Positions 1-64,000 of a stretch of 64,000 bases of DNA are shown one piece after another. Numbering within the stretch: the first letter of the stretch is position 1; each line of letters opens with the position of its first letter. The notes beneath the pieces were generated by a model, which worked only from the letters and a program-made list of their open reading frames with translations, had not been told where the DNA came from and ran no database searches. The stretch is from an uncultured Acidobacteriota bacterium (lineage in GTDB: Bacteria; Acidobacteriota; Thermoanaerobaculia; Gp7-AA8). Location: assembly GCA_963793695.1 (NCBI GenBank), contig CAWCBB010000008.1, positions 6,833 through 70,832 on the forward strand, given 5' to 3'. The position numbers were made by a program, and so were the translations under genes.

Positions 1-324
1 CGCGCCCGCGCGTAGGGGAGTTCCCCTTCGCCATGTACTGGCGGAGGATCTCGACCGGCTTCGACCCGCGACGAGCATCGAGCCCAGGTTGCGGATGAGC
101 GGCGAGATGACGTCGCCCTTCGAGAAATCGAGCGCGTACGCGGTCGCCACCGATTCCCCTTCCTGGCCGAGGGAGCGGTAGATGCCGCCGATCACTTTGC
201 TCTGGCGGAAGAGGGCGACGATCCGCTCCTCGAGGGCGCGGGTCATGCGAAGGTGATGTGCGATCTCGAGGAGGCGCTCGCGGGTCAGCGCGCCGCCCGT
301 CGCCTCAGGGGCCTGAAGGGTCAA
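1..324 (-). CDS. 2-oxoacid dehydrogenase E1 component alpha subunit (TPP-dependent), N-terminal part; 3' end lies outside the window; one frameshift near nt 65
   Basis: Minus-strand translation from TTG at 324 (SD GAGGT 5 nt upstream) reads MTLQAPEATGGALTRERLLEIAHHLRMTRALEERIVALFRQSKVIGGIYRSLGQEGESVATAYALDFSKGDVISPLIRNLGSMLV, then shifts frame to KPVEILRQYMAKGNSPTRGR. This is the typical E1-alpha N-terminus (the GQE TPP-fold motif). Confidence 0.6.
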   Translation of the reverse strand, partial: MTLQAPEATGGALTRERLLEIAHHLRMTRALEERIVALFRQSKVIGGIYRSLGQEGESVATAYALDFSKGDVISPLIRNLGSMLVAGRSRSRSSASTWRRGTPLRAGA

Positions 325-402
325 TTCATACCTCGGTGTGACCGGAGCGCGGCTCCGGGTAATGCGGCGGCGCCGCGGGTGCGCGCGGCGCCGCTCGAGT
401 CG

Positions 403-1807
403 TTACTGGTGAATCGAGTGACCGTGAACGTCCTCGGCCGCTTCCATCATCGCCTCGGAGAGGGTCGGATGCGCGTGGATCGTCCTCGCGATCGACTCGG
501 CCGTCGCCTCGAGCTCGAGAGCGACACAGGCTTCCGCGATCAGCTCCGTCGCCTTCGGCCCGACGATGTGGACGCCGAGAAGCTCGTCGTACTTCGCGTC
601 GCTGACGAACTTCACCAGGCCGCCCGACTCGCCGATGATCTTCGCTTTCGCGCTCGCGGTGAAGGCGAACTTCCCGATCTTCACCTCATAGCCGCGCTCC
701 TTCGCTTTCGCCTCGGAGAGGCCGACCGACGCGACCTCGGGATCGCTGTACGTCGCGTTCGGGACGTGGTCGTAATTGATCGGCCTCACCTCGAGCCCCG
801 CCATCTGCTCGACCGCGAGGATCCCCTCGGCCGAGGCGACGTGCGCCAGCGCGGGGGTGGGGACGATGTCGCCGATCGCCCAGACGCCCGGCTCGTCCGT
901 CTTCATGAACTTGTCGACCAGGACGAAGCCGCGGTCGAGGCGGACTTTCGTTTTCTCGAGTCCGACGTCTCCGGTGACCGGCCCGCGGCCGACGGCCGAG
1001 AGGACGATCTCCGTCTCCACTTCCTGCTGCTTGCCGTTCTTGAGTGCGATGACGCTCTTCACGCCCCCCTCGGTCGGCGTGCAGCTTTCCACCTTCACGT
1101 CCGTCATGACGTCGATGCCCCGCTTCTTGAAGAGGCGCGTGAACTCCTTCGAGATCTCCTCGTCTTCGATCGGCAGCAGCTGCGGCAGCACTTCGACGAT
1201 CGTCACCTCGGTTCCGAACGAATGGAAGATCGACGCGAACTCGCATCCGACCGCGCCCGCGCCGATGACGAGCATCGACTTCGGCACGCGGTCGATCTGG
1301 AGGATGTGGTCGGAGTTGATGATCTTCTTCCCGTCGGATTTGATGTGGGGGAGATCGCGCGGCACGGACCCCATCGCCAGCAGGATGTTCTTCGTCGAGA
1401 GCTTCCTCGGCTCCGATCCTTCCGCCGTCACTTCCACGAGGCCCTTTCCGGCGATGCGGGCCGAAGCCCTTGATCCGCTCCACCTTGTTCTTCTTGAAGA
1501 GAAACTCGATCCCCTTCGCGTTCTTGTCGACGACCGACTGCTTCCGCGTCTGGACCTGCGCGAAGTCGAGCGTGACGTCGCCGACGGTGATTCCGAATTC
1601 CTTCGACTTCTGGATCTTGTGCCAGATGTCGGCGTTTTCGAGGAGCGCCTTCGTCGGGATGCATCCGCGGTGGAGGCAGGTTCCTCCCACGAACGGGTCC
1701 TTTTCGACGACGGCGACCTTGAGGCCGAGCTGCCCCGCGCGAATGCCGGCGACGTAGCCGCCCGGACCGCTGCCGATGACGATGACGTCGTACTGAGTTT
1801 CTGCCAA
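403..1807 (-). CDS. lpdA: dihydrolipoyl dehydrogenase (E3); one frameshift near nt 1455
   Basis: The N-terminus (AETQYDVIVIGSGPGGYVAGIRAGQLGLKVAVVEKDPFVGGTCLHRGCIPTK) and the C-terminal 340 aa (GVHIVGPKATELIAEA...HAHPTLSEAMMEAAE) are in two frames. The likely start is TTG at 1807, preceded by GGAGGTG. Confidence 0.85.
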
Positions 1808-1907
1808 GAAGGCACCTCCGGTGGGTTTCCGAAGGCCCGCAGCCACGAACGTGTGACGGCCGGCCTTGCGGAGCGGCGTGCATTATACGGGCCGGGGAGA
1901 GACGCGG

Positions 1908-1983
1908 GTAGGGGCGCGCTGCGCGCGCCCGGAATCATGTCTGCGCGTGGACGGAATTCCGGGCGCCCGCAGGGCGCCCCTAC
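1908..1983. repeat. REP-like GC-rich palindromic units in inverted orientation (GTAGGGGCGCGCTGCGCGCGCCC ... GGGCGCCCGCAGGGCGCCCCTAC)
   Basis: An inverted pair flanks ggaatcatgtctgcgcgtggacggaattcc. The same 23-mer, GGGCGCGCGCAGCGCGCCCCTAC, occurs at 29295 and 46844. Confidence 0.6.
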
Positions 1984-2007
1984 AGTAGGGCGGCCGCGGG
2001 CCGCCCG

Positions 2008-5000
2008 CTACTGGCCCGGGATGAACGTCGGATCCTGCGTCATGTTGTCGACCGTCGATCCGTACGCGACGATCTTCCCGTCCCCGCCGACCACGCGGAG
2101 CGCGACGCGCGCGTTGTACGTGGTTCCGGCGTTGAGCGTCTTGAGGATCTGGTTGAACTGGCGGAACTCGTTCGGCTTCAGAGTGAACTCGACGCGCGGG
2201 GTCACCCGCGACTCGGCCGGGAACGCGCTCAGTTCGACGCGCACTTCCTTCCCCGTGACTTCCACGATGCCGAGGTTCGAGCGGATGTTGCTCGACTGCT
2301 CGAGCTGGAGGACCTGCATCGCGCGATCGCCGAGGCCGATCGCGTCCTCCTCGGTGACGGCCGCCATGAACTGTCCGTAGCTGCCCGCTCTCGCGCTGAT
2401 CGTACGTCCGCCCGGTGACGACGAGCTCCGAGTCGGTCGCCGTCGTGATCTGGATCGCGCCTCCCGTGTTGCTCTGCCCCGAACAGCGTCGGGACGATGT
2501 CGCCGAGGGTGCGGATGGTTCCCGGGCCGATCTGGACCGTCGCCGTCTTCGCCGCGGTCGAGGCGCCGACCGGGAAGAACGCGACCGTCGCGCTCACCGA
2601 AGCGAGCCCCGCGTTGAAGACCTGGACGTCGCGTGCGCCACCGCGCCTGACCGGTGTCGAAGTGGGCGATGCCGGGCATCACGTATTTGCGCGCGCCGAT
2701 CTTCGCGAGATCGACCGCGTGCACCTGGAGCGGGTCTCCCGTGACGTTGTCGACGACCGAGGCGTACGCGGCGATCCTGTCCGTCGCCCGAGACGACCTC
2801 GACTTCGGCGCGCGGCGTCGTGACGTTCGTGAGTCCGTTCGTCGGCGAGGACCTGGTTGAGCTGGCGGTGCTCGCCGGGCTTGAGGCTCAGCGGCACGGT
2901 CAGAAGCTCGCCCCGCTCGCCGTCGAAGAAGCGGATCTCGACCGAGACCGGCTGCCCCGATGCTTCAGCCACGCCGACGTTCGTTCGGTAGCCGCTCGAC
3001 TGCGCGAGCTGCTGGAGCGACAGAATGCTCTTCTTCGCTCTCCGGCCGGAGTCGATCCGCCGACGAATGACGCGAACGGGATCGCGGGGATGTACTCGCC
3101 GAGAGTTCCCTGCGGGGTTTTGTTGTACGTCCGCGACGAGGCGAGCGAGACGAGAGAGCGCGTGACCGGAATTGCCTGCGCTCCCTTGCCCGCGCCGCGC
3201 CGTTCCGAGCGGCCGGATCTCGAGCACGCCCGTCGCGCCCTCTCCCGGCAGCGAGCCGAGCCCGTACCACTGCTTGACCACGTCGTCGAGCGCCGCGTTC
3301 TGTCCCGGCGCGAGCTCGAGCTCGCACGTCTTTCCGCCCAGCGTCGCGTCCGTTCCCGTGCTCGTCCAGAGGAGCCGGTACTTCTGCTTCTCCGAACCGA
3401 GATTGAGAACGCGGACGTCCGTTTGCCACTCGGAGTTGACGCCCGTCGCGTGCGCGACCGCCGGGATGATGAGCGATTCGGCCACAGGGGAGTCCTTCCC
3501 CTTGTTCGTGACCGGCGTGACGAGCGTGACCGAGACCGGCGTCGATCCGGTGACGGGGTCGTGTCGAGAGCCTGCTTCGCCGCCGGCGATCGCGATGAAC
3601 GTCATCGTCACCGTCCCGGTGTTCGTTCCGACCGGGAGTCCGACGGGGTTCGTGATGACGGTCACGGTCACTCCGTCCTGGCCGATGGTGCCGCCGGGCG
3701 GCTCGACGCGCATCCAGTCGCGGTCCGTCGTCGCGATGAAGGTGTAGCTCGTCTGCAGGTCCGGAGTGGGGGAGGGGATGAACAGCTGCTGCCGGATCTC
3801 CTCCTCGTTGCCGAACTGCACGACCGTCTCGGCCTCGGTGGAGGCGGGCGGCGGAAGCGGGATGACGACGATCCGGCCGACGCCGGAGAACTCGCATCCC
3901 TGCTGCGCGAGCTTGACGCGGTAGTAGTACGCGCGCGGCTCGCGTCACGCCGTGCTCGAACATCGCGAAGACGAACTCGCCCGTCGGGTCGACTTCGCCT
4001 TCCTTGTCGGCGAGGATGGTCGTGAAGCCGGCCGTGTCGGATTCCTCGAAGAGGTAGCTGCAGCCCGACCGAGACGATCGTCGCGCGAACCTCGATACGG
4101 CTTGTCCGTGGTCACCTCGCCCTGGAGCGAGAGGACCGGCGGGAAGCAGGAGACGTTCACCTGAACGGTGCGCGACTGCAGCGAGCCGCATCCTTCGGGC
4201 AGCACCGCCTCGACGTACCAGGCGAGCGCCGCGCCCGCCGGGAATGTCGGCCGCCAGCGCGGGATCGGCGGCGCTTCCGTCGACCGTCCCCGCGTTCTGG
4301 AACGCGCTTCCGTTGATCGACATGAAGAGGTCGTAACGGGCGGTACCTCACCGGCGCCCAGCGGAAGAGCACCGGCGTCTGCGTCGATCGCGTCGCTCTC
4401 GAGCGGCGCGATCGGCTCCGGAGCCCCGCTCGGGCAATCGCGAACGACGGTGATGAGACGATCCGTCGAGCTGAGGCTCGGACAGCCGTCGGCGAAGTCG
4501 GCGATCACCCGCCAGCTGAACGTGCCGAGAGACATGGAATCGTCGTCGCCATCGTGGCCGGCAGCGGCGCCGCCGGCTGCGGGATCACCGCGATTTCCTC
4601 GAGGCCGCCTTCGGGGCTGAAGATCGCGAGGTGGTACTGCGTCGCGTTCGTCGCAACGGTCCACTCGAACCGGACGTCGGGCGCGAGCTCGGCGCCCGGC
4701 TGCGGCGCGACGAGGAGCGGCGCGGAATTCGGACAGGGTTCGGCGACCGTGAAGCGGACGCACGCCGACTCGGGCGGCGTCGTGCAGCCGCTCTTCTCGG
4801 CGACGACCTTCCAGTCGTATTCGCCGGGCGCGAGGCCGCTGTACGCCATCTGCGTTCCCGTGGTGGTTCCGAGGAGCGTCGCGCAGCCGGATCCCGCGGG
4901 ACCGAGGTAGATCCTGTAGAGGTCCGCGCCGGTTCCGCCGGTCCAGGAGAGCGTCCCGTTGCCTTCGACCTGGGTACCCGAACCGGGAGCGATCGCCGAG

Positions 5001-8000
5001 ACGGCAGCGGGGCAGGGGGCCGTCTGAACGGTCACGGTGACCGTGCCGACCGCCTGCCCACCGGCCCGTCGGAAACCGTGTACGTGAACGAATCCGTCCC
5101 CGCCGAGCCGGCAGGGGTGTACGTGCAGGAGCCGGCGGGCGTGCAGGAGACCGTTCCGATCGAGCCGTTCGTCGATGAGAGAACCGAGAGCGGTCCGCCG
5201 TCGATGTCGCTGTCGTTCGACAGCACGTTGATCAAGACCGGCGCGTTCGCGGTGGTCGTCGCCGCGTCGGCGCCCGCGGTGGGCGGATCGTTGACCGGCG
5301 TCACCGTGATGGTGACCGTGCCGACCGACGAGACGAATCCGTCGCTGACCGTGTAGGTGAACGAGTCGGAACCGTTGAAGTTCGCGTTCGGCGTGTAGGT
5401 GCAGGTCGCCGTTCCGCAGGCGGCGGTCCCGTTCGTCGCCGGTGTGAATCCGGTGATCGTGAGCGGATTGCCGTTCGGATCCGTGTCGTTCAGGAGGACG
5501 TTGATGCCGAGCGACGTGTCCTCCGGATAGGTTCCGGTGTCGGGGTTCGCGACGGGTGCCGCATTCCCGGTGGTCACGAGATCGACGTACGTCGCCCCGG
5601 TCATCACGTTGAGGCTGTTTCCCCCTCCGAGGTCGGTGCCGTTCGTGGTCGCGAACGCGTTGTTCGGCGAGGGAGCGAGCGATCCGAACGTGAGGATCCG
5701 ATACGAGTTCCCGTCCACCGGGACGTACGGTGAGAGGAGCGCCACGTTCAGGGTTCCGCCGAGCGAGGCGGTGCCGGTGACGTTGAGCTGATCGAATTGC
5801 GTGCCCGCGGTGAGACCGGCCAGCTCGACGTCGAGCGAGCCGGAGGCGCCTTGCGTGTAGTTGCCGTCGATCGTGAGCGCGCCGGGCGAGGTGCCTGGCT
5901 TGACCGTGCCGCCGCTGTTGAGGACGTTGCCCGTGAACGTGCCGCCGCCCATCAGCGCGCCGCCCTGGAAATCGACCGCGCCGTTCGAGGCCGCGTTCGC
6001 GCCCGCGGCGATCGAAAAGGCTCCCGCCGTCTGGACGAACGGAGCGGTGGAAAAGTCGAGCGTTCCGGCCTGAACGTCGATCGTTCCGGCGTTCGTGACG
6101 TTCGCCGAGAGGAACTGCGAGGTTGCCGTGCCGTTGCGGACGAACGTCGCGCCGGCCTGGTTCTCGAACCGCGACGCGGCGCCGGTGCAGCAGTAGTAGT
6201 AGAACGCTCCGGTGTCCGAGCGGGTGAGGGTCGCGCCCGCGAGGTTCTCGATCGCGCCACCCTGGTTTCCGTAGACCCACCCGGTGCCGCTCCAGGTGCC
6301 GGAGCCGCCGTTGCGGAGCGTCGCGCCGAGAAGATACTTGGCCCCCGGTCCGGTGAGGTTGACGGCCCCCGGAGACGCCGCGATCTGGACGATGGTCGTT
6401 CCACCGAGGGTACCCGTTGACCAGTTCATCGTGCCGGCGACGCCGATCTGGCTCGAGCCGCCGAGCGTTCCGCCGGTGAGATCGAGGTTCTGCATCGACG
6501 CGGAGGGCGCGGTGAGCGAGAGTGTGCCGCCGGGGATCGAGGTGAGGCCGCTGTTGGCGAATGGGCCAGAGGCGTTCACCGCGCCGGTCGTGACCTCGAT
6601 CGTGCCGTTCGACGAGATCGCGCCCGAGAGCGTGTGCGTGCCGCCCGCGAAGCGCAGGATTCCCGGGGAGGTCACGCCGAACGCACCGGAGCCGGATCCG
6701 CCGCCGCTCAGCGACAGGATTCCCGAGGTGACGGCCACCGTCCCCGTGTTGTTCAGCTGCGGATAGATGGTCGTCGCGGCGGTCCCGCCCGTCTTCTGGA
6801 ACGTGCCGCTGTTGTCGATGCGTGGAGTGCCGACGCCGTTGGAGTAGATGTAGGCGACGTCGGAAGTGATGTCGAAGGTCGCCGCGTTCTGGAGGACGCC
6901 TCCGTTGTAGATGCTCAGATAGTAGGGGCCGCCGCCGTACGTCGCGTTCGAGTTGAGGACGAGGGTACGCCCGTCGAGGTACGCGTAGCCGGTGTCGTTC
7001 GGGAACGCGGCGGAGCCGCCGGCGAGGACGGTCGTGGTCCCCGTCCCGCCGAGCGTCCCGCCGCTGAACGTGAAGGCGCCGCTCACGGTGATCGCCCCGG
7101 ATCCCTGGAGCGTGCCGCCGGCGATCGTGAGGGCGGGGGAGGATGCCGCGGCGTTGAACGTGTGCGCTCCCGCGTCGACGAGCGTCAGGCCGCTCCCGGT
7201 GAGGGCGTAGCTCCCGGCGAGCGTCGTCGTCCCGTTGCTGAAGCGCATCGTTCCGGTTCCGCTCACGGCCGATGGCGCGGTCAGCGAATGCGCGCCGCCG
7301 TTGAAGCGGAGGACGGCGGGCGCGGTGGCCGTGAACATGCCGGGGCTCGTCCCGCCGCCGTTGAAGCTCAGGATTCCCGAGGTGACGGCGGTCGAGCCGC
7401 TGTTGTTGAAGCCGCAGTAGACGATGGTCTCGCCCGTCCCGGCCGTCTTCTGGAACGTACCGCTGTTGTCGATCCGGGGGGAGCCGACGCCGTTGCTGTA
7501 GAGCGGCGCGTCGTTCTGGATGTCGAACGTCCCGCTCGTCGCGAGGACGCCGCCGTTGTAGATGCTGAGGTAATACGGGCCGCCGCCGTACGTCGAGGCG
7601 GCGTTGATCGTGAGCGTCCGGCCGTCGAGGTAGGCGTATCCCGTGTTGTTCGGGAACGCGGCGGAGCCGCTCGCGAGGACGGTCGTGGTCCCCGTCCCGC
7701 CGAGCGTCCCGCCGCTGAACGTGAAGGCGCCGCTCACGGTGATCGCCCCGGATCCCTGGAGCGTGCCGCCGGCGATCGTGAGGGCGGGGGAGGATGCCGC
7801 GGCGTTGAACGTGTGCGCTCCCGCGTCGACGAGCGTCAGGCCGCTCCCGGTGAGGGCGTAGCTCCCGGCGAGCGTCGTCGTCCCGTTGCTGAAGCGCATC
7901 GTTCCGGTTCCGCTCACGGCCGATGGCGCGGTCAGCGAATGCGCGCCGCCGTTGAAGCGGAGGACGGCGGGCGCGGTGGCCGTGAACATGCCGGGGTTCG

Positions 8001-10714
8001 TCCCGCCGCCGTTGAAGCTCAGGGTCCCCGAGGTGACGGCGGTCGAGCCGCTGTTGTTGAAGCCGCAGTAGACGATGGTCTCGCCCGTCCCGGCCGTCTT
8101 CTGGAACGTGCCGCTGTTGTCGATCCGGGGGGAGCCGACGCCGTTGCTGTAGAGCGGCGCGTCGTTCTGGATGTCGAACGTCCCGCTCGTCGCGAGGACG
8201 CCGCCGTTGTAGATGCTGAGGTAATACGGGCCGCCGCCGTACGTCGAGGCGGCGTTGATCGTGAGCGTCCGGCCGTCGAGATAGGAGTAGCCGACGTCGT
8301 TGAGGAACGAGGCCGATCCGCCGGCGAGAACCGTCGTCGTGCCCGTGCCCTTGAGCGTTCCGCCGTGGAAAAGGAAGGGGCCGGTGACGCTCACCGCGCC
8401 GCTGCCCTGCATGATGCCGCCGGAGACGTTGAGCACGCCCGTCGACGCGGCCGCGTCGAACGTCGCCGTGCCGCCGCTGACGATGGTGGTTCCGGTCACC
8501 GTGTACGCGCCGGCGAGGGTGACGCTCCCGGCCGTGAACTCGACCTGTCCCGCGCCGGTGACCGTCGAGCTCGCGCTCAGGGAATGGGTTCCGTTCGAGA
8601 AGCGGAGGATGCCGGTGGAGGCGGTAAAGGTGCCGTTGCTCGTTCCGCCCCCGCTCAGCGCGAGCGTGCCCGAAGCCGCGGTGACGTTGCCGTCGTTGTT
8701 CACGGCGGGAGCGAGGGTCGTCACGAACGTTCCACCGCTCTTCGTGATCGAGCCGGTCGCCGTATTCACGATCAACGGGGTTCCCGTCCCGTATGCGTAG
8801 ATCTGGCTGTCCCCATTCAGCGAGAAGGCGGCGGAGTTCGTGAGCTGCGCTCCGTTCGCGAGGCTGAGATAGTAGGAGGGCTCGTACGTCGTGGGCCCGT
8901 TCACGGCGAGCGTATGCGCGTCGAGCGTCGTATAGCCGTAGCCCGCGGCGACACCGGCCGGGAAGAGAAGGGTCCCCGTCGCCGCGATCGTCGTCGTCGT
9001 CGCCGGGCCGCCGGTGATCGTCCCGCTGCGCCACTCCAGCGTCTTGTTGATGGTCCTGTTGGCGGCCCCGCCGAACGTGCCGCCGGTCAGCCGCAGAACC
9101 GAAACGCTGATCGTCGTGGGGCCATCCGTGTTGAGCGTGCCGGCGGCGAGCTCGGCCTCGCCGGCTCCGCCCAGCGTGCTTCCCGTGAGGAACGTGTGCG
9201 TTCCGCCGTTGAATCTGATGAGGGCGCCGCCGGACATGAGGACCTGCGCGCTGTAGGTTCCCCCGGACATCGGCGTGAGCGCTCCGGCCTGCACGGCGAT
9301 GTTTCCCGTGCTCTCGATCACGGGATAGACGACCGTCTCCGTGCCGACTCCCTGTTTGGCCAGCGTCCCGCTGTTGACGAGCCGGTTCGGGCCGGTACCG
9401 TAGGCGTAGAGGATCGCGGAGCTGGTGATGTAGAAGAGATAGGCGTTGTCGAGCGTCGCGCCGTTCGCGAGGGAGAGGTAGGTGCTCGTCGCCGCGTAGG
9501 TGGCCGTGCCCAGGTTCGTCAGCGTGTGTCCGTCGATGGTCGGGTAGCCGGGGTCTTCGGGGATGTTCAGGACCCCCGTCGACGCCGCGATCGTGGTCGT
9601 CCCGGTGCCGCTGAGCGTCCCTCCGTGAAAGTCGAACTGGTTCGTGACCGTCCGGTTCGCGGCGCCGGTCATGGTGCCGCCGTTGAGGCTGACGATCGCC
9701 GCGTTGATCGTAAGGGGTGACGCGATGTTCATCTGCCCGCTCGCGATCTCGAGCGTCCCGGCCCCGCCGATCGAGCTCGCCGCGTTGAAGGTGTGCGTTC
9801 CTCCGTTCAGCCGCAGCGTCGCGCCGCCGCCGATCGTGAACGCGCCCGTGTGGGAACCGTTCGCGCTCAGCTCGATCGTGCCCGAGCTCGCGGTCACACT
9901 GCCCGCATTGTTGAAGAGCAGATAGATGTTCGTCACGCCGGATGCCGTCGATTTCGTAGAACGAGCCGGTGTTGTCGAACGTGCCGCCCGTCGCTGTGTA
10001 GAGGATGGCATCGCTCACGACGGTGAACGTGTTGGCGTTGGTGAGGACGGCGTTGTTCTGGAGCGCGAAATAGGACGTCGTCAGGCCGTAGGTGATCGCA
10101 CCGGTGTTCGTGAGCGCCCGACCGTCGAGGACCGGGTAGCCGCCCCCCGAGAAGCTGATCGAGCCGGAGGCGGCGACCGTCGTCGATCCCGTCCCCGACA
10201 GGGTACCGCCGCCCCATGCGTAGCCGCCCGAGATCGTCAGCGCCCCCGTGCCGGTGAGGATCCCTCCCGTCTGGGAGAGGGTGCCGCCCGTCAGGACGTT
10301 CGATACGCCGTTCAGCGTGATCGTCGAGCCGGTCTGGGTGATCGTGCCGCCGAAGTCGACCGTGGTCGGTCCGTTGATCGTGAGTGCGGCGCCTGCGACC
10401 GTGAGCGAGATCGAGCTTCCGCACGTGTTGCCGCATCCGACCGTGAGCCCCGCGACCGTGGCAGTCGTGTTCACGACGACCGTGTACGTTCCGGCGCCGG
10501 TGACGTTCGCAACATCCCCCGGGCCGGGAACCACGGCGCCCGACCACTTCGTCGGGTCGTTCCAGTTTCCGGCGCCCCCCGTCCACTGATAGGTCGCGCC
10601 GAAGGAGGGCGCGGCCAGCAGGAGAAGCCCCGAAAGCAGGAGAGCCGCACGAAAAGAAAGCGATGGGGACGAGGCGCTGCGCGCCCCGCGAGTCGTTCCG
10701 TCGAGAACAAGCAT
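2008..10714 (-). CDS. giant secreted adhesin-like protein (about 2,900 aa): signal peptide, long parallel beta-helix-type repeats, cadherin-like Ca-binding repeats, Ig/FN3-like domains. Several frameshifts at the 3' end (nt 2000-5100) and one near 9950
   Basis: The start is around 10714 (MLVLDGTT...RAALLLSGLLLLAAPSFGATYQWTGGAGNWNDPTKWSGAVVPGPGDVANV). There is a repeating period of about 217 aa (GGTL.GTGTTTV.A.G...F..GG.HT..A, YLDGRTLT.N, GTFDIQNDAPLYSNG). There are VNDPPTA...NDSDIDGGPLSV and NDTDPNGNPLTITGF motifs. Two near-identical 651-bp tandem units sit at about 6900-8200. Confidence 0.75.
6900..8200. repeat. near-identical tandem duplication (2 x 651 bp) inside the adhesin gene, embedded in a larger diverged repeat array (about 5700-9900)
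   Basis: The ORF-track pairs 6992-7210 / 7643-7861 and 7235-7420 / 7886-8071 are identical apart from 1-2 residues. The 217-aa protein segments are duplicated. Confidence 0.8.
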
Positions 10715-10976
10715 GCAGGCTCCGGTCGCCGTACAACGGCCGCAAGTAGTGCCCCGCCCGCCCGAACTGCTCACTGTTGGGATCGGGGCAGTATACGGCC
10801 TGATGTGTCATTCGTCACGAGCTGGTGTGAGGTGACGTGCCTCTCGTGATGAAGTACAGCGCTGCCGAGAGAAAGTTGGCCTCCCTCAGAGCCATGCCTG
10901 TCGGAGGAAAAAGGAAAGCGGATCCGAGACGAGGAGCGTCCGAGGCCCGAGGTCTAAGGTCCAAGGCCTACGGTCG

Positions 10977-12120
10977 CTACCGGTACTTATTCGCGCCGGT
11001 ATTGAACAGGACGACGCGCGCATCGCGGGCGATCGCCGCGCGCTCGAGAAGGAGGCGGAGTCCCGCGAGCGCGGCGCCCCCCTCGGGACCGGCGTCGATC
11101 CCTTCCATCGCGCGGATCTCCGCCGCAGCCGGCTCGATCGACTCCTCCGGCACGGCGACCGCGCCTCCGCGCGACTCGCGGAGCGCCGCGAGCATCAGCC
11201 GGTCGCCCACCGCGCGCGGCACGCGGAGGCCCCAGGCCGCCGTCTTCGGGTTCTCCCACTCGGGCGCATTCTCGAGACCCTGCTCGAAGGCGCGGACGAC
11301 GGGCGCGCACCCGCGCGACTGGATGCTGAACATCCGCGGCCGCTCCGGACCGATCCATCCGAGCCGCTCCATCTCGTCGAACGCCTTCCACATCCCGATG
11401 AGGCCCGTCCCTCCGCCGGTCGGGTAGAGGATCGCGTCGGGCACTCCACCGAGCTGCTCGACGAGCTCGTACGCCCATGATCTTCTTTCCCTCGACGCGG
11501 TACGGCTCCTTGAGCGTCGAGAGGTCGAAGCCTCCCCGCTCGCGCAGCACTTCCTGGACGCGCTTTCCCGCGTCCGTGATGACGCCGCGCACCAGCTCGA
11601 CCTCGGCGCCGTACGAGCGGCACTCGTCGATCATGGACGGCGGCGTGTCGTCCGGCATCGCGATGAACACCGGGACGCCGGCGCGCGCGCCGTACGCCGC
11701 GAGGGCCGATCCGGCGTTGCCCGCGGTCGGCGCGGCCAGGAGCTGCGCGCCGAGGCGGCGCGCCATCGTGACGGCCGCGGCCATGCCGCGCGCCTTGAAC
11801 GAGCGCGTCGGGTTGAGCGATTCGTCCTTGATCAGGAGCCCGTTCATCCCGAGAGAGCGTCCGAGGCGGACCGCCGGCAGCAGGGGAGTGTCGCCTTCCC
11901 CGAGGGTGACGATGTCCCTCTGCGGAACGGGCGGGAGGACCTCGCTCCACCGCCACATCCCTCGCGGGCGCGAGCCGATCCGGGCGCGCAGCGGCGGATC
12001 GAGCCCCAGCTCGTACCGGACCAGGATCGGCGCGCCGCACGCGGGGCAGAGGTTGCGCAGGGCGTCGATCGGGGAGGACCCGTCGCAGACGGAGCAGCGG
12101 AGAAGGGCGGGGAAATTCAT
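10977..12120 (-). CDS. thrC: threonine synthase with an N-terminal Zn-ribbon; one frameshift near nt 11455
   Basis: MNFPALLRCSVCDGSSPIDALRNLCPACGAPILVRYEL...KDESLNPTRSFKARGMAAAVTMA (the PLP-lysine motif), then ...PDAILYPTGGGTGLIGMWKAFDEMERLGW in a second frame. Confidence 0.85.
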
Positions 12121-12184
12121 CGTTGATCGCAGATCCTCGATCGTTGCTTGGTTCTTGGTAGTGGTTGCTGATTGGTCGAAGCGT

Positions 12185-12366
12185 GATGTCATCCCGAGCG
12201 TAGCGAGGGATCCGGGTGGGGGCTGCGAAGAACGCAGCGGCGGTGCAGGGCGCGAAAGCCGGCATTCGCTCTGGCCGAAGGCGAATACCGACCCTCGCGC
12301 CCTCCACGGAGCCCGCGTCACGCGTCTCCCCCCGCCCAGATCCCTCGCTACGCTCGGGATGACATC
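12185..12366. mobile_element. MITE-like element, 182 bp, with 28-bp perfect terminal inverted repeats GATGTCATCCCGAGCGTAGCGAGGGATC
   Basis: The TIRs are at 12185-12212 and 12339-12366. A second, inverted copy lies at 27854-28073 with the same termini and a diverged interior. Confidence 0.65.
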
Positions 12367-12405
12367 CTGCCAGGGCGGCGCGGGAACCGCATCTGGCCGA
12401 CTCGA

Positions 12406-12482
12406 TCGCCGCGCAGATTAACACTCCGCGAGGTCGGAGCGCGGTTTTTCAATCTGCAATCTGCAATCCGCAATCTGCAATA
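12406..12482. repeat. heptamer array family B (AATCTGC x4.5), with a single upstream GCAGATT unit and an internal small hairpin
   Basis: caatctgcaatctgcaatccgcaatctgcaat. The same heptamer arrays occur at 20028-20172 and 49544-49650. Confidence 0.7.
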
Positions 12483-12496
12483 GAAAGAGCCGGACA

Positions 12497-12525
12497 AAGG
12501 CCGGCTTTTTCGAGAGGCGCGTGCG
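12497..12525. terminator. probable bidirectional intrinsic terminator hairpin (AGCCGGACAAAGGCCGGCT followed by TTTTT)
   Basis: A GC-rich stem-loop with a T-run on the plus strand and CTTTCT on the minus strand, directly downstream of the lipoprotein stop at 12534. Confidence 0.5.
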
Positions 12526-12533
12526 GCGCGGCC

Positions 12534-13301
12534 CTACTGCTGCGATTTCTGCTGGATGTCCTCGAGCGCCTTCTGCGCCTCGCCCGGCTTATCCTCGAAC
12601 TTCGACATCTCGGTCGCGAGGGCGTTGAGAGTGCTCTCGTACTTGGAGAGCAGCTCGCGGTTGGCCTTGACCGAAGGGTCGACCTGCTCCTGCTGCGCCG
12701 CCATCTCTTTGCGGTTCTTGTCGTACTCGGCGAGCATCCCCGCGAGGGCCTTCTTCGCCTCGGCGTCGGTGGCCGCGTCGTGCTGCTTTTTCAGCTCGTC
12801 GTACGCCTGGTCCATCATCGCCTTCGAGCTCTGCTGGAGCGACTCGGTGAACGCCGCGCCGCTCGCCTCGAGCACGCGCTCCTTCACCCACTGGTACTCG
12901 GCGGTGTTGAAGCCCAGCTCGTGCGCGGCGCGAATGTCCGCGGTCAGGAAGTCGGCGGCCGATCCGAGGGCCTTGAACCCCGCCATGACTCCCGCGATCG
13001 ACTTCTCACCCTTCCCCTCGGCCGATTTCGCCTGCTTCTCCATCTCCTTGCGCGCCACCAGAGCGATCGCCTTTTCCTTCTCCCGGACCTTCAGGTACAT
13101 CTGAATCTGAGCGTCGGTCAGCCGGGCGTCGGCCGGGGGATCGTACGAGTCTTCCGACGTTTTCTCGAGAAGCTCCTTCGTTCCGACGTCTTCGAGGTCG
13201 TCGGAAATCGCGGCCTCATCGACCGCCTTCTTGAGTTTGCATCCAGTGGGGACGAGAAGAAGGAGAAGCAGCCCGAGGGCGAGAGCGATGGAACGACGCA
13301 T
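12534..13301 (-). CDS. hypothetical lipoprotein (lipobox LLVPTGC), charged and coiled-coil-rich
   Basis: MRRSIALALGLLLLLLVPTGCKLKK... The ORF is clean and 255 aa long. Confidence 0.75.
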   Translation of the reverse strand: MRRSIALALGLLLLLLVPTGCKLKKAVDEAAISDDLEDVGTKELLEKTSEDSYDPPADARLTDAQIQMYLKVREKEKAIALVARKEMEKQAKSAEGKGEKSIAGVMAGFKALGSAADFLTADIRAAHELGFNTAEYQWVKERVLEASGAAFTESLQQSSKAMMDQAYDELKKQHDAATDAEAKKALAGMLAEYDKNRKEMAAQQEQVDPSVKANRELLSKYESTLNALATEMSKFEDKPGEAQKALEDIQQKSQQ

Positions 13302-13363
13302 GGATTGATTCCTCCAAATAAGTCACAAAAGTCTACTGAAGCTGCTTCGGGCGTTCAAGCAGC

Positions 13364-14467
13364 TCAGAACTTCCGGCCGAGCTCGCCGAACCCCGTGCGA
13401 AGGAGCTCTTTCAGCTCCGCGTAGTCCTTCCTCAGCGCATGGACGTCCGCGCGGAGCGCCTCGATTTCTCGGCGCAATCCCCCGGCGTCGATTCCCTCCG
13501 ACCGGGGCGCGGTTTTCGCGTCCGGCTCCTCGAACGCGATCGCGACGGGTAGGTCCTCGCCCAGAAGCGCCGCTTCGTCGAGAGCCTCGACGTCGTCGGC
13601 GAGCGCCACCGGGACCGGCACGTCACCGGCGATCGTGGCGGGACGCTCTCGTCCCTCCAGCAGCTGGTCGAGCGAGATCTCCTCGACTTTCTCGTAGCCG
13701 GCCGCGGGATCCCCGAACGGAGCGTCACCGAAGGGAGCGACGTCTTCCGGGGAAAACGAGGCGGCGAAGGGGTTCTGCTCGGGCTCGGTGACGTGCGGGG
13801 CGGGCGCTTCCTGCGTGGCGTGACGCTTGGACTTCTTCTCGTGTTTCGGCTTTGCCGCGGGCTTCGCGGGCGCTTTCCCCTGCAGCTTGTTGATGAGATG
13901 TTTCGCGGTGATCTTCGAGACGAGGGCGAACGTCTCCATCACGCCCTCGCCCTTGATCGCGGAGGATTCCTTCCAGGGGTAGCCTTCGAAGCCGAGCTGC
14001 TCCTCGAGCTCTTCGACCGGGAGGACGCCCGGCAGATCGCGCTTGTTGTACTGGATCACGATCGGGATGTCGTTCGTGTCGATCTCATTCTCACGGAGGT
14101 TCTCCATGAGGTTCTCGAAGCTCTCGCGGTTCGACTCGACGAGCGAGGGCTGGGAATCGGCGACGAAGACGACGGCGTCCGCTCCCTTGAGGACGAGCTT
14201 GCGGGTCTCGTTGTAGAAGACCTGGCCGGGGACCGTGTAGAGCTGGATCTTGAGGTTGAACGCGCCGATCTTGCCCACGTCCACCGGGAGAAGGTCGAAG
14301 AACAGCGTCCGGTCGGTCTTGGTCGCGAGCGAGAGCATCTTGCCGCGAGCCTTCGGGTCGAGCTTGTCGAAGATGACCAGAAGGTTCGTCGTCTTCCCGC
14401 AGAGGCCGGGGCCGTAATAGACGATCTTCGCGGTCATCTCGCGCGTTGCGTGATTGAACAGGACCAT
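13364..14467 (-). CDS. MglA-family Ras-like small GTPase with a C-terminal extension of about 170 aa that is low-complexity and coiled-coil
   Basis: The N-terminal 195 aa align to Myxococcus MglA (KIVYYGPGLCGKTTNL...TDRTLFFDLLP...LYTVPGQVFY...VFVADSQ...IQYNKRDLP). Then comes a KAPAKPAAKPKHEKKSKR... tail ending in a coiled-coil. Confidence 0.8.
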   Translation of the reverse strand: MVLFNHATREMTAKIVYYGPGLCGKTTNLLVIFDKLDPKARGKMLSLATKTDRTLFFDLLPVDVGKIGAFNLKIQLYTVPGQVFYNETRKLVLKGADAVVFVADSQPSLVESNRESFENLMENLRENEIDTNDIPIVIQYNKRDLPGVLPVEELEEQLGFEGYPWKESSAIKGEGVMETFALVSKITAKHLINKLQGKAPAKPAAKPKHEKKSKRHATQEAPAPHVTEPEQNPFAASFSPEDVAPFGDAPFGDPAAGYEKVEEISLDQLLEGRERPATIAGDVPVPVALADDVEALDEAALLGEDLPVAIAFEEPDAKTAPRSEGIDAGGLRREIEALRADVHALRKDYAELKELLRTGFGELGRKF

Positions 14468-14549
14468 CGATCTTCCTTCGAGATTGGCTGGAGGTCAGTA
14501 TCGCACCCGGGGCGGGCGGGGGAAAGGGGAGGGGGGGCAGAGGCAGAGA

Positions 14550-14680
14550 CAAATGCAAAATGCAAAATGCAGAATGCAAAATGAAAAATGCAGAAAGGGC
14601 CCGCGCGACGGTCAGGCCGCGCCCGGCGTGCTCTCGCCCGTTTTTGGACTTTTCATTTTGCATTCTGCATTTTGCATTCG
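14550..14680. repeat. heptamer array family A: inverted pair (AAATGCA)n ... (TGCATTT)n with a 40-nt GC-rich spacer
   Basis: The left arm caaatgcaaaatgcaaaatgcagaatgcaaaatgaaaaatgcagaaaggg and the right arm ccgtttttggacttttcattttgcattctgcattttgcattcg would form a stem of about 30 bp. Confidence 0.8.
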
Positions 14681-14697
14681 TGCGCGGAGCACACGTT

Positions 14698-14988
14698 CTA
14701 TGGGCCGTCATCCTGGCGCAGAACGACCACCGTCGCTCCCCACCCTCCGCCGCTGGCGTCGGCGTCGGCGTAGCTCTCGACGAACTCGAGGCGCTCGAGC
14801 AGGCTGCGGAGGATCCGCCGCTGCACCCCCATGCCTCTGCCGTGGATCAGCCGCACCTGCCGGAATCCCTTCGCCCGCGCCGCCTGGAGGTACTCGCTCG
14901 CCACATCCGCGACCTCGGCGGGACGGAACGGATGGAGGTCGATCGCGTCTTCGATCGGAATCTCGATCGGCTCGTCGGGGTCGCGCAT
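14698..14988 (-). CDS. Smr-domain protein, small and standalone
   Basis: [70 protein letters not shown] is the Smr signature (LDLHG...IHGKG). Confidence 0.7.
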
Positions 14989-15136
14989 GGGAGTGGGGGC
15001 GGCGATGATATCGTTCAGGAGCCGCAGGGGGAAGTCGTCCGGGGAAAGGGAGCTCTGGCACGGTCGCCGGTCCCGTTCCCATGCCCCCTTTCCCCTGACT
15101 ACGTTTCCCCGTCCACTCCAAGAGGAACCAACCCAG

Positions 15137-16127
15137 ATGACTACCCTTCTCGAAGAGCTCCAGCGCGTCGGGAGCTTCGAATATACGGCGGAGGACGCCC
15201 GGCGGTTCGAAGAGCTGCACGAAGAGATCCGCGCGCTCAAGAAGGAGCGGAACGCCGTCATCGTCGCGCACAACTACTACCGGCCCGAGATCCTGAAGGT
15301 CGCCGACTTCGTGGGCGATTCGCTCGAGCTCGCGCTGATGGCCTCGAAGGTGACCGAGGCCGACATCATCGATTTCTGCGGCGTCCACTTCATGGCGGAG
15401 ACCGCGAAGATCGTAAACCCCTCGAAGACGGTCCTCCTGCCCAACCTCCTGGCGGGATGTCAGCTCGCCGACTCGGCGCCTGCCGAGGACCTGGCCGCGA
15501 AGATCGAGGAGCTGAAGCGCGAGTATCCCGGACCTGGCCGTCGTCAGCTACGTCAACACGACCGCGGCCGTCAAAGCGCTCTCCACGATCATCTGCACCT
15601 CCGCGAACGCCGCGCGGATGGTCCGCTCGCTCCCGAACCGCAACATCCTCTTCGTTCCCGACCGCAACCTGGCGAACCACGTCGCCGAGCAGGTGCCGGA
15701 GAAGAACATCATTCCGTGGGACGGTTTCTGCTACGTCCATCAGCAGATCACGCCGGGAGAAGTGCAGCGGATCCGCGAGACCGATCCGGATCTGAAGGTC
15801 CTCGTCCACCCCGAATGCCGCCCCGACGTGGCGAGCCTCGCCGACGCGGTCCTCTCCACCTCCGGGATGGTCCGCTATGCGAAGGAGAACGAAGGGAAGC
15901 GCTTCCTCGTGGTCACCGAGTGCGGACTGTCCGACCGGCTCGCGATGGAAGTCCCCGAAAAGCAGTTCCTCAGGGGATGCCGCCTCTGCACCTTCATGAA
16001 GGTGACCACGCTCGAGGACGTCCGCGATTCGCTCAGGCACGTCCGGTACGAGATCGAAGTCCCCGAGCCGATCCGCGTCGAGGCGGAGCGGGCGCTTCGA
16101 GGGATGTTTCAGGTGGAGCAGCGATGA
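15137..16127 (+). CDS. nadA: quinolinate synthase A; one frameshift near nt 15530
   Basis: [20 protein letters not shown]...[28 protein letters not shown]...[13 protein letters not shown], then [15 protein letters not shown]...[11 protein letters not shown]...VHPECRPDV in a second frame. Confidence 0.85.
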
Positions 16128-16585
16128 GCGGCGCGCGGGCCGCGGAGCACGTGGAAGATCACGTTCCGCTCGAGGGGATCCGCGAGACGATCGAGATGGT
16201 CGTCTCGAGCCATGGAGGAGAAGTCCTCGATGTTTCGGCGCCCGACGCGGTCGCGTTCCGGCTGCCCGTCCGGCAGGGGATCGGCGCGAGCGGCGAGATC
16301 AGCGGGACGATCCGGTGGGAAGGAGATCCGGCGGACGGCGCGCTGCGCATCGTTTCGGACGGCGAGGTCACGCGGCCCCGGTGGTCGCACATCGCCATTC
16401 TCATCGCCGGGACCGTCGGCTCCCTGCTCTTCATCCTCTGGCCGTTCTACCCTGCGCTCGGTCCCGCCTCGTGGGTCGGCGGCGCGCTCGCCTTCGCGGC
16501 GTACTTTCTCACCCTTCGCCGTACCCACGGCGGCACCCTCGCGCGCCTCCTCGGCAACATCGCCGACGCGCAGAGGGAAGAGTAG
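16124..16585 (+). CDS. hypothetical membrane protein (153 aa); ATGA overlap with the nadA stop
   Basis: It sits in the open tail of the 14831-16585 ORF. There are two transmembrane helices ([41 protein letters not shown]). Confidence 0.5.
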
Positions 16586-16648
16586 AAACGTTCTTCGTTC
16601 TTCGTTCGTCGACAACGCCTCCGAGAACGGACCACCGCCCGCGACCGT

Positions 16649-18465
16649 TCAGAACCACGGCGTGGTGATCGCGATCGCGGGGATCGCCGCCACGATCCAT
16701 AGGGCGAGAACGGCGAGAGCCGGCGCCAACCGTCGCTGGCGGACGAGCAGCCAGGCTGCCGCCGGGATGCCGAAGAGAACCACGACGCCGGCGAGGGCCA
16801 CGAGCGGGTTTCCCGAGATCCAGCTCGCGAGCGCGGCGACGATGCCGGCGCCCGCGCCGCTGGCGAGGATCCGCAAAAGTCCGGCGGGGCGTTTCAGCCG
16901 CTTTCGTCCCAACGCGTAGATCGCGGACGCGGCCGCGCTGCAGAGGAGCAGGACGCCCGCCGCCCGCCAGGCGTAGGGAATGAGGACGGATCGAAATTCG
17001 AGGGTGTCCGCTCCCGGAGACTTCCGCAGCGCTTCCATCCCCGCGGCCATTCGCGTGAGGTTTCCGCGCGCTTGTTCGTCCAGGCCCTCGACGCGCACGA
17101 GCTCGTCGAGCGAGGAGAAGGGGGAGGCCTTCTGAATGCGCCGCGCCAGGGGGAGATCCACGCCCGGGATCGTGATGAGGTCGACGAGCGATGCTGCGTT
17201 CAGATCGAACGTGTGAGGTCGCGGCAGACCTCGAAACTGATCGAAGAGCGTCGTTCCGGTCGCGAATCCTTCCGCCGCGAGCCAGATCTCGGGCGGAAGT
17301 TCGAGGCTCTGTCCGGGGAAGACTTCGGCGAGTACCGCGGCGATCGCCGGCGCCTCGTCGGGGAATGCCTCGCCGTAGTCGCGGATCAGGGTCCGCGCAT
17401 CGGCCGCCTTCCGCAGCGCGATCACGTGGAAGATCTTCAGGTAGACGTTCTCCAGAGGCGAGACCTCCTCGGCGGATGTTCCGTATCGCCGTAGAACTCC
17501 GGTTCGCGGTACGTCCGCCGAAGGGTCGGGTCGGTCGCCCACCGCCAGAAGAACGTGCTCATCGCCCCTTCGATCGCGAAGAGCTGGGCCGCCGGACGCA
17601 TCGGTTGCGCCGGATCGCCGAGGATGACGCTCTCCATCAGATAGGCGGGATAGGGATCGCCCGACTCGAGCAGACGCTGCGGCACGTCCGGCTCGCGAAC
17701 GAACGCGTTCCGCTTCACCGCGAAGTAGCGGAGCGCGCGCTCGTCGTTGCTGTACCAGACAGGAAATCCGATGCGCATCCGGCCCACGGACGGGATTCGA
17801 GCGGCCAGCTCGTCGCCGTACTGCTCGAGGTGGCGCGTCGCTGCGTCGTCGAGGTCGCGCGCGCGCGAGAGCGCCCGCGTCTCGGGGGCCGCTCCCGCGT
17901 GGTCCACCGCCATCACCTGGAGATGCTCGGCGAACCCTTCGTCGAACGCGACGTAGCGATCCGTCCTCACCCCGACCGCATGCACCTGGTTCGCGCCGGC
18001 CGTGGCCGGCGCCTCCACGCCGAGCTCGTGGAGAATCGCGTGCGCGAGCTCGTGAGGGAAGATCTGGTCCACGGCCCCGAAGCTGCCGTGAAGAGGCCAC
18101 TCGTGGTGGATGTCGATGAAGGGCGTCCCCGGCTTCTTGAGGTCGCCCAGCCAGAAGCCGTAGCGGGGGAATCCGCCCTCCTCGTTGGACAGCAGGAGGT
18201 ATGCGGGCTCGATCCCGCGCCGCGCCCCGATCTGGAGGAACCGGTAGACCCGGAGCATCTCCGCCGCGACGCCGCGGTCGAGGCTCGCGGCGATGCGCGC
18301 GCTCTCGGTGTGCACCGCCAGCACGGGGAGACCCTCGCGCTCCGCGCCGGTCGGGCTCAGCACGACCAGGAGCGGCGGTTCGGCGACCGGCGCCGCGAAC
18401 GCGGCAGCGGAAGGTGTCGCGAGCGGCAGGATCAGGAGGAGGGCTCCAGCGCGCAGGTCCATCAC
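16649..18465 (-). CDS. secreted or membrane protein with a HExxH motif, a C-terminal helix-hairpin-helix and transmembrane helices; one frameshift near nt 17470
   Basis: Signal peptide MMDLRAGALLLILPLATPSAAAFA. Also ...FPHELAHAILHELG..., and in a second frame LNAASLVDLITIPGVDLPLARRIQKASPFSSLDELVRVEGL (HhH) plus 4 transmembrane helices. Confidence 0.65.
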
Positions 18466-18547
18466 AAACCGAGTACGCAGCGACCGGCCGGATGTTTACA
18501 GCGGGCGAAGAACGAAGAACGCCGAACGAAACGAAGGACGCTTCCCC

Positions 18548-20011
18548 CTACCTCAGCATCACCGTCACCGTCGGACTGACGTTTCCCGTGCGATCGACCG
18601 CGGCTGCCGCAATGGCGACGGGGATCGTCCCGAGAGGGATTTCGCGCAGCTCGCCGGAGACGACGTCCGTGACCCAGCGGCCCCCGACGAGCGCGCGGAT
18701 GACCCAGAACTGCGGCGAATCCGGCTCGCCGGGCGAGATGCCGACCGAGCGGCTGATGTCGTTCCACGTCAGCATCGGAGGCGCCGGCGGCGCGTCGTCG
18801 AGCCAGGGGGAGGAGGGGACGAGGGCCGGCTCGGCATAGAGCGTATCGGCGAGCCGCGTGCCCAGGGCCGCCCGGTCCTCGAGATACGGTTTCATGCTGT
18901 AGTGAATCGTCCCGGCGGCCCCCAGCTCGCGCGCGGAGGCGATCTGATGGAGGATCTCCTCGGGATAGAACGCGGTGCGCGAGCCGTTCGCGACCCGGCT
19001 CGGGGCGATGCCGGGCCAGACGTGACGCCGCTTCGGGTTTTGGTCGAGCCACCATCGGAGAAGGGTGGGGAAGCTCCGCACGGGATCCGCGATCGGCCAG
19101 TAGAGCTGAGGCGCGAGATAGTCCACCCATCCCTCTTCGAGCCATCGCTTCGAGTCCGCGTAGATCCCGCTCCAGGCGTCGAACCCTTCGGAGCCCGGCG
19201 GGCTCCCCGGGCGCCAGATTCCGAACGGCGAGACGCCGAAGCGGACGGTCGGCTTCGCGCGGTGGATCTCGGCGCCGAGCTCGCGGATGAGCCGATCGAC
19301 GTTCTCGCGGCGCCAGTCCTCGCGGGACTGCCGCCCGCCACCGGCGAGGTACTTCTGCCACGACGGCTCGTCGGGGAAATCGATCCTCGTGCCGTCGGCT
19401 GCGTTCTCGGGATAGGGGTAGAAGTAGTCGTCGAGGTGGATCCCGTCGACGTCGTAGCGGCGCGTGACGTCGACGACGACCTCGACGGTGCGCCGCCGAA
19501 CCTCATCCTCGCCCGGGTCCATCCAGAGATACGGGCCGTACTCGCGCACGAGCTGCGGCGAGGCCAGGGAGACGTGGTCCGCGGAGGGAGGAAAGAGCGG
19601 CTCGGTGTGGCGGGCACGGTAGGGATTGAACCAGGCGTGAAGCTCGAGCCCTCGCTCGTGCGCCTTCTGAATCGCGAACGCCAGGGGATCCCATCCGGGA
19701 TCCTCTCCCATCTTCCCGGAGAGGAACTCCGACCACGGCTCGATCCGCGAGCGGTACAGCGCATCGGCTGCGGGGCGGACCTGGAAGATGACGGCGTTGA
19801 AATTCAGCTCCTTCGCCCGGTCGAGGAGAGCGAGCAGCTCGCCCTGCTGCTCGTCCCGGCTCAGCCCCGTCCGCGAGGGCCAGTCGATGTTCTTCACCGT
19901 CGCCACCCAGACGCCGCGAAACTCGCGGGCCATCGGCGGGAGCGGAGCGACGGGGGGAGGGGCGCTCGAGCAGGCCGCGAGAAAGAGAACGAGGGGGAGG
20001 AGGCGTTTCAT
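18548..20011 (-). CDS. glycoside-hydrolase-like family 10 (GHL10/YngK-type TIM barrel) lipoprotein
   Basis: MKRLLPLVLFLAACSS... (lipobox), then FRGVWVATVKNIDWPS...NFNAVIFQVRPAADALYRS..EPWSEFL...HAWFNPYRA...GIHLDDYFYP. The ORF is clean. Confidence 0.8.
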   Translation of the reverse strand: MKRLLPLVLFLAACSSAPPPVAPLPPMAREFRGVWVATVKNIDWPSRTGLSRDEQQGELLALLDRAKELNFNAVIFQVRPAADALYRSRIEPWSEFLSGKMGEDPGWDPLAFAIQKAHERGLELHAWFNPYRARHTEPLFPPSADHVSLASPQLVREYGPYLWMDPGEDEVRRRTVEVVVDVTRRYDVDGIHLDDYFYPYPENAADGTRIDFPDEPSWQKYLAGGGRQSREDWRRENVDRLIRELGAEIHRAKPTVRFGVSPFGIWRPGSPPGSEGFDAWSGIYADSKRWLEEGWVDYLAPQLYWPIADPVRSFPTLLRWWLDQNPKRRHVWPGIAPSRVANGSRTAFYPEEILHQIASARELGAAGTIHYSMKPYLEDRAALGTRLADTLYAEPALVPSSPWLDDAPPAPPMLTWNDISRSVGISPGEPDSPQFWVIRALVGGRWVTDVVSGELREIPLGTIPVAIAAAAVDRTGNVSPTVTVMLR

Positions 20012-20027
20012 GGATGGGATAGTGTAA

Positions 20028-20172
20028 TTGCAGATTGCAGATTGCAGATTGCAGATTGCAGATTGTTTTTCCTCCAAAGCGGCGATGGGACTTTGAGGAT
20101 CGGGCACCGATCAGTGATGATGGATGGGGTCGAGGGGTTTCAATCTGCAATCTGCAATCTGAGATCTGCAAT
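20028..20172. repeat. heptamer array family B: (GCAGATT)x5 ... 72-nt spacer ... (AATCTGC)x4
   Basis: ttgcagattgcagattgcagattgcagattgcagattg at 20028-20066 and caatctgcaatctgcaatctgagatctgcaat at 20141-20172. It lies between the GHL10 start (20011) and tRNA-Leu (20180). Confidence 0.8.
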
Positions 20173-20179
20173 CGAGACG

Positions 20180-20269
20180 GCCCCGGTGGCGGAATCTGGT
20201 AGACGCTGCGGACTTAAAATCCGCTGACCCGAAAGGGTCGTGCCGGTTCGAGTCCGGCCCGGGGCACCA
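20180..20269 (+). tRNA. tRNA-Leu (anticodon UAA), class II with a long variable arm, CCA encoded
   Basis: gccccgg tg gcggaatctggtagacgc tgcgga CTTAAAA tccgc tgacccgaaagggtcgtg gccgg ttcgagt ccggc ccggggc a cca. The acceptor stem pairs over 7 bp and the T-loop reads TTCGAGT. Confidence 0.85.
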
Positions 20270-20502
20270 AGACGAGTCTAGATCGCGAGTCTGCCAAGCA
20301 GTCAAGAGTCGAAGAGAATGAAGAATCTGGAGTCCGGGAGAGGATGATGAGCGGCGGTCCGCCGGCGGATTCGACGATCTGCACTCGGCAATCGTCATTC
20401 GGGCACGTGTGCTGGACCGATCATTCTGACATTCTGCAAAATTCTGCGAATGCGACCGGCGCCGCGGAGGCTCCCCGTCCGGCCCCCAGGAGGCACCTCT
20501 CG

Positions 20503-21682
20503 ATGAGCACCGAAGCCCGCGCCGGAACCGGCGCACCCCTCACGCTGCTTTCTGAAGAAGAGACGATGTTCCAGGAGAGCGTGCGGGACTTCGCGATCGA
20601 GAAGATCCGCCCGCTCGTTCACGACATGGACGAGAAGGCGACGATGGATCCCGGGCTGATCCGGAGCTTCTTCGAGCTCGGCGTCATGGGGATCGAAGTT
20701 CCCGAGACGTTCGGCGGGGCGGGATCGACGTTCTTCAACGCGGTCCTCGTCGTCGAGGAGCTCTCCCACGTCGACGCGTCCTGCGGCGTCCTCGTCGACG
20801 TCCAGAACACGCTCGTCAACAACGCCTTCCTCCGCTGGGGGAACGACGAGCAGAAGGCGCGCTACCTGACCAGGCTGACCCGCGACACGATCGGCGCCTA
20901 CGCCCTCTCGGAGGCCGGCTCCGGCTCCGATGCGTTTGCGCTCGCCACGCGCGCCCGCCAGGACGGCGGCGACTGGGTCCTCGAACGGGCAGAAGCTCTG
21001 GATCACGAACGCCGCCGAGGCGGGGGTGTTCATCGTCTTCGCCAACGCGAACCCCGATGCCGGGTACAAGGGGATCACCGCGTTCCTGGTCGAGCGCGAC
21101 TTCCCGGGCTTCACCGTCGGCAAGAGAGAAGACAAGACCGGCATCCGCGCCTCCTCGACCTGCGAGCTGATCCTCGACAACTGCCGCGTCCCGAAGGAAA
21201 ACGTCCTCGGCGAGGTCGGGAAGGGCTACAAGATCGCGATCGAGACGCTCAACGAAGGGCGCATCGGGATCGGCGCGCAGATGATCGGCGTCGCGCGGGG
21301 CGCCCTCGAGCACGCGATCGCCTACTCGAAGGAGCGCAAGCAGTTCGGCAAGCCCATCTCCGAGTTCCAGGGCGTCCAGTTCCAGATCGCTCAGGCGGCG
21401 ACCGACCTCGAGGCGGCCCGGCTCCTGGTCTACAACGCCGCGCGGCTCAAGGACGCCGGCCGGCCGTTCGTCCGCGAGGCCGCCATGGCCAAGCTCTTCT
21501 CCTCCCAGGTCTGCGAGCGCGTGACCTCCGTCTGCGTCGAGATCTTCGGCGGCAACGGCTACACCAAGGAGTACCCCGTCGAGAAGTTCTGGCGCGACTC
21601 GAAGATCGGCGCGATCTACGAAGGCACCTCCAACATGCAGCTGGCGACCATCGCGAAGACGGTGCTCACCGACAGGCTGTAG
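20503..21682 (+). CDS. acyl-CoA dehydrogenase (short/branched-chain type); one frameshift near nt 20985
   Basis: The start follows AGGAGG and reads [37 protein letters not shown]. The second frame reads ...[17 protein letters not shown]...[24 protein letters not shown]...IYEGTSNMQ. Confidence 0.85.
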
Positions 21683-22125
21683 GGAGCTCGCTGGGACCGG
21701 CTGCGCCGGTCCGTTTCTGGTGTGTCAACCGGCGCGGGAAACGGACCGCCACAGGCGGCCCCTCCACCCGGGCAAGAAAAATATTGCGAAATTCCTCACG
21801 AAAACCTACCATGAATTTGCCCATGAAAACCTGCGGTGCCCCTCCCGGTAATATGCGGACGTCCCGGTGGGTCTTCGTGTGCGCCTCGCGCGTCGTCATC
21901 GCTGAAGGCTCTTTGACATAGTCGACCAGTTCCCGCTCCTCCCCTCCACCCGGGGTGAGAAGGAGCGGCCGATCCGGTCCGCGGCATTCGGTGTGGTGGG
22001 TCACGTTGCTAGCGCGTGATACTTCGGTCGCGGGTCCGCCGGAAATACAAGGGGGAGGAGGTACTGCGTTCGATGAGTGATCACAAATCCAAGGAGGGTC
22101 GGAGTTCCTGACTCTCCTACCCCGA

Positions 22126-22151
22126 AGGGCGCCGGCGACGGCGCCCTTTTT
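22126..22151 (+). terminator. intrinsic terminator (GGGCGCCGGCGACGGCGCCC followed by TTTTT) with no annotated gene upstream
   Basis: A perfect GC stem with a T-run. It is preceded by a second hairpin (ggagggtcggagttcctgactctcc) and about 440 bp of apparently non-coding DNA after the ACAD stop. Confidence 0.55.
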
Positions 22152-22162
22152 ACGTCTAGGGG

Positions 22163-22274
<112 letters not shown>

Positions 22275-22330
22275 AGGTTGGCTGCTCACAGATCTGGCAG
22301 CGAAGCAACCCTCCGTCGACTGCTCCCTGC

Positions 22331-23019
22331 CTACTCCCCCAGGATCGCGTCGGCGCCCGGCGCCTTGAGGTAAAGGCGCCCCACGGCGAGGTCGTCGCTC
22401 CGTACCCTCGCGCGCGGGCCGTGAAGCCCTTCACCCTCAGCAGCGCCACCTTCTTGTAGTGAATCGTGTTCAGCTCCACGTAGACGGGGGTTCCCGCGAA
22501 CCGGCTCACCATGGCGGCCGCCGGCTTCGAGATCGTTCCGGCGAACTCGAGCGCGAGCCGCTGGTACTGCGGGTTTTTCGGGATCGCCGTCGTCGTCCAA
22601 ACGTCCATCGACGACTCCGGCCCCAGCTGGATTCGGTAGCGGAGAGCTTCCAGCCCTCCCACCTTTCCTTTGACCGGCGCGGCGACGGGAAACTCCCCCA
22701 TGCCCGGCATCACTTCCCCCTCGGCGTGCGCGAGCGTGAGGAGCATCGACCGGATCTTCGGGAGCGCCACGTCCGCGTAGAGGCGCGAGAGCGGGCTCAG
22801 GACCGTCACGTGCGGGTCGCCGTTCCGGCTGAACGCGCGGAGGAGAGGGGCCTTCGCCGCGACGCCTCCGGGGTAGAGCGTGATCTCGACCGAGCCGAAT
22901 TTCGAAAGGAAAGGAAACGGGGCGGCGGGGTTCGCCTCGAGCTCGAGCCGGTAGCCGGCGGCCATGAGGGTCGATGGGAGGAGAAGGATCGCGAGGAAGG
23001 GGAGGATGACGCGGTTCAT
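22331..23019 (-). CDS. hypothetical secreted protein; one frameshift near nt 22400
   Basis: Signal peptide MNRVILPFLAILLLPSTLMAAG. There are about 200 aa of clean sequence, then the C-terminus continues in the other frame (DDLAVGRLYLKAPGADAILGE*). Confidence 0.6.
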
Positions 23020-23035
23020 TGTGGAAAGCATACAG

Positions 23036-23248
23036 CGTTCTCCGTTCTCCGTTCTCCGTTGTCCGTTCTCCGATCTCCGTTCGCCGTTCTCCGCGGCACC
23101 TCCCCGCGCCCGCGCCCGAGCCCGGATTCTCTTTCAGTCCGGACGAAACCGCGTCCGAGGTCGCAGTCCACACGATCTGCCGCGGAGAACGGAGAACGGA
23201 CAACGGAGAACGGAGAACGAAGAACGGGGAACGGAGAAACGAAGAACG
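23036..23248. repeat. heptamer array family C: (GTTCTCC)x8 ... 89-nt GC-hexamer spacer ... (GGAGAAC)x9
   Basis: cgttctccgttctccgttctccgttgtccgttctccgatctccgttcgccgttctccg at 23036-23093 and cggagaacggagaacggacaacggagaacggagaacgaagaacggggaacggagaaacgaagaacg at 23183-23248. The spacer contains ccccgcgcccgcgcccgagcccgg. Confidence 0.85.
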
Positions 23249-23338
23249 CCTTTCTCGCGGGTGGAACGTCAAAAGGGAAAACAGAAACGGCCGCGGCTCC
23301 TGTGAGCCGCGGCCGTTTCGTATCGGTTCCCGTGTTTC

Positions 23339-25129
23339 CTAGAACGTCGCGTCGAGGAACGGCCGGAGCTTCTTCGCCCGCGAGGGGTGGCGCAGCTTCC
23401 GCAGCGCCTTCGACTCGATCTGGCGGATCCGCTCGCGGGTGACGTTGAACGAGCGGCCGACCTCCTCGAGCGTGTGCTCGGAGCCCGTCGCCGACGCCGA
23501 AGCGCATCTTGAGGACCTGCTCCTCGCGCGGGGTGAGCGTCTTGAGGACGCGTCGCGTCTGGTCCTGGAGGTTCGAGACGATGACGCGCGTCGATCGGCG
23601 AGACGACGGCGCGGTCCTCGATGAAGTCGCCCAGGTGCGAATCTTCCTCCTCGCCGATCGGCGTCTCGAGGGAGATCGGCTCCTGCGCGATCTTCATGAT
23701 CTTGCGGACCTTGGAGACCGGCATGTCCATCCGCTTGGCGATCTCCTCGGCGTTCGGCTCGCGGCCGAGCTCCTGGACGAGCGAGCGCGAGGTGCGCGTG
23801 AGCTTGTTGATCGTCTCGATCATGTGGACCGGGATGCGGATCGTGCGCGCCTGGTCGGCGATCGCGCGGGTGATCGCCTGGCGGATCCACCACGTCGCGT
23901 ACGTCGAGAACTTGTAGCCGCGGCGGTACTCGAACTTCTCGACCGCCTTCATCAGGCCGATGTTGCCTTCCTGGATGAGGTCGAGGAACTGGAGGCCGCG
24001 GTTCGTGTACTTCTTCGCGATCGAGACGACGAGGCGCAGGTTGGCGACGATCAGCTCCTGCTTGGCCTGGTCGGCCTCCTCCTCGCCCTCGCGGACCTCG
24101 CGGAGCGTCTTCTTGATCGTCCTCGTGCGAGACGCCGAACTTCTGCCTCGAGCTCGCCGAGGCGCTCGCCGGTACTTGGCGATGCGGCGCTTGTAGAAGT
24201 CGCTTGCGGGTGCGGTTCTTCTCCCTCTTGAGCGACTGCTCGTCCTGGCGGATCTGGGAGTTCGGGCAGCGAGAACTGCGGTCGATGTCCTTGAGGATGT
24301 TGATCATCCGGTTCAGCGTCTGCGGGGTGAAGTCGACCGCGCGGATCAGCTTCGCCATCTCGCGAGAGCTTCTCGATCTGTTTGACGAGCCCGGCGGGCT
24401 GCGGGGCTTCTTGGCGGCCTCGATCAGCTTCGCGCTGGCTGTCCTTGATCTTCTCGGTCGAGCTTGCGCGATCTTCTTGAAGATCTTCGAGGATCTCCTC
24501 GATCTTGTTGAGGTTCTTCGCGTCGTTCGGATCGTCTTCCTCGTCGTCCGCGAGCGCGAGGTCGATCATGTCCTTGATGACCTTCGTGGTCCTTCTTGGC
24601 GTTCTCGAGACGGAGGATCTCTTCGAGAACGATCCGGTTCTTCGAGAGCGCCTGGTAGATCCTGCCCTCGCCCTGCTCGATCCGCTTGGCGATTCGACCT
24701 CGCCCTCGCGGTCGAGGAGCTTGACCGTCCCCATCTCGCGCAGGTACATGCGCACGGGGTCGTTCGTCTTCTCGATCAGCCCGGCGGCCGCCGCGGCGAT
24801 CTCCGCCTGGATCTCTTCCCGCTCGCTGACTTCCTTGTCCTCGACCCCATCGGTCGGGCTTCTTTCGGCTCGGGGATCTTGTCGACGTCGTCGACGACCT
24901 CGATCCCGACGTCCGCGAAGCGGATGTAGATCTCGTCGAGCTCTTCCGGGGTGCTGGTTACGTCTTCCGGGAGGATCTCGTAGATCTCGTCGTAGAGCAG
25001 GTATCCCTTTTCCTTGCCGATCGTGATGAGCTGTTTGACTTCCGGGTATTTGTCTTCGACGCTGAGCTCGCCAGCCTCATCGTATGAAGATTCCAGATCG
25101 AGATCCGTTGTCCGCAGACGGGTGCTCAT
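23339..25129 (-). CDS. rpoD: RNA polymerase sigma-70 (primary sigma factor); about 6 frameshifts
   Basis: Segments in three frames: [49 protein letters not shown] (region 1.1), [21 protein letters not shown] (region 1.2), [46 protein letters not shown] (region 2), MRFGVGDG, and [41 protein letters not shown] (region 4). Confidence 0.8.
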
Positions 25130-25295
25130 CGGTATGAGTTCGCTCCTTGAGGGTGAGGTGGGTGGTTCCGGTGAGTGTCGTTGCTCGGTGCGCGCTTTGC
25201 CATTCGGGCTCCGGCCCCCGCGACGACGGCACCGGCGGGGGAACGTCCGGTCGTCTTCGGAAGGAGACACTCACGTAAGCGTATGAGGATAATAA

Positions 25296-27044
25296 TTATT
25301 TCAGCGGGTGAAGCCGTCGGGAGAGCTCGATTTTTTCGCGATCCAGCGCCTGCTCCCGCTCCCCGTCTCCAGCTTCGCGCATTGCCTTGATCTCTGAAGT
25401 GATTTCCTTCAGTCGGCGGTCCAGAAAGCGTCGCTCCATCAGACGGACGGTGTCTCCGATTGAATTTGGTGAGTCGAGCTCCTTCTCGTCAGGCGCGATG
25501 GCAAGTTCGGAGAGTCTCGTCAGCTGCGATTCCCCCCTAAGATCGGTCGCAATCACAGAAAAATCAAGGGGTTGGCCCTCGCGCGCCCGCTCGGCGACCG
25601 CTCGGAAGATCGACCGGCAGTCGGCGTCGTCGAAATACTCCTCCCGGAGGTCCGCCAGCTCGCGCTTCGGGTCGGCGGCGTGGAGCAGCGCCCGGAGGAC
25701 CTCTTTCTCCCCGGTGGAGACCGGCGCGACGACCCCCTTCTCCCGCGAGCCCGCGTCGGGACCTCCCCCCGTCCGGACGCGCGACCAGACCGACGAGAAC
25801 TCCAGCCCCATCCGGTCGGCGACGCGTTGCGCGGCGTCATTCCGGAGGACCGGGTCGGACACGGCCGCGACGAGAGGGACGAGCGCCTCGACGGCCTCGC
25901 TCTTTTCCGCGCCTCGCATCGCCGCGGGATTCGGGGCGATGCGCCGCAGCGCGAAGTCGAAGACGTCGTCCGCGTTGCCGAGCAGCTCGATGAACGCGTC
26001 GAGCCCTTTCTTCCGGAGGAAGGTGTCGGGATCCTCGGAGGCGCCGACGTCGACCACCTCGACCTGCAGCCCCGCCGACAGCAGGATCGGAGCCGCCCGG
26101 AGCGTCGCGCCGCGTCCCGCCTCGTCGCCGTCGTAGGCGACCACGACCCGCTTCGCGAGGCGGCGCATCATCGCGGCCTGGCCGGTCGTGAGCGAGGTCC
26201 CCATCGAGGCGACCACCCCGTCGATCCCGGCGTTGTCGAGCGCGATGCAGTCGAAATATCCCTCGACGAGGATCGCTCGATCGAGCCGCCGCATCGCGTC
26301 GCGCGCGCGATGGAGGTTGTACAGGAGCCGCGACTTGTTGAAGATCTCCGACTCGGGCGAGTTGAGGTATTTCGGGTCGCTCCCGTCGAGCGTCCGCCCC
26401 CCGAAGCCCACGATGCTCCCGCCCTCGGAGTGGATCGGGACGATCAGCCGGTTGCGGAACCGGTCGTAAAAGCCGTCGCCGCTCTTTCGCGGCAGGACCA
26501 GCCCCGCCTCCTCCAGCTGCCTGGGCTGGAACTTCCGCCCCAGCCGCTTGAGGATGTAGTCCCACGAATCGGGCGCGTAGCCGAACCCGTACTTCCGCCA
26601 CAGCTCGGGGTCCACCTCGCGCTTCGTGAGATAGCTTTCCGCCGCGTTCGGCGTCCAGCCCAGCGCCTGATGGAACGCGCCCGCCGCTTCCTCGATCGCC
26701 TCGAGAAGGTTCTCCTTCCCGCTCTCGGACGCCTTCTCCTTCCGGCGGGGGAGCGCGATCCCCGCGCGGGTCGCGACGTACTCGACGGCCTCGGGGAAGG
26801 TGTACCGCTCGGTCAGCATCACGAACTTGAAGACGTCGCCCCCCGTGCCGCAGCCGAAGCAGTAGAAGAACCCTTTGTCCCGATCGACGTGGAACGAGGG
26901 GGTCTTCTCGCGGTGGAAGGGACAGAGCCCCTTGTGGCTCTTCCCCGCCTGCTTCAGAGGCGTGTGCTGCGAGATGATGTCGACGATGTCCGCGGCGCCG
27001 CGCACCTGCGAGATGATCGCGTCATTGAGATCGACGAAGGCCAT
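25296..27044 (-). CDS. dnaG: DNA primase
   Basis: A clean 582-aa ORF with a Zn finger (CPFHREKTPSFHVDRDKGFFYCFGCGTGGDVFKFV), a TOPRIM domain (LVEGYFDCIAL...VVAYDGDEAGRGA) and a C-terminal helicase-binding domain. Confidence 0.9.
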   Translation of the reverse strand: MAFVDLNDAIISQVRGAADIVDIISQHTPLKQAGKSHKGLCPFHREKTPSFHVDRDKGFFYCFGCGTGGDVFKFVMLTERYTFPEAVEYVATRAGIALPRRKEKASESGKENLLEAIEEAAGAFHQALGWTPNAAESYLTKREVDPELWRKYGFGYAPDSWDYILKRLGRKFQPRQLEEAGLVLPRKSGDGFYDRFRNRLIVPIHSEGGSIVGFGGRTLDGSDPKYLNSPESEIFNKSRLLYNLHRARDAMRRLDRAILVEGYFDCIALDNAGIDGVVASMGTSLTTGQAAMMRRLAKRVVVAYDGDEAGRGATLRAAPILLSAGLQVEVVDVGASEDPDTFLRKKGLDAFIELLGNADDVFDFALRRIAPNPAAMRGAEKSEAVEALVPLVAAVSDPVLRNDAAQRVADRMGLEFSSVWSRVRTGGGPDAGSREKGVVAPVSTGEKEVLRALLHAADPKRELADLREEYFDDADCRSIFRAVAERAREGQPLDFSVIATDLRGESQLTRLSELAIAPDEKELDSPNSIGDTVRLMERRFLDRRLKEITSEIKAMREAGDGEREQALDREKIELSRRLHPLK

Positions 27045-27059
27045 GGCGAGTAGTCAGGG

Positions 27060-27437
27060 AGCAGTAGTCAGGGGGAAGGGTACAACGGACGAAATCGCCG
27101 TTGGAAACGGATGAAGCCGCGGCAGGATTTCGAGGGCTGGTTCCGGGCCTGCAGGTTGAAGCGATCCGACGTGACGGCTCCCTCACGGGGAGGCCGGAGC
27201 TCGCCTGGTGTCGGAATGGCGCGAAACTGCTATGCGCGTCAGCGCGCGATCGACTTCACGAGCGAACTCATTGCTGCGGTAGCGCTCCGCTCAAGATACC
27301 AGTCTGTCGCGAGCAGCAACTCGGCTCTCGCTGAGGGATGAAAGCTAACGCTTCTCTCTTGTTTCGATACCAAGCCCGTTCGTGTTCGATTTCGAAGGGA
27401 CAGCGCGCCTCTTCGAAGAATCGAAGACGCGGGCTCA
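27060..27437 (-). pseudogene. ParE/RelE-family toxin-like gene, badly frameshifted (multiple indels)
   Basis: The minus strand from ATGA at 27437 reads MSPRLRFFEEARCPFEIEHERAWYRNKREALAF.. Fragments such as AELLLATDWYLER and EILPRLHP resemble the ParE core and its ..EILRVLHGARD C-terminus. Coordinates are approximate. Confidence 0.35.
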
Positions 27438-27673
27438 TCGATCAGATCGGTAGAGCTGGGCGCGAAGCTCTTGCCAGGAGACCGTCTTCACGCGTCCTGC
27501 GTCGAAACTCAGCCATTCGGTTCTCGACCTCGGACTGCCCATGCCTGCTCGATCTCGTCGGTTGGTCCGCTGCCCTCGTCGAGACTTTCGAGAAGAAGCG
27601 CCTCAAGTTCCGCCCGGTCTTCGGGTGCCAGCTCCGATGCGCGTTCGTACAGGTCTTGGATCGCCCGGTTCAT
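27435..27673 (-). pseudogene. addiction-module antitoxin-like small protein (TIGR02574-type) with 2 frameshifts
   Basis: MNRAIQDLYERASELAPEDRAELEALLLESLDEGSGPTDEIEQAWA in one frame, .EVENRMAEF in a second, and DAGRVKTVSWQELRAQLYRSDR* in a third. The stop overlaps the downstream toxin-like ATG. Confidence 0.45.
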
Positions 27674-27853
27674 GCTCGCATTCTACTCGCGCGCTCGGAT
27701 GATCGGCCAGGCCGCCCAACGGTTTGCCGCTGAGCCGCGGCCACCGCGCGCGAGAAAGTATAGATCTCGGAAGGCAGTAACGCAGCGGTTGGCGCGCGGT
27801 GCAGCGGCCGAGTTCGACGCAATGGCCTTAAGGTAAGCGATGGTTTCGACGAC

Positions 27854-28073
27854 GATGTCATCCCGAGCCCTCACGTCGCGCTTCGCGCTCCTCAGGGCAG
27901 GCTCCGCGAGGGATCTGGGCGGGTGGGTTACGCGTGACGCGGCACCGAAGCACGGCGGCAGGATCGAGATTCGCCTGCGATCACGAAGCGAATGCCGATC
28001 CTGCCTGCCCTGCACCGGCGCCGCGTTCTTTCGCAGCCCCCGCCCAGATCCCTCGCGTACGCTCGGGATGACA
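27854..28073. mobile_element. second, inverted copy of the MITE-like element (termini GATGTCATCCCGAGC... / ...GATCCCTCGCGTACGCTCGGGATGACA)
   Basis: It has the same 28-bp termini as 12185-12366. The interior is about 70% similar (acgcgtgacgcgg...gcgaatgccg...ccctgcaccg.cgc.gcgttctt). Confidence 0.6.
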
Positions 28074-29164
28074 GCTTCGACGGGCAACTCGCGTTAAGTT
28101 AAGGCCATTGGAGTTAGACGGCGCCCACATGCCTCGTGGCCTCTTCGCGTCGGTTGAGATAAACAGCTACCGCAGGTAGAACCGACCAGGGCGAGAACCA
28201 CATAGAACATCGCTGAGATACCGGAATGACGACAAAGAGCTGCGTGACCGTAACCGAGATACAGGCCGCAGTAGAAGCAGTCGTACAGTGCAAGCGGCGC
28301 GCTGAGAGTTGCAGCGCCAGACCGAGCTCGCTCGCGAAACCGGGGCTGATTGGAATCGGAAGAATGCTGCCGGTGACCGCGCCGAAACGCTGCGTCCGGA
28401 ATCGCTTCTAACGGCGTGGGCACGGCATTTTGGCGGGCCGCGGCCCCTGCAAGCGATCGAGTTAGCGGTGACCTGCACTTCCCCTTCTCGGCCTCAGGAA
28501 GGCTCCCACGGAGTCGCGCACCGGTACCAATGGGGCGACGAAGAAGGCGGGAGCGCGTCGCCCGCAGCGCAGGATCGCCTGGAGAGCGCAGGGACTGCAG
28601 GCTGAGCCGCGATCCTCGCGGAGCCTCCCCGAGGGGCGGCACGATAGGCCGGCGACGGCGAAAGCATCTACGCGCGCTAGAACGCCGGTCGCAGCCACCA
28701 TGAAGCGCTCCAAACCGCGGAATACGGGAACGGAAGCGTGTAAACGGTCAGAGCAGAAGGCCACCGCAGCTCCGCCATCCTGGACCTGAGCGTTCACCTG
28801 CGCGATGGTGCCGGCAGCATAGGTGAGAAGCAAGGAGCCAGCGTCGCAGCTCAGCGTTCTGCCCGCCGGTCATGCTGCGCGAATTAGGCCGTCGTCTGGT
28901 CAGTGCGATTGGTCGGCCTGACTATTCATCCATGGATTACCGGGACCGAGGATATCTGGGACGAGTTGTGCCACGTGTATCCTCGGAGGCCCTGATTCGA
29001 AGATTCTACCGCTACCAGTTCAGCTGGTGAGGGTTCCGGTGGGGCGACGAGCTCGTCGTTCGGGTCTGTTCGGACCGATTCGGTCGCGTATCCCGTCGCC
29101 GGCGGAGCGGGCGCGGTGGGGCCGGGCAGTCGATCCGCCGGCCGCACTTCCCGGCCGCGGGTTC

Positions 29165-29292
29165 GTTCCTCACTTGCGTGTAGATCAGGTCGTCGTCAGA
29201 TCGGCGTGTCGAGAAGCTTCTGGACCGTCAGGATGTCGTACCGGTCCTCGTGTGCTGCGCGATGACGTCCTTCGGTTCGCGGAAAACGAGAG
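29165..29292 (-). pseudogene. tyrosine recombinase (phage-integrase family) C-terminal fragment, 5'-truncated and frameshifted
   Basis: The minus strand reads ..GRHRAAHEDRYDILTVQKLLDTPI* and, one frame over, DDDLIYTQV. This matches the ..RHTfA..L...G.DI.TVQ.LLGHsd..TT.IYTHV box II/catalytic Tyr region. Nothing upstream, because the mutS2 stop is at 29315. Confidence 0.4.
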
Positions 29293-29294
29293 GC

Positions 29295-29317
29295 CGGGCG
29301 CGCGCAGCGCGCCCCTA
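29295..29317. repeat. REP-like palindrome GGGCGCGCGCAGCGCGCCCCTAC, overlapping the mutS2 stop codon
   Basis: An exact 23-mer, also at 46844-46866 and, reverse-complemented, at 1908-1930. Confidence 0.7.
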
Positions 29318-31681
29318 CACGTCCATGAACACGATCGTCGCGCCATCTCCCCCTTCATTCGGGTTCCCCGGCCGGAATGACCGCACGCCCGCGTGCTTCT
29401 TGAGCTGCTCGCGAAGCGCGTTCCGCAGCGCGCCGGTGCCGTGGCCGTGGATGAGGCGGACGGCTCCGCGTCCCGCGAGGAGCGCCTGGTCGAGGAACTT
29501 TTCGACTTCGTCGATCGCGTCGTCGACGCGCCGCCCGATCAGGTTCAGCTCGGCCGACACGGCCGGCTCCTCTTCGCTCGAGTCGAGCCGCACGCTGGAG
29601 CGAAGGGCCGTTTTCGCTTTCGGTTTGCTGTCGCTGGGACGGAGGTCTTCGAGCGACGCGTGCATCTTCTTGCCGGCGACGGCGAGGGTGACCTTCGTGC
29701 CGTCGATCGAGAGGATGTCGCCGGTGAAGCGAAGCGTCCTGTGCTCGGCGCGGTCTCCGACCTGGAGAGGGCGGGCGGAGGTCTCCTCGCGCGGCTCGGC
29801 GCGGTCGATCGGAAGCGTGACACTCTCGAACGACGTCTTCGCGTCCGCCTTCTTTCTCTCTTCCTTGTCGAGCTCCTTGAGGCGGCGGAGCTCCGCCTGC
29901 AGATTCCGCGAGACCTCCGCGCGCACGCGGTCCATCTCGTCCCGCCATTTCGATGCGAGCTTCTTTTTCTCTTCGGTCACGGCTGCGAGCTCCCGCTCGA
30001 GCTCGCGCTGCCGTTTCTCCATCGCCCCTTCCGCCGCCGAGAGCTCCTCGCGCCGCCGCACGACGTCCGCGAGACCTTTCTGCAGCTCGCCGACCATCTG
30101 GTCGATGTCGCCGTACCACCCGCCGAGCTTCTCGCGCGCCCGGTCGACGACCGCGCGAGGCATCCCCATCATCGATGCGATCTCGATCGCGCGGCTCCGC
30201 CCCGGAACGCCGGGGAGCATCCGGAAGGTCGGCCGCCCCGACTCGCCGTCGAACTCCATCGAGGCGTTCGCGACGCGGGGATCGCCGACCGCGAAGCTCT
30301 TGACCGCGGCGAGATGCGTCGTGACGACGAGCAGCGACCCGACGTCGAGGACGTGCTCGATGACCGCGGCGGCCAGCGCGCCCCCTTCCTCCGGATCGGT
30401 CCCCGACCCGAGCTCGTCGAGAAGGACGAGCGAGCGGTCGGTCGCGCGCGCGATCATGCGGCTCAGGCGGACGAGGTCTGCCGAGAAGGTCGAGAGGTGC
30501 TCCATCACGCTCTGGTCGTCGCCGATCAGCACGTGCACGTCGTCGACGATCGGGACGATCGATCCGTCCGCGGCGGGGAGAGGAAGACCCGAGAGGGCCA
30601 TCGCGGTGAGCAGCCCCGCGGTCTTGAGCGCGACCGTCTTTCCTCCCGCGTTCGGCCCGCTGATGACGAGCGCCGGCTTGTCCGGGGTCAGCTCGATCGA
30701 GGTCGGGATCACGCGCTGGGGGCTGTCGCTGTCGCCGAGGACCGAGCGGCGGAGCTCGGCGAGGCGCTCGTCGAGGAGCGGATGGCGCGCCTGGATCAGC
30801 CGCATCTCCCTCGCCTCGCTGAACGCCGGCCGGACCGAGCCGAGGATCGACCCGGTGATCGCCGCGGCCTGGATCGCGTCGAGCTCTCCGCCGAGCCGCG
30901 TCGCGTCGAGGATCTCGTCGCGCGCCGCGAGAAGGAGCTGGGCGAGGTGCCGCATGATCCGGACGATCTCCTCGCGCTCCTGGATGAGCAGATCCGCGAG
31001 ATCGTTGTTGAGCTCGACCGCCCCCATCGGCTCGATGAAGAAGGACGCGCCGGAGCCGGAGCGGCCGTGGAGGATGCCGGGGACTTCGCTCCGCCTCTCC
31101 GCCTTCACCGGCACCACGTACCGGTCCGCGCGGAGGGTGACGATCGGCTCCTGCAGCGCGTCCGCGTGGCGCGTCAGCACGTCGGCGAGCGCGCGCTGGA
31201 TCTGCGCGCGCTTCTGCTGCATGCGCGTCCGGATGCTCCGGAGCTCCGCGGAGGCTTCCTCTCGCAGCTTGCCGTCCTTCGTGAAGAAGCGGCCGACGGC
31301 GGAGGAGACCGCCCCCAGGTCGGGGATCGCCGAGGCGATCCGATGGAGGCGGGGAAGAGGGGGATCGAGGCGGGTCAGCGTTTCGCGAAGAGCCTGCGTC
31401 GCGCGGATCGAGCGGAGGACCTGCCACGAGTCTTCGAGCTCGAGCGCTTCGCGCGCGAGGATCGGCTCCGGGTCGATCAACCCGGCGAGCGGCACCTGCC
31501 CCTCGGTATGGTAGAAGCGGGTCATCTCCGCGAGCTCCCCCTGGAGGCGCTCTGCCTCGTCGAGGGAAGCCGCGGGACGGCGGGCGAGGAGCGCGCGTTT
31601 GCCGGGCCCGGTTCGCGCCTGCGCGGCGACCAGCTCGAGGACGCGATCGAATTCGAGGGAGCGGAGGCCTGAATCAGTCAT
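29315..31681 (-). CDS. mutS2: endonuclease MutS2 (MutS domain with a C-terminal Smr domain)
   Basis: A clean 788-aa ORF with a Walker A (LVISGPNAGGKTVALKT) and a C-terminal Smr (LNLIGRRVDDAIDEVEKFLDQALLAGRGAVRLIHGHGTGALRNALREQL). Confidence 0.9.
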   Translation of the reverse strand: MTDSGLRSLEFDRVLELVAAQARTGPGKRALLARRPAASLDEAERLQGELAEMTRFYHTEGQVPLAGLIDPEPILAREALELEDSWQVLRSIRATQALRETLTRLDPPLPRLHRIASAIPDLGAVSSAVGRFFTKDGKLREEASAELRSIRTRMQQKRAQIQRALADVLTRHADALQEPIVTLRADRYVVPVKAERRSEVPGILHGRSGSGASFFIEPMGAVELNNDLADLLIQEREEIVRIMRHLAQLLLAARDEILDATRLGGELDAIQAAAITGSILGSVRPAFSEAREMRLIQARHPLLDERLAELRRSVLGDSDSPQRVIPTSIELTPDKPALVISGPNAGGKTVALKTAGLLTAMALSGLPLPAADGSIVPIVDDVHVLIGDDQSVMEHLSTFSADLVRLSRMIARATDRSLVLLDELGSGTDPEEGGALAAAVIEHVLDVGSLLVVTTHLAAVKSFAVGDPRVANASMEFDGESGRPTFRMLPGVPGRSRAIEIASMMGMPRAVVDRAREKLGGWYGDIDQMVGELQKGLADVVRRREELSAAEGAMEKRQRELERELAAVTEEKKKLASKWRDEMDRVRAEVSRNLQAELRRLKELDKEERKKADAKTSFESVTLPIDRAEPREETSARPLQVGDRAEHRTLRFTGDILSIDGTKVTLAVAGKKMHASLEDLRPSDSKPKAKTALRSSVRLDSSEEEPAVSAELNLIGRRVDDAIDEVEKFLDQALLAGRGAVRLIHGHGTGALRNALREQLKKHAGVRSFRPGNPNEGGDGATIVFMDV

Positions 31682-31727
31682 GAGTCGGGAGTCGGGAGTC
31701 TGTCGGGAGTCTCGAGTCGAAAGTCTT
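31682..31727. repeat. family D heptamer array (GGGAGTC)x4-5 abutting the mutS2 start codon
   Basis: gagtcgggagtcgggagtctgtcgggagtctcgagtcg. On the mRNA strand this is (GACTCCC)n immediately 5' of ATG, with no canonical SD. Confidence 0.75.
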
Positions 31728-31893
31728 GAGCCGGAGCGAAGTCTACGACACGTAGGGCCGCGTTGCGCGCGGCCGCTCTCCGGTCGGATCAGGATCTAAA
31801 CCCGGGGGAACGACCGCACGCAGTGCGGCCCTACGGGCAAAAGCAAACGGACCCCAGATGCGGGGTCCGTTCAGAGATTCGCTGTTCGCGGGA

Positions 31894-32100
31894 TCAGTAG
31901 TTCGTTCGCCGGTCTTCCGCGAGCTTTCTGAGAACTTTCTTGCGCGCCGCGATCGCTTTGCGCTTTCTCTTTTCGCTCGGCTTTTCGTAGTGCTGGCGTT
32001 TCTTGAGCTCGGAAAGGACTCCGGACTTTTCGCACTTGCGCTTGAATCGGCGGAGTGCGTTCTCGAACGACTCGTCTTCTTTGACGTGTACGAGAGGCAT
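31894..32100 (-). CDS. rpsU: 30S ribosomal protein S21
   Basis: [55 protein letters not shown]. Confidence 0.9.
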
Positions 32101-32385
32101 GCCTGAATTCCCCCCCTTCTTTAGCCCCAGGCCCCTGCAAAATTCTAGGAGGCCCGCCGGGCGAGGTCAACCAAAGAGCGGCGGCTCCACGCCGGTTCGC
32201 TCCGGGCGGGTGTAACCGGCGGGGGGGAGGGGGGCATTCCCTCGGAAGGAGTCAGGGAGAGGTAGGCAGGGGAAAGGGGTTCGGCGGCTCTTTTCTTAGT
32301 GTGGTCGACTCAGATCCACGTTCGGCTTGGCCAGGACGGGCGGGAGGGGGCCCTTCACCCTGACTCCTTCACCCTGACGACTCCG

Positions 32386-33006
32386 TCAAACCAGCAGCCC
32401 CTCGACCCTCGCGATGATGGCGTCGATCGCGACCCGGTTCTCTCCACCCTCGGGGATGATCAGGTCGGCGAAGCGTTTGGAGGGCTCGACGAACTCCTCG
32501 TGCATCGGGCGGACGGTGTGGAGGTACTGGTGGACGACCGACTCGAGGCTCCGGCCGCGGGTCTGGACGTCGCGGATGAGGCGGCGGACGAACCGGATGT
32601 CGGGCGGGGTATCGACGAAGAGCTTGATGTCGATCCGCTTGCGCAACTCCGGCTCGGCGAGGACGAGGATCCCTTCGACGATGACGACCTTCTTCGGCTC
32701 GACCCGCTGCGTGGCGGCCGCGCGCGAGTGGGTCGTGAAGTCGTAGATGGGCGTCTCGACCGCGCGCCCGGCGATGAGGCTGTCGAGGTGCTCGGCGAGC
32801 AGGCCCGTCTCGAGCGAGTCGGGATGGTCGAAGTTGATCCGGTGGCGCGACTCCGGATCGAGGTCCTTGAAGTCGCGGTAGTAGGAGTCGTGAGAGATCC
32901 ACTCGATCCGGTCGCGGCCCACGCGGCTGCAGATCGCCCCGGCGACGGTCGTCTTTCCCGATCCGGTTCCTCCGGCGATGCCGATGATGACGGGGCCGGA
33001 TTTCAT
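32386..33006 (-). CDS. udk: uridine kinase
   Basis: MKSGPVIIGIAGGTGSGKTTVA...ISHDSYYRD...INFDHPDSLE..., clean. Confidence 0.85.
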   Translation of the reverse strand: MKSGPVIIGIAGGTGSGKTTVAGAICSRVGRDRIEWISHDSYYRDFKDLDPESRHRINFDHPDSLETGLLAEHLDSLIAGRAVETPIYDFTTHSRAAATQRVEPKKVVIVEGILVLAEPELRKRIDIKLFVDTPPDIRFVRRLIRDVQTRGRSLESVVHQYLHTVRPMHEEFVEPSKRFADLIIPEGGENRVAIDAIIARVEGLLV

Positions 33007-33105
33007 GATCGTCGTTGATCGTTGATCGTAGATCGCTAAGTGAAGAAAGAGAGGTTGCCGGGGCAATGACTGCAAGACCGACGATCGAAACAAACGACCA
33101 ATCGA

Positions 33106-33270
33106 TCATGCCCCCGCCTGCTCGTCGTAGTCGGCGTCGGTCATGAAATCGTCCAGGTTGTCGTTGCCGCATGTCTGGCACATCGCGGAGGTGAGCTTTC
33201 CAGCTTCCCACTCGAACACGTAGGTCGGCGTGTCGCAGTTGAGGCAGACCAGGTATTCAGGCTCGGACAT
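33106..33270 (-). CDS. small zinc-ribbon protein (54 aa, two CxxC pairs)
   Basis: MSEPEYLVCLNCDTPTYVFEWEAGKLTSAMCQTCGNDNLDDFMTDADYDEQAGA. Confidence 0.5.
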   Translation of the reverse strand: MSEPEYLVCLNCDTPTYVFEWEAGKLTSAMCQTCGNDNLDDFMTDADYDEQAGA

Positions 33271-33350
33271 CAGGCGAAGAATAACAGGAAGAGCCGGGGC
33301 CGCACAGTGCTTTGGATCCGCCGGTTTTCCGTTTTCCGATTGCTCCCACC

Positions 33351-34190
33351 TCACCGCGGAAACGCGAGCGGCATCACGAAGGTCCCCGCGTGCGTGTCGT
33401 TGCTCAGGACCACGGCGTACGCGAAGGTCCTCATCGCGACGCTGTCGACGACGAGCGAGAAATTGCCGGCGTCTTCGACGAGAGGGAAGAGAAGGTTGAG
33501 CGGGACGTGAAAGGAGGTCTCGGGCGGCACGACGACGGTCTGCATCGCGATCGGCCGCTCGTCGAGCCGCTGGAGGGCGAGTGTGAACATCGCCGGATCC
33601 TCTCCCAGATTGATCACGCCGATGTTGGTCCGCGCGCCCTCGGTCATCGGAAGGCCGCGGAGATGCTGGACGGACGGCGGAAGCTCGCCGTAGAGGACCG
33701 GAAGGATGATCGTCGGCGTGAGCTTTCCTTCCTTGAGCCCGTACGCGGTGGCGAAGACCGTGACCGAGCGCCGCGCGAGCGTCTGGACCAGGAGCGGCAC
33801 CACGCCGCTGCCGATCCCGAACGAGTCGCCGACGTTCGTGAAGAGGATCGATTCACCCGGCTCGAGGGTCCTCATCTGAAAGGCGTCGGGCATCGGAAGG
33901 GGGCTGACGACGACGGTCGCCGGCTCGCGGGAATCGTTGACGAGGGCGACGTCGCTCCGCCAGAGGACGCCCTGCATGCCGATGATCTGTCCGACCGCCG
34001 GCACGAGGGCGCGCGAGACGACGAAGTCCGGATCGGGGGCGGGCGCCTCCTGCGCGAGCGCGCGGCCGCCGGAAAGCAGCAGAGCCAGAAGAAGCGGCGC
34101 CCAAAAGGGGCCGCGGATTCCGCCTCCGCCCGCCCGTTCCCGCGCCCCCGCGATCCGCCGATTTCTGCTCACTCTCCGTGGGACGTTCAT
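33351..34190 (-). CDS. hypothetical secreted protein
   Basis: Signal peptide ...GPFWAPLLLALLLSGGRALAQEA. The ORF is clean and 279 aa long. Confidence 0.6.
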   Translation of the reverse strand: MNVPRRVSRNRRIAGARERAGGGGIRGPFWAPLLLALLLSGGRALAQEAPAPDPDFVVSRALVPAVGQIIGMQGVLWRSDVALVNDSREPATVVVSPLPMPDAFQMRTLEPGESILFTNVGDSFGIGSGVVPLLVQTLARRSVTVFATAYGLKEGKLTPTIILPVLYGELPPSVQHLRGLPMTEGARTNIGVINLGEDPAMFTLALQRLDERPIAMQTVVVPPETSFHVPLNLLFPLVEDAGNFSLVVDSVAMRTFAYAVVLSNDTHAGTFVMPLAFPR

Positions 34191-34209
34191 CGGGCGCTCG
34201 TCGTTCTCC

Positions 34210-35064
34210 TCAGACGAAGTGCGGGTCGAAGACCCGCGCCGCCACCACGCGGATCTTCTCTCCCTTCGAGAGGGCCACGCGCCTCCGGAGGGGAGCCAGC
34301 GGCTCCTTCCGGATCTTGGCCAGCACGCGCGCGTAGACGGAGCCCATGAGGAGCGTCGGGAACCGCGCGTCGAACCTCAGCTCCCCGAGCAGCGGTTCCG
34401 CGCGGCGGAAGTACTCCTCGGCGCGCCCGATCTGGAACAGGATCAGCCGCTCGAGCTCGGCCGTCGGTCTTCGCGCGATCAGATCCTCCTCGCGGACGCC
34501 GAACCGCTCGAGCTCCTCCGCCGGCAGGTAGATGCGGTCGCGCTCGAGGTCGTCGCCCACGTCGCGCGTGATGTTCGTCAGCTGCAGCGCCGTCGCGAGC
34601 GCGCGGCCGTGGTCGATCGCCCTTTCTCCTTCGTATCCGAAGATCGAGAGCGAGATGTCGGAGATCGACGTCGCGACGAGATGACAGTAGTAGAGCAGAT
34701 CTTCGAAGGTCGCGTAACGGCGCTTGACCGTGTCCTGCCGGCACCCTTCGATGAGATCGAGAAACGCGCTCTTGGGGATCGCGAAGTGCCCCAGCGAATC
34801 GGCGAGCGCGATCGTGATCGCGTGGCGCGGAGAGCCCGTGTAGCAGCGGTCGAGCTCCCGTTCCCATTCGTCGAGCCGCTCGGCCACGTTCGTCCCCGGA
34901 TCGTCCGCGATGTCGTCCGCCCACCGGCAGTACGCGTACGCCGCATGGACCGCCCGCCGCTTCTCCCGCGGCAGGAATCGGAAGCCGACCGAGAAGTTCG
35001 CCCCATGCCGGTGCGTGATCGTGCGGCAGAAGGCGTAGGCCTCGGGGACGGTCGGAAGGGCCAT
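34210..35064 (-). CDS. squalene/phytoene synthase family protein (HpnC/HpnD/CrtB-like)
   Basis: YAFCRTITHRHGANFSVGFRFLPREKRRAVHAAYAYCRWADDIADD...YCHLVA...ITRDVGDDLERDRIYLP. These are the isoprenoid-synthase Asp-rich motifs. Confidence 0.8.
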   Translation of the reverse strand: MALPTVPEAYAFCRTITHRHGANFSVGFRFLPREKRRAVHAAYAYCRWADDIADDPGTNVAERLDEWERELDRCYTGSPRHAITIALADSLGHFAIPKSAFLDLIEGCRQDTVKRRYATFEDLLYYCHLVATSISDISLSIFGYEGERAIDHGRALATALQLTNITRDVGDDLERDRIYLPAEELERFGVREEDLIARRPTAELERLILFQIGRAEEYFRRAEPLLGELRFDARFPTLLMGSVYARVLAKIRKEPLAPLRRRVALSKGEKIRVVAARVFDPHFV

Positions 35065-35099
35065 CGAGTTCAGTCTAACGGAACGCCGCCTGCGGCGGC

Positions 35100-35215
35100 G
35101 AAATGCAAAATGCAGAATGCAAAATGTAAAGTCCCCAAAGGCGGTCGCCGGGCGGTCTCCTTTTTGGATTTTTCATTTTGTATTTTGCCCGGGTCCGAGA
35201 TCCGAGGTCCGAGGT
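35100..35215. repeat. heptamer array family A inverted pair (AAATGCAAAATGCAGAATGCAAAATG ... CATTTTGTATTTTGC), followed by (TCCGAGR)x3
   Basis: The arms are at 35100-35135 and 35157-35188, and tccgagatccgaggtccgaggt is at 35191-35215. It is intercistronic, 35 bp upstream of the squalene-synthase-like start and just after the oxidoreductase stop. Confidence 0.8.
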
Positions 35216-35230
35216 GCATTTTTCTTCTGA

Positions 35231-36409
35231 TCACGAGGCCGGCCCGAGCGGCGGAACCTTCATGTGCGTGTCCCGCGCCCGGCACCAGTGCGCGCCCGGC
35301 TTGTGCTGGCACGAGCCCCTCTGTCGCCAGAGCGCGCGCACCACGGGCGCCGCGAGCCGCTTCCACCAGCGGTCCTGGTGCCACGCGGAGAGATACGCGT
35401 TGAAGTCCTTCGCCTTCGCCGCCTGCCGCACGAAGGACGAGAGGCCGAAGTTTCCGCCTCGCTCGTAGAGAAAGCGGTTGACGAGGCTCGTCCGCTGCTT
35501 CGCGCCGAGCTCGGCTTCCCACAGCTCGTCGAACGAGCGCTCCTCGAGGATCGATCGCGCGGCGAGCCACCCGCTCTTGAGCGCGTAGCGGATGCCGAGG
35601 CCGAAGAGGTAGTCCTGAAAGCCGGCCGCCTCGCCGGCGTAGCGGGCGTTGCCCGAGACCGCCGTGCTCTTGAGGTGGAAGTTCATGTACGAATAGCCGG
35701 TCTTCCGGTCGCGCCCCAGCTCGACGGCGCGGATGCTCTGCGCGCGCGCGAGCGAAGCGTCGAAGTACTCGTCGATCCGCTTGAAGTCGGACACGATCGC
35801 GCAGCCGAACGTCCCGACCCCGTCGAGGATGAAGAGGTACGAGTAGCCGCCGGGGGAGAGGCGGTGATCGAAGTAGACCTCGACGCGCTCCTGCTCGTCG
35901 GACGAGAAGGTGATCTCCTTGGCCAGGCCGTCGGGACTCGCCGGGCCGGTGGCGACGATGTCGGCCTCTTCGGGCTCGAGCCGGCTTCCGAACCGGACGT
36001 CGACGCCGAGGGCCCGGGCCTGCGCGAGAAGGCCGCGGTCGAGCGAGCCGTCGAAGGGGCCGCGGCGGATGAAGAAGCCGTACGGGGTCGCCGCCTTCAC
36101 CTCGTGCGGCGTAGGGGCGGCCTGCGGCCGCCCGGAACCTGGGTCGAGCGACGGCGCGTAGAAGCGCGCTTCGGTCACGGGGCGGAAGTAGAAGTTCCGC
36201 TCGATCCCGATCCGGTCGAGGAAGGCGCGGACGTCCTCCGCCTCCGACGAGTTCTCCAGGATCTGGAGGTCGCCGATGAAGCGCGCGCCGACGTCGCTCT
36301 TCGCCTCGTGGACCTCGACGCGCCGTCCGCCGCGCGCGAGCGTGATCGCCGCGGCCAGTCCCGCCGGCCCGGCGCCGGCGATGCGGATCGGATCGAGGGA
36401 GCTTGTCAT
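35231..36409 (-). CDS. FAD-dependent oxidoreductase (geranylgeranyl-reductase-like family)
   Basis: MTSSLDPIRIAGAGPAGLAAAITLARGGRRVEVHE (a Rossmann GxGxxG fold), clean. Confidence 0.75.
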   Translation of the reverse strand: MTSSLDPIRIAGAGPAGLAAAITLARGGRRVEVHEAKSDVGARFIGDLQILENSSEAEDVRAFLDRIGIERNFYFRPVTEARFYAPSLDPGSGRPQAAPTPHEVKAATPYGFFIRRGPFDGSLDRGLLAQARALGVDVRFGSRLEPEEADIVATGPASPDGLAKEITFSSDEQERVEVYFDHRLSPGGYSYLFILDGVGTFGCAIVSDFKRIDEYFDASLARAQSIRAVELGRDRKTGYSYMNFHLKSTAVSGNARYAGEAAGFQDYLFGLGIRYALKSGWLAARSILEERSFDELWEAELGAKQRTSLVNRFLYERGGNFGLSSFVRQAAKAKDFNAYLSAWHQDRWWKRLAAPVVRALWRQRGSCQHKPGAHWCRARDTHMKVPPLGPAS

Positions 36410-36538
36410 CGAGCGTGAGCCACGATACCGCGAACGGGGAGGTCCCGCGCGCGGTCCGCGCATGGTCTACACTTTCCTCGCCGCCGGCGCGCAACCCCAC
36501 GCCTCCGGCTCGAATTCCGCAGAGCGAGACGCGCGCGC

Positions 36539-38191
36539 ATGGATTCTCCGAACAAGAACGCCGCTTCGCCCCGCACGGGCGGCCACGCGCTGTTCGTCGC
36601 CGCCGGGATCTTCCTGAGCCGCATCGCCGGCCTCCTCCGCCAGGGCGTCCTCTCGTACTTTCTCGGCACCACCGGAGCGATGAGCGCCTTCACGGCGGCC
36701 ATGCGCATTCCGAACTTCCTCCAGAACCTGCTGGGCGAAGGGGTCCTCTCGGCGTCGATGATCCCGGTCTACTCGCGCCTGCTCGCGGAGAAGGACGAGG
36801 AGACGGCGGGGAAGGTCGCGGGGACCGTCGCATCGCTGCTCGCCCTGATCACCGCCGTGGTCGTCGTCGCAGGCGTCCTCGCCGCGCCGCTCCTGGTGCG
36901 TCTGCTTGCGCCGGGGTTCGACGCTGAGACGAGCGCGCTCACCACGACCATCGTCCGGATTCTCTTCCCGGGGATCGGCCTGCTCGTCCTCTCCGCCTGG
37001 TGCCTCGCGGTGCTCAACAGCCACCGCCTCTTCTTCGTCCCGTATGTGGCGCCCGTGCTCTGGAACGCCGCGATCATCGCCGCGCTCCTGATCTTCGGGT
37101 GGCGGGAGAGCGCGGGGCGGGTGGCGGTGATCGCCGGTTGGGGCGTGGTCGCCGGTTCGGTCCTCCAACTCGGCATTCAGATCCCGTTCGTGCGGCGCGT
37201 CGCGCCGCGAATGAAGGGGTCGCTTTCGATCGCACTCGCGCCGGTGCGGCAGGTGTTCCGTAACTTCGGCCCCGTCGTCGTCGGTCGCGGGGTCGTCCAG
37301 GTCAGCGCGTTCGTCGACGAGATCTTCGCCAGCTATCTGACGCGCGCGGCCATCGGCGCGATCGGATACGCGTACACCATCTATCTGCTGCCGTTCAGCC
37401 TCTTCGGCATGTCGGTCTCTGCCGCGGAGCTGCCGGCGATGTCGAGCGCGACCGGCTCGGCCGAGCAGATTCATGCGACGCTGCGGGAGCGTCTGCGCGC
37501 CGGGCTGCGGCAGATCGCCTTTTTCGTCGTCCCGTCGGTATTCGCCTTCTTCGCGATCGGCGACCTTCTCGTCGCAGCGCTCTATCAGCGCGGCGTCTTC
37601 TCCCGCGGGTCCACGCTCTACGTCTGGTACATCCTGATGGGCTACGCGTTGGGGCTTCTACCGGGGACACTCTCCCGGCTGTACTCGTCCGGGTTCTACG
37701 CGCTGAACGACACCAAGACGCCGCTCTACTTCGCCCTCGCGCGCGTCACGCTTTCGGCGGCGATCGGATGGCTCCTCGCGTTTCCGCTCCGGCCGTTCGT
37801 CGTCTCGTTTCTGACCGGAACCCTCGCCCTTCCGCTGCCGCGGCTCCGGGAGGCTGATGCGGCGGTGGCGCTCGGCGCGGTGGGACTCTCGGCCGCGTCG
37901 GGGGTGGTCAGCTGGATCGAGTTCGGTCTGCTCCGAGCGACGCTGCGGCGCCGGATCGGAGCGGTCCCGGCGGACTTCGGATTCCTCGCGCGGATCGCTG
38001 GGGGCGCCAGCGCCGCCGCGGCGGCGGGCGTCGCGATCGCGCGGGTCGCGATTCCCCGGCTCGCGCCGGCCCTTCACCCGATCCCCGCGGCGATCCTCGC
38101 GGCCGGGGTGTTCGGGGCGGTCTACCTCGGCCTGGCGATCGTTCTGCGCGTCCCGGAGGTTCGGGCGATCACGCGCAGGTTGAAGCGGTAG
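36539..38191 (+). CDS. murJ: lipid II flippase MurJ (MviN)
   Basis: [61 protein letters not shown]...; 14 transmembrane helices; clean. Confidence 0.85.
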
Positions 38192-38283
38192 CGCGGCGCA
38201 CCCCGACCGTGGCCGTGCGCACGGCACGGGCGACGTCCGCCGCGCCGGCTGGCACCTTTCTTTCTTGTTACGATGGATCTTCG

Positions 38284-39345
38284 ATGCCGAGCGCGCACAC
38301 CGCAGCAACGCAGCCCGCGATCCGGGTCCCCGCACCGCGTCCCGGCCGGGAGCCGCTGCTCGAGATCCGCGGACTCCGGACCTCGTTCTCCACCGACGAG
38401 GGGCTCGCTCACGCCGTCGACCAGGTCTCGTTCGCGATCGGCCGGGGTGAAGCGGTCGCTCTCGTGGGAGAGTCGGGCTCCGGCAAGAGCGTCACGGCCC
38501 TCTCGATCATGGGCCTTCTCCCTTCCGCGGGACGGATCACCGGCGGGGAGATCCTCTTCCGCGGCAGGGATCTCGTTCCCATGCCGGAGAAGGAGATGAT
38601 GAAGATCCGCGGCGACGACATCGCGATGATCTTCCAGGAGCCGATGACCTCGCTCAACCCCGTGTTCACGGTCGGCAACCAGGTCGCGGAAGCGATCCGG
38701 ATCCACCGGCACGTGGGAAAGAAGGAGGCGAGGCGGCAGGCCGCGGAGATGCTCGACCTGGTCGCGATCCCCGATCCCCACAAGAGGCTCGACGACTATC
38801 CGCACCAGATGTCGGGAGGGATGCGCCAGCGCGTGATGATCGCGATGGCCCTCTCGTGCAATCCCGATCTGCTGATCGCGGACGAGCCGACGACCGCGCT
38901 CGACGTCACGATCCAGGCGCAGATCATGGAGATCCTCGCCGGCCTCCAGCAGAAGCTCGGCCTCGCGATCCTCCTCATCACGCACGACCTCGGCGTGGTC
39001 GCCGAGTTCTGCGAGCGCGTCATCGTCATGTACACCGGACGCATCGTCGAAGAGTCGCCGGTGCACGCGCTCTTCGACGATCCCAGCCATCCCTACACGC
39101 GCGGCCTTCTCCGCTCGCTGCCGAAGCTGAACGAGTCGGAAGGCGAGCGCTCGCGGCTCGAGACGATCGCCGGCATCGTCCCGCCGATCACCAATCTCCC
39201 GAAGGGATGCAAGTTCAACACGAGGTGTCCCGACGTCATGGAGATCTGCTACGGGCTCGAGCCCGCGCGGATGATGGTCGGCGAGGACCACGACGCGCGC
39301 TGCTACCTCCACGGCGATCTCGCCGATCCGGAGAGGTCCGAATGA
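38284..39345 (+). CDS. oligopeptide/dipeptide ABC transporter ATP-binding protein (OppD/DppD-type)
   Basis: [26 protein letters not shown]...[10 protein letters not shown]...[12 protein letters not shown]...[11 protein letters not shown]..., plus the C-terminal oligopeptide_C domain. Confidence 0.85.
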
Positions 39346-40454
39346 GCCTGATGGCCCCCGACCAGGCTGCCCCCGCGGGAGACGCCCAGGGTCCCCCGGG
39401 GAGCGGGGGAGCCGCTTCTTCTGGTCCGCGACCTCCGGAAGTACTTTCCCGTGCAGCGCGGCCTTCTGGCGCGCACCGTGGGCCAGGTCAAGGCGGTGGA
39501 CGGCGTCACCTTCGCGATCGCGCGCGGCGAGACCCTCGGGCTGGTCGGCGAGTCGGGCTCGGGGAAGACGACCGTCGGTCGCTGCATCCTCCGTCTCATC
39601 GAGCCGACCGACGGCGAGATCTCCTTCGACGGCGCGGACGTCCGCGCGATGGGAGATCGCGAGCTCCGGCGGCTGCGGCGACACATGCAGATCGTTTTTC
39701 AGGACCCGTACGGGTCGCTCAACCCGAGGATGACCATCGGCGACATCATCGCGGAGCCGCTCGTGATCCACGGCAACGGCAACCGCGCGGAGCGCCGCGA
39801 TCGCGTCGCCGAGCTCCTCCGGAAGGTCGGGCTCGACCCTGACTACCGGAAGCGCTACCCGCACGAGTTCTCGGGAGGGCAGCGCCAGCGCATCGGCGTC
39901 GCCCGGGCGATCGCGACCAGCCCCCGAAGTTCCTCGTCCTCGACGAGCCGGTCTCCGCGCTCGACGTCTCCGTCCAGGCGCAGGTCGTCAACCTCCTGCA
40001 GGACCTCCAGGCGGAGCTCGGGCTCACGTACCTCTTCATCGCGCACGACCTGGCCGTCGTGGAGCACATCTCCACGCGCGTCGCCGTCATGTACCTCGGG
40101 AAGATCATGGAGCTGGCCGGCCGCGACGATCTCTACCGGGACGCGCTTCATCCCTACACGCAGGCCCTCCTCTCGGCCGTGCCCGTGCCCGATCCACGCG
40201 TCAGGAAGACGCGGATCATTCTTCGGGGCGACATCCCGACCCCGCTTCGCCCCCCGACCGGCTGCGTCTTCCACACCCGCTGCCCGATCGCCCGCTTCCC
40301 GATCTGCTCCGACGAAGTCCCCCCTCTGCTCGAGCATCGCCCGGCCCAGTTCGCCGCCTGCCATTTCGCGGGAGAGAAGGTGCCGGAGGTGAAGGAGCTG
40401 TCGGCCGAGGGGCGGGAGGGGCACGTCGAGGGGGCGGGCGTGCCGAAGGCATGA
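39342..40454 (+). CDS. oligopeptide/dipeptide ABC transporter ATP-binding protein (OppF/DppF-type); frameshifts near nt 39400 and 39915
   Basis: [59 protein letters not shown], and LVLDEP...[25 protein letters not shown]...HPYTQALL, in three frames. Confidence 0.8.
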
Positions 40455-40457
40455 TCA

Positions 40458-40582
40458 AAAAAATGCAAAATGCAGAATGCAAAATGAAAAATACAAAAAG
40501 GGCGTGATGCTCACGTCTCGCAGGAAAGCCCCGATTCCCTCCTCTTTTTGTGTTTGACATTTTGCATTTTGCATTCTGCATT
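40458..40582. repeat. heptamer array family A inverted pair
   Basis: aaaaaaatgcaaaatgcagaatgcaaaatgaaaaatacaaaaaggg ... cctctttttgtgtttgacattttgcattttgcattctgcatt, between oppF and the tolC-like gene. Confidence 0.85.
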
Positions 40583-40795
40583 GGGCCGCCGAAGGCGGTC
40601 GTTCGCTTTCAGCGCCCCCCTCCACCCGCTACAATGTCGCCGGCCCCGGTTCCGGCCGCGAAACTCTTCCATTCGTTCGTCGTATCCCGTAAAGGAAGTC
40701 CGCTCCCCCATCGGAGCGGCGTTTCACGGCCGCCGCGCGGGTCGAAACCGAAACCTGCCGGATGGGTACAAAGGCTCGGTCCAGGAGGAACTTGC

Positions 40796-42445
40796 ATGTT
40801 GAAATCGGTGCGTGTCGTGATGGCCCTCGGCCTGCTCGCCTCGCCGTTCGCAGCCATCGCGCAGGAGCAGCCCACGGCCGCGAAGACGCCGGCCGCGACC
40901 CGGACCACGCCGGTCCCGGAGGCGCGGGACGACGATGCGGATCCGCGCGCTCTCCGTCTGAGCCTCGCCGACGCGATCCGCGGGACGGTCGAGAACAATC
41001 TCGGCATCCGGCTCCAGCGCTACGACTATCAGATGACCGGTTGGACGGCGCGCTCGCAGTTCGGCCGCTTCGATCTGTTCAGCTTCGGGACGTTCTCCAC
41101 GGGTGACCGGCAGCCGGCCGCCGAGGGAGCGCCGAACATCGGCGACCTGACGGCGAACGTCGGCGTCCGCCAGGCCCTCTCCACGGGCGCGTCCTACCAG
41201 CTTTCGTTCAACAACAACGAAACGACGGTTCTCGAGCCGGCCTACAGCTCCGACATCCGGTTCGGCCTCAACCAGCCCCTGCTTCGCGACTTCGGCGTGG
41301 ACGTCAACCGACGCCTGGTGAACATCGCGCGGAACAACCTCGGGATCAGCGAGGGGGCGTTCGAGACGGCGCTCCTGGTCGGCGTCCTCGGGGCGGAGCA
41401 GGCGTACTACGACCTGATCTACGCGCGGCAGAACATGGCCGTCCGGCGGCAGTCGCTCGACCTGGCGCGCGACCAGGAGCGGATCACGCAGATCCGGATC
41501 GACGTGGGCGCTTCGGCGCCTCTCGACATCCTCGAGCCGCGGGTTGCGATCGCGACCCGAGAAGAAGAAGTGATCGTGGCCGAGGCCTCGATCCGCGACG
41601 CCGAGGACCGGCTGCGCCGGCTGATGAACCTTCCCGCCTCGGAGTGGGATCGCCCGATCGTCCCGACCGAGCCGATCACCTTCACCCCCGTGACCGTGGA
41701 TCTCGAAGCCTCGGTCGCGCGCGCGTTCGAGCTCCGGCCCGAGATCAAGCAGGCCGGACTCGGGGTGGAGAACGACGAGATCGAGTATCTCTACGCCCGC
41801 AACCAGGTGCTCCCCGAGCTGGACTTCAACGTCAACTACGGCGTGGCGGGCCTCGGCGGCGCGCAGATCATCCGCGATCCGCTCACGAACGAGCCGATCG
41901 GCATCATCGGCGGCGCGTTCAGCGACGCGATCAACCAGGTCTTCGGCATGGACTATCCGAACTGGTCGACGAGCTTCACGGTCGGCGTGCCGATCCGGAA
42001 CATCGGCGCGCGCTCCGAGCGGCGCCGGGCCGAGCTGAACCTCGAGCGGTCCGTCCAGGACAAGGCGGACGTCGAACAGTTCGTGGCCATCCAGGTACGC
42101 CAGGCGGCGCGTGACATCGAGACCGGATCGAGGCAGATCGCCGCCAGCAGCGCGGCGCGGGACGCGGCCGAGCAGAACCTCGAGGCCGAGCGGCGCCGCT
42201 TCGAGAACGGGATGAGCACGAACTTCGACGTCCTGCGCGTCCAGCAGGCGCTCTCCGACGCGCGCAGCCGCGAGATCCAGGCGCTCGTGAGCTACAACAA
42301 GGCCGTCGCGGCCTACCACCGCGCCGTCGGCGACCTGCTCGAGGTGCGAGGGATCGCCGTCGGCGAGCAGACGCCCGAGTTCGACATGCCGCGCAGCTCT
42401 CTCGAGAAGGTCGACTGGCTCAGGTACGGCCGCTGGGCGGACTGA
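40796..42445 (+). CDS. TolC-family outer-membrane efflux protein
   Basis: AGGAGG then ATG. Signal peptide MLKSVRVVMALGLLASPFAAIAQ. Two OEP repeats with coiled-coil character. Clean. Confidence 0.8.
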   Translation: MLKSVRVVMALGLLASPFAAIAQEQPTAAKTPAATRTTPVPEARDDDADPRALRLSLADAIRGTVENNLGIRLQRYDYQMTGWTARSQFGRFDLFSFGTFSTGDRQPAAEGAPNIGDLTANVGVRQALSTGASYQLSFNNNETTVLEPAYSSDIRFGLNQPLLRDFGVDVNRRLVNIARNNLGISEGAFETALLVGVLGAEQAYYDLIYARQNMAVRRQSLDLARDQERITQIRIDVGASAPLDILEPRVAIATREEEVIVAEASIRDAEDRLRRLMNLPASEWDRPIVPTEPITFTPVTVDLEASVARAFELRPEIKQAGLGVENDEIEYLYARNQVLPELDFNVNYGVAGLGGAQIIRDPLTNEPIGIIGGAFSDAINQVFGMDYPNWSTSFTVGVPIRNIGARSERRRAELNLERSVQDKADVEQFVAIQVRQAARDIETGSRQIAASSAARDAAEQNLEAERRRFENGMSTNFDVLRVQQALSDARSREIQALVSYNKAVAAYHRAVGDLLEVRGIAVGEQTPEFDMPRSSLEKVDWLRYGRWAD

Positions 42446-42549
42446 CGCGCGGGGGAGAGGGGCGATCGGATCACGGCGCAGACGGAAGCGAGTGTGCTAA
42501 AAGAGGCGCTGCCGTCCGTCCGTCCGATCGGCCGGAACAAGGAGATCCC

Positions 42550-43281
42550 ATGACTTCCTCCGCGGAAATCACCCCTCCGCCCACGCCCGCGCGCCGCCCC
42601 AACCCCTTCGCCAGGATCGCGGGACTCGTCAGCAACCCCTCCTCGACGATGGCGGACGTGGCCGAGCGCCCCGACTGGCTCGTCCCCTTCCTTCTGATCG
42701 TCGTCATCTCGATGGCGGCCAACTTCTTCGCCGCGCCGCACATGGATCTCGAGACGGGCCTGCGCGAGGAGCTCTCCGAGCGCGGCCTCAACGATCAGCA
42801 GATCGAGGATGCGATCGGCCGCGTGGCGACGTTCCAGAAGTTCGGCGCGCCGGTCACCGCGATCACCGTCGCCATCGTGCTCCTCGCGGTCGCGGCGCTC
42901 TACATGCTCCTCTCGCGGCTCTTCGGCGGGGAGGGGACGTTCCGGCAGTACTTCGCCGTGACGAACTACGCGTGGCTGCCGCAGCTCCTCAAGGGGGTGC
43001 TGCTCGTGCTGCTCCTCGTGCGCGCGGGATCGCTCGTGCCCGAACAGATGGGCAGCCTTCTGAAATCGAATCTCGGGTTTCTCGCGGACCCGACCGATCA
43101 GCCGATCCTCTCCGCGTTCCTGACCAGCATCGATCTGTTCAACTTCGCGGCGCTGGCCCTGATGATCTTCGGCTACGGCCGCGCCTCGAAGCTCGGGAAG
43201 CAGAAGATGGCGGTCATCGTGATCGCTTCGTATCTCGTCTGGATCGGCGTTCGGGTCGGCATCGCGGCGCTGAAGGCATGA
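42550..43281 (+). CDS. Yip1-domain membrane protein
   Basis: Five transmembrane helices, and DWLVPFLLIVVISMAANFFAAPHM. Confidence 0.65.
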   Translation: MTSSAEITPPPTPARRPNPFARIAGLVSNPSSTMADVAERPDWLVPFLLIVVISMAANFFAAPHMDLETGLREELSERGLNDQQIEDAIGRVATFQKFGAPVTAITVAIVLLAVAALYMLLSRLFGGEGTFRQYFAVTNYAWLPQLLKGVLLVLLLVRAGSLVPEQMGSLLKSNLGFLADPTDQPILSAFLTSIDLFNFAALALMIFGYGRASKLGKQKMAVIVIASYLVWIGVRVGIAALKA

Positions 43282-43300
43282 GTCGGGTGAGGACGAGACC

Positions 43301-44581
43301 TTGAAGCGCTGGATCTGGATCGGAGCCGGGGTCGCGCTCGTCGCGATCATCGTGATCGCGAGCGTCGCGAGCGGCGGCGAGAAGGGGGAGAAGGTCTACG
43401 TCGAGCCCGTCGGCCGCCGCGACATCCAGGCGGTCGTCTCCGCTCCCGGCCAGATCGACCCCAAGGTCAAGGTCAACATCAGCGCCCACGTCATCGGGAA
43501 GATCGAGAAGCTCTATTTCGAAGAGGGGCAGACGGTCCGGCGGGGCGATCGGCTCGTCGATCTCGAGAAGATCGCATTCACCGCGGCGGCGGATCAGGCA
43601 GCCTCCCTCGTCGCGAACCGCCGGATCGAGGTCCGGAGGACGCGCAACAATCTCGAGAACGCGCAGCGCGTTCTGGTCAGGGCCGAGAGCCTGAGTCGCG
43701 AAGGCGTCCTCAACCAGGAGTTGTTGGACCGCTCACGCCTCGAGCACGACACGGCCCGCACCTCGCTCGCCTCTGCCGAGGAAGGCGTCCGCCAGGCGGA
43801 AGCGGCGCTGCGCCAGGCGAGAGAGGACCTGCAGCGGACCACGATCGTCGCTCCCATCAGCGGCCGGATCGTCCAGAAGAACGCGCAGGAGGGGGAAGTC
43901 GTCATCACCGGGACCATGAACAACCCCGGATCGGTGATCGCGATCCTCGCGGACCTCTCCGAGGTGCTCGTCGAAGCCGACGTCGGGGAGACCGAGGTCG
44001 TCAAGGTGCGCGTGGGCCAGTCGGCCGAGATCCGGGTCGATGCGATCCCCGACGCCGTCTTCAAGGGGAGCGTCGTGGAGATCGGCAGCTCGGCCTCGCA
44101 GCGCGCGGGCGTGAGCACGGGCATCCGGTACTTCAAGGTGAAGATCGCGATCATCGCGCCCGACGAGCGGCTCCGGCCGGGGATGACGGCCCAGGTCGAC
44201 ATCATCACGAGCGCGCTGCGGCAGGCGCTGTCGGTCCCCGTGCAGAGCGTCGTCGAGCGGACAGCCGAGGAGCTCGTCAAGGGTAGGAAGTCGCGCGTGA
44301 GCGGCCCTTCGGACGCGCTGAAGGACAAATTCGTTTTCGTCGTCCGGGACGGCGTCGCCGAGGCGGTGAAGGTCACGACCGGCATCAGCAACGCGACGCA
44401 CGTGGCGGTCCTCTCGGGCCTCAAAGGCGGCGAGAGCATCGTCACCGGTCCCTTCCGGACGCTCCGCAACCTGAAGAAGGGTGACAAGGTCCGAATCGAC
44501 ACCGGGGAAGAGAAGGAACGCCCAAAGGATGATGCGAAGGACGGGAACGACGAGAAGGGCGAGGACGAGAAGGGCGAATAG
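43301..44581 (+). CDS. efflux periplasmic adaptor (HlyD/MacA membrane-fusion protein)
   Basis: An N-terminal transmembrane helix, a coiled-coil hairpin, TTIVAPISGRIV, and a beta-barrel/MPD domain. Clean. Confidence 0.8.
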   Translation: MKRWIWIGAGVALVAIIVIASVASGGEKGEKVYVEPVGRRDIQAVVSAPGQIDPKVKVNISAHVIGKIEKLYFEEGQTVRRGDRLVDLEKIAFTAAADQAASLVANRRIEVRRTRNNLENAQRVLVRAESLSREGVLNQELLDRSRLEHDTARTSLASAEEGVRQAEAALRQAREDLQRTTIVAPISGRIVQKNAQEGEVVITGTMNNPGSVIAILADLSEVLVEADVGETEVVKVRVGQSAEIRVDAIPDAVFKGSVVEIGSSASQRAGVSTGIRYFKVKIAIIAPDERLRPGMTAQVDIITSALRQALSVPVQSVVERTAEELVKGRKSRVSGPSDALKDKFVFVVRDGVAEAVKVTTGISNATHVAVLSGLKGGESIVTGPFRTLRNLKKGDKVRIDTGEEKERPKDDAKDGNDEKGEDEKGE

Positions 44582-44590
44582 AGGCGTTTC

Positions 44591-44717
44591 CCGTTCTCCG
44601 TTCTCCGTTCTCCGGAAACCAAGGGCCTCTGGCGTGCGTACAGGAGAATGGACGAAAAGCCGGGCCCGGGCCCGGGCGCGGGTGGGGGCGGAGAACGAAG
44701 AACGGAGAACGAAGGAC
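44591..44717. repeat. heptamer array family C inverted pair (GTTCTCC)x3 ... (GGGCCC)n spacer ... (GAGAACG)x4
   Basis: ccgttctccgttctccgttctccgg, a spacer with gggcccgggcccgggcgcgggtggggg, then gcggagaacgaagaacggagaacgaaggac. It lies between the macA-like and macB-ATPase genes. Confidence 0.8.
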
Positions 44718-44734
44718 GCCTCTCCAGGAATGAC

Positions 44735-45430
44735 ATGACGGATCAAGCGAACACCAACGGCAAGCACCTGATCGAGATGCACGAGCTGGTCAGGGTGTAT
44801 GAAATGGGCGCGGAGAAGGTGTACGCGCTCCGCGGCGTGAATCTCACGGTCGAACACGCGGAGTACGTGGCGATCATGGGGCCGTCCGGGTCGGGGAAAT
44901 CGACGCTGATGAACATCATCGGCTGTCTCGACTCGCCGAGCTCGGGCCGGTACCTCCTCGACGGGACCTCCGTCGACACGATGAACGAGGACGAGCTCGC
45001 GGCGGTACGGAACAAGAAGATCGGCTTCGTCTTCCAGACCTTCAACCTCTTGGCGCGGACGACGGCGCTCCACAATGTCGAGCTCCCGCTCATTTACGCG
45101 CGCATTCCCCGCGCGGAGCGGCGCGCGCGCGCCGAGCAGGTGCTGGCCGAAGTCGGCCTCGCCGACCGGATGCATCACCAGCCCAACGAGCTCTCCGGCG
45201 GGCAGCGGCAGCGGGTCGCGATCGCGCGCGCCCTGGTGAACCGCCCCTCGCTGCTCCTGGCCGACGAGCCGACCGGAAATCTCGACTCGAAGACCGGCCG
45301 GGAGATCCTCGACCTGTTCCGCAACCTCGCCGACCGCGGCAACTCGATCATCCTGGTCACGCACGAGGAAGACGTCGCCGCCGAGGCGACGAGGATCATC
45401 CACATCCGCGACGGGATCATCGCGAACTGA
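44735..45430 (+). CDS. MacB/LolD-type ABC transporter ATP-binding protein
   Basis: [49 protein letters not shown]...[15 protein letters not shown]...[11 protein letters not shown]. Confidence 0.85.
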
Positions 45431-45550
45431 GGGTCTGGGAGTCTCGGCGTCTGGGGAGTCGCTTCGCCTATACCCGTGATTCATGTCTCTATGGCTCGAA
45501 CCGCTCAGGTGCAGACTCTGTATTGGCCGAGGCCTAGTCTCCTAGACGCC
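45430..45550. repeat. family D inverted pair (GGGTCTGGGAGTCTCGGCGTCTGGGGAGTC ... CTAGTCTCCTAGACGCCTAGACTTCCAGACGCG)
   Basis: Intercistronic between the macB ATPase stop and the permease start (45568). Confidence 0.65.
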
Positions 45551-45567
45551 TAGACTTCCAGACGCGC

Positions 45568-46794
45568 ATGTTCTCCGAAAACCTCAAGATCGCGCTCAAG
45601 GCCCTCTGGGCCAACAAGATGCGCTCGATCCTCACGACGCTGGGGATCATCATCGGCGTCGCGTCGGTCATCGCCGTGGTCTCGCTGGTTCAGGGGATGG
45701 AGCACGGCATCGCGACCGAGCTCGAGGGCGTCGGCGCGACCTACATCCGGGTCGTCCCCGACGCCGGCGAGCAGCGGAACACCTTCAACCCGAAGATCCC
45801 CTCTCTCACGTACGACGACGGCGTCGCGGTCCTGAACGGGTCGCCGGAGATCGTCGAGTTCACGCCGATCTTCTTCCGCAACGCCGAGCTGCGGATCGGC
45901 GACACGCGCCACTCCGCGACCATGCTCGGCGTGAGCGAGTCCTACCAGGACGTCGTGAACCACTGGGTGGACCGCGGTCGTTTCTTCACGCCGCTCGACA
46001 TCGCCGAGAAGAAGCGCGTCGCCACGATCGGCATCGAAGCCGCCCGGAAGCTCGGGATCGGCGACGAACCGATCGGGAAGCTCGTCCGGATCGAGGGGAA
46101 CGCCTTCACGATCGTCGGCACGATGGAAAAGAAGGGCCAGATGTTCGCGCAGGACCAGGACGACCTGGTCCTGATCCCCTTCACGACGTCGAGCGCCCTC
46201 TACGGCCCCGAGGCCGTGCGCACGCTGATCCTCGACTTCCAGGCGGCCTCGGCCAGCTCGACCGACCTCGCCCGCGAGCAGATCCGGGACATCCTCCGCT
46301 CCCGCCACGGCCTTCGAAAGGAAGAGCAGAAGGACGACTTCCGGATCGTCCTCCAGGAAGAGATCCTCGAAGCCGTCGGCAAGGCGCTCATGATGACGTC
46401 CCTCATCATGGCCGCGATCGTCGGGATCGCGCTCCTCGTCGGCGGCATCGGCATCATGAACATCATGCTGGTGTCCGTCACCGAGCGGACGCGCGAGATC
46501 GGCGTGCGGAAGGCGGTCGGCGCGCGGCGGCAGGACGTCCTGCTGCAGTTCCTCATCGAGGCGATCGCGCTCTCGGGACTCGGCGGGGTGGTCGGCATCG
46601 GGCTGGGCGTGGGGCTCGCCATGGCCGTCCGCCAACTCCTCACGAAGTGGGTCACCTTCCCGCCCGTCCACACGCCCCTCTGGGCGATCGTCCTCGCGTT
46701 CACCTTCTGCGGCGCGCTGGGGATCATCTTCGGGATCTATCCCGCGGCCAAAGCCTCGAAGCTCGATCCGATCGACGCGCTCCGCTACGAGTAG
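45568..46794 (+). CDS. MacB-type ABC transporter permease (FtsX family)
   Basis: MacB periplasmic domain plus 4 transmembrane helices. ...GIGIMNIMLVSVTERTREIGVRKAVGA... Clean. Confidence 0.85.
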   Translation: MFSENLKIALKALWANKMRSILTTLGIIIGVASVIAVVSLVQGMEHGIATELEGVGATYIRVVPDAGEQRNTFNPKIPSLTYDDGVAVLNGSPEIVEFTPIFFRNAELRIGDTRHSATMLGVSESYQDVVNHWVDRGRFFTPLDIAEKKRVATIGIEAARKLGIGDEPIGKLVRIEGNAFTIVGTMEKKGQMFAQDQDDLVLIPFTTSSALYGPEAVRTLILDFQAASASSTDLAREQIRDILRSRHGLRKEEQKDDFRIVLQEEILEAVGKALMMTSLIMAAIVGIALLVGGIGIMNIMLVSVTERTREIGVRKAVGARRQDVLLQFLIEAIALSGLGGVVGIGLGVGLAMAVRQLLTKWVTFPPVHTPLWAIVLAFTFCGALGIIFGIYPAAKASKLDPIDALRYE

Positions 46795-46821
46795 GGGCGC
46801 CCTGCGGGCGCCGCGGCCCTG

Positions 46822-46900
46822 CGGAGAACGAAGAACGAAGAACGGGCGCGCGCAGCGCGCCCCTACGATGACGAAATCGGTCTTGCCGATTTCGTCATTT
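46822..46900. terminator. composite 3' region: a GAGAACG heptamer array, a REP-like palindrome (46844-46866) and a perfect 11-bp hairpin GACGAAATCGG-tcttgc-CCGATTTCGTC
   Basis: It lies between the convergent macB permease (+) and efp (-) genes. gcggagaacgaagaacgaagaacgg is adjacent to the REP. Confidence 0.5.
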
Positions 46901-47452
46901 GGCCCGCTCGATGTAGCTGTTGTCGCTCGGGTCGATGATCAGCTCCGTTCCCTCGTCGATGAACGGGGGAACCTGGACCACGATCCCGTTCTCGAGCGTG
47001 GCGGGCTTGTACGAGGCGGAGGCGGTCGCCCCCTTCACGAGCGGCTGGGTCTCGGCGACCTTCGCGCGGATCGTCTTCGGCAGCTCGACCCCGATCGGCC
47101 GCTGCTCGTAGAACTGCACCTGGAGCTTGAGACCCGGAGAGAGCCACTGCGCCGCCGGGCCGAGGTCCTGAGCGGAGATCTCGACCTGCTCGTAGCTTTC
47201 CGTGTTCAGGAAGTGATGGGCCGCCGCGTCGGAGTACATGTGCTCCATCTCGTGGGTCTCGATGAACGCCTGTTCGATCGTGTCGCCCGACCGGAACCGA
47301 TGCTCGAACTGGTTTCCCGTCCGGAGATTCCGGAGCTTCGCCTGAACCATCGCGCGAAGGTTTCCGGGGGTGTGATGGCGGAACTCCATCACTTTGCACA
47401 GGTCTCCGTTGAACAGGATCACCATGCCGTTGCGAAGATCGTTTGCCTGCAT
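46895..47452 (-). CDS. efp: elongation factor P
   Basis: MQANDLRNGMVILFNGDLCKVMEFRHHTPGNLRAMVQAKLRNLRTGNQFEHRF..., 185 aa, clean. Confidence 0.9.
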   Translation of the reverse strand: MQANDLRNGMVILFNGDLCKVMEFRHHTPGNLRAMVQAKLRNLRTGNQFEHRFRSGDTIEQAFIETHEMEHMYSDAAAHHFLNTESYEQVEISAQDLGPAAQWLSPGLKLQVQFYEQRPIGVELPKTIRAKVAETQPLVKGATASASYKPATLENGIVVQVPPFIDEGTELIIDPSDNSYIERAK

Positions 47453-47658
47453 CGGTCAGCCCTTCTTTTCTGAGGTTGCGCGCCGCGCGCGGCGGCCACC
47501 CACGTCCGTCGCGCCAAACCGGCGCGGAGAAGGAGGTTATTCCGGGTGGCATCGGACGCGGACCCTGGGACCGATGGGGCGGATCGGTCTGGCGTCCTCA
47601 TGAGGAGGAAGCTGGCATCCTTCCGGTGACGCCCGTTACGCGACTTCGGCGGGGACGC

Positions 47659-47664
47659 GCTACA
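47659..47664 (+). promoter_or_regulatory. candidate -10 hexamer (TACAAT) in the divergent efp/pilT intergenic region
   Basis: cgcgcTACAATcctcg, about 60 nt upstream of the pilT GTG start. No clean -35 was found. Confidence 0.2.
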
Positions 47665-47722
47665 ATCCTCGTAACTTTCCAGCGTATTTTGGGCCAACAA
47701 CGGAAACATCCGAGGTGATTCG

Positions 47723-48903
47723 GTGCACATCAACGACCTTCTGAAGATCGCCGCCGAGCGGCGCGCGTCCGACCTCCACATCAAGGTCGGCTCCCATCCC
47801 GTCATCCGCGTCGACGGCGAGCTGATCCCGCTCGTCGAGCTCAAGCGCCTCATGCAGGAAGACACCATCGCGATGGCGTTCTCGATGATGTCCTCCCGGC
47901 AGAAGGAGAAGTTCAAGAACAACTTCGAGATCGACTTCGCCTACTCGGTCCCCGGCCTCGGCCGGTTCCGCTGCAACATCTTCCAGCAGCGCGGCACGGT
48001 CGGCCTCGTCCTCCGCGTCATTCCCGGTGAAGATCAACTACGATCCGCGAGCTGATGCTCCCGAACATCCTCGAGAAGATCTGCGAGGAGCGGCGCGGGC
48101 TGATCCTCTGCACCGGGACGACGGGCTCGGGCAAGTCGACCACGCTCGCGGCGATGATCGACTACATCAACTCGCACCGCACCGAGCACATCATCACCGT
48201 CGAGGACCCGATCGAGTTCCTCCACCGCGACAAGAAGTCGATCGTCAATCAGCGCGAGGTCGAGGTCGACACGAAGAGCTTCTCGCAGGCCCTCCGCTCG
48301 GCCCTCCGCCAGGACCCCGACGTCATCCTCGTCGGCGAGATGCGCGACTACGAGACGATCGAGACGGCGCTGACCGCCGCCGAGACCGGCCACCTCGTCC
48401 TCTCGACGCTCCACACCCTCGACGCGACCGAGACGATCAACCGCATCATCTCCGTCTTCCCGCCGCACCAGCAGAAGCAGATCCGCCTGCAGCTCGCGGC
48501 CGTCCTCAAGGCGGTCGTCTCGCTCCGCCTCCTCCCGCGCGCGGACGGTCTGGGCCGCGTGCCGGCGGCCGAGGTCCTGATCAGCACGAACTACATCCGG
48601 GACTGCATCGAGAACAAGGAAAAGACGAAGCTGATCAAGGACGCGATCACGCAGGGGACCTCGCAGTACGGGATGCAGACGTTCGACCAGTCGATCTACA
48701 CGCTCTATCGCAACGGCCTGATCACCCTCGACGAGGCGCTGCGCCGCGCCACGAACCCGGACGAGTTCAAGCTCAAGATCCAGGGCGTCCAGTCGACCTC
48801 CGACATTGCGCGCGAGGAGATGGACGGGCAGCTCAAGGTCGCCTCCGACAACGATCCGTTCAGCGAGGAGTCGCCGTTCGATTTCGGGAACCAGCTGCCG
48901 TAG
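47723..48903 (+). CDS. pilT: type IV pilus twitching-motility ATPase PilT; one frameshift near nt 48030
   Basis: GTG start after GAGGTGA. MHINDLLKIAAERRASDLHIKVGSHPVIRVDGELIPL... Second frame: LILCTGTTGSGKSTTLAAMIDYIN...VEDPIEFLHRDKKSIVNQREV...MQTFDQSIYTLYRNGLITLDEAL. Confidence 0.85.
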
Positions 48904-48933
48904 GGCAGCTGGTTCCTGAACGCGCCTGCGGCG

Positions 48934-49034
48934 CAAATGCAAAATGCAAAATGCAAAATGAAAAATACAAAAAGGGGCTGATGCCATAATCCCCCTTTTG
49001 GACTTTTCATTTTGCATTTTGCATTTTGCATTTG
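48934..49034. repeat. heptamer array family A inverted pair with a near-perfect 40-bp stem and a 13-nt loop
   Basis: caaatgcaaaatgcaaaatgcaaaatgaaaaatacaaaaagggg ctgatgccataat ccccttttggacttttcattttgcattttgcattttgcatttg, between pilT and recX. Confidence 0.9.
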
Positions 49035-49041
49035 TCTTCTG

Positions 49042-49545
49042 ATGGCGATGTCCGACCAATCTCCCGAGGACCGCTGCTACCACGCCGCCCTCCGCCTGCT
49101 CGGCTACCGCTTCCGGAGCGAGGCCGAGCTGCGCAAGCGGCTCCGCGAGAAGGAGCACGAGGCCGAGGCGATCGACACGGCGCTCGCGCGGCTCCGCGGC
49201 GAGGGTTGGATCGACGACGCCCGGTTCGCGAGCGTGCTCGCCGAATCGAAGAGCCGGAAGGGAATCGGCCCGAAACGCGTCGGGCTCGAGCTGCGGCGCC
49301 TCGGCGTCGACGACGAGATCGCGGGCGCAGCCATCCACGGCGCCGATCCGGAGACGGCCGAGAGCGACCTTGCCTCCCTCGTCCGGAAGCGCATCCGGAT
49401 CCTCGGCCGCAGCCACGGTCCCGGATGGGTGCCCGGCGAAGGACGACCGAAAGAAATTGCTGGTGTATCTGTTACGGCAGGGATACGAGTACGCCGCCGC
49501 CGGTCAGGCGCTCGACGCAGGCCTCGAAGAAGGGACGCGATTGTT
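49042..49545 (+). CDS. recX: regulatory protein RecX; one frameshift near nt 49420; the 3' end is uncertain because the reading frame runs into the heptamer array
   Basis: MAMSDQSPEDRCYHAALRLLGYRFRSEAELRKRLREKEHEAEAIDTALARLRGEGWIDDARFASVLAES..., then DDRKKLLVYLLRQGYEYAAAGQALDAGLEEG in a second frame. Confidence 0.7.
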
Positions 49546-49650
49546 GCAGATCGCAGATTGCAGATTGCAGTTGGAATCGCCGCATGATTCCGAACGACAT
49601 GGCGAACGTCCGAGCGATGGTTTCAATCTGCAATCTGCGACAATCTGCAA
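49544..49650. repeat. heptamer array family B inverted pair, (GCAGATY)x4 ... 50 nt ... (AATCTGC)x3, ending 10 nt before the alaS ATG
   Basis: ttgcagatcgcagattgcagattgcag ... tcaatctgcaatctgcgacaatctgcaag. Confidence 0.8.
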
Positions 49651-49657
49651 GCGCTGA

Positions 49658-52342
<2,685 letters not shown>

Positions 52343-52346
52343 TCGG

Positions 52347-53174
52347 ATGAAGGGCTTCCCCCAACTCCAACTCCGCACCCGAGCGCGAATCGCCCACCTC
52401 CGGTTCCTGGACGCGTGGGACGTGGTCACGCGCCGCAAAGCGCCGATGACGCCTTCGCGCGTTCGGGTCGCCGCCGTCGGAGGGGGCGACTTTCACGAGA
52501 TCGGCGGACATCTCGCGCGGCTGGTCATCGACGTCGCCGGGCTCCAGCCCCACGAGCGTGTCCTCGACGTCGGCTGCGGCGTGGGCCGCGTCGCCGTGCC
52601 GTTGACGCGCTACCTCACGAGAGGGGAGTACACCGGGTTCGACGTATCGACGTCGGCGATCGCGTGGTGCCGCCGCGAGATTTCCTCGCGCCATCCGAAT
52701 TTCTCGTTCATCCCGGTCGACATCTTCAACAGCCACTACAACCCGCGCGGGACGGTGCAGCCGACCGAGTTCACGTTTCCGTGCGCCGACGGATCGGTCG
52801 ACGTGGCGTTTCTCGGCTCGCTCCTGACGCATCTCACGCCGGGGGCGGCGGCTCAGTACGTCGCCGAGACCTCCCGGGTCCTCAAGCCCGGGGGACGCGC
52901 CGTGATGACCTTTTTTCTCCTCGACGACGAGGTCCGCGCCAAGTCGCGTCGCCTCGAGCTCACGCCGTCGTTCCAGACCTTCCCCGAGCCATGGTGGGCG
53001 GTGCAGGACCCGGACGATCCGGAAGCCGCGGTCGCGTACGACCTGCCGGCGGTGGAGGCCGCTCTCGCGGGTCGGGGCCTCGAGGTCCTGGAGATCTCGC
53101 GCGGCGGCTGGTCGGGCCATGCGAGCTCGCGGACGTATCAGGACCTCGTCCTGGCGAGAAAAAGGCCGGCGTAA
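52347..53174 (+). CDS. class I SAM-dependent methyltransferase
   Basis: VLDVGCGVGRVAVPL (motif I)...VDVAFLGSLLTHL...LKPGGRAVMTFF. Clean. Confidence 0.75.
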   Translation: MKGFPQLQLRTRARIAHLRFLDAWDVVTRRKAPMTPSRVRVAAVGGGDFHEIGGHLARLVIDVAGLQPHERVLDVGCGVGRVAVPLTRYLTRGEYTGFDVSTSAIAWCRREISSRHPNFSFIPVDIFNSHYNPRGTVQPTEFTFPCADGSVDVAFLGSLLTHLTPGAAAQYVAETSRVLKPGGRAVMTFFLLDDEVRAKSRRLELTPSFQTFPEPWWAVQDPDDPEAAVAYDLPAVEAALAGRGLEVLEISRGGWSGHASSRTYQDLVLARKRPA

Positions 53175-53234
53175 TCGCGGGAAGGCGACGGGACCCGGAC
53201 CCGAAACGGCTGGCCGAATTTTCGCGCGGCCGCG

Positions 53235-53432
53235 GTGTACGATGGGCTCGATGCTCCTTCTCTTTCTCCCTTCCCCCCCATGCTCGTCGCGCTCATCGTC
53301 GCCTTCATCGTCACGGCCGCGCGCGTCGACGCGACGGCTGCCGCCCTCTTCCTTCCGTACGCGCTCTGGGTCGCGTTCGCCACCGCGCTCAACTTCGCGA
53401 TCTGGCGGCTGAATCCGGTCGCCGGCGCCTGA
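53235..53432 (+). pseudogene. TspO/MBR-family C-terminal fragment (about 50 aa), N-terminally truncated
   Basis: AALFLPYALWVAFATALNFAIWRLN matches the conserved TspO C-terminus (..YL.WV.FA..LN..IW.LN). Only 258 bp are available after the methyltransferase stop. Confidence 0.4.
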
Positions 53433-53445
53433 TCGCGGCGAGACC

Positions 53446-53880
53446 ATGCGCCTCTGGACCCTCCATCCCCGCTATCTCGACGCGAAGGGACTCGTCGCCG
53501 CGTGGCGGGAATCGCTCCTGGCTCAGAAAGTCCTGCGCGGGGAGACGCGCGGCTATCGCCGGCATCCGCAGCTCGAGCGCTTTCGCCTCCATGACGATCC
53601 CGCCGCCATGATCGCCTCGTATCTCCGGCCGCTCCGCGCGGAAGCGCTCGCGCGCGGGTACCGGTTCGATGGCTCCAGGATCGTCAGCGCGGCCTCCTGC
53701 GGCGCCGTCGAGGAGACCGAGGGTCAGTTGCTCTTCGAGTGGGGTCATCTGCTCGGGAAGCTGGCGGTCCGTGCGCCGGCGCTCCACCGCGAGCTGCTCT
53801 CGGTCGCGCATCCGGAGCCGCATCCTCTGTTCACGATCGTCGCGGGGCCGAAGCGGGATTGGGAGAAGGCGGGCGGCTGA
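53446..53880 (+). CDS. pyrimidine-dimer DNA glycosylase family protein (T4 endonuclease V-like)
   Basis: MRLWTLHPRYLDAKGLVAAWRESLLAQKVLRGETRGYRRHPQLERF is the conserved N-terminus of this family. Confidence 0.65.
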   Translation: MRLWTLHPRYLDAKGLVAAWRESLLAQKVLRGETRGYRRHPQLERFRLHDDPAAMIASYLRPLRAEALARGYRFDGSRIVSAASCGAVEETEGQLLFEWGHLLGKLAVRAPALHRELLSVAHPEPHPLFTIVAGPKRDWEKAGG

Positions 53881-53952
53881 TCTTGCGCGCCGGGTCCTGA
53901 GAGAGCGATGAGGATCGGACGCGGTATGCCGCAGGCGGGACGGCAGCGGACT

Positions 53953-56629
53953 TCAGTTCTTCTTCACGAGCGCTTCGAACCGCGCGTTGCCGCGGAGCGG
54001 GATGAAGTTCGGGTCGACGCGCAGCCACGCTCGCGTCATCGGGTGGAAAACGGTCAGCAGTCGCTGGAGCGTGTCGACAGCCTCGTCGTAGTTCTCCGAG
54101 CCGAACCTGCGCTACCGCGACCGTCTCGAGAACCCAGCCGAGAGGGAGGTCGTTGACGCGGGGCGCGAGAGCGATCGCGCGCTCGATGTGGTGCTCCGCT
54201 TCCTGTCTTCGTCCGAGGAGCGCGGCAACGCGCGCGATCGAGGCGTGAAGGAGAGCTTCATCTCCCTTCGACGCGAGCTCTTCGAGATAAGCCTTGCGGG
54301 CCTCTTCCGCGTATCGTCCGCGCCTCGGTCTCGTTTCCACGAAGCATCTGCTCGGAGGCCAGCGCGTCACCCCATCGCCCCCGATTTCCGTCGAACGCGC
54401 CGGCCGGCAATCGCGTGATCAGCTCTCGTTGCGCCTGGTCGAACACCCACGTATTGGCCGGATAGAGCCGGAGGTACGAGCCGAGCGCGCGCGGCTCCTC
54501 GGCGTCGGCGATCGACGCTGCCGTGGCGTGCGCCGAGGCGACGTCGCCTTCCTGCAGGAACGTCGAGACCTTCTCGAAAACGAAGTAGTCCCGGGTCGGG
54601 TGGATCTCCAGGGCCCGGTCGATTTCCACCCGCGCTTCGCGGGGCTTCTTGAGGAGGATGAGCGTCGACGCGAGCGTGGCGGGGTTCTCCCACTTGCGCG
54701 GATCGAGCTCCGCGGCGCGGCGGAGCAGGGCGAGCGCCTCGGTTACTGCCCCAGCTCGCGTTCCGAGAGCCGAGGTTCCGCAACAGGTCGGCGTTGTCGG
54801 GGGCGAGCTCGACTCCCCGCCTGAAGGAGGCGAGCGCCGCGGCGGAGTCCCTGGCGATGACGCGATGGTAGATCCCCATCGCGAGGTGAGCCTGCGGAAG
54901 GTCCGGCGCGAGCTCGATCGCCCTCTGGACGGCCACGCGCGCGCGATCGGCGGCGCCCGGGTCACGGACCAGCTGCTTCGCGAGTCGCGCGAGCACTTCC
55001 CCGAGACTCGCCCAGGCGAGAGCGAACTGCGGGTCGAGCGCCACGGCCTCTTCGAAATGGGCGGCCGCTTCACGGTGCACGGCAGGTCCCCATTCGCGGT
55101 CGTAGGCCGCGCGGCCGCGCATGTACGCATCGTAGGCCGCGAGGTTCGACGTCGGGCGGGCGCCGATGCGCTTCGCGTCGCCCGCGCCGATCGCGATCTC
55201 CAGCGCCTGTGCGACCTGCGTCGCGATGCGGCCCTGCACCTCGAACACGTCGGCGAGATCCGCCTCGTAGGCGTGCTGCCACCGCGTGACGGGCGCGCTC
55301 TTCCCCGACACCTCGACCAGCTCGGGGGAGACGAGAATGCGGCTGGTCTCTCCCGATTTCTGCCATCGCACCGTCCCGTCAGCAGGTGCGACACGCCGAG
55401 CTCGCGGGCGATCTCGGCGGGAGAGCGGGTCGTCTGCCTGTAGGTGTTCGAGCTGGCGCGCGCGATGACCGCGAGCCCTTCAGCGCCGACGAGCTTCCCG
55501 CGCACTTCGTCCGTCATCCCATCGGCGAAATAGCCGTCCTCCGGCGCGCCGAGGTTCTCGAAGGGGAGGACGGCGATGCGCGTCTCCGCCGTCGAGGGTG
55601 CAGCCGGCGGATGCCGGCACCGCGCTCGGCGGACTCGCGCTTCGCTCCCGCAGCATCACGAAAGCGCCGGCAGCGATCGCGAGCAGGACGACGGCGGCGG
55701 CGATCGCCGGAAGCGCGCGGCGCAGCGGCTTCGACGCGGGGGGAGCCACGTCGACGGCGGGGGAGGAGCCGTCGCGGCGCAGGCGGAGGAGCTGGGCGCG
55801 GATCTCGGCGGCGCTCTGGATCCGGAGCTCGCGCTGTTTCTCCAGAGCGCCGAGGATGACCTGATCGAGAGCGGGAGGGATCGCCGGGTTGAGCCGCGAC
55901 GGCGGATCCGGGTGCTGGTTGAGGATCCCCGCGAGGATCACGGCGGCCGTCGCACCGCGAAAGGGGGGAACGCCGGTCGCCATTTCGTAAAGGACCGCGC
56001 CGAACGAGAAGAGGTCGGCGCGGGCGTCGACCGGTTCGCCGCGCGCCTGCTCGGGCGACATGTAGGCGGTCGTCCCTATCGTCGTTCCTGGAGATGTGAG
56101 CTCCTCCGGGGCGATGAACGTGCTGCCGTCCGGATCGCTCTCTCTCGCGGCGTCCGGCGACCGCTCGAGTCTCGCGAGTCCGAAATCGAGCAGTTTCGCG
56201 TCGCCTCGCTTCGTCACGAACAGGTTCGCCGGCTTCACGTCGCGGTGGACGATTCCGGCGCCGTGCGCGGCGGCGAGCGCGTCGGCGATCTCGCTTCCGA
56301 TCGCGAGGAGCCGCTCGAGAGGCAGCAGGCTTGCCGCCGATGACGCTTCGCAGCGTCTCTCCTTCGAGCTTCTCCATGACGATGAAGGGGCGCCCCTCGT
56401 GCTCGCCGATGTCGTGGATCGTGCAGATGTGAGGGTGATTGAGCCCGGACGCCGCCTCCGCTTCGCGCCGGAAGCGCTGAAGCGCGGCGTCGTCCGCGAT
56501 GTGCTCCGGAAGAAACTTGAGCGCGACGCGCCGGCGCAGGCGAACATCCTCGGCGTCGTAGACGACGCCCATTCCGCCGCCGCCGAGCTTCGAGAGCACG
56601 CGATAGTGCGAGACCATTTCGCCGATCAT
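53953..56629 (-). CDS. Ser/Thr protein kinase, then a transmembrane helix, a TolB_N-like domain and TPR repeats; 4 or more frameshifts
   Basis: [36 protein letters not shown], then [11 protein letters not shown]...DFGLA...YMSPEQ. A transmembrane helix ([22 protein letters not shown]), then [27 protein letters not shown] (TolB_N-like), TPR repeats ([21 protein letters not shown]), and the C-terminus ..[16 protein letters not shown]. Confidence 0.75.
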
Positions 56630-56797
56630 GGGGACTTCGAAGGATGATACGCGCACTCTGCCGGATTACACGTCAGCACCGGCATGGGGCGGATGCGTGC
56701 GCCGCAGCTGGTCGTCATCCCCATGGTGTGCGTGGGGCTCCCGATCGCGCTCGCGGCCGTCGCCGCAGGCCATGACGGGAAAACTGCAGCCGACGTG

Positions 56798-57190
56798 ATG
56801 ATCGACACGCCTTCGCGTAAACGTCGGGATTCCTCGGGGCGTCCAATCGCGGTGCTGGTGCGCTGTCTCGTCTTCGTCGTTCTTTTTCTCGCCGCGGCGG
56901 TTCCCGCCGGTGGCGAGCGGAGGCGGCCAGTGGTTCGGACGCAAGTCGAGATCGAGATCGTTCGCGACGTGACGTACGGCGTCGTCGGATCGACCGCGCT
57001 GAAGCTCGACATCGTCCGGCCGAAGACGAACGCAATAATCCCCGCAGTGGTCTTCATCCATGGCGGCGGGTGGGTATCGGGAGACAAGGGCGGCGGCATC
57101 GCTTCCCTCATGCCGCTCGCGCGCCGCGGCTATTTCGGCGCGACGATCCCAGAGATCCGGGAGATTGAGTTCGATACGGGAAGCGGCGGG
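56798..57190 (+). pseudogene. alpha/beta-hydrolase (esterase/lipase) N-terminal fragment, truncated after about 125 aa
   Basis: Signal peptide, then DVTYGVVGSTALKLDIVRPKTNAIIPAVVFIHGGGWVSGDK. The expected continuation through the nucleophile elbow is absent. Confidence 0.4.
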
Positions 57191-57264
57191 TGGTCACTGA
57201 TGGCGCTTGCGGCGGGTCCTCGTCGCCGGCTGCTATCATTCGAATCGCTCGAAAGGGGGATCCC

Positions 57265-58645
57265 GTGCTCTCGACCCGACTCACGATCATCGCCGCGCTG
57301 TCGTTCTGCGCCGCCTCAGCCGCGCGCGCGGATGCCATCGACGACTACGTCAAGGAGCGGATGCGGCAGTTGCGCCTGCCGGGCCTCGCGCTCGCCGTCG
57401 TCCGCGACGGCGCCGTGGTCACGACCCGGACCTACGGCTCGGCCGATCTCGAGCGGAAGGCGCCGGTCACGCGCGACACCGTCTTCGAGCTCGGTTCGGT
57501 GACCAAGCAATTCACGGCGATGGCGGTCATGATGCTCGTCGAGGAAGGAAAGGTCTCTCTCGATGCGAGCATCGCGACATATCTTCCCGACGTCCCGGAT
57601 CACTGGCGGCGCATCACCGTCCGTCATCTGCTCACGCACTCGTCCGGGATCCAGGAGTATCTGAGCGTCCCCGACCTCGCCGAGAAGGTGCACGCGGCGG
57701 CCGACCACGACGAAATTACGCGGATCCTCTTCGAGAGCCTGCCGCTCGAGTTCGCCCCGGGCGACACCTGGGCCTACAGCAACAGCGGCTATTTGCTCCT
57801 CGGGAACATCATCGAGCGCGTGAGCGGAAAGTCGTACTGGGAGTTCCTGAGAGAGCGCGTGTTCGAGCCGCTCGAAATGCGCTCGACGCGCAGCAGCGAT
57901 CCGCGTGCGAAGATCAGGAATCGCGCGGCCGGCTACGGGTGGGCCGAGGGCCGTTTCGAATCGCGCGAGCCCGTGGCCGAGAACGCCTACGCGGCCGGCG
58001 CCATCGTGAGCACGATCCAGGACATGGCGAGGTGGGAAGCCGCGCTCCACTCGCGGCGGTTGCTGAAGGAGGCGAGCTACGAGGAGATGTGGACGCCCCT
58101 GAGCCTCAGCCGCGGCGGCACGCCGCCGTTCAGCTATGGATTCGGCTGGGTCATCGACAGGCACCATGGAGAGCCGGTGGTTCTCCACAGCGGCGGGACG
58201 CCCGGGTTCTCGTCGGCGATCCACCGCTATCTGAAGGACGGGGTCTCGGTGATCGTCCTCGCGAACGCCGGCGATCGGATCGTCGACCATCTCGCGCTCG
58301 ACATCGCCGGGCTCGCGGTTCCGGAGCTCGCCCGAGGGCGCTCGAGCGATCCGGATCGGGTTCGGACGGCGAGGCTCCTGAGGGCGATGCGGGATCTCAT
58401 CGGCGGCGAGCCGGACCCGGAGCTCTTCACCCCTGCGATGCAGCTCTTCCTGCGGACGGCGGCGGGCCGCGGCCTCTGGGAATGGGTCGGCTCGCATGGC
58501 GAGCTCACGGCCCTCACGTATGCGGGATCGAGCGGCGGGCGACGATGCGAAGCTGCGCTATCGCGCGCGCCTCGGCGACGCTCTGGTGTGGTTCAGCATC
58601 ACGGTGACGAAGCGCGGCGAGATCGCGCAGATCTACTGGTGGTGA
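57265..58645 (+). CDS. serine hydrolase, beta-lactamase class C / PBP family; one frameshift near nt 58535
   Basis: GTG start after AAGGGGGA. Signal peptide. FELGSVTKQFTAMAV (the SxxK motif)...YSNSGY... The C-terminus in a second frame is ...RYRARLGDALVWFSITVTKRGEIAQIYWW*. Confidence 0.8.
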
Positions 58646-58707
58646 TAACGGCCGATCGCGGGCTGCCCGCGGTGCGCGCGGCCGCGCAGGGCGTCTTCTC
58701 TCCCGTC

Positions 58708-59629
58708 TCACGCTGCAGCCGGAAGAATCTCACGGCGTTGTCGTAGAGAATGGCCGTCCTCTGCTCGTCGGTCAGATAGTCCGCCTGCTGAATCGCTTCG
58801 ATTCCCTGCCGCAGCTCGCTCACGCCACTGTCGGATCCGAGCATGACGCGGTCGGCGTATCCCGCCTCGACGATCCTTCGAAGCGCGGCGTGGAACGCCG
58901 GCCGGGGAATCGCCCACTGCAACACGGCGACGTCGACGTAGACCTGTGGATCGCTGGTGTAGATCGTCTCATCTCACCCCCCTGCATGATCGAAACGCGC
59001 AGGCGCTTGTGCCGCAGGAGCATGTCCTAGAAGAAGCGGGCTCCCGGCGGTCGCCCGGAAATTCGGCCGATTTCACTGCCGCGGGACTCGACGGATATGC
59101 GGCGCCGGGAGGCCCGAGGCCGAGATGGATCAGGACGGGGATGTCGAATTCCTCGGCGAGAGCGAAGTAGGGCTCGAGGCGCGGATCGTCCGGCGGGATC
59201 CCCAGGTATTGCGCGGTGATCTCACCGAGCGCGCGGATCCGACCGGCTTTCACTTCCTCGCGGAGCCATCCGATGTCGGGGAAGACCGCGCCCCCGGGAA
59301 AACAGGCTCTTCCCCAATTCGGCGCTTTGCCGTTTACAGGGGAAGAGCAATGCCGGGATGACGCGGTCGGGAAATTCCTTGCGCCAGACCGCGATCGCGT
59401 CGGGGACGCCGTTGACCACGAGATAGCTCACATTCATCGCGTCGAGCTCAGCCATCGTTTTCTGTCGCTTGCTCTTCGCCTCCGCGGTGTCGAGGTCCCC
59501 GGGGGCGAGGTCGGCATGCCAGTGGGCGTCGATGACGTGGGGTACCTCCGGAGCCGCGCTCTGAGCCGAGGCGATGGTCGTCGTGGTCGAGGGCCGCCAC
59601 AGAAATTTTCCATGATTCCTCCTCCGCAC
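58708..59629 (-). CDS. amidohydrolase-2 (TIM-barrel metal-dependent hydrolase) family protein; 2-3 frameshifts
   Basis: HVIDAHWHADLAP...VSYLVVNG, ..LGEITAQYLGIPPDDPRLEPYFALAEEFDIPVLIHLG, and ..VMLGSDSGVS...YDNAVRFFRLQR*, in three frames. Confidence 0.65.
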
Positions 59630-59979
59630 GGGGTCCCTCCTACCGCGCTCTTTGGGGTTCGAAGGGAGTATCTCGCCTCAGGGCCGCCCGCGCAAAACGG
59701 CGGCGACACGAAATCCTTTGACAATGTAACCACGGGATCCTGCGTTCCTCCTCCCACGAGCAGCGATCACCACGACACTGGCAAAGCCCCGGCGACGAGG
59801 CGGGCGTGACGTACCGGGCGAACGGGTGGTACGGGGGCCTCGCCGGCGCCGCTGCGCGAGGACGGGAGACGTCGCGGGGGAATGCGACGACTCGTGAACC
59901 CCGGCGGAACGACGGCCGCCGACTACCGTCTCGCCGCCGACTCGACGCGCACGGATTCAGTGGGCTGTAAAGTCGAGTG

Positions 59980-60015
59980 CTGTGCGGCGTGGGAAGCGCC
60001 GCGCCGCACAGCTAC
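59980..60015 (-). terminator. stem-loop AGCTGTGCGGCG-n10-CGCCGCACAGCT downstream of the dctQM stop
   Basis: A perfect 12-bp GC-rich inverted repeat 20 nt after the stop at 60037. There is no strong U-tract. Confidence 0.35.
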
Positions 60016-60036
60016 TGAATTCGATCGCGATGCGCA

Positions 60037-61877
60037 TCAGCGCACCAGTCTCGGAAGCGCCGTCGTCATCGCCGGGATGTACGTGATCAGGAGCACGCCG
60101 ATGAGCAGAACGCCGAGCATCGGCAGGACCGCTCGATACACCTCCGACAGTGGCACCTTGAACCGGTATGAGGAGAGAAAGAGGTTCATGCCGACCGGAG
60201 GCGTGAGGTAGCCAAGCTGCAGGTTCGCGATGAAGATGATCCCGAGGTGGACCGGATCGATTCCGAACGCCGCGCCGAGCGGAACGATCAACGGCACGAC
60301 GACGACGGTCGCGGAGAAGATGTCCATGAGGCAGCCGACCACCAGCAGGAAGAGATTCAGCAGGAGAAGGAAGAGAAGCTTCGATTGGATCGAGGCGGCA
60401 GTCCAGGCGACGAGCGCGGAAGGGATCTCGGCGTCGATCAGAAACCCGGCGAACCCGAGCGCGACCCCGAGAATCAGCAGGACTCCTCCGACGAGCAGGC
60501 CGCACTCCGCCAGAACGCGCGCCACGTCTCCGAAGCCTTTGTAGTCGCGATAGACGAGAGTCTCGATGACCAGTGCGTAGAGCGCGGTCAGAGCGGACGC
60601 TTCGACCGCCGTGGCGAACCCTCCGAAGAGAGCGACGAGGACGATCACCGGGAGGAGCAGCTCCCATTTTGCCGTCCATACCGCCGTCCATGCGCGGCGA
60701 AGCTCGAGCTCTCCCGCCCCGTCCGAACGGCGCGGGGCCCGGCGGACTCCCCACGCGATCGTCAGTGCCACGAGCAGCACGCCCGGGATGATTCCTCCGA
60801 GAAACATCTCTTCGAGCGCGACGCCGGCGACGACTGCGTAGAGGATCAGGGGAAGGCAGGGGGGAAGAGCAGGCCGAGCGATCCGGCGCCGGTGAGGAGC
60901 CCGAGGGAATCGCGGCGCGAGTAGCCCGAGGCGATGAGGACCGGCATGAGAAGACCGCCGAGCGCGAGAATCGTCACCCCCGAGCCGCCGGTGAACGAAG
61001 TGAAGAACGCGCAGGCGAGCGCCGTCACGATCGCGGCGCCGCCGCGGAGCCGGCCGAGGAGCGCATCGAAGACCGCGACGAGGCGCTTCGAGGCGCCTCC
61101 TTCCGCGAGCAGGTATCCCGCGAGGGTGAACAGCGGAATCGCGGGAAGCGACGCATTGGTGACGAGGGAGTAATGATTGACCGAGATCGCGCTGATCGGC
61201 ACGTCGGAGCCGTAGAACAGGATGACAGCGGCGCCGCCGAGGATGACGAAGATCGGCGTGCCGAGGATCGCGGCGCAGCCGAGGAGGACCAGCGCCGGGA
61301 TGACGAGCTGTGACGGCTCGACGGGAACGGCGAACGGTAGGGCGGTGACGAGGGCCGTCAGAGTGAGAGCGACGATCCGCGGCCGCCACCGCTCGCCGGA
61401 GAGCCACAGCAGCCGGAGCGCGATCGCGGCGAAGCCGAGCGGAAGAACGCACTGAACCGTCCACGTCGGAATGGAGTAGGCGATGGTCGTCTCGCTCTCC
61501 CGCTCCGAGAGGACGAGCTGAATGCTTCCGAGCGCGAGGAAGAATGAGATGCTCGCCGCGACCGCCCCGCTGAAGACGCGCGCGACGTCCAGCGTGCGTC
61601 CCTTCATGAACTCCGTAGTCGCGAGAGAGAGGAGGCGCCCCTCACGCGCCGCGATCGCCGCGCCCAGCATGCTCACGAGGAGTGTCAGGTGCTGCACGAT
61701 CGCCATCGATCCGGAGATCCCGATTCCCGCGATTCGCCGCAGGGCGGCCTCGAGGAGCGGGATCGCGACCATCGCGACGAGGACGAGCGAGACGGCGGCG
61801 TCCTCGACCGCCCGCAGCCGCGCGAAGCGCGGGACCGGTGAGCCGGGACATGCGGCGCCGAACGCGGAGTCAGTCAT
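60037..61877 (-). CDS. TRAP transporter fused small/large permease (DctQ-DctM fusion); one frameshift near nt 60855
   Basis: MTDSAFGAA.. DctQ-like (4 transmembrane helices), then DctM (..GGSGVTILALGGLLMPVLIASGY / ..FLSSYRFKVPLSEVYRAVLPMLG). Confidence 0.8.
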
Positions 61878-61898
61878 CGGGAACGCTCCTCGCGGAGA

Positions 61899-62972
61899 TC
61901 ACTTCGGCGCGCTCGGCGCGCTCTTTCCCTTCCGGAGATCCTGCAGCATTGCCTGGACCTCGTCGAAAAGCGGCGCCGGGACGATCGCGCCGCGAATCTG
62001 CCTGTAGCTCTTCTCCGCTTCGCGGATCCACTCCGCCTCGATCTCGGGCGTGACCTTGTGAACGGTCAGGCCCCGTTTGGCCATCGCCGCGACGGCCGAC
62101 TCGGCGGCGGCGTGGTTCTCCGCCTGCATCCTGCGGCCGGCGTTCGTCGCGACCCCGGCCAGCGTCTTCTGGAGCGCGGGATCGAGCTTGTTCCACGCCT
62201 GCTCCCGGATCACGACGGCGCCCACGAGCGGAGCCCATTTCAGATCGAGCATGTGCCCGGCGGGCTTCGGCGCGATCTGCAACGCATTCGCGGCGACCGG
62301 CGGAAGCACGACCGTGTCGATCATGCCGCTGAGCAGAGAGGGATGGATGTCGCTCGTCTCCAGAGACACCGGCTGGTAGCCGCTCTTCTTGTAGATGTCG
62401 ACCGTCGCCGGGTCCCCGGCCCAGGTGAAGATCTTCGCCCTCTTCAGATCCGCCGGATGGACGATCGGCTTCGTCGAGAAGAAGTGGACCCATCCGACGT
62501 CGGCCCAGAAGAGAACGACGAATTTCTTGCCGCGCAACGTGGAAGCCAGGCGAGGCTGGAGAGTCCGCCCGACCGCATCGACCTCCTCGTACGAACGGAA
62601 CATCATCGGCATGCTCTGGAGCGCCTGGACGGATTTATCGATGTCCGACAGGCCGACCACGGTCAGCATTCCGGCGTCGAGGATTCCGCCCCGCATCTCG
62701 CGCACCATCTGCGCCTCGCCGCCTCGCGCGCCGTCGGCGAAGATCTTGACCTCGAGCTTTCCGCCCGAGGCGCGCTCCCATTCGGTCGCCATGTCGCGCA
62801 GGATCTTCTCGAACGTGGAGCCGGTCGGGGCGAGCGTCCCGATCTTGATCGTCACGTCGGGTTTCGGCTTCGCGGCCTTCTTCGGCGGTCCTTTCTGCGC
62901 GGCGGTGAGAGGGAAGGCCAGCAGCAGCGCTGCGACCACCAGCAGGAGGGAACGAACCGGCTTTCGCTTCAT
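61899..62972 (-). CDS. dctP: TRAP transporter substrate-binding protein
   Basis: Signal peptide MKRKPVRSLLLVVAALLLAFPLTAAQ. DctP-family periplasmic domain. Clean. Confidence 0.8.
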   Translation of the reverse strand: MKRKPVRSLLLVVAALLLAFPLTAAQKGPPKKAAKPKPDVTIKIGTLAPTGSTFEKILRDMATEWERASGGKLEVKIFADGARGGEAQMVREMRGGILDAGMLTVVGLSDIDKSVQALQSMPMMFRSYEEVDAVGRTLQPRLASTLRGKKFVVLFWADVGWVHFFSTKPIVHPADLKRAKIFTWAGDPATVDIYKKSGYQPVSLETSDIHPSLLSGMIDTVVLPPVAANALQIAPKPAGHMLDLKWAPLVGAVVIREQAWNKLDPALQKTLAGVATNAGRRMQAENHAAAESAVAAMAKRGLTVHKVTPEIEAEWIREAEKSYRQIRGAIVPAPLFDEVQAMLQDLRKGKSAPSAPK

Positions 62973-64000
62973 GATGCGGCCTCCTCGGCCACTGGATGTG
63001 ATGCGGACGGGGGCGGAGGCGTCGCGGGTTCTTCGGCCTCCGCCGGCTGCGCCTCGGGCCCTTCGGGCTGCTCGTCCAGGATGAAAAAGTCGTCGATGTG
63101 GTCCAGGAGCCACTGCGCGCGCCGTTGCGAGAGAAGGTTGGCCACTCGCCACTCCGGCCGCGCGTCGACGTCGAGCTTCAGCGCCGCCTCGAGGAGCTCG
63201 CGGAACCGTTCATCGTCCTGCTCCTTCACGGCGACCGTCTCGGCGAGCGCAACGTACGGAGACACGAGCATTCCTCCCGAGAGCTCGACCGCCCGATCGA
63301 AGTGCTGCCTCGACCTCTCGGCCGGCGTCCCGGCCCCACCGGCGCGCGCTGACTCGTACGTGATGAGGAACGAGTGGATGGCTCCGCCGTCCCAGCTCTC
63401 GTCCAGCGCGAGCGCGCGGTCGATCAACGCCTCCACGAGAGGGAGATCCGCGACCATCTCGGGGTCGTCCTTCGCGAGCGAGATCGCGAGACCCCACGAC
63501 GCGGCCGTCCAGTAGAGGAGCGGGACATCGGCGCGCGTCGCCGTCACGACCGCGCTGCTGGTATCGCTCGCGAGAGCGGACGAAAAGCCGGGGTGCGCGG
63601 CGTCCAGGCCCCGCAATCCATATCCCCTGGCTCGAAGGTAGAGGCGCCTGGCGCGGTCCCGCTGATGGTCGGCCTCCTCCGGCTCGTCGTCCGCGATCTC
63701 CTCCGCCGGGAGCTGCACCCATCCGTACGCGTACTGGGTGAAGCCGGACGCGGTCGCGGTGAGAAGGCCGCGATGGTTCGGCGAATCCGCCAGGAGGCTC
63801 TCCATCAGCTTGAGGCTGAACGGCAGGGCGTCTCCGACGAGGTCGGGATCGTCATCGGCGGCGAACGTGGTGCCGCCCCGAGCGAGCGCGTCGCCGATGC
63901 GGTTCACGGCCATCGTCTGGATCGAGCAGCCGGAGAGGAAGAGAATCGAGAAGGATGCTGCCAGAAGGTTTCGGGCGAACCTGCTGCCCGCCGGTCGCTC
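62969..64000 (-). CDS. TRAP-transporter-associated TPR-like protein (TatT family); 5' end lies outside the window or at its edge
   Basis: Lipobox ..LFLSGCS. ...LPFSLKLMESLLADSPNHRGLLTATASGF...LPLVEALIDRALALDESWDGGAIHSFLITYES. Adjacent to dctP and dctQM. Confidence 0.6.
   Translation of the reverse strand, partial: ERPAGSRFARNLLAASFSILFLSGCSIQTMAVNRIGDALARGGTTFAADDDPDLVGDALPFSLKLMESLLADSPNHRGLLTATASGFTQYAYGWVQLPAEEIADDEPEEADHQRDRARRLYLRARGYGLRGLDAAHPGFSSALASDTSSAVVTATRADVPLLYWTAASWGLAISLAKDDPEMVADLPLVEALIDRALALDESWDGGAIHSFLITYESARAGGAGTPAERSRQHFDRAVELSGGMLVSPYVALAETVAVKEQDDERFRELLEAALKLDVDARPEWRVANLLSQRRAQWLLDHIDDFFILDEQPEGPEAQPAEAEEPATPPPPSASHPVAEEAAS

Follow-up and report, generated by a model that had tools for sequence, protein, structure and literature searches.

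Heptamer-repeat palindromes in the intergenic regions of a Thermoanaerobaculia genome

Introduction

Inverted pairs of short tandem-repeat arrays have already been published for Geobacter metallireducens (2009) and Xanthomonas (2015), as has an excess of heptamer repeats in prokaryotes (2007). The paired sites of G. metallireducens fall into classes 1 to 3, with the units GTTGCTYN (four copies), TCTCCGTS[Y] (three copies), and MTYCTGA (five copies) (Aklujkar et al. 2009, PMC2700814). Each site repeats a unit of 7 to 9 nt, mostly 8 to 9 nt, in tandem three to five times; the two sites of a pair lie on opposite strands at a variable distance and are drawn as a loop; two of the several classes in the genome are called "evolutionarily related"; and the sites are intergenic, also inside operons (proB-proA), with the sister species showing another sequence at that position (PMC2700814). 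The authors proposed that they are IHF/HU or global-regulator sites (PMC2700814). Xanthomonas and Nostoc carry the heptamer repeats GGGAATC and GGGGAYT (Rehm et al. 2015, PMC4692102). Their intergenic arrays favor a length of about four units and form about 70 to 75 convergent inverted pairs per Xanthomonas genome; they lie 0 to 50 bp from stop or start codons, and upstream of open reading frames the C-rich strand is the sense strand. Length and sequence vary between sister species, and pair or single status is mostly kept (PMC4692102).

Other described repeats share part of this picture. As cited in later work (PMC4679880, PMC4692102), Mrazek (2007) reported that 7-nt units exceed other 5- to 11-nt units among prokaryotic simple sequence repeats (LSSR) and proposed a bias of polymerase slippage toward 7-nt units. 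To the extent that they are described there, LSSR (Mrazek et al. 2007) and the cyanobacterial STRR heptamers (Mazel et al. 1990) are noncoding, with several families per genome, but are direct arrays whose definition does not extend to palindromic pairing or to common nonrepeat arm ends. TAACTGA repeats of marine Beggiatoaceae, cyanobacteria, and Bacteroidetes lie immediately before start codons, a few nucleotides away at most, in genomes with rare Shine-Dalgarno sites, and nearly all are direct (one indirect in 169 sets) and of a single unit (MacGregor 2015, PMC4679880).

REP, BIME, and REPIN elements are short extragenic palindromes at gene ends and in operons, with inverted doublets and proposed roles in termination and mRNA stabilization. 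They are recognized by a conserved GTAG or CGTC head on a 20- to 40-nt imperfect palindrome, and related species can carry different REP families at the same intergenic site. On plasmid pSM19035, the omega repressor, a ribbon-helix-helix (RHH) protein, polymerizes on heptads.

Here we compare these systems with the heptamer repeats in a 64-kb stretch of DNA (the window) from a Thermoanaerobaculia (Acidobacteriota) MAG, a soil-type bacterium.

Results

Period-7 arrays dominate the window and recur across the lineage

We located arrays with Tandem Repeats Finder (scores up to 95) and independent scans. With one criterion applied to all periods from 4 to 12 (at least 15 matches in 17 comparisons), the window has 19 arrays at period 7 and one each at periods 6 and 12; periods 4, 5, and 8 to 11 are empty. 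Twenty dinucleotide-preserving shuffles gave a mean of 0.05 period-7 arrays. The five families listed in an earlier, sequence-only reading of this DNA, A (AAATGCA), B (GCAGATT), C (GTTCTCC), D (GGGAGTC), and E (TCCGAGG), were all recovered in the places it named, and its count of at least 13 loci rises to at least 18, spanning 10.9 to 49.7 kb. These head-to-tail units, longer than chance, noncoding, and predominantly of 7 nt, have the properties of heptanucleotide LSSR. The intergenic placement given in that reading is confirmed: of 65 arrays in the window and in six related loci, 59 overlap called genes by at most 6 nt, although genes cover 81 to 94% of the related loci (62% of the window in a partial gene list).

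The trait is lineage-wide in Thermoanaerobaculia. Loci from this group carry 35 arrays in 117 kb (approximately 0.3 per kb), compared with 19 in 919 kb from mixed phyla. Many housekeeping genes in the window are frameshifted. This suggests that the assembly is prone to indels and could be taken to favor an assembly or sequencing artifact. We reject this explanation, whose probability is negligible: more than 118 genomes, and independent assemblies from NCBI, JGI, and ENA (loci L119 to L123 and L204 to L207), contain these families with this architecture.

Inverted arms fold as long hairpins that fill intergenic gaps

Eight clean inverted pairs are present in the window. Four belong to family A: 14548..14679 (arms at 14548 and 14650), with (AAATGCA)6, a 59-nt GC-rich core, and (TGCATTT)4 between the Smr stop and a GTPase gene start; 35098..35217 (35098-35130 and 35162-35188), between crtI-like and crtB genes, where, compared with L119, an E array, (GGTCCGA)3 at 35192-35217, replaces a portion of one A arm; 40459..40583 (arms at 40459 and 40553), 4 nt past the stop of an oligopeptide ABC ATPase gene and upstream of a TolC-like gene; and 48933..49036 (arms at 48933 and 49002), downstream of a pilT-like stop (48903) and preceded by a small GC hairpin. 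The two B pairs are 20025..20168 (arms at 20025 and 20138), with (ATTGCAG)6, a 70-nt spacer, and (CAATCTG)4 between the GHL10 start (20011, minus strand) and tRNA-Leu (20180), and 49544..49661 (arms at 49544 and 49624), which adjoins the alaS start (ATG at 49660). The two C pairs are 23033..23248 (arms at 23033 and 23182), located between the rpoD terminator and the start of hyp228, with (GTTCTCC)8, a 92-nt spacer containing (CCCGCG)n and then a T-run, and (GGAGAAC)9, and 44585..44718 (arms at 44585 and 44689), in the macA-macB operon, with termini GAGGCG...CGCCTC and a spacer of (CCGGGC)n and a T-run on the antisense strand.

It had been claimed that all families occur as inverted pairs around a 50- to 90-nt spacer; neither part holds. 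Measured between detected arms, spacers are 31 to 92 nt long in the window and 7 to 159 nt over 56 pairs in all loci. In families D and E, most arms are unpaired or degenerate. A single D-like pair exists, at 45431-45460 and 45533-45566 (GGAGTCT... and ...AGACTCC); it is degenerate, with a period of 7 to 8, and reaches from the macB ATPase stop to the permease ATG. Besides the E array at 35192, the single arms comprise a degenerate E-type array (10937..10975, GTCCGAG GCCCGAG GTCTAAG GTCCAAG ...) just past the stop of a PALP-domain gene (10977, minus strand); a D array (31676..31720) whose (GACTCCC)n on the sense (minus) strand runs into the mutS2 ATG at 31681; a B arm at 12446, within a remnant (12414..12481) of one GCAGATT unit and a small hairpin followed by (CAATCTG)5; a C-type array (46821..46846, GGAGAAC GAAGAAC GAAGAAC); and (ACGATCA)n on the sense strand at 33009..33036, adjoining the ATG of a PRK-family kinase gene (33006). 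Two more are deletion remnants by comparison with the sister genome L207: (CGTTCTT)3 at 16587..16612, 1 nt past the stop of a 158-aa gene, derives from a nested C-type palindrome that is intact there, and (CGAAGAA)n at 18506..18528, between a comEA-like gene start and the GHL10 stop, derives from a C element that is present there. Likewise, at 33310..33340, two CGGAAAA units on the sense strand remain of a C element whose left arm and core, deleted here, are retained in L119. Read directly, the interval from tRNA-Leu to an acyl-CoA dehydrogenase gene (20270..20450) contains decayed D-like (GAGTCNN) and A-like (CATTCTG) units.

Arms have a median length of 34 nt, or 4.9 units (interquartile range, 30 to 37 nt), within the copy number range of the Geobacter sites. 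Across all loci, adjacent arrays of the same family are inverted in 56 cases and direct in 16, and each family keeps a fixed arrangement of its arms; in A, the A-rich arm is 5' in 30 cases and 3' in 3. All eight clean pairs fold as long hairpins (-39 to -141 kcal/mol, versus -17 to -75 for shuffles), with stems of 30 to 60 bp. Arms within one element are no more similar than arms across elements and partner lengths are uncorrelated over the 56 pairs, so these comparisons do not support arm-to-arm homogenization. In Rfam covariance model searches of the window, only tRNA-Leu scored above gathering thresholds, and the heptamer elements were unmatched.

From the stop codon of one gene, the elements occupy all of the intergenic space up to the following start codon or -10-like box. 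Several arrays run into an ATG, and a Shine-Dalgarno-like 4-mer precedes only 33 of 88 genes, a setting like that of the TAACTGA repeats.

The sequence-only reading took these repeats for an undescribed class, a view that the Geobacter and Xanthomonas sites contradict: here, too, we find convergent pairs on opposite strands, approximately three to five units per arm, several families per genome, intergenic and intra-operon positions, and differences in length and sequence at orthologous sites. Family D is one base from the Xanthomonas GGGAATC and has the same placement. The Geobacter class 2 unit includes the C unit TCTCCGT, an overlap within chance (an estimated 4 or so chance matches at one mismatch or fewer), and Geobacter belongs to a different phylum. 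Unlike Xanthomonas, which has one dominant G-rich family discussed as G-quadruplex forming (PMC4692102), this lineage has many, mostly not G-rich, so that quadruplexes cannot be the common denominator.

Elements turn over rapidly at orthologous sites

Comparison with sister genomes, whose flanking proteins are approximately 88 to 89% identical, shows that the heptamer elements turn over fast: an orthologous site may hold another family, a 9-mer version, one truncated arm, or no element at all. The C pair between rpoD and hyp228 has 8 to 9 units in the window and 4 to 5 in L119, and it is replaced by a 9-mer inverted pair in L120 and L122. Its spacer is flipped relative to L119 (78 of 88 bases identical in inverted orientation), which fits recombination between the inverted arms. 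At crtI-crtB, the window has an A pair, L123 has no element, and the two genes overlap in L204 to L206. The Smr-GTPase A pair corresponds to (GACTCCC)5 or (CATTCAA)n elsewhere, the PRK-upstream (ACGATCA)n corresponds to (GACTCCC)n in L119, and arrays upstream of mutS2 and dnaG also differ. The region upstream of GHL10 is likewise among the turnover sites, with the B pair kept in L120 and L207.

This turnover bears on the possibility that the heptad is a binding unit for a nucleoid protein, a global regulator, or an RHH protein and that paired arrays loop or bend DNA near promoters. The narrow array size of about five units and the many arrays whose end is 0 to 30 nt ahead of a start codon or -10-like box agree with such a role, which is how the Geobacter authors read the same architecture. 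However, a dozen or more unit sequences coexist in one lineage, and the same promoter has different units in sister genomes, so this explanation needs constant regulon rewiring; the same diversity and swapping argue against RHH-bound heptads like those of pSM19035. Moreover, arm complementarity reaches into nonheptamer flanks, arrays occur equally just past stop codons and within operons, no cognate regulator gene is adjacent, and a scan of window proteins, not specific to RHH, gave no RHH match. We consider a protein-binding function quite unlikely.

Units, arm ends, and cores are related between loci

The families had been called unrelated in sequence, but not all of them are: 21 of 496 family pairs are linked by one substitution (approximately 8.7 expected), and B is one substitution from GAATGCA, a variant that sits inside A arms, giving the path A to GAATGCA to B. 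In A arms, the variant units follow one common order and are joined to a shared nonheptamer inner end (...AAAATGAAAAATCCAAAAAGGGG) beside copy-specific GC cores; the arm consensus is common, and the cores are unrelated. In C, the termini GAGGCG...CGCCTC and the core (CCCGSG)n-CCGGNTTTTC are common to at least three unlinked sites. The heptamer families are therefore not independent microsatellites, and the earlier view that the shared period and architecture do not reflect independent evolution is borne out by the substitution network, the common ends and cores, and the lineage-wide distribution.

These data also weigh against a purely local origin, in which a chance 7-nt duplication would seed each array and slippage would expand it on the spot, pairs would be selected or tolerated hairpin DNA, and nothing would be copied between loci. 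Unit numbers do differ between orthologous arrays; heptamer excess is general in prokaryotes, both in the literature and in the mixed-phyla loci (19 arrays at period 7 versus 3 to 5 at periods 8 to 9); and the 9-mer pair and a hexamer run indicate that other periods can arise. But identical units recur at many unlinked sites in several genomes, and the shared A arm structure, the shared C termini and core, and the single arrangement kept per family all speak against it, making this account unlikely.

The sequence-only reading further postulated a common generating mechanism. The literature already offers a slippage bias as an explanation (Mrazek 2007, cited in PMC4679880 and PMC4692102), which lends the idea support in that form. 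A dedicated machine, whether templated repeat synthesis of a reverse transcriptase or telomerase type, a geometry-recognizing recombinase, or a Y1 transposase, could explain the uniform period and architecture and the rapid replacement at fixed positions beside gene ends. The genome also carries a true REP family (GTAGGGGCGCGCTGCGCGCGCCC with a GTAG head), doublets of which are usual RAYT substrates; one doublet (46795-46862) encloses the C-type array at 46821. This family is clearly distinct from the heptamer elements, which consist of tandem units and lack the GTAG/CTAC or CGTC head. Among approximately 40 scanned window proteins, we found no reverse transcriptase, RAYT (Y1 transposase), other transposase, or primase-polymerase, and only the housekeeping DnaG; as this covers 64 kb of the genome, it is weak evidence. 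In addition, single-substitution links between units fit mutation and amplification better than templating, and the 9-mer pair at an orthologous site makes a strict heptamer machine unlikely. We regard a dedicated machine as very unlikely.

We favor, with a probability of roughly 0.55, the interpretation that these are dispersed intergenic palindromes of a REP/BIME- or MITE-like kind whose arms grow by 7-nt slippage and that act mainly as hairpins. Replication slippage in a 7-nt register, a bias already known across prokaryotes, would lengthen and shorten arrays; a mutated unit, once amplified, would found a new family, and the common period would thus be inherited rather than reinvented. Whole palindromes may be copied to new intergenic sites, with no visible target duplications, and deletions would leave single arms behind. 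C has inverted termini and a shared core. The unrelated cores of A copies are unusual for MITEs or REPINs and count against this interpretation, as does the lack of a mobilizing enzyme among the scanned window proteins. Comparison of sister genomes, proposed earlier as a check for insertion with target duplication, showed element swaps; at the C and A elements compared, no target-site duplication was recognizable and no clean boundary between empty and filled sites could be defined. No related IS was seen, and there were no near-identical copies that would point to recent transposition. The 7-nt unit size itself is not accounted for by this interpretation.

Some cores resemble intrinsic terminators

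Any effect of the elements would likely be exerted through hairpins in DNA or RNA. A terminator pattern scan matched three of four A cores (14604-14590, 35143-35157, and 40515-40503) and the spacer of the C pair at 44585 (44675-44660). By sequence, A cores look like bidirectional intrinsic terminators, since a GC stem and T-run are flanked by A-rich and T-rich arms. Between 30.4 and 50.3 kb, total matches show no excess (11 versus 10.3 in shuffles). RNA folding did not prefer the transcribed strand (six pairs favor it and five do not), so this result gives no support to a role at the RNA level. By analogy with REPs, a role as terminators, insulators, or 3'-end stabilizers is probable, and the elements would otherwise be selfish DNA that is tolerated. 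They occur both within operons (macA-macB and crtI-crtB) and at operon ends, which weighs against this view. Terminator-like hairpins also adjoin two single arms, at 46844-46862 and at 12488-12506, the latter after the B remnant and downstream of a gene ending at 12534 (minus strand).

Abundance and placement of period-7 arrays

Direct reading of the window bore out the five heptamer units proposed from the sequence alone, AAATGCA (family A), GCAGATT (B), GTTCTCC (C), GGGAGTC (D), and TCCGAGG (E), and added (ACGATCA)n at 33009 and (CGTTCTT)/(CGAAGAA) at 16587 and 18506. The Tandem Repeats Finder output has over 25 rows of period 7, spread from 10.9 to 49.7 kb. Using one array criterion at every period (at least 15 matches in 17 comparisons), we counted 19 arrays at period 7; of the other periods from 4 to 12, only 6 and 12 have any, with one each. 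Twenty dinucleotide-preserving shuffles of the window gave a mean of 0.05 period-7 arrays. The sole period-6 array, approximately 13 units of GCCCGA/GCCCGC, lies at 22194-22276 within the coding region of hyp228, and its motif also makes up the core of C elements.

Eight inverted pairs in the window are clean, four of family A and two each of B and C, and each consists of two arms of about five tandem units around a spacer. All pairs form long predicted hairpins (−39 to −141 kcal/mol, versus −17 to −75 kcal/mol for shuffles). The sequence-only reading had every family in inverted pairs with spacers of 50 to 90 nt. Instead, E is single at both of its sites, D is single at 31676 and otherwise forms only a degenerate D-like pair (45431/45533), five further arrays are single arms, and the measured distance between arms is 31 to 92 nt.

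The window has a G+C content of 63 to 70%. Its DnaG matches a protein encoded on a 223-kb contig at 100% identity, and the closely related DnaG proteins bear the name Thermoanaerobaculia (phylum Acidobacteriota). We compared it with loci from related genomes whose DnaG is 89% (L119 and L207, from the same sister genome), 88% (L120 to L122), 76% (L123), or 60 to 64% (L204 to L206) identical to that of the window. Genes between 14.7 and 38.2 kb were mapped from the called genes of syntenic loci, and most others were named by Pfam. Six related loci contain 35 period-7 arrays in 117 kb, versus 19 in 919 kb of background drawn from a MacB metagenome scan (distant loci only, mixed phyla), where period 7 also exceeds periods 8 and 9. 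The heptamer-array trait is lineage-wide in Thermoanaerobaculia.

Genes cover 81 to 94% of these six loci, yet 59 of the 65 arrays found there and in the window overlap called genes by no more than 6 nt. An arm usually starts 1 to 30 nt past a stop codon or ends 0 to 30 nt ahead of a start codon or tRNA. In L119 to L206, a Shine-Dalgarno (SD)-like 4-mer precedes only 33 of 88 gene starts, and TAnnnT or −10-like boxes lie 7 to 17 nt ahead of the ATG in many genes, as they do in the window at 20012-20030, 23019-23045, and 35065-35085. Together, these features suggest that mRNAs of this lineage often lack a leader or have a short one, and boxes so close to the ATG would allow arrays to abut start codons.

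Shared anatomy and relatedness of the heptamer families

Each arm of the four A copies can be aligned over approximately 45 nt (AAATGCAAAATGCAGAATGCAAAATGAAAAATCCAAAAAGGGG) and has its variant units in a constant order, while the GC-rich core is private to each copy. C copies have common termini (GAGGCG...CGCCTC), common inner ends (CCGCGGCA/TGCCGCGG), and a common core in which CCGGNTTTTC comes after (CCCGSG)n. This set of features is found at 23033 and 44585 in the window, at 13792 and 5706 in L119, and in L207. B copies have TTTCAATCTGCAATCTGC... in common. Arm ends, termini, and cores held in common across copies indicate that the families are dispersed homologous elements and not only local microsatellites.

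The elements can also take more complex forms. At 3832-4290 in L207, a unit of approximately 65 nt holding the whole C left arm occurs in three tandem copies, and (GTTCTTC)n/(GAAGAAC)n arms are nested around (GTTCTCC)n/(GGAGAAC)n arms; at 19318-19620 in L123, a unit of approximately 95 bp that includes an arm is duplicated. In L120, a 67-amino-acid open reading frame (ORF), hyp67, was called across an A pair (9444-9647). Its translation matches all A elements of the window (14551-14695, 35097-35273, 40456-40597, and 48932-49054), so these palindromes create spurious ORF families. Besides such ORF calls, the elements may mislead gene-start prediction and assembly.

The five families had been described as unrelated, with a common period and architecture. 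Not all of them are unrelated: among 32 unit classes in Thermoanaerobaculia loci, 21 of 496 unit pairs are one substitution apart, against approximately 8.7 expected. One chain leads from A through GAATGCA, a full family in L119, to B; others link C variants to one another and E through AACTCGG to the ACTCAG* group. A shared period can therefore be inherited, and a mutated unit, if amplified in register, would found a new family. Palindromic cores of 4 to 5 nt (TGCA, GANTC, CTNAG, and GATC) were rejected as a feature that unifies the families: 20 of the 32 have one, versus 55% expected. Arm-to-arm concerted evolution found no support, as arms are no more similar within an element than between elements (31.4 versus 31.0) and arm lengths are uncorrelated (r = 0.05; 56 pairs).

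Turnover and inversion between sister genomes

Orthologous sites differ in the arrays that they carry. Between the rpoD terminator and position −17 relative to the ATG of the next gene, the window has a C pair with 8 to 9 units per arm, L119 has one with 4 to 5 units per arm, and L120 and L122 have an inverted 9-mer pair, (GATAGGACC)n; given the absence of any link between arms in similarity or length, the parallel arm lengths of this C pair are anecdotal. Between crtI and crtB, both the window and L119 carry an A pair, with an E array in the window in place of part of one arm relative to L119; L123 has 67 nt without an array, and the genes overlap in L204 to L206. Just past the Smr stop codon, an A pair in the window corresponds to (GACTCCC)5 in L207 and (CATTCAA)n in L120, and against the PRK ATG, (ACGATCA)n in the window corresponds to (GACTCCC)n in L119. 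Arrays upstream of mutS2, dnaG, and GHL10 and around tRNA-Leu are present in the window, and the relatives carry their own units in each lineage. The 2.27 kb that lie between mutS2 and dnaG in the window (27045-29314), with ORFs that have no Pfam match, are absent from L119, where the gap is 142 bp.

The inverted arrays at 16587 and 18506 flank a 1.95-kb lineage-specific segment (16586-18547) that carries a ComEA-family (HHH_3) gene of approximately 600 amino acids. In L120 and L123, the convergent genes on either side of it are separated by 8 nt. The segment is common to the window and L207; in a more distant relative, L208, the gene sits elsewhere. We considered a cargo transposon bounded by these arrays and rejected it because in L207 two separate, complex C elements flank the comEA-like gene, making the window arms deletion remnants: large nested C palindromes stand on both sides of the gene in L207, and the window retains only their outermost arms. 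From such comparisons, we infer that single arms are remnants.

The 88-nt C spacer at 23094-23181 lies in the opposite orientation to its counterpart in L119 (13826-13917) relative to the flanking genes, with 78 of 88 bases identical once one of the two is flipped. This flip is the outcome that recombination between inverted arms produces. The spacer holds a one-directional terminator-like motif.

Possible function

In the A copies, a pattern scan gave a terminator-like score to the core followed by CCTTTTTGG in three cases out of four. Because the A-rich arm of these copies is always 5′, either strand reads an A-tract, a GC stem, and a T-tract; the ratio for this layout over all fetched loci is 30:3. 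Elements are found both inside operons and at their ends. As judged from sequence, the terminator-like cores suggest that the elements may serve as hairpin terminators, insulators, or stabilizers, as proposed for REPs, and they offer concrete sites for probing terminator or insulator activity. RNA-level strand selection via G-U pairs is unsupported: for 11 pairs whose gene direction is known, both strands were folded, and no strand preference emerged (six for, five against). Arrays as promoters were rejected, as they lack a sigma-70-like match, and Rfam matched none of the heptamer elements in the window.

Relation to known repeat systems

The sequence-only reading did not recognize a described repeat class, yet paired inverted versions have been published. 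A 2007 report (as cited in PMC4679880 and PMC4692102) ranked heptamers first in abundance among prokaryotic repeats of 5 to 11 nt and proposed polymerase slippage as their cause. Geobacter metallireducens (2009) has three classes of opposite-strand paired sites with 3 to 5 tandem 7- to 9-mers each; these occur within operons, a sister species differs in sequence at the same site, and the authors propose binding of global regulators (PMC2700814). Xanthomonas (2015) has approximately 70 convergent GGGAATC pairs per genome, varying between sister species, with placement rules relative to ORFs like those found here (PMC4692102). Our literature search found no paper connecting Thermoanaerobaculia to heptamers.

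The window repeats are thus a genuine, very dense case of an architecture already described but unexplained. To that architecture they add evidence of how families descend, disperse, and decay and of the inversion of a spacer. The Thermoanaerobaculia case is unusually rich, with approximately 0.3 arrays per kb, at least a dozen families, forms that are nested or truncated, one spacer that has flipped, and orthologous-site differences between genomes approximately 89% identical in flanking proteins, so that the birth, spread, and decay of elements can be traced by comparative genomics.

A dedicated heptamer-writing system found no evidence: among approximately 40 window proteins scanned, there was no transposase, REP-associated tyrosine transposase (RAYT), reverse transcriptase, or primase-polymerase, though a separate GTAG-headed REP family makes a RAYT possible elsewhere in the genome. 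We think it improbable that the heptamer palindromes form a distinct, phylum-spanning class of mobile hairpins, inserted next to stop or start codons by a putative trans-acting enzyme whose mechanism sets the step of approximately 7 nt. If such a class did extend across Acidobacteriota, Desulfobacterota, Xanthomonas, and cyanobacteria, flipping spacers would be invertible terminator or promoter modules. The exact AAATGCA 21-mer is present at over 118 loci distributed among many phyla, a spread that is expected when heptamer arrays are dense in general and unit classes number only about 1,170; we drew no inference from it and rejected it as a special cross-phylum signal. Unit overlap with published families (TCTCCGT and GGGAATC) is within chance by our estimate.

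Other features of the window

Several genes are split across frames relative to intact orthologues: rpoD (23342-25129), nadA (~15528), an acyl-CoA dehydrogenase gene (~20985), a pilT-like gene (47723/48055), alaS (49660 onward), and the comEA-like gene (16649-18465). Frame-split housekeeping genes point toward an assembly prone to indels, probably one built from long reads, and away from real pseudogenes. An ARAGORN "tRNA-???" with a 4-base anticodon within dnaG (26072-26165), without Rfam support, is almost certainly a false positive.

The GTAG-headed, GC-rich REP-like palindrome GTAGGGGCGCGCTGCGCGCGCCC occurs at 1908-1983, 29296-29314, 31751-31835, and 46795-46862 as three exact copies plus variants, often in inverted, REPIN-like doublets (nine matches at up to three mismatches, versus 0.9 expected). 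The stop codon of mutS2 comes from one copy, and a C heptamer array lies inside one of the doublets. Finally, a 182-bp element upstream of a PALP-domain gene has 38-nt inverted arms (12185-12222 and 12329-12366; 95% complementary; GATGTCATCCCGAGCGTAGCGAGGGATC...) and belongs to a different repeat family, possibly a miniature transposon (MITE).

Follow-up and report, generated by a model that had tools for sequence, protein, structure and literature searches.

Two probable head-to-head dimers of a TGTC-tagged REP-type hairpin repeat in an Acidobacteriota genome

Bacterial repeats of the REP type have been divided into a GTAG-tagged and a CGTC-tagged superfamily (Di Nocera, De Gregorio and Rocco 2013, PMC3733652). 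As the text of that paper describes them, CGTC hairpins carry an unpaired CGTC (or TGTC/CCTC) tag at one end, a stem of 8-9 bp that starts with a complementary A-T, a loop of 4-5 nt and an unpaired tail of 3 nt, mostly CCA, and they occur predominantly as head-to-head dimers, with tail-to-tail dimers rare and tandem ones negligible (PMC3733652). By the same account some copies are intragenic, some dimers of H. neapolitanus lie within other palindromes, and the repeats have no associated transposase; they are reported from Proteobacteria, Chlorobi, Bacteroidetes, Spirochaetes and Thermotogae and include Neisseria dRS3 and Rickettsia RPE-4/RPE-6 (PMC3733652). In REPINs the tag is GTAG, and the same REPs flank the single-copy RAYT gene with which REPINs are associated (Bertels and Rainey 2011, PMC3116915; PMC3337134).

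Two elements with inverted ends lie in the window, by which we mean the whole 64-kb stretch of DNA analysed here, and an initial annotation had read them as copies of a miniature inverted-repeat transposable element (MITE). We consider it likely that each is instead a head-to-head dimer of a short hairpin repeat of the CGTC/TGTC-tagged REP type. The annotation's description of a small, non-coding, dispersed palindromic repeat is supported by our analysis; its MITE reading is not, as the supposed terminal inverted repeats are self-folding hairpin units that also occur solo.

The two elements and their hairpin unit

Copy 1 had been credited with perfect 28-nt inverted ends, and the 28-mer GATGTCATCCCGAGCGTAGCGAGGGATC indeed occurs at exactly two sites in the window, 12185-12212 on the plus strand and 12339-12366 on the minus strand, with none expected from 100 shuffles. 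The imperfect extension noted for these ends also held up, bringing the inverted repeat to 38 nt at 95% complementarity (12185-12222 against 12329-12366). Copy 1 (182 nt) folds as a single long hairpin that encloses three smaller ones, with -141 kcal/mol for the plus strand and -158 kcal/mol for the minus strand (z = -13 and -15 against shuffles). The parts of the two elements are as follows, with sampled loci identified by L numbers here and below.

12185..12366: copy 1, probable head-to-head dimer (tags outward) of TGTC-tagged REP-type hairpins with a 126-nt structured spacer (perfect 28-nt inverted ends, fold)
12187..12213, plus strand: left arm of copy 1, with TGTC, ATCCC, tandem G.A, GC, loop GTA, GC, G.A, GGGAT and tail C (sequence)
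12338..12364, minus strand: right arm of copy 1, equal to the left arm on the opposite strand (sequence)
12222..12238: interior hairpin GCTGCG-AAGAA-CGCAGC, common to copy 1 and copy 2 (alignment, folds)
12243..12307: central interior hairpin with a conserved apex CATTCGC...GCGAAT (folds, alignment)
12308..12329: interior hairpin with core CGCGTCACGCG, common to copy 1, copy 2 and L245 (alignment, folds)
27854..28073: copy 2, probable dimer of the same kind, reversed relative to copy 1 and ~80% identical to it (alignment)
27856..27915, plus strand: left arm of copy 2, its hairpin loop enlarged by 37 inserted nt (27869-27905) (sequence)
28047..28073, minus strand: right arm of copy 2, whose loop GTAC has one inserted nt compared with that of copy 1 (sequence)
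27820..27839 with partner 28090-28110: outer inverted repeat around copy 2, CAATGGCCTTAAGGTAAGCG / CGCGTTAAGTTAAGGCCATTG (read from the sequence)

Copy 2 proved, as proposed, to be a reversed copy with a diverged interior that can still be aligned: it matches copy 1 at 80% in reverse orientation and at 77% in forward orientation, and the interior blocks GGGGGCTGCGAA(A)GAACGC and CCGCGTCACGCGT are shared only in reverse. The claim that it has the same termini stands in part. The outer 13-mer TGTCATCCCGAGC is found at both of its ends (27856-27868 on the plus strand, 28061-28073 on the minus strand), while the 37-nt insertion in the left arm and the 1-nt insertion in the right arm set these ends apart from those of copy 1; a long-loop arm resembling the left arm of copy 2 also occurs in L208. 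A tandem or segmental duplication is excluded, the copies being 15.5 kb apart, ~80% identical and in unrelated contexts. Two dimers thus described lie in the 64-kb window, and beyond their four arms we found no further arm of this type in it.

The spacer is long in this lineage, 126-130 nt, and contains three hairpins. The lower stem of the central hairpin differs among copy 1, copy 2 and L245 and yet is paired in all of them, with five pairs changed on both sides of the alignment, a weak signal from only three independent sequences. Around copy 2 the outer inverted repeat listed above places the whole dimer within another palindrome. The element lies in a 2.27-kb island that holds no credible genes (27045-29314), between mutS2 and dnaG; in the relative L248 the mutS2-dnaG spacer measures only 142 nt and the island is absent, so the island is lineage-specific. 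The initial annotation had placed copy 2 in a degraded island next to toxin-antitoxin remnants; one open reading frame (ORF) in the island gives a weak, sub-threshold antitoxin match.

The arms are instances of a unit of ~25-27 nt that reads (T/C)GTC, ATYCY, GA, GC, loop, GC, GA, RGRAT, C, that is, an unpaired tag, a 5-bp stem ATYCY/RGRAT, two G.A mismatches, two G-C pairs around a loop of 3-5 nt (GNA, GNRA or other) and a short tail. Taken as a whole the stem has nine positions (ATCCCGAGC/GCGAGGGAT) and starts with AT; positions 6-7 are conserved G.A/A.G mismatches and the five outer pairs covary. The loop GTA of copy 1 becomes 5 nt if the stem is counted as 8. We scanned IMG/VR with the pattern GTCATYCYGAGCGNAGCGARGRATC, its four Y/R positions left free, and recovered at least 120 stretches. 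Among the matches listed, both variable pairs were complementary in 136 of 137 independent arms, where 25% would be expected if the positions were independent, and the 136 complementary stems were ATTCT/AGAAT in 72 cases, ATCCT/AGGAT in 39, ATTCC/GGAAT in 16 and ATCCC/GGGAT in 9. Because the stem pairs covary, the pairing takes place inside one arm.

In the same set of 137 IMG/VR arms among the matches listed, the base before GTC was T in 121 and C in 12, the C after RGRAT was followed mostly by TC, TG, TT or CC, and most arms were solo or stood opposite a degenerate partner; all four window arms begin TGTC-AT... and have the tails CCG/CTG. Loops between GAGC and GCGA in the Thermoanaerobaculia matches listed were CGCA (27), GTCGA (23), GTA (19), GCA (15) and GAGA (14), with GTGA and others also present; across the matches listed, loops were mostly of 3-5 nt, with occasional insertions of 7-45 nt. 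Under nearest-neighbour folding a lone arm takes the expected shape as its minimum-free-energy structure and is no more stable than its shuffles, so the case for the hairpin rests on covariation. The published stability of the motif GCGNAGC and of tandem G.A pairs is a further ground for it: GCGNAGC and tandem sheared G.A are unusually stable, a property that the nearest-neighbour model does not capture.

The site upstream of thrC among relatives

Copy 1 adjoins thrC as first annotated, 64 nt upstream of its ATG (12120, minus strand), within an intergenic block whose presence varies among close relatives.

10987..12120, minus strand: thrC (threonine synthase; Pfam PALP on orthologues)
12121..12521: 401-nt intergenic block of terminator, heptamer array, spacer, copy 1 and thrC leader, which some close relatives have and others lack
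12450..12481: tandem heptamer array (CAATCTG)x4.6, adjoining the terminator of the upstream gene
12488-12506, minus strand: terminator-like hairpin of the lipoprotein-like gene
12534-13301, minus strand: lipoprotein-like gene of 255 aa, upstream of thrC

The reading frame of thrC is lost past ~residue 215 in the window, with one gap relative to L236. Relatives carry an inverted partner of the heptamer array before thrC, with REP dimers between both arrays, and the spacer from the lipoprotein gene to thrC takes several forms:

Window: 413 nt, with copy 1
L241 (GCA_040961035.1; coding DNA of ~80-82% nucleotide identity): 430 nt, same element in the same place
L245 (79% protein identity): 641 nt, with degenerate arms and a related long dimer that is oppositely oriented
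L243 (70% protein identity): 328 nt, with another dimer, of the ATCCT type
L242 and L253 (78-79% protein identity): 140 nt and 185 nt, only the terminator and the inverted arrays (ATTGCAG)n...(CTGCAAT)n
L236-L240 (97.5% nucleotide identity): 19 nt, with 12121-12521 replaced by 7 nt and thrC starting 19 nt past the upstream stop

We sought an exact empty site for copy 1 in L242 and L253, where the indel exceeds the dimer and its junctions fall within the heptamer repeats; no precise insertion point is therefore definable. The loci compared yielded neither an instance of transposition nor a clean pair of empty and filled sites with exact junctions, which counts against the dimer reading. The site upstream of thrC is, by comparison of these loci, a hot spot at which dimers are gained, flipped, exchanged and lost, in every case between the two heptamer arrays. 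That one orthologous site occurs filled, flipped, swapped, empty or deleted offers a handle on how CGTC-tagged REPs are mobilised, a question that dates from 2013. The contigs of close relatives end 24-82 nt past the lipoprotein gene, just ahead of the repeats.

The orthologous element of L241 is 96-97% identical to copy 1, and when the window was compared with L241 over 9.3 kb, the two 100-nt intervals that contain copy 1 ranked top of 99 (97 and 96, median 79). The block 12160-12510 as a whole is 94.6% identical, against ~82% for the flanking genes and 64-80% for the adjoining codons. An L241 copy far more conserved than the neighbouring genes counts against our reading of the elements as REP dimers, as such conservation is not predicted for selfish, neutral DNA, and it suggests that the block either is under selection or was laterally exchanged in recent times. 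It also provides the main argument for an alternative that we hold to be unlikely, namely that the thrC-upstream copy, or the 400-nt block, has been exapted as a selected cis-regulatory element or small RNA, its REP ancestry being incidental. A dimer does stand at this site in several relatives (L241, L243, L245), and the thrC-sense strand folds 14-17 kcal/mol better than its complement in copy 1 and L241, through G-U pairs.

The block is missing from a 97.5%-identical strain, where only 19 nt separate thrC from the upstream stop, L242 and L253 have an empty site, and the element of L245 lies in the opposite orientation, all of which argues against a conserved regulator of thrC; copy 2, moreover, sits in an unrelated island. 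Seven substitutions separate copy 1 from the L241 element, and when read against the fold two of them improve pairing in the long stem and the other five are neutral or disruptive rather than compensatory. The parts of the block outside the element are as conserved as the element, and recent lateral exchange fits this as well as selection does. The strand asymmetry, too, is not general: the transcribed strand folds better in copy 1, copy 2 and L241, and we rejected this as a trait of the family after finding 4 dimers that favour the sense strand, 7 the antisense strand and 5 ties. Searching the whole window against Rfam 15 at the gathering threshold gave a single match, the tRNA at 20180-20266, and relaxed thresholds added only plant miRNA-precursor models far under their cut-offs, that is, long-hairpin noise. 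Inspection by eye of the region upstream of thrC revealed neither a leader peptide nor an attenuator. Under the dimer interpretation, the window elements would at most give transcripts running through them a strong hairpin; if the conservation upstream of thrC does reflect selection, it would exemplify a REP dimer that has acquired a function.

Abundance, arrangement and mobility

The initial annotation had called related GTCATCCCGAGCG...GGATC sequences common, and they are: IMG/VR yielded at least 120 stretches that have them and the genomes at least 114. The genome stretches come from a scan of GTDB species genomes with the subfamily signature GCGAGGGATCYGGGYGGG, which each of the four window arms contains, a count to be read against an estimated ~70 or more chance matches in 596 Gb. 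Among the matches listed, most belong to metagenome-assembled genomes of Thermoanaerobaculia and other Acidobacteriota, the full arm is present in Thermoanaerobaculia, Terriglobia and other Acidobacteriota, and scattered matches in Actinomycetota and elsewhere are without the remainder of the arm. Many loci per genome are seen in SMAG_U6245, BP_58 and the complete chromosome OY969474.1, again among the matches listed. Many of the matches listed lie no more than 75 nt from a contig end, as is typical of a multi-copy repeat; in Thermoanaerobaculia genomes the units are multi-copy and break assemblies.

The ATTCT form of the arm occurs on plasmids of Planktothrix, Calothrix, Oscillatoria, Hymenobacter, Phocaeicola and Granulicella, and its presence on plasmids of Cyanobacteria, Bacteroidota and Granulicella implies that the unit spans phyla. 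The unit with tandem G.A pairs and a GNA loop is common to Acidobacteriota, Cyanobacteria, Bacteroidota and many phage-like contigs.

Among the matches listed, the 114 genome loci comprise 56 head-to-head, 2 tail-to-tail and 3 tandem arrangements and 47 solo arms, so that head-to-head pairs make up 56 of 61 dimers; both window elements are head-to-head. Dimers usually measure 83-135 nt, which makes the window copies long ones. A metagenome scan for the long-spacer subfamily, CGCGTCAC N9-18 CCCAGATCCCTCGC, returned two matches, both ordinary short dimers, and the long-spacer form has so far been seen only in the window, L241 and L245. A repetitive ORF of 1805 aa in L216 contains five in-frame dimers, a situation also reported for CGTC REPs and RPEs.

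Dimers are found preferentially at the centres of pre-existing palindromes, at the site upstream of thrC between inverted heptamer arrays. Palindromy continues beyond the arms by at least 3 extra pairs in 17 of 112 dimers, against 5.6 +/- 2.2 in shuffles, and several dimers lie inside other palindromes, such as copy 2 (27820-27839 / 28090-28110) and that of L235, which stands between inverted heptamer arrays. This nesting is among the observations that would suit a quite improbable alternative, in which the elements are immobile palindromes made and maintained in place by replication template switching or gene conversion at terminator-like sites and resemble each other from site to site through convergence on a stable hairpin. 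The perfect arms and ~75-80% similar interiors are what arm-to-arm correction would give, and the same hairpin core is present in distant phyla; convergence nevertheless offers no account of the non-palindromic interior blocks shared by copy 1, copy 2 and L245, or of subfamily-specific extensions (GGGATCYGGGYGGG) common to dozens of loci in one genome.

Mobility by a partner element was examined at the flanks and in the surrounding genes. Among the matches listed, 112 non-redundant dimers showed no flanking direct repeat of 5 bp or more, and repeats of at least 3 bp flanked 11 of the 112, against 15.3 +/- 3.6 in shuffled flank pairs. Where arms enclose an interval of 0.6-4 kb, its genes are ordinary ones with no transposase among them, and no insertion sequence (IS) or transposase with ends matching the arms was found in the window or in 250 loci (~1.5 Mb sampled). 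We also ran phmmer with two transposase queries against the 9,458 ORFs of all loci, which yielded three putative Y1/RAYT-like genes (L209, L033 and L048), each flanked by other REP types; around that of L209 (851-1378) stands a 60-nt inverted pair that includes GTAGCCGGCGG... and is unrelated to the arms. No Y1/RAYT-like gene flanked by the present arms was found among these ORFs, and the annotation's remark that no autonomous partner is apparent therefore agrees with both searches of the sampled loci.

The ends of a MITE match those of an IS, and its insertions carry target-site duplications of fixed length. The reading of the elements as classical MITEs, deletion derivatives of an IS whose 28-bp inverted repeats would be bound by a DDE transposase that makes such duplications, is accordingly very improbable and already largely refuted: a size of 180-220 bp, perfect inverted ends, non-coding content, more than one copy and, at copy 2, a 7-nt TTCGACG on either side (2-nt offset) are what it would predict, but target-site duplications do not exceed chance in the 112 dimers (among the matches listed) and are absent from copy 1, the arms are self-complementary with covariation and are also found solo, the arm-bounded intervals hold ordinary genes, and a 37-nt insertion like the one inside an 'end' of copy 2 would not readily be tolerated by a protein-bound terminal repeat.

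On the dimer interpretation, and by analogy with GTAG-REPs and RAYT, the dimers may spread as non-autonomous DNA through a single-stranded hairpin intermediate, with a putative mobilising enzyme supplied in trans. We regard as possible, if doubtful, a stronger pair of proposals: either the thrC-upstream dimer or 400-nt block has been co-opted as a structured RNA or regulatory cassette, which would explain the most conserved 200 nt in 9.3 kb, or the arm is the substrate of a putative single-strand DNA enzyme, which would be widely distributed and would insert units at the centres of palindromes. For annotation, we suggest the label 'head-to-head dimer of TGTC-tagged REP-type hairpins' in place of transposon remnant, and annotators should be prepared for spurious ORFs (VIPSEARDL/DPSLRSGMT-like peptides) and for broken assemblies where these elements lie.

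Comparison with known systems

Of the systems described, the CGTC-tagged REPs share the most with the arms and dimers reported here. The (C/T)GTC tag corresponds to the text of the 2013 description, as do head-to-head dimers, copies in frame within ORFs, nesting in palindromes and the lack of a repeat-flanked transposase, in our case across ~1.5 Mb of sampled loci; the AT-starting stem of 8-9 positions, the short loop and the short tail correspond to it in part (PMC3733652). The differences lie first in the stem, where our arms have two conserved G.A mismatches (GAG...CGA), whereas the families described in that text are fully paired: back-translation gives GTCATTCCCGCGAAAGCGGGAATC for CGTC-1 (VIPAKAGI) and ...CTGAA-CTTGT-TTCAG... 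for CGTC-2 (PMC3733652). The intragenic peptides it prints, VIPAKAGI, VMPGLDPGIH and RHSELVSGS, likewise lead to paired stems, and none corresponds to the GAGCG-N-AGCGA core (VIPSEARDL) of our unit (PMC3733652). Loops here are GNA, GNRA or others of 3-5 nt, the tail is CYG/TC and not CCA (a soft feature, given that the paper says 'most'), the host phylum Acidobacteriota lies outside the five that the paper reports, and both window copies have an unusually long, structured spacer (PMC3733652). With two non-Watson-Crick pairs and a non-CCA tail, the unit is thus no exact fit to the four CGTC families as their text describes them, and the arm GAGCGNAGCGA is probably distinct from those families, judging by that text and its peptides rather than by the Figure 2 consensus (PMC3733652). 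In the text-searchable literature no relevant paper prints the arm variant, and RepRanger (PMC12306157) gave nothing specific to it.

REPINs (PMC3116915) are the closest mechanistic model. They too consist of two inverted REP hairpins and a spacer that together form one long hairpin, they are non-coding and multi-copy and lack a target-site duplication, and a single-stranded DNA biology is presumed for both. The tag differs, being TGTC here, and the link through a RAYT gene flanked by the same REPs does not hold in our loci, where the RAYT-like genes found are flanked by other REPs.

Bacterial MITEs (Correia/NEMIS, Nezha) resemble these elements in their 70-300 bp, inverted ends, non-coding content and dispersal, and may likewise occupy 5' leaders and fold in RNA; they differ in that we found neither IS-matching ends nor target-site duplications here. 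E. coli BIMEs and Neisseria NIMEs are alike in their mosaic and strain-variable intergenic architecture, which here combines REP units, heptamer arrays and terminator hairpins, and differ in being built of other repeat sequences. To our knowledge, inverted tandem-heptamer arrays bracketing the site are not part of BIMEs or NIMEs.

The architecture of the dimers is thus both REPIN-like and BIME/NIME-like, and measured against the text of the CGTC-REP description the arm variant and the Acidobacteriota host are new, whereas the kind of element is already known (PMC3733652). Placed in this way, the elements would extend the CGTC/TGTC REP superfamily to Acidobacteriota.

An intergenic block upstream of thrC

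The first of the two REP dimers in the window, copy 1 (12185-12366), lies within a 401-nt intergenic block upstream of thrC (12121-12521) that is missing from L236-L240, strains 97.5% identical to the window. The same block is 94.6% identical in L241, a relative whose genes are only about 82% identical, and copy 1 falls within the most conserved 200 nt of the 9.3 kb compared between the two, a conservation that could reflect either selection or lateral exchange. The neighboring thrC (10987-12120, minus strand) loses its frame beyond about residue 215 and aligns to the intact L236 thrC with one gap, reflecting either a pseudogene or an assembly error. A complete Acidobacteriota chromosome (OY969474.1, L202) also carries a dimer of 115 nt (1458-1572) beside thrC, but directly downstream of the gene rather than upstream as in the window, and the shared neighborhood seems to be due to chance in a gene-dense region and not to orthology.

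Tandem heptamer arrays and the mutS2-dnaG island

Many intergenic regions of the window contain inverted pairs of tandem heptamer arrays that bracket short GC-rich hairpins, with units including AAATGCA, ATTGCAG and CGTTCTC.

Repeat arrays in the window
12450-12481, heptamer array
14551-14592 with 14640-14683, heptamer array pair
20027-20065 with 20141-20173, heptamer array pair
22198-22274, hexamers
23036-23093 with 23183-23248, heptamer array pair
35101-35130, heptamer array
40460-40498 with 40553-40582, heptamer array pair
44591-44614 with 44692-44718, heptamer array pair
48935-48972 with 48996-49033, heptamer array pair
49544-49570 with 49624-49661, heptamer array pair

This inverted architecture recurs in the relatives L243, L245, L248 and L253 and adjoins TGTC-tagged arms in five IMG/VR loci (L007, L024, L037, L053 and L101), and the REP dimers are positioned between the two arrays of a pair; to our knowledge, heptamer arrays of this kind have not been described. 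Between mutS2 and dnaG, the window holds 2.27 kb without credible genes (27045-29314), where a 54-aa ORF (27509-27673, minus strand) gives a sub-threshold match to Unstab_antitox; the corresponding spacer in L248 measures 142 nt and is composed of inverted GC-rich hexamer arrays.

A second REP system

Y1/RAYT-like transposase genes in three loci are each bordered by their own inverted REPs (for example, GTAGCCGGCGGTCAGCGCGAAGCGCTGCACCGCCGG, where the apex is again GCGAAGC), which bear no relation to the TGTC arms; the same genomes or contigs thus contain a second REP system as well.

Inverted REPs at Y1/RAYT-like genes
L209: 785-844 and 1427-1486
L033: 1048-1084 and 1815-1851
L048: 1202-1294 and 1700-1804

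Dimers and half-arms in other MAGs

In the Thermoanaerobaculia MAG SMAG_U4328 (L216, 4416-6346), five 113-nt dimers spaced about 450 nt apart all lie in frame within a 1805-aa low-complexity ORF, each translated as ...VIPSGSEESGGR...DPSLSLGMTE.... The ORF could be spurious, or it could encode a genuine REP-decorated repeat protein. Short contigs of MAG SMAG_U6245 (L151, L219, L231 and others) carry tandem repeats with a 55-59-nt period, in which each half-arm, GTCATCCYGAGC, precedes about 45 nt of conserved sequence, and these repeats run into a full dimer. Such clusters of half-arms and dimers form the terminus of many SMAG_U6245 contigs and resemble BIMEs.

Follow-up and report, generated by a model that had tools for sequence, protein, structure and literature searches.

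The window analysed here is a 64-kb stretch of DNA from an indel-rich Thermoanaerobaculia (Acidobacteriota) assembly with many frameshifts. It contains three arrays of the form (GCAGATT)n-spacer-(AATCTGC)n, designated B1 (12413-12481), B2 (20027-20173) and B3 (49544-49650). Three such loci had been proposed in the initial annotation, and all are present: the two-unit 14-mer GCAGATTGCAGATT, searched with up to two mismatches, has 14 matches in the window, every one inside B1, B2 or B3, against 0.19 ± 0.42 expected; in 100 shuffles the count always stayed below 14. The approximately ten palindromic heptamer elements of the window share a single architecture and fall into at least three unit families, of which "family B" is one (Table 1).

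Table 1. Coordinates of the heptamer elements of the window and of the hairpin adjoining B1.
Feature	Position	Strand	Remarks
B1, lop-sided family B element	12413..12481	.	GCAGATT x1 (12413-19), 30-nt spacer, AATCTGC x4.6 (12450-81); from sequence and match in L117
Terminator-like hairpin GCCGG..CCGGC	12488..12510	.	T-run on both strands; conserved in L117
A1, family A, (AAAATGC)6 ... (GCATTYT)3.7	14551..14679	.	architecture as family B
B2 5' arm, (ATTGCAG)5.6	20027..20065	.	100% repeat identity
B2 spacer, ~75 nt	20066..20140	.	
B2 3' arm, (CAATCTG)4.7	20141..20173	.	two mismatches
C1, family C, (CGTTCTC)8 ... (CGGAGAA)9	23036..23248	.	
A2, family A	35101..35188	.	
A3, family A	40460..40582	.	
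C2, family C	44585..44718	.	between gene stop (44581) and following start
A4, family A	48935..49033	.	between T2SSE-like gene stop (48903) and recX ATG (49042)
B3 5' arm, (TTGCAGA)3.9	49544..49570	.	abuts recX 3' end
B3 spacer, 53 nt	49571..49623	.	own small hairpin, GGAAUCG..CGAUUCC
B3 3' arm, CAATCTGCAATCTGCGACAATCTGCAA	49624..49650	.	~3 units

B2 fills the divergent spacer between a GHL10 gene (Pfam, 1e-67) and tRNA-Leu(UAA) (20180-20269), its 5' arm beginning 16 nt from the GHL10 ATG (20011, minus strand) and its 3' arm stopping 6 nt before the tRNA. The 3' arm of B3 ends 10 nt ahead of the alaS ATG (49660). In the window alaS shifts frame approximately every 60-70 codons. ATG 49660 is out of frame with the AlaRS N-terminus but nonetheless aligns with the alaS start of relatives. 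In these relatives recX encodes 164-167 aa, with its stop codon directly against the first repeat unit; the corrected recX frame of the window crosses the whole of B3 and reaches a TGA at 49655-57. B1, read on the minus strand, lies just past the canonical terminator hairpin listed in Table 1, which itself follows the stop (12534) of a 255-aa gene. It is ~295 nt upstream of the next ATG (12119), with a different 24-nt inverted repeat in between, and has a small hairpin (12424-39) within its own spacer. B2 and B3 do adjoin gene starts, but B1 is not promoter-proximal as had been proposed.

The whole of B2 folds at -73.2 kcal/mol (z = -7.0 on the plus strand and -9.5 on the minus strand) and B3 at -49.6 kcal/mol (z = -5.6), within a range of -20 to -73 kcal/mol for the long, near-perfect hairpins of the class. 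Within family B, unit positions 3-7 (AGATT) are 94-99% conserved, although the conservation of positions 4-7 is partly fixed by the choice of register, and positions 1-2 are variable. Variant units are mirrored across both arms of an element, and inner motifs are family-specific and common to the copies within one genome.

Elements of this type are abundant in related genomes. In six loci fetched by protein homology, period-7 arrays occupy 16 of 29 intergenic regions, at a density in relatives of 6.4 per kb of intergenic DNA versus none in 34.6 kb of coding DNA. Across the class, arrays of period 7 number 332, those of periods 8 and 9 only 32 and 46. Among 102 neighbouring array pairs from 116 loci and the window, 63 are inverted with at most one unit mismatch and 6 are direct. 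In the typical element a variable spacer (median 24 nt) separates ~4-5 tandem 7-nt units from ~4-5 reverse-complement units. Arm length has a narrow range around 4.5 units and polarity is fixed, GCAGATT always being on the 5' side and the 5' arm being G-rich in 19 families versus 3. The elements occupy the non-coding gap between genes, typically beginning at the stop codon and leaving ~10 nt ahead of the following start: in co-directional cases the 5' arm starts a median of 3 nt past the upstream stop codon, and the median distance between the end of the 3' arm and the next start codon is 11 nt (33 cases). The arms do end close to starts, but the earlier statement that these are not terminator positions is not supported, the positions being equally 3'-end ones. 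As to the idea that the arrays occupy 5' leader and promoter space, 34 of 41 elements lie between co-directional genes, five between convergent and only two between divergent ones, and a search of 28.5 kb around the elements gave no sigma-70-like promoter match.

At orthologous sites the elements persist while the unit turns over and the arms stay complementary. B1 is conserved in the relative L117 with the same lop-sided shape (93% identity over ~200 nt), so that a perfect 4.5-unit arm is kept in two genomes without a partner arm; pairing is evidently not needed for array upkeep. B2 is conserved in L117 and L118, where ~35 nt of its spacer on the tRNA side are partly conserved and the remainder is not. 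In copy number, a comparison that had been suggested, relatives differ by whole 7-nt units, as in an exact 7-nt gap in the left arm of B2 in L117. The A1 site is occupied by an A-type ortholog in L118; in L117 the unit there is a different one, GACTCCN.

Turnover is clearest in the recX-alaS spacer, compared in five genomes with RecX identities of 59-92%. The window and three relatives carry a palindromic heptamer array there, and the fifth genome, L122, a shorter palindrome with GGAGTC-like units. The unit is GCAGATT only in the window and L123, GAATGCA in L120 and GAATGTT in L121, and the B3 spacer is unrelated to the spacers of these three relatives. Because the arms match each other in each genome despite the differing units, the conserved feature appears to be structure or arm-to-arm copying. 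At the position of B3, the closest relative, L120 (RecX 92%), carries an A-type element with the family motif; in the most distant, L122, the neighbouring T2SSE-recX site holds an ordinary hairpin. In E. coli, alaS has a palindrome at its promoter and is autoregulated by AlaRS, an analogy drawn in the initial annotation. Both cases share recX-alaS synteny and a palindrome just upstream of alaS, but that of the window is a generic repeat of a type recurring at many unrelated genes, and its sequence is not conserved upstream of alaS in relatives. A conserved AlaRS operator was rejected on these differences in unit and spacer, and a dedicated control switch for alaS or tRNA-Leu was likewise rejected, the arrays being a genome-wide class.

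The same architecture has already been described in other bacteria, where its function is not established, and the GCAGATT arrays belong to this class, seen before without explanation. The GGGAATC heptameric repeats of Xanthomonas comprise ~185-186 arrays with 70-75 inverted pairs; ~90% are intergenic, mostly with ~4 copies, at an average distance of 28 nt from the upstream ORF, most are transcribed, few lie between divergent genes, and length varies by species at conserved sites (Rehm et al. 2015; PMC4692102). They resemble the present elements in their tandem 7-nt units, mostly inverted pairing, proximity to the upstream ORF, G-rich 5' arm, length variation at conserved sites and lack of an assigned function. 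The differences are that GCAGATT has no G-tract, so the G-quadruplex idea is inapplicable here, and that the present host is an acidobacterium and not a gammaproteobacterium; the coexistence of several unrelated unit families in one window and the documented replacement of units at orthologous sites are further additions to the Xanthomonas case. In Geobacter metallireducens, "putative global regulator binding sites" of classes 1-3 include paired tandem MTYCTGA (class 3, five units) and TCTCCGTS (class 2), at only 8-24 pairs per class, and were read as putative IHF/HU-type protein sites (Aklujkar et al. 2009; PMC2700814). These too are opposite-strand pairs at variable distance with 3-5 tandem repeats per site and lie between genes (e.g., proB-proA); MTYCTGA resembles the ATTCTGC/AATCTGA of the present elements and TCTCCGTS the family C unit CGTTCTC, although some Geobacter classes use units of 8-9 nt (PMC2700814). 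Cyanobacterial STRR (short tandemly repeated repetitive) heptamers and TAACTGA repeats are dispersed and intergenic (PMC4679880), and Nostoc tandem heptamers are intergenic repeats without assigned function (bioRxiv 10.1101/2022.06.06.494920). The cyanobacterial heptamers are likewise often a few nt from start codons, with similar units in distant phyla; the TAACTGA repeats, however, form 169 direct sets and one inverted and carry stop codons in all frames (PMC4679880), whereas the present elements are palindromic pairs open in all six frames.

B1-B3 are very likely members of this genome-wide class of palindromic heptanucleotide repeats, and the elements are most likely generic intergenic hairpins comparable to REP elements. 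REP, BIME and REPIN sequences are mostly co-transcribed and lie at 3' ends or between cistrons; REPs have a conserved GTAG end, depend on RAYT transposases and are not tandem microsatellites. Those of enterobacteria and pseudomonads resemble the present elements as abundant intergenic palindromes forming hairpin doublets, with families evolving within a genome, and differ in that family B consists of tandem heptamer arrays without the GTAG end; REP/BIME serves here as a working analogy for how the elements might act. The arrays would evolve like microsatellites by replication slippage, with template switching or conversion inside the palindrome copying one arm onto the other, and families would spread or become homogenised in a genome. 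When transcribed together with its flanking genes, the 21-40 bp duplex would form a generic intercistronic hairpin that, by analogy with REP/BIME, could be a read-through barrier or attenuator, could block 3' exonucleases and would be a likely RNase III substrate uncoupling neighbouring cistrons. The elements are probably not gene-specific regulators of alaS, GHL10 or tRNA-Leu. Identity and RNA-hairpin function taken together are given a probability of about 0.5; the function by itself, which presupposes co-transcription and an RNA role, is held only tentatively. Arm mismatches on the sense strand show no G.U excess over A.C (10 vs 22), so complementarity looks maintained at the DNA level and not selected in RNA, and at B1 and C1, which both lie downstream of canonical terminators, a transcript-end role would be redundant. 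The B1 arm that persists without a partner also weighs against this reading. A purely structural role leaves two observations unaccounted for, the constant polarity and the presence of similar units in unrelated phyla.

It is possible, if on the unlikely side, that the elements are functionless, self-perpetuating DNA: palindromic microsatellites born at intergenic hairpins, growing by slippage until coding sequence is reached, kept perfect by arm-to-arm template switching and persisting where selection allows. The exact filling of the gap (stop +3 nt to start -11 nt), the absence of arrays from coding DNA, the freedom of the unit to change at an orthologous site, the missing G.U signature and the maintenance of the lone B1 arm are all consistent with this, as are decayed and half-deleted copies beside tRNA-Leu in the window, L117 and L118. 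Bacterial heptamer simple repeats are moreover over-represented, which has been ascribed to polymerase slippage (PMC4692102). Against it stand the under-use of divergent spacers (2 of 41), the narrow arm length, the fixed polarity and the palindrome at recX-alaS in all five genomes, which together with the ordinary T2SSE-recX hairpin of L122 suggests that a hairpin is wanted there.

It is improbable that the arrays are sites for a sequence-specific protein, whether a nucleoid-associated or global regulator of the kind suggested for Geobacter, a single-strand RNA or DNA binder with a ~7-nt footprint such as a cold-shock or S1-type domain, or the AlaRS or iteron-binding protein of the initial annotation. 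The AGATT core (again subject to the choice of register), the constant polarity and the presence of similar units in distant phyla (MTYCTGA and TCTCCGT in Geobacter; a GATT/AATC core in Xanthomonas and Nostoc) would suit such a protein, and heptamer deletion altered recO reporter behaviour in Nostoc constructs (bioRxiv 10.1101/2022.06.06.494920). However, the unit differs at orthologous sites of close relatives, one and the same genome has many unrelated units, no gene keeps a single conserved recognition sequence, and in the literature none of the heptamer families has a known binding protein. AlaRS is contradicted by the unconserved sequence upstream of alaS and the same arrays beside unrelated genes, and iterons do not fit 7-nt units, inverted arms and the absence of a replication context; any sequence-specific binder would be a genome-wide factor, not AlaRS.

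Similarly doubtful is a reading of the elements as bidirectional intrinsic terminators, with repeat arrays that grew out of their A-tract and U-tract flanks. Family A elements, A4 among them, have centres of the form AAAAAGGGG-loop-CCCCCTTTT, after which comes U-rich (GCAUUUU)n; in many phyla the junctions of family B have the form GATTGAAA-stem-TTTCAATC; arrays begin at stop codons, and several spacers hold terminator-like matches (12424-39, 14590-604, 35143-57, 40503-15, 44660-75). Yet such sites are not enriched over shuffles (12 vs 7.5 ± 2.7; 9 vs 8.3 ± 3.0) and are absent from B2 and B3, which also counts against the RNA-hairpin role; family C has its pyrimidine-rich arm on the 5' side, the minimal elements in L043 and L081 have a 0-4 nt loop without a separate GC stem or U-tract, B1 and C1 already follow separate strong terminators, and with the next start codon ~11 nt off there is no room for a downstream promoter.

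Least probable is spread as non-autonomous mobile elements, like MITEs or REPINs, by a putative enzyme. In its favour, family A copies share a non-repeat inner motif (AAAAATRCAAAAAGGG in the window, AAAAATCCAGAAAGG in relatives), L120 carries its A-type element at the B3 site, and GCAGATT palindromes adjoin unrelated genes in many phyla and occur in 11 viral contigs, but copies lack a conserved spacer, B2 showed no target-site duplication, the GTAG-type REP signature is absent, and composition-matched control heptamer arrays occur in viral contigs too (1, 2 and 6 matches vs 11).

Inverted arrays of the heptamer GCAGATT and its complement AATCTGC (family B) are present in the window at all three loci named in the initial annotation. 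The two-unit 14-mer GCAGATTGCAGATT yielded 14 matches in the window at up to two mismatches, every one of them within these loci, against a mean of 0.19 in dinucleotide-preserving shuffles. The arrays found by Tandem Repeats Finder contain 3.9–5.6 unit copies at period 7, and an AGATT core is conserved within the family B units. The cleanest element is B2, whose left arm of 5.6 perfect units and right arm of 4.7 units, separated by a spacer of ~75 nt, lie between the GHL10 lipoprotein gene (ATG at 20011, minus strand; Pfam 1e-67) and a tRNA-Leu(UAA) gene beginning at 20180. B3, between recX and alaS, ends 10 nt ahead of the alaS ATG at 49660. Both are full inverted pairs, with hairpin fold z-scores of −7.0 (B2) and −5.6 (B3); B1 is lop-sided, with one unit in its left arm and 4.6 in its right. 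In an Rfam 15 search of the whole window at the gathering score, the tRNA-Leu was the sole match.

Period-7 arrays of family B in the window
Feature	Position	Method
B1 right arm	12450-12481	Tandem Repeats Finder
B2 left arm	20027-20065	Tandem Repeats Finder
B2 right arm	20141-20173	Tandem Repeats Finder
B3 left arm	49544-49570	Tandem Repeats Finder
B3 right arm	49624-49638	Tandem Repeats Finder

Family B belongs to a known, still unexplained kind of repeat, the inverted-pair heptanucleotide repeats of the Xanthomonas/Geobacter type, and displays all four features tested for membership: arrays of at least two to three tandem 7-nt units; pairing on opposite strands at short but variable spacing; many dispersed intergenic copies near the upstream ORF, with few between divergent genes; and length polymorphism at conserved sites. 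The over-representation and inverted pairing of bacterial heptamers have been noted repeatedly, in the cyanobacterial STRR, in Geobacter in 2009 (PMC2700814) and in Xanthomonas in 2015 (PMC4692102). The Xanthomonas GGGAATC repeats, whose architecture matches that of the window elements, comprise ~186 intergenic arrays and 70–75 inverted pairs, lie close to the upstream ORF and are mostly transcribed, with no function found (PMC4692102). Geobacter metallireducens carries paired tandem-repeat "global regulator sites", of which the class 3 unit MTYCTGA resembles window families A and B and the class 2 unit TCTCCGTS resembles family C (PMC2700814). The same architecture is seen in the cyanobacterial STRR and in Nostoc and Beggiatoa heptamers located by start codons (PMC4679880; bioRxiv 10.1101/2022.06.06.494920). 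A function or mechanism has been established for none of these published repeats, and no GCAGATT repeat in this sense was found in a literature search. Within the window, family B is accompanied by four (AAAATGC)n...(GCATTTT)n elements (family A), two (CGTTCTC)n...(GAGAACG)n elements (family C) and several single arrays, making ~10 heptamer elements in 64 kb at a G+C content of 63–70%.

The initial annotation had read the family B arrays as promoter or leader elements, possibly iteron-like or comparable to an AlaRS operator. Proximity to start codons and length change by whole units were borne out; gene-specific or iteron-like regulation was not. B2 occupies the same site, between tRNA-Leu and the GHL10 start, in two syntenic loci recovered through GHL10 homologs of ~80% protein identity (L117, from GCA_040961035.1, and L118, from a JGI metagenome). 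In both, the arms are GCAGATT, and the spacer shows partial conservation over ~35 nt. One difference in B2 among the three sequences is an exact 7-nt gap, and length also differs at the recX-alaS site. B1 is likewise conserved in L117, its lop-sided shape included. At the recX-alaS spacer, compared in four loci with RecX identities of 59–92%, the unit itself changes. One relative (L123) has a GCAGATT palindrome around an unrelated spacer, the closest relative (L120) has (GAATGCA)4...(TGCATTC), L121 has a perfect (GAATGTT)4...(AACATTC)4 palindrome, and L122 has a short palindrome of GGAGTC-like units. Turnover is similar in the next spacer upstream, between the T2SSE-like gene and recX: the window has family A there, L120, L121 and L123 have GGGTCTA/GGAGTCT types, and L122 has a plain hairpin. 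What is conserved is the palindromic, 7-periodic architecture and the place between genes, and not the sequence itself; neither AlaRS nor any other gene-specific regulator can therefore have a conserved operator here. An AlaRS-type operator should be a specific palindrome conserved among relatives, and both units and spacers ahead of alaS differ in L120, L121, L122 and L123. Searches for additional relatives gave one distant match (35%) for RecX in metagenomes and, for an AlaRS fragment, just fragments of unrelated long-read MAGs.

Other identities were rejected on their tested defining features. Iterons are expected to be direct repeats of ~17–22 bp by a replication initiator gene or origin; family B instead has 7-nt units in inverted arms, with GHL10, tRNA-Leu, recX and alaS as neighbours. 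REP or REPIN elements are imperfect palindromes of 20–40 nt that end in a conserved GTAG, a feature lacking from the tandem-heptamer arms of family B. A MITE should combine terminal inverted repeats with a conserved interior and a target-site duplication, but the spacers here are unrelated between copies and no such duplication was seen at the borders of B2. G-quadruplex heptamers (GGGAATC/GGGGAYT) require a tract of three to four Gs per unit, and GCAGATT is without any G-run. STRR1–3 of heterocystous cyanobacteria have other units (CCCCAGT, TTGGTCA, CAACAGT), and the host is placed by the names of the closest homologs of its GHL10 and RecX proteins in the Thermoanaerobaculia, Acidobacteriota; these two proteins have identical counterparts on a 223-kb NCBI/ENA contig. 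Among RNA-level candidates, an RNase E site (AG|AUU) would fit family B alone, Rho rut sites would lie in a paired arm and Hfq ARN motifs have the wrong period; a CRISPR array was considered and dropped. An assembly artefact was also dismissed, as independent assemblies, from short reads as well as from long reads, contain the elements.

A search for TTTCAATCTGCAATCTGC with one genome per species returned at least 116 loci, against ~17 matches expected by chance by our own estimate; a few of the matches listed are clearly coding or chance. The listed matches come from Acidobacteriota, Planctomycetota (many of them Gemmataceae), Chloroflexota, Verrucomicrobiota, delta-proteobacterial lineages, Bacteroidota, cyanobacteria and others. 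The contig from which the window derives is not in this set, where an alaS fragment gave the only match to the window, at 76%. Among these matches and the window, period-7 arrays (332) far outnumber those of period 8 (32) and period 9 (46), and period 7 exceeds every other period in the range 5–11. The same set contains 102 pairs of neighbouring arrays; 63 of them are inverted, their unit consensi differing by no more than one mismatch, and six are direct. A typical element there has 32-nt arms and a 24-nt spacer, with a loop of just 0–4 nt in some; hairpin energies range from −20 to −73 kcal/mol, and a variant unit in one arm is mirrored at the pairing position of the other. Polarity in this set is fixed, the GCAGATT-type unit being 5' in 33/33 pairs, and, of 28 unit families, 19 have more G than C in the 5' arm and three have less. 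The correlation of arm lengths (r = 0.02) carries no information, given how little these lengths vary. In viral contigs, (GCAGATT)3 gave 11 matches, three control arrays of matched composition gave 1, 2 and 6, and (AAAATGC)3 gave 23; GCAGATT is thus only modestly favoured there, which is no strong evidence of specificity.

The position of the elements was approximated with a codon-score heuristic for the coding strand and frame of the flanks. By these gene calls, 34/41 elements lie between co-directional genes, 5/41 between convergent and 2/41 between divergent genes. In the co-directional cases, a median of 3 nt separates the upstream stop codon from the 5' arm, and a median of 11 nt separates the 3' arm from the first in-frame start past the array. 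The spacing of B3 ahead of alaS, singled out in the initial annotation, is therefore the norm for the class. The elements occupy 3'-end positions as much as 5' positions. Nor is B1 promoter-proximal: on the minus strand it directly follows a canonical terminator hairpin (12488-12510), itself after a gene stop, and is separated by ~295 nt, including an unrelated 24-nt inverted repeat, from the next ATG (12119, minus). In six loci of relatives with supplied gene calls, period-7 arrays occur in 16 of 29 intergenic regions, making this lineage an extreme case in which more than half of such regions carry these elements. The 39 arrays in these loci amount to 6.4 per kb of intergenic DNA, compared with at most 0.8 per kb for other periods, and none was found in 34.6 kb of their coding DNA.

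We favour a reading of these elements as slippage-driven microsatellite palindromes, and combine it with an inferred function: if transcribed, they would behave as generic hairpins between cistrons. Slippage would drive the growth and loss of units, and complementarity would be kept through copying between arms. RNase III cuts duplex RNA of about two helical turns. Transcripts of the elements would fold into duplexes of 21–40 bp, which could serve as a barrier to read-through, as 3'-end protection and as a likely RNase III substrate. Since architecture and position are conserved and sequence is not, the core of the elements is likely to be either structural or a DNA process that maintains itself. 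A non-repeat inner motif recurs among family A copies and is specific to each genome, which points to homogenisation or spread inside a genome. Comparison of relatives sets three constraints on any explanation: the arms co-vary completely even as the unit at a given site is replaced, the arrays are wedged between the stop codon and the next ribosome-binding region, and polarity is fixed.

A purely neutral or selfish origin is a strong rival, since four results weigh against a hairpin function. Arm mismatches on the sense strand show no excess of G.U (10) over A.C (22), a negative result for selection at the RNA level; the B1 array is kept without a partner arm; B1 and C1, a family C element, come after separate terminators; and terminator-like sites are not enriched over shuffles. 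The terminator scan, for a GC-rich stem with a loop of 3–8 nt and a T-run after it, gave a weak match in the B1 spacer (12424-39) and several in the spacers of families A and C; B2 and B3 had none. A sequence-preferring binding factor is possible and draws support from three observations: polarity is fixed, the AGATT core is conserved, and similar units turn up again in Geobacter, Xanthomonas and Nostoc. It is improbable, and here offered as speculation, that palindromic heptamer arrays form one cross-phylum system, a "punctuation" installed and kept between genes by a conserved cellular activity, which might be a protein that binds with some sequence preference or an enzyme dedicated to copying or mobilising the arrays. 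Such a system would explain why polarity is fixed with the G-rich arm 5', why ~4.5 units is the preferred size, why one family can take another's place at a given site, and why the same unit types (KCAGATT/GCAGAAT and TCTCCGT) recur across phyla (Acidobacteriota, Planctomycetota, Chloroflexota, Verrucomicrobiota, Desulfuromonadota and cyanobacteria). As for promoter activity, a sigma-70 scan returned no sites in 12000-24000 and 34000-50500, and by eye the periodic arms gave no convincing match to −35/−10 boxes at 16–18 nt spacing. Phase-variable repeats switch expression through unit number from within an ORF or between the −35 and −10 boxes; a 7-nt unit would shift the frame, no period-7 array lies inside an ORF in the six loci of relatives, and the scan gave no sigma-70-like match.

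Taken singly, the finding is ordinary for this genome; the class is abundant and widespread, without a mechanism so far, and its members are open to being mistaken for gene-specific operators, as in the initial annotation. Because the elements are open in all six frames, they also lengthen ORF calls. The recX gene (49042-49657) is an example. This gene also has one frame shift; the annotated RecX of 181 aa runs in the shifted frame, while relatives have 164–167 aa. The alaS gene (49660-52400) changes frame every ~60–70 codons, and several other window genes cover only part of their Pfam model. The broken genes, essential and otherwise, are alaS, recX and those at 48055-48903, 10987-12321 and 20344-21921, and the frequent frameshifts indicate an indel-rich, probably long-read, assembly and not pseudogenes. 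Assemblies of short-read relatives seem to break at the elements: position 1 of the L117 contig, one of its ends, lies inside a heptamer array, and the L120 and L121 contigs start inside or beside one.

Several other features were observed. Between B1 and the start of the PALP gene (ATG 12119, minus) is a perfect inverted repeat of 24 nt, GTCATCCCGAGCGTAGCGAGGGAT, at 12188-12211 (minus) and 12340-12363 (plus). Its arms are separated by 128 nt; conserved in L117, it is another kind of palindromic element than the heptamer arrays. Just past the tRNA-Leu 3' end, a family A arm (TCTGGATT..ATTCTGC x3) is found in opposite orientations in L117 (1-73) and L118 (2590-2631), as if different halves of one ancestral palindrome had been kept, and the window retains merely a decayed copy. 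A (GCCCGA)13 hexamer array at 22198-22274, inside the minus-strand ORF 22156-23031, would give the product a Ser-Gly repeat close to its C-terminus. An ARAGORN "tRNA-???" with a four-base anticodon (26072-26165, minus), within a long ORF and without Rfam support, is probably a false positive. Separate REP-like GTAG...CTAC palindromes occur in the window (46794-46870), L120 (3640-3720) and L121 (3675-3900). The window copy, GTAGGGGCGCC...GGCGCGCCCCTAC, encloses a (GGAGAAC/GAAGAAC)3 array, and GTAGGGACCGG...CCGGTCCCTAC copies follow alaS in L120 and L121, in tandem in the latter. The Verrucomicrobia MAG JACRJZ01 contains a dispersed repeat of at least six copies (L003, L023, L085, L096, L100, L109), in which an (AATCTGC)2-3 array is central to a longer inverted repeat, GTAGCAGCCGACGTGAGGAGGCTC...GAGCCTCCTCACGTCGGCTGCTAC, with a REP-like GTAG end. 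In another comparison locus (L021, 1703-1779), the unit of an inverted heptamer element is the plant-type telomere repeat (TTTAGGG/TTAGGGT ... AACCCTA).

What the first reader, a model, noticed from the sequence alone, without database searches (positions are those of the whole stretch)
13364..14467. MglA-family GTPase fused to a 170-aa low-complexity coiled-coil tail, with no mglB partner nearby
Residues 1-195 are a close match to the motility and polarity GTPase MglA, which carries Thr in place of the Ras Gln61 (here LYTVPGQVFY is retained). The protein then continues with a KAPAKPAAKPK-rich linker and an acidic and amphipathic coiled-coil (EALRADVHALRKDYAELKELL). Canonical MglA is a single domain and is encoded with its GAP MglB, and none is adjacent here. 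Neighbours are a lipoprotein and an Smr protein, and pilT is 33 kb away. This could represent a self-contained polarity module or a new MglA subfamily.
Basis: partly seen in the sequence, partly recalled or inferred. Interest (0 to 1): 0.55.

Follow-up and report, generated by a model that had tools for sequence, protein, structure and literature searches.

The report
Long-tailed MglA switch of Thermoanaerobaculia
This gene encodes a normal-looking MglA polarity/motility GTPase carrying a 172-residue, mostly disordered tail with one sharply conserved short motif and a terminal coiled coil; this long form is the conserved form found in at least 80 uncultured Thermoanaerobaculia (Acidobacteriota) genomes and has not been described, but it is a variation on a known theme.

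Summary
Window 13364-14467 (-) is an intact 367-aa ORF. Residues 1-191 align without gaps to M. xanthus MglA (53% identity; PDB E 2.6e-61) and keep G21, R53, T78 and Q82. The 172-aa tail is real, not a frameshift product. All 82 versions examined (81 related loci from Thermoanaerobaculia/Acidobacteriota metagenome-assembled genomes (MAGs) plus the window) are 339-402 aa. The tail is not uniformly low-complexity. It has a basic Pro/Lys linker, NPF/PF motifs, a near-invariant 27-aa acidic motif (YEKMEEVSLEQLLEGRERPAT, 75% identity against 23-36% for the flanks), an acidic disordered stretch, and a ~40-aa heptad helix (pLDDT >90). No Roadblock/MglB gene lies in the 64-kb window or within 10 kb in any of the 81 loci. 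The conserved downstream partner is a lineage-specific lipoprotein. I could not test whether an mglB, or a second short mglA, lies elsewhere in these genomes. Best reading: a lineage-specific long form of group-1 MglA, a working GTP switch tethered or dimerised by its coiled coil, with partner-binding motifs in the linker. Extended orphan MglA paralogues (SofG and others) are already known, so this is a new variant of a known kind, of moderate interest.

The parts
13364..14467 (-). Complete CDS of the long-form MglA (367 aa plus stop)
   Evidence: ORF list. Full-length homologues at 60-86% identity.
14472..14478 (-). Shine-Dalgarno-like AAGGAAG, 4 nt upstream of the ATG
   Evidence: Read directly from the sequence.
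13883..14467 (-). MglA GTPase domain, residues 1-195 (P-loop G19-T26 with G21, R53/T54, T78-x-x-G-Q82, N141-K-R-D144)
   Evidence: PDB phmmer E 2.6e-61. BLASTP 53% identity, gapless. Foldseek top 14 hits are all MglA, TM 0.77-0.87. These residues are invariant in 116/116 sequences. Mean family identity 86%.
13775..13882 (-). Basic Pro/Lys/Ala-rich linker, residues 196-231
   Evidence: Median net charge +3, 21% Pro, variable length 29-51 aa. 27% mean identity. pLDDT below 50.
13700..13774 (-). NPF / PF motif region, residues 232-256 (family consensus: N-P-F-[AG]-D-S then P-F-[PG]-[ED]); this protein carries a third PF
   Evidence: P233 115/116, F234 113/116, S237 107/116, P245 114/116, F246 108/116.
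13619..13699 (-). Conserved acidic motif, residues 257-283 (GYEKVEEISLDQLLEGRERPATIAGDV)
   Evidence: Y258, E263, L266, L269, G272 and R275 are invariant in 116/116. 75% mean identity against 23-36% in flanking tail segments. Near-fixed length of 25-28 aa. Short helix at 266-269, pLDDT about 50, not confidently docked.
13487..13618 (-). Acidic disordered segment, residues 284-327
   Evidence: Median net charge -10, 30% identity, pLDDT below 50.
13367..13486 (-). C-terminal heptad-repeat helix, residues 328-367 (probable coiled coil)
   Evidence: AlphaFold helix 328-366 with pLDDT 88-96. In this protein 82% of a/d positions are strongly hydrophobic, against 11% elsewhere; the family medians are 64% and 15%, although sequence identity is only 23%.
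12534..13301 (-). Downstream, probably co-transcribed lineage-specific lipoprotein (255 aa), 62 bp after the MglA stop
   Evidence: Same strand and within 400 bp downstream in 73 of 82 versions, median gap 65 bp. No Pfam, NCBIfam or PDB match. Only 809 database relatives; all named ones are Thermoanaerobaculia/Acidobacteria. Lipobox G-C conserved in 104/118. No terminator-like site between the two genes.
12488..12506 (-). Terminator-like hairpin plus T-run after the lipoprotein gene
   Evidence: Consensus scan. This is pattern evidence only.

Best explanation
This is the Thermoanaerobaculia long form of group-1 MglA. The N-terminal 195 residues are a complete, catalytically competent MglA switch: P-loop with G21, intrinsic arginine finger R53, T78 and catalytic Q82. 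It should cycle between GTP and GDP states as MglA does (shown by sequence and fold; the biochemistry is inferred). The 172-residue tail is an intrinsically disordered tether. It carries two conserved short linear motifs (NPF/PF, and the acidic YEKMEEVSLEQLLEGRERPAT motif) and ends in a ~40-residue heptad helix. I infer that the terminal helix forms a coiled coil that either dimerises the GTPase or docks it to a coiled-coil scaffold. I also infer that the linker motifs are binding sites for a regulator or effector, or for the protein's own basic alpha5 pocket. The tail would then supply localisation or adaptor functions that separate proteins provide in Myxococcus. The gene is an 'orphan' in the Wuichet and Sogaard-Andersen sense, meaning no MglB within four genes. 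It is probably co-transcribed with a lineage-specific lipoprotein of unknown role. The likely cellular role is spatial control of a polar or envelope process such as type IV pili; this last step rests only on analogy with MglA, SofG and Bdellovibrio MglA.
For: The catalytic residues are invariant in 116/116 family members and the key motifs are present in 81-82 of 82 loci. The long form is the conserved form: all 82 proteins are 339-402 aa, and the genomes are Thermoanaerobaculia/Acidobacteriota MAGs. Tail anatomy and differential conservation: 86% identity in the GTPase, 75% in the motif, 23-36% elsewhere. The tail is disordered apart from a high-confidence terminal helix in two AlphaFold runs. 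Heptad periodicity is kept despite sequence drift. A tail-only search of 1.84e9 representatives returned 24 hits; the 11 whose sequences I read were 10 fragments of this family and one generic coiled-coil match. No MglB or Roadblock gene is in the window or in 1.2 Mb of related loci. That probe detects Thermus MglB at E 3e-17, so it works across phyla. The residues of the MxMglA allosteric pocket used by the MglB Ct-helix (L64, I67, K181, K185) are kept: I/V64 and V/I67 in all sequences, K/R181 in 93/116, K185 in 116/116 and K/R189 in 116/116.
Against: There is no functional data for any member. AlphaFold does not dock the conserved motif on the GTPase domain (pLDDT about 50). The oligomeric state could not be modelled. 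The NadA-Smr-MglA-lipoprotein-PALP order is conserved as a block with housekeeping genes, so adjacency may reflect shared ancestry rather than function. A lipoprotein is extracytoplasmic and cannot touch a cytoplasmic GTPase directly. The only motility gene in the 64 kb is pilT, 33 kb away.
Confidence: 0.6

Rival explanations
1. It is a SofG-like accessory paralogue. These genomes would also carry a canonical short mglA with mglB elsewhere, and this long protein would do a specialised side job, as SofG does when it positions the pilus ATPases PilB and PilT.
For: In the 2014 survey, extended orphan group-1 MglAs (SofG MXAN_6703 298 aa, MXAN_2693 372 aa, GSU1930 291 aa, sce2413 433 aa) sit in genomes that also have a 195-aa MglA coupled to MglB. 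G21 is invariant here, and G21 correlates with the presence of MglB.
Against: There is no N-terminal extension. The GTPase domain is 52-54% identical to both Myxococcus and Thermus MglA, which is the level expected of a cross-phylum orthologue. The tail has no detectable similarity to anything outside the family. The gene sits in a fixed syntenic position in every genome sampled. Presence of a second mglA or an mglB could not be tested.
Confidence: 0.3
2. It is a self-regulating MglA. The conserved acidic motif (residues 257-283) would act like the MglB C-terminal helix. It would bind the basic alpha5 / beta2-beta3 allosteric pocket in cis, or in trans across a coiled-coil dimer, and so tune nucleotide exchange without MglB.
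For: The pocket residues defined in MxMglA (L64, I67, K181, K185) are conserved here. One search reports that a basic alpha5 co-varies with acidic Ct-helices in MglB. The motif is acidic, partly helical and nearly invariant. No MglB gene is nearby.
Against: Profile-profile comparison of the family with MglB finds nothing (1.4% probability). The hydrophobic spacing differs from EISDDDIDNLF. AlphaFold leaves the motif undocked. The window protein itself has A181 rather than K.
Confidence: 0.1
3. The C-terminal helix is a membrane-targeting amphipathic helix rather than a coiled coil, anchoring MglA at the inner membrane.
For: The helix is amphipathic and terminal, preceded by a long flexible linker. 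This is reminiscent of the membrane-targeting sequences of MinD and FtsA (my own knowledge).
Against: It is about 40 residues with a strict 3-4 a/d spacing. The other positions are charged, and the median net charge is -3. This is typical of coiled coils and unfavourable for binding anionic membranes.
Confidence: 0.07
4. It is an artefact: a frameshift or lost stop in an error-prone assembly fused mglA to downstream sequence.
For: The window contains several apparent frameshifts in other genes (PALP, nadA, pilT, the large adhesin-like gene).
Against: The same 339-402 aa architecture occurs in 81 independent loci and more than 115 database proteins from different projects. The tail has coding GC3 and a motif under strong purifying selection.
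Confidence: 0.01

Closest known systems
MglA (M. xanthus MXAN_1925; T. thermophilus TTHA1131), group 1 of the MglA family (Wuichet and Sogaard-Andersen 2015, PMC4316618)
   Same: Gapless 53% identity over 191 residues. Same P-loop, intrinsic Arg53, Thr78 in place of the usual Asp, Gln82 and NKRD. Same fold.
   Different: The protein is 367 aa rather than about 195 aa, because of a conserved disordered tail with motifs and a coiled coil. No mglB lies within 10 kb in any of the 81 related loci or anywhere in the 64-kb window. The next gene is a lipoprotein.
SofG (MXAN_6703) and other extended orphan group-1 MglA paralogues (MXAN_2693, GSU1930, sce2413, Fisuc_0226)
   Same: MglA-family GTPases that are longer than 195 aa; all except Fisuc_0226, which sits next to an mglB, are not coupled to mglB.
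   Different: This protein has no N-terminal extension, and its tail is not detectably related to any other protein. Its GTPase domain is close to MglA proper. No PATAN neighbour was seen. Whether it coexists with a canonical MglA/MglB pair is unknown.
Bdellovibrio bacteriovorus MglA (Bd3734), an orphan MglA working without MglB (PMC3983030)
   Same: An MglA with no adjacent mglB. It shows that MglA can act on type IV pilus-related polarity without MglB.
   Different: The Bdellovibrio protein is 197 aa and has Ser21, predicted to lock it in the GTP state. Here Gly21 is invariant, so hydrolysis and GAP sensitivity are probably retained.
MglB C-terminal helix / allosteric pocket of MglA (Baranwal et al. 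2019, PMC6785124)
   Same: An acidic, short helical element next to a disordered linker. The basic alpha5 and hydrophobic beta2-beta3 pocket residues are conserved in this family.
   Different: The element is part of the GTPase polypeptide itself, not of a Roadblock protein. There is no significant profile similarity and no predicted docking. This is a resemblance only.

Membership tests
MglA family, group 1 | Ras-like small GTPase fold whose closest sequence and structure relatives are MglA | tested here: met
   PDB phmmer E 2.6e-61 to MglA against 7e-07 for the best non-MglA hit. Foldseek ranks 1-14 are all MglA, at E 1e-15 to 3e-19, against 5e-09 for the best eukaryotic GTPase.
MglA family, group 1 | G3 motif TxxGQ: Thr78 in place of the conserved Asp, plus catalytic Gln82 | tested here: met
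   LYTVPGQ is present. T78 and Q82 are invariant in 116/116, and TVPGQ is present in 82/82 loci.
MglA family, group 1 | Intrinsic arginine finger (Arg53) in switch I | tested here: met
   TDRT is aligned to MxMglA R53. R53 is invariant in 116/116.
MglA family, group 1 | P-loop GxxxxGKT with Gly21, and G4 motif NKxD | tested here: met
   GPGLCGKT and NKRD are present. Both occur in 82/82 loci.
MglA family, group 1 | Single-domain protein of about 190-200 aa (canonical form) | tested here: not met
   The protein is 367 aa. The family range is 339-402 aa, against 168-233 aa for most group-1 entries in Table S2.
MglA family, group 1 | Coupled to an MglB (Roadblock/LC7) gene within four genes | tested here: not met
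   No PF03259 hit in the window. No MxMglB phmmer or HMM hit in 1.2 Mb of six-frame ORFs from the window and 81 loci; the best E-value is 0.89. The gene therefore counts as an orphan MglA.
MglA family, group 1 | An MglB GAP (and RomR/RomX) present anywhere in the same genome | not testable with these tools
   Only 64 kb of a 223-kb contig is held. An MglB database search returned only Myxococcota.
SofG-like paralogues | N-terminal extension ahead of the GTPase domain | tested here: not met
   The alignment to MglA starts at residue 1. Only 9 in-frame codons lie upstream of the ATG before a stop.
SofG-like paralogues | C-terminal extension homologous to that of SofG or other extended paralogues | tested here: not met
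   The tail-only phmmer search of 1.84e9 representatives gave 24 hits. The 11 whose sequences were read were 10 fragments of this family and one generic coiled-coil match.
SofG-like paralogues | Coexistence with a canonical MglA/MglB pair in the same genome | not testable with these tools
Coiled coil (C-terminal helix) | Long helix with conserved heptad a/d hydrophobic periodicity | tested here: met
   Helix 328-366 has pLDDT 88-96. a/d positions are 82% hydrophobic here and 64% at the family median, against 11-15% at other positions.
Coiled coil (C-terminal helix) | Self-association or association with a partner helix | not testable with these tools
   Only single-chain prediction is offered.
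MglB Ct-helix-like allosteric element | Sequence or profile similarity to the MglB C-terminal helix | tested here: not met
   hhalign of the family against the MglB alignment gives 1.4% probability, and the single hit does not fall in the tail.
MglB Ct-helix-like allosteric element | Basic alpha5 and hydrophobic beta2-beta3 pocket retained on the GTPase | tested here: met
   I/V64 and V/I67 in all sequences, K/R181 in 93/116, K185 in 116/116, K/R189 in 116/116.

The most novel reading that the evidence does not exclude
The long-form MglA would be a self-contained switch. Its invariant acidic motif would act as a built-in counterpart of the MglB or RomR acidic helix, binding the allosteric alpha5 pocket in cis or across a coiled-coil dimer. 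Nucleotide exchange and localisation would then be encoded in one polypeptide, and Thermoanaerobaculia would run MglA-type polarity without any Roadblock partner.
Probability: 0.1. Interest if true: 0.7.

Novelty: new variant of a known kind. Interest (0 to 1): 0.4.

Why it matters
MglA is the best-studied bacterial Ras-like polarity switch, and its regulation is understood almost entirely through separate partner proteins: MglB, RomR/RomX and MglC. This long form appears to be the conserved form across a widespread soil and sediment class of Acidobacteriota. It carries a near-invariant short linear motif and a coiled coil on the GTPase itself. That gives a natural experiment on how small-GTPase regulation or localisation can be built into the protein. 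It also gives a defined 27-residue peptide to use as bait for the unknown partner. It extends the catalogue of MglA-family architectures beyond the 2014 survey, which listed only 194-196 aa forms in Acidobacteria. The value is limited by the lack of cultured, tractable hosts and by the unresolved question of whether MglB exists elsewhere in these genomes.

Tried and rejected
1. Frameshift or fusion artefact. This was rejected: 81 independent loci and more than 115 database proteins share the architecture.

2. MglB in the window or near homologues. Pfam scans of all GC3-supported frames found none. Phmmer and an HMM built from MglB found nothing in 1.2 Mb.

3. MglB in Thermoanaerobaculia through a database search with MxMglB. 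The 120 listed hits are 76-95% identical to Myxococcus MglB, apart from one partial 70% match, and every named one is myxobacterial, so this was uninformative.

4. Context retrieval for the exact protein. It is not on record.

5. Tail as a known domain. Pfam and NCBIfam match only the GTPase part. The PDB sequence search of the tail gave only noise. The tail-only search of the representative library gave only family fragments.

6. Tail motif as an MglB Ct-helix homologue. hhalign was negative.

7. Docking of the motif on the GTPase domain. Two AlphaFold runs (40 and 116 sequences) leave it at pLDDT about 50.

8. Lipoprotein function. There are no Pfam, NCBIfam or PDB matches, and it has only 809 lineage-restricted relatives.

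9. Literature on MglA with Thermoanaerobaculia, or MglB with Acidobacteriota. No papers were found.

Full report
**Observation**

The ORF at window 13364-14467 (- strand) is intact. It starts with ATG and encodes 367 aa. An AAGGAAG ribosome-binding-like site lies 4 nt upstream. The stop-to-stop frame leaves only nine codons upstream of the ATG, so there is no N-terminal extension. Pfam and NCBIfam see only generic Arf/Ras/small_GTP signals in residues 12-185, because neither library reported an MglA-specific model.

Against PDB sequences the four distinct best hits are all MglA: M. xanthus at E 2.6e-61 and T. thermophilus at 2.1e-58. The next hit, Arl8, is at 7e-07. BLASTP against MxMglA gives 102/191 identities with no gap from residue 1. 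A Foldseek search with the AlphaFold model ranks 14 MglA chains first (TM 0.77-0.87 on the target), about ten orders of magnitude ahead of eukaryotic GTPases.

**Is the tail real?**

The window contains several genes that look frameshifted relative to intact homologues: the PALP enzyme, nadA, pilT and a large adhesin-like gene. A fusion artefact therefore had to be excluded. Three results exclude it.
- The protein database holds more than 115 full-length relatives of 350-409 aa. They are 60-86% identical over 94-100% of the query. Those that carry a name are Thermoanaerobaculia or Acidobacteriota MAG proteins.
- A scan of one genome per GTDB species found 119 stretches encoding a relative. The best 80 loci are all Thermoanaerobaculia/Acidobacteriota MAGs.
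- In all 82 versions (81 loci plus the window) the protein is 339-402 aa (median 366) and has G21, TVPGQ and NKRD.

The tail also has coding-type codon-position GC of 0.77/0.46/0.84.

**Anatomy of the tail**

Alignment of 116 members (A2) splits the protein into segments with very different conservation.

| Segment | Residues | Mean identity to the window protein | Other properties |
|---|---|---|---|
| GTPase domain | 1-195 | 86% | catalytic residues invariant |
| Basic Pro/Lys linker | 196-231 | 27% | median net charge +3, length 29-51 aa |
| NPF/PF region | 232-256 | 36% overall | P233, F234, S237, P245, F246 in at least 107/116 |
| Acidic motif | 257-283 | 75% | near-fixed length 25-28 aa |
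| Acidic stretch | 284-327 | 30% | median net charge -10 |
| Terminal helix | 328-367 | 23% | heptad pattern kept |

- The acidic motif has the consensus G-Y-E-K-M-E-E-V-S-L-E-Q-L-L-E-G-R-E-R-P-A-T. Y258, E263, L266, L269, G272 and R275 are invariant in 116/116.
- The terminal helix keeps a 3-4 hydrophobic spacing despite low identity. In this protein 82% of a/d positions are strongly hydrophobic, against 11% elsewhere. The family medians are 64% and 15%.

Two AlphaFold runs (40 and 116 sequences) agree. The tail has pLDDT below 50 except for a helix at 328-366 with pLDDT 88-96. The conserved motif forms at most one helical turn, with pLDDT about 50.

The tail is therefore a disordered tether with short linear motifs and a terminal coiled-coil-type helix. 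It is not a 170-residue coiled coil and it is not featureless low complexity.

A tail-only phmmer search of 1.84 billion cluster representatives returned 24 hits. I read 11 of them: 10 are fragments of this same family and one is generic coiled-coil noise. The tail is not a module shared with other proteins.

**Genomic context**

Pfam scans of every GC3-supported frame across the 64 kb found no Roadblock/LC7 domain, no receiver domain and no PATAN domain. The only motility-related gene is a PilT-like ATPase at 47.7-48.9 kb.

M. xanthus MglB detects Thermus MglB at E 3e-17, so it works as a cross-phylum probe. It gave no hit at E below 10 against all six-frame ORFs of at least 50 aa from the window and the 81 loci, 1.2 Mb in total. 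An HMM built from MglB sequences gave nothing better than E 0.89. By the criterion of Wuichet and Sogaard-Andersen (MglB within four genes), the whole family is orphan.

The local gene order is conserved: NadA (opposite strand), Smr, then MglA, a 255-aa protein and a PALP enzyme on one strand. The 255-aa gene follows on the same strand within 400 bp in 73 of 82 versions, with a median gap of 65 bp. No terminator-like site lies between it and mglA, and one follows it.

That 255-aa protein has a conserved lipobox. It has no Pfam, NCBIfam or PDB match. It has only 809 database relatives, and all named ones come from the same lineage. Because housekeeping genes are part of the same conserved block, the adjacency is weak evidence of functional linkage. 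A lipoprotein would also lie on the other side of the inner membrane from the GTPase.

**How it most likely works**

What is shown: the domain has every residue that defines MglA catalysis. G21, R53, T54, T78 and Q82 are invariant in 116/116.

What follows from the literature: Bdellovibrio's MglB-less MglA carries S21, predicted to lock it in the GTP state, and G21 correlates with the presence of MglB. An invariant G21 here argues for a cycling, GAP-responsive switch. A GAP encoded elsewhere in the genome is therefore plausible.

What is inferred: the terminal heptad helix dimerises the protein or docks it on a coiled-coil scaffold. The two conserved linker motifs bind partners.

One specific possibility concerns the allosteric pocket of MxMglA that receives the acidic C-terminal helix of MglB (L64, I67, K181, K185). 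This pocket is retained: I/V64, V/I67, K/R181 in 93/116, K185 in 116/116 and K/R189 in 116/116. The tail motif is acidic and partly helical, so it might occupy this pocket in cis or across a dimer. The tests I could run do not support this. hhalign of the family against MglB is negative, and AlphaFold does not dock the motif. I keep it as a 10% rival.

**Comparison with what is known**

The protein passes every sequence and fold test for group-1 MglA. It fails the 'single domain' and 'coupled to MglB' features.

Extended orphan group-1 MglAs are already catalogued: SofG (298 aa), MXAN_2693 (372 aa), GSU1930 (291 aa) and sce2413 (433 aa). Fisuc_0226 (313 aa) is also extended but sits next to an mglB. 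Acidobacteria in that survey had only 194-196 aa forms.

Unlike SofG, this protein has no N-terminal extension. Its GTPase domain is at MglA-orthologue distance from both Myxococcus and Thermus MglA (52-54%). Its tail is unrelated to anything else.

No paper in the searchable library mentions MglA together with Thermoanaerobaculia, or MglB together with Acidobacteriota. Database names for these proteins are generic or misleading, such as 'GTPase domain-containing protein' and 'signal recognition particle receptor subunit beta'.

**Limits**

I could not search the rest of this genome, or of any related genome, for mglB, a second mglA, or romR/romX. Whether this is the sole MglA or a paralogue is therefore open. 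Oligomerisation and motif binding are inferences.

**Verdict**

This is a new variant of a known kind, of moderate interest.

Noticed in passing
window 14552-14678, 35102-35128, 40462-40582, 48936-49032: An intergenic repeat built from tandem 7-bp units (TGCATTY), arranged at three of its four sites as inverted pairs that could form long AT-rich hairpins. There are 18 matches against 0 expected by chance. One copy lies between Smr and the long mglA, and another lies just after pilT. The element is absent from all 81 related loci, so it is specific to this genome.
   Followed up: partly
window 10977-12321 (-), 14831-16127 (+), 47675-48900 (+), 4505-10774 (-): The PALP (threonine-synthase-like) gene, nadA, pilT and a large adhesin-like gene each continue in a second reading frame. 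For PALP and nadA, homologues in related loci are single ORFs. This pattern suggests indel errors of a long-read assembly, or pseudogenes. The mglA ORF itself is intact.
   Followed up: partly
window 14698-14988 (-) compared with loci L001-L081: The small Smr-domain gene is co-directional with the long mglA in the window and in 10 loci. It is on the opposite strand in 68 loci, which suggests a local inversion in some lineages.
   Followed up: no
window 12534-13301 (-): A 255-aa helical lipoprotein with a conserved lipobox and several conserved blocks. It has no Pfam, NCBIfam or PDB match and only about 800 relatives, all named ones from Thermoanaerobaculia/Acidobacteria. It almost always lies directly downstream of the long mglA. 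Its function is unknown.
   Followed up: partly
window 13700-13774 (-), residues 232-256; residue 181: Compared with the family consensus, this copy has an insertion that adds a third PF motif (NPFAASFSPEDVAPFGDAPFGD). It also has Ala rather than the usual Lys/Arg at alpha5 position 181.
   Followed up: no
window 4505-10774 (-): A very large Gly/Thr/Ser-rich predicted surface protein. It contains at least one long, nearly identical internal tandem duplication: the segment '...AASSPALTIAGGTLQGSGAITVSGAFTFSGGTLGGTGTTTVLA...' occurs twice. A syntenic 1865-aa protein is present in L001.
   Followed up: no
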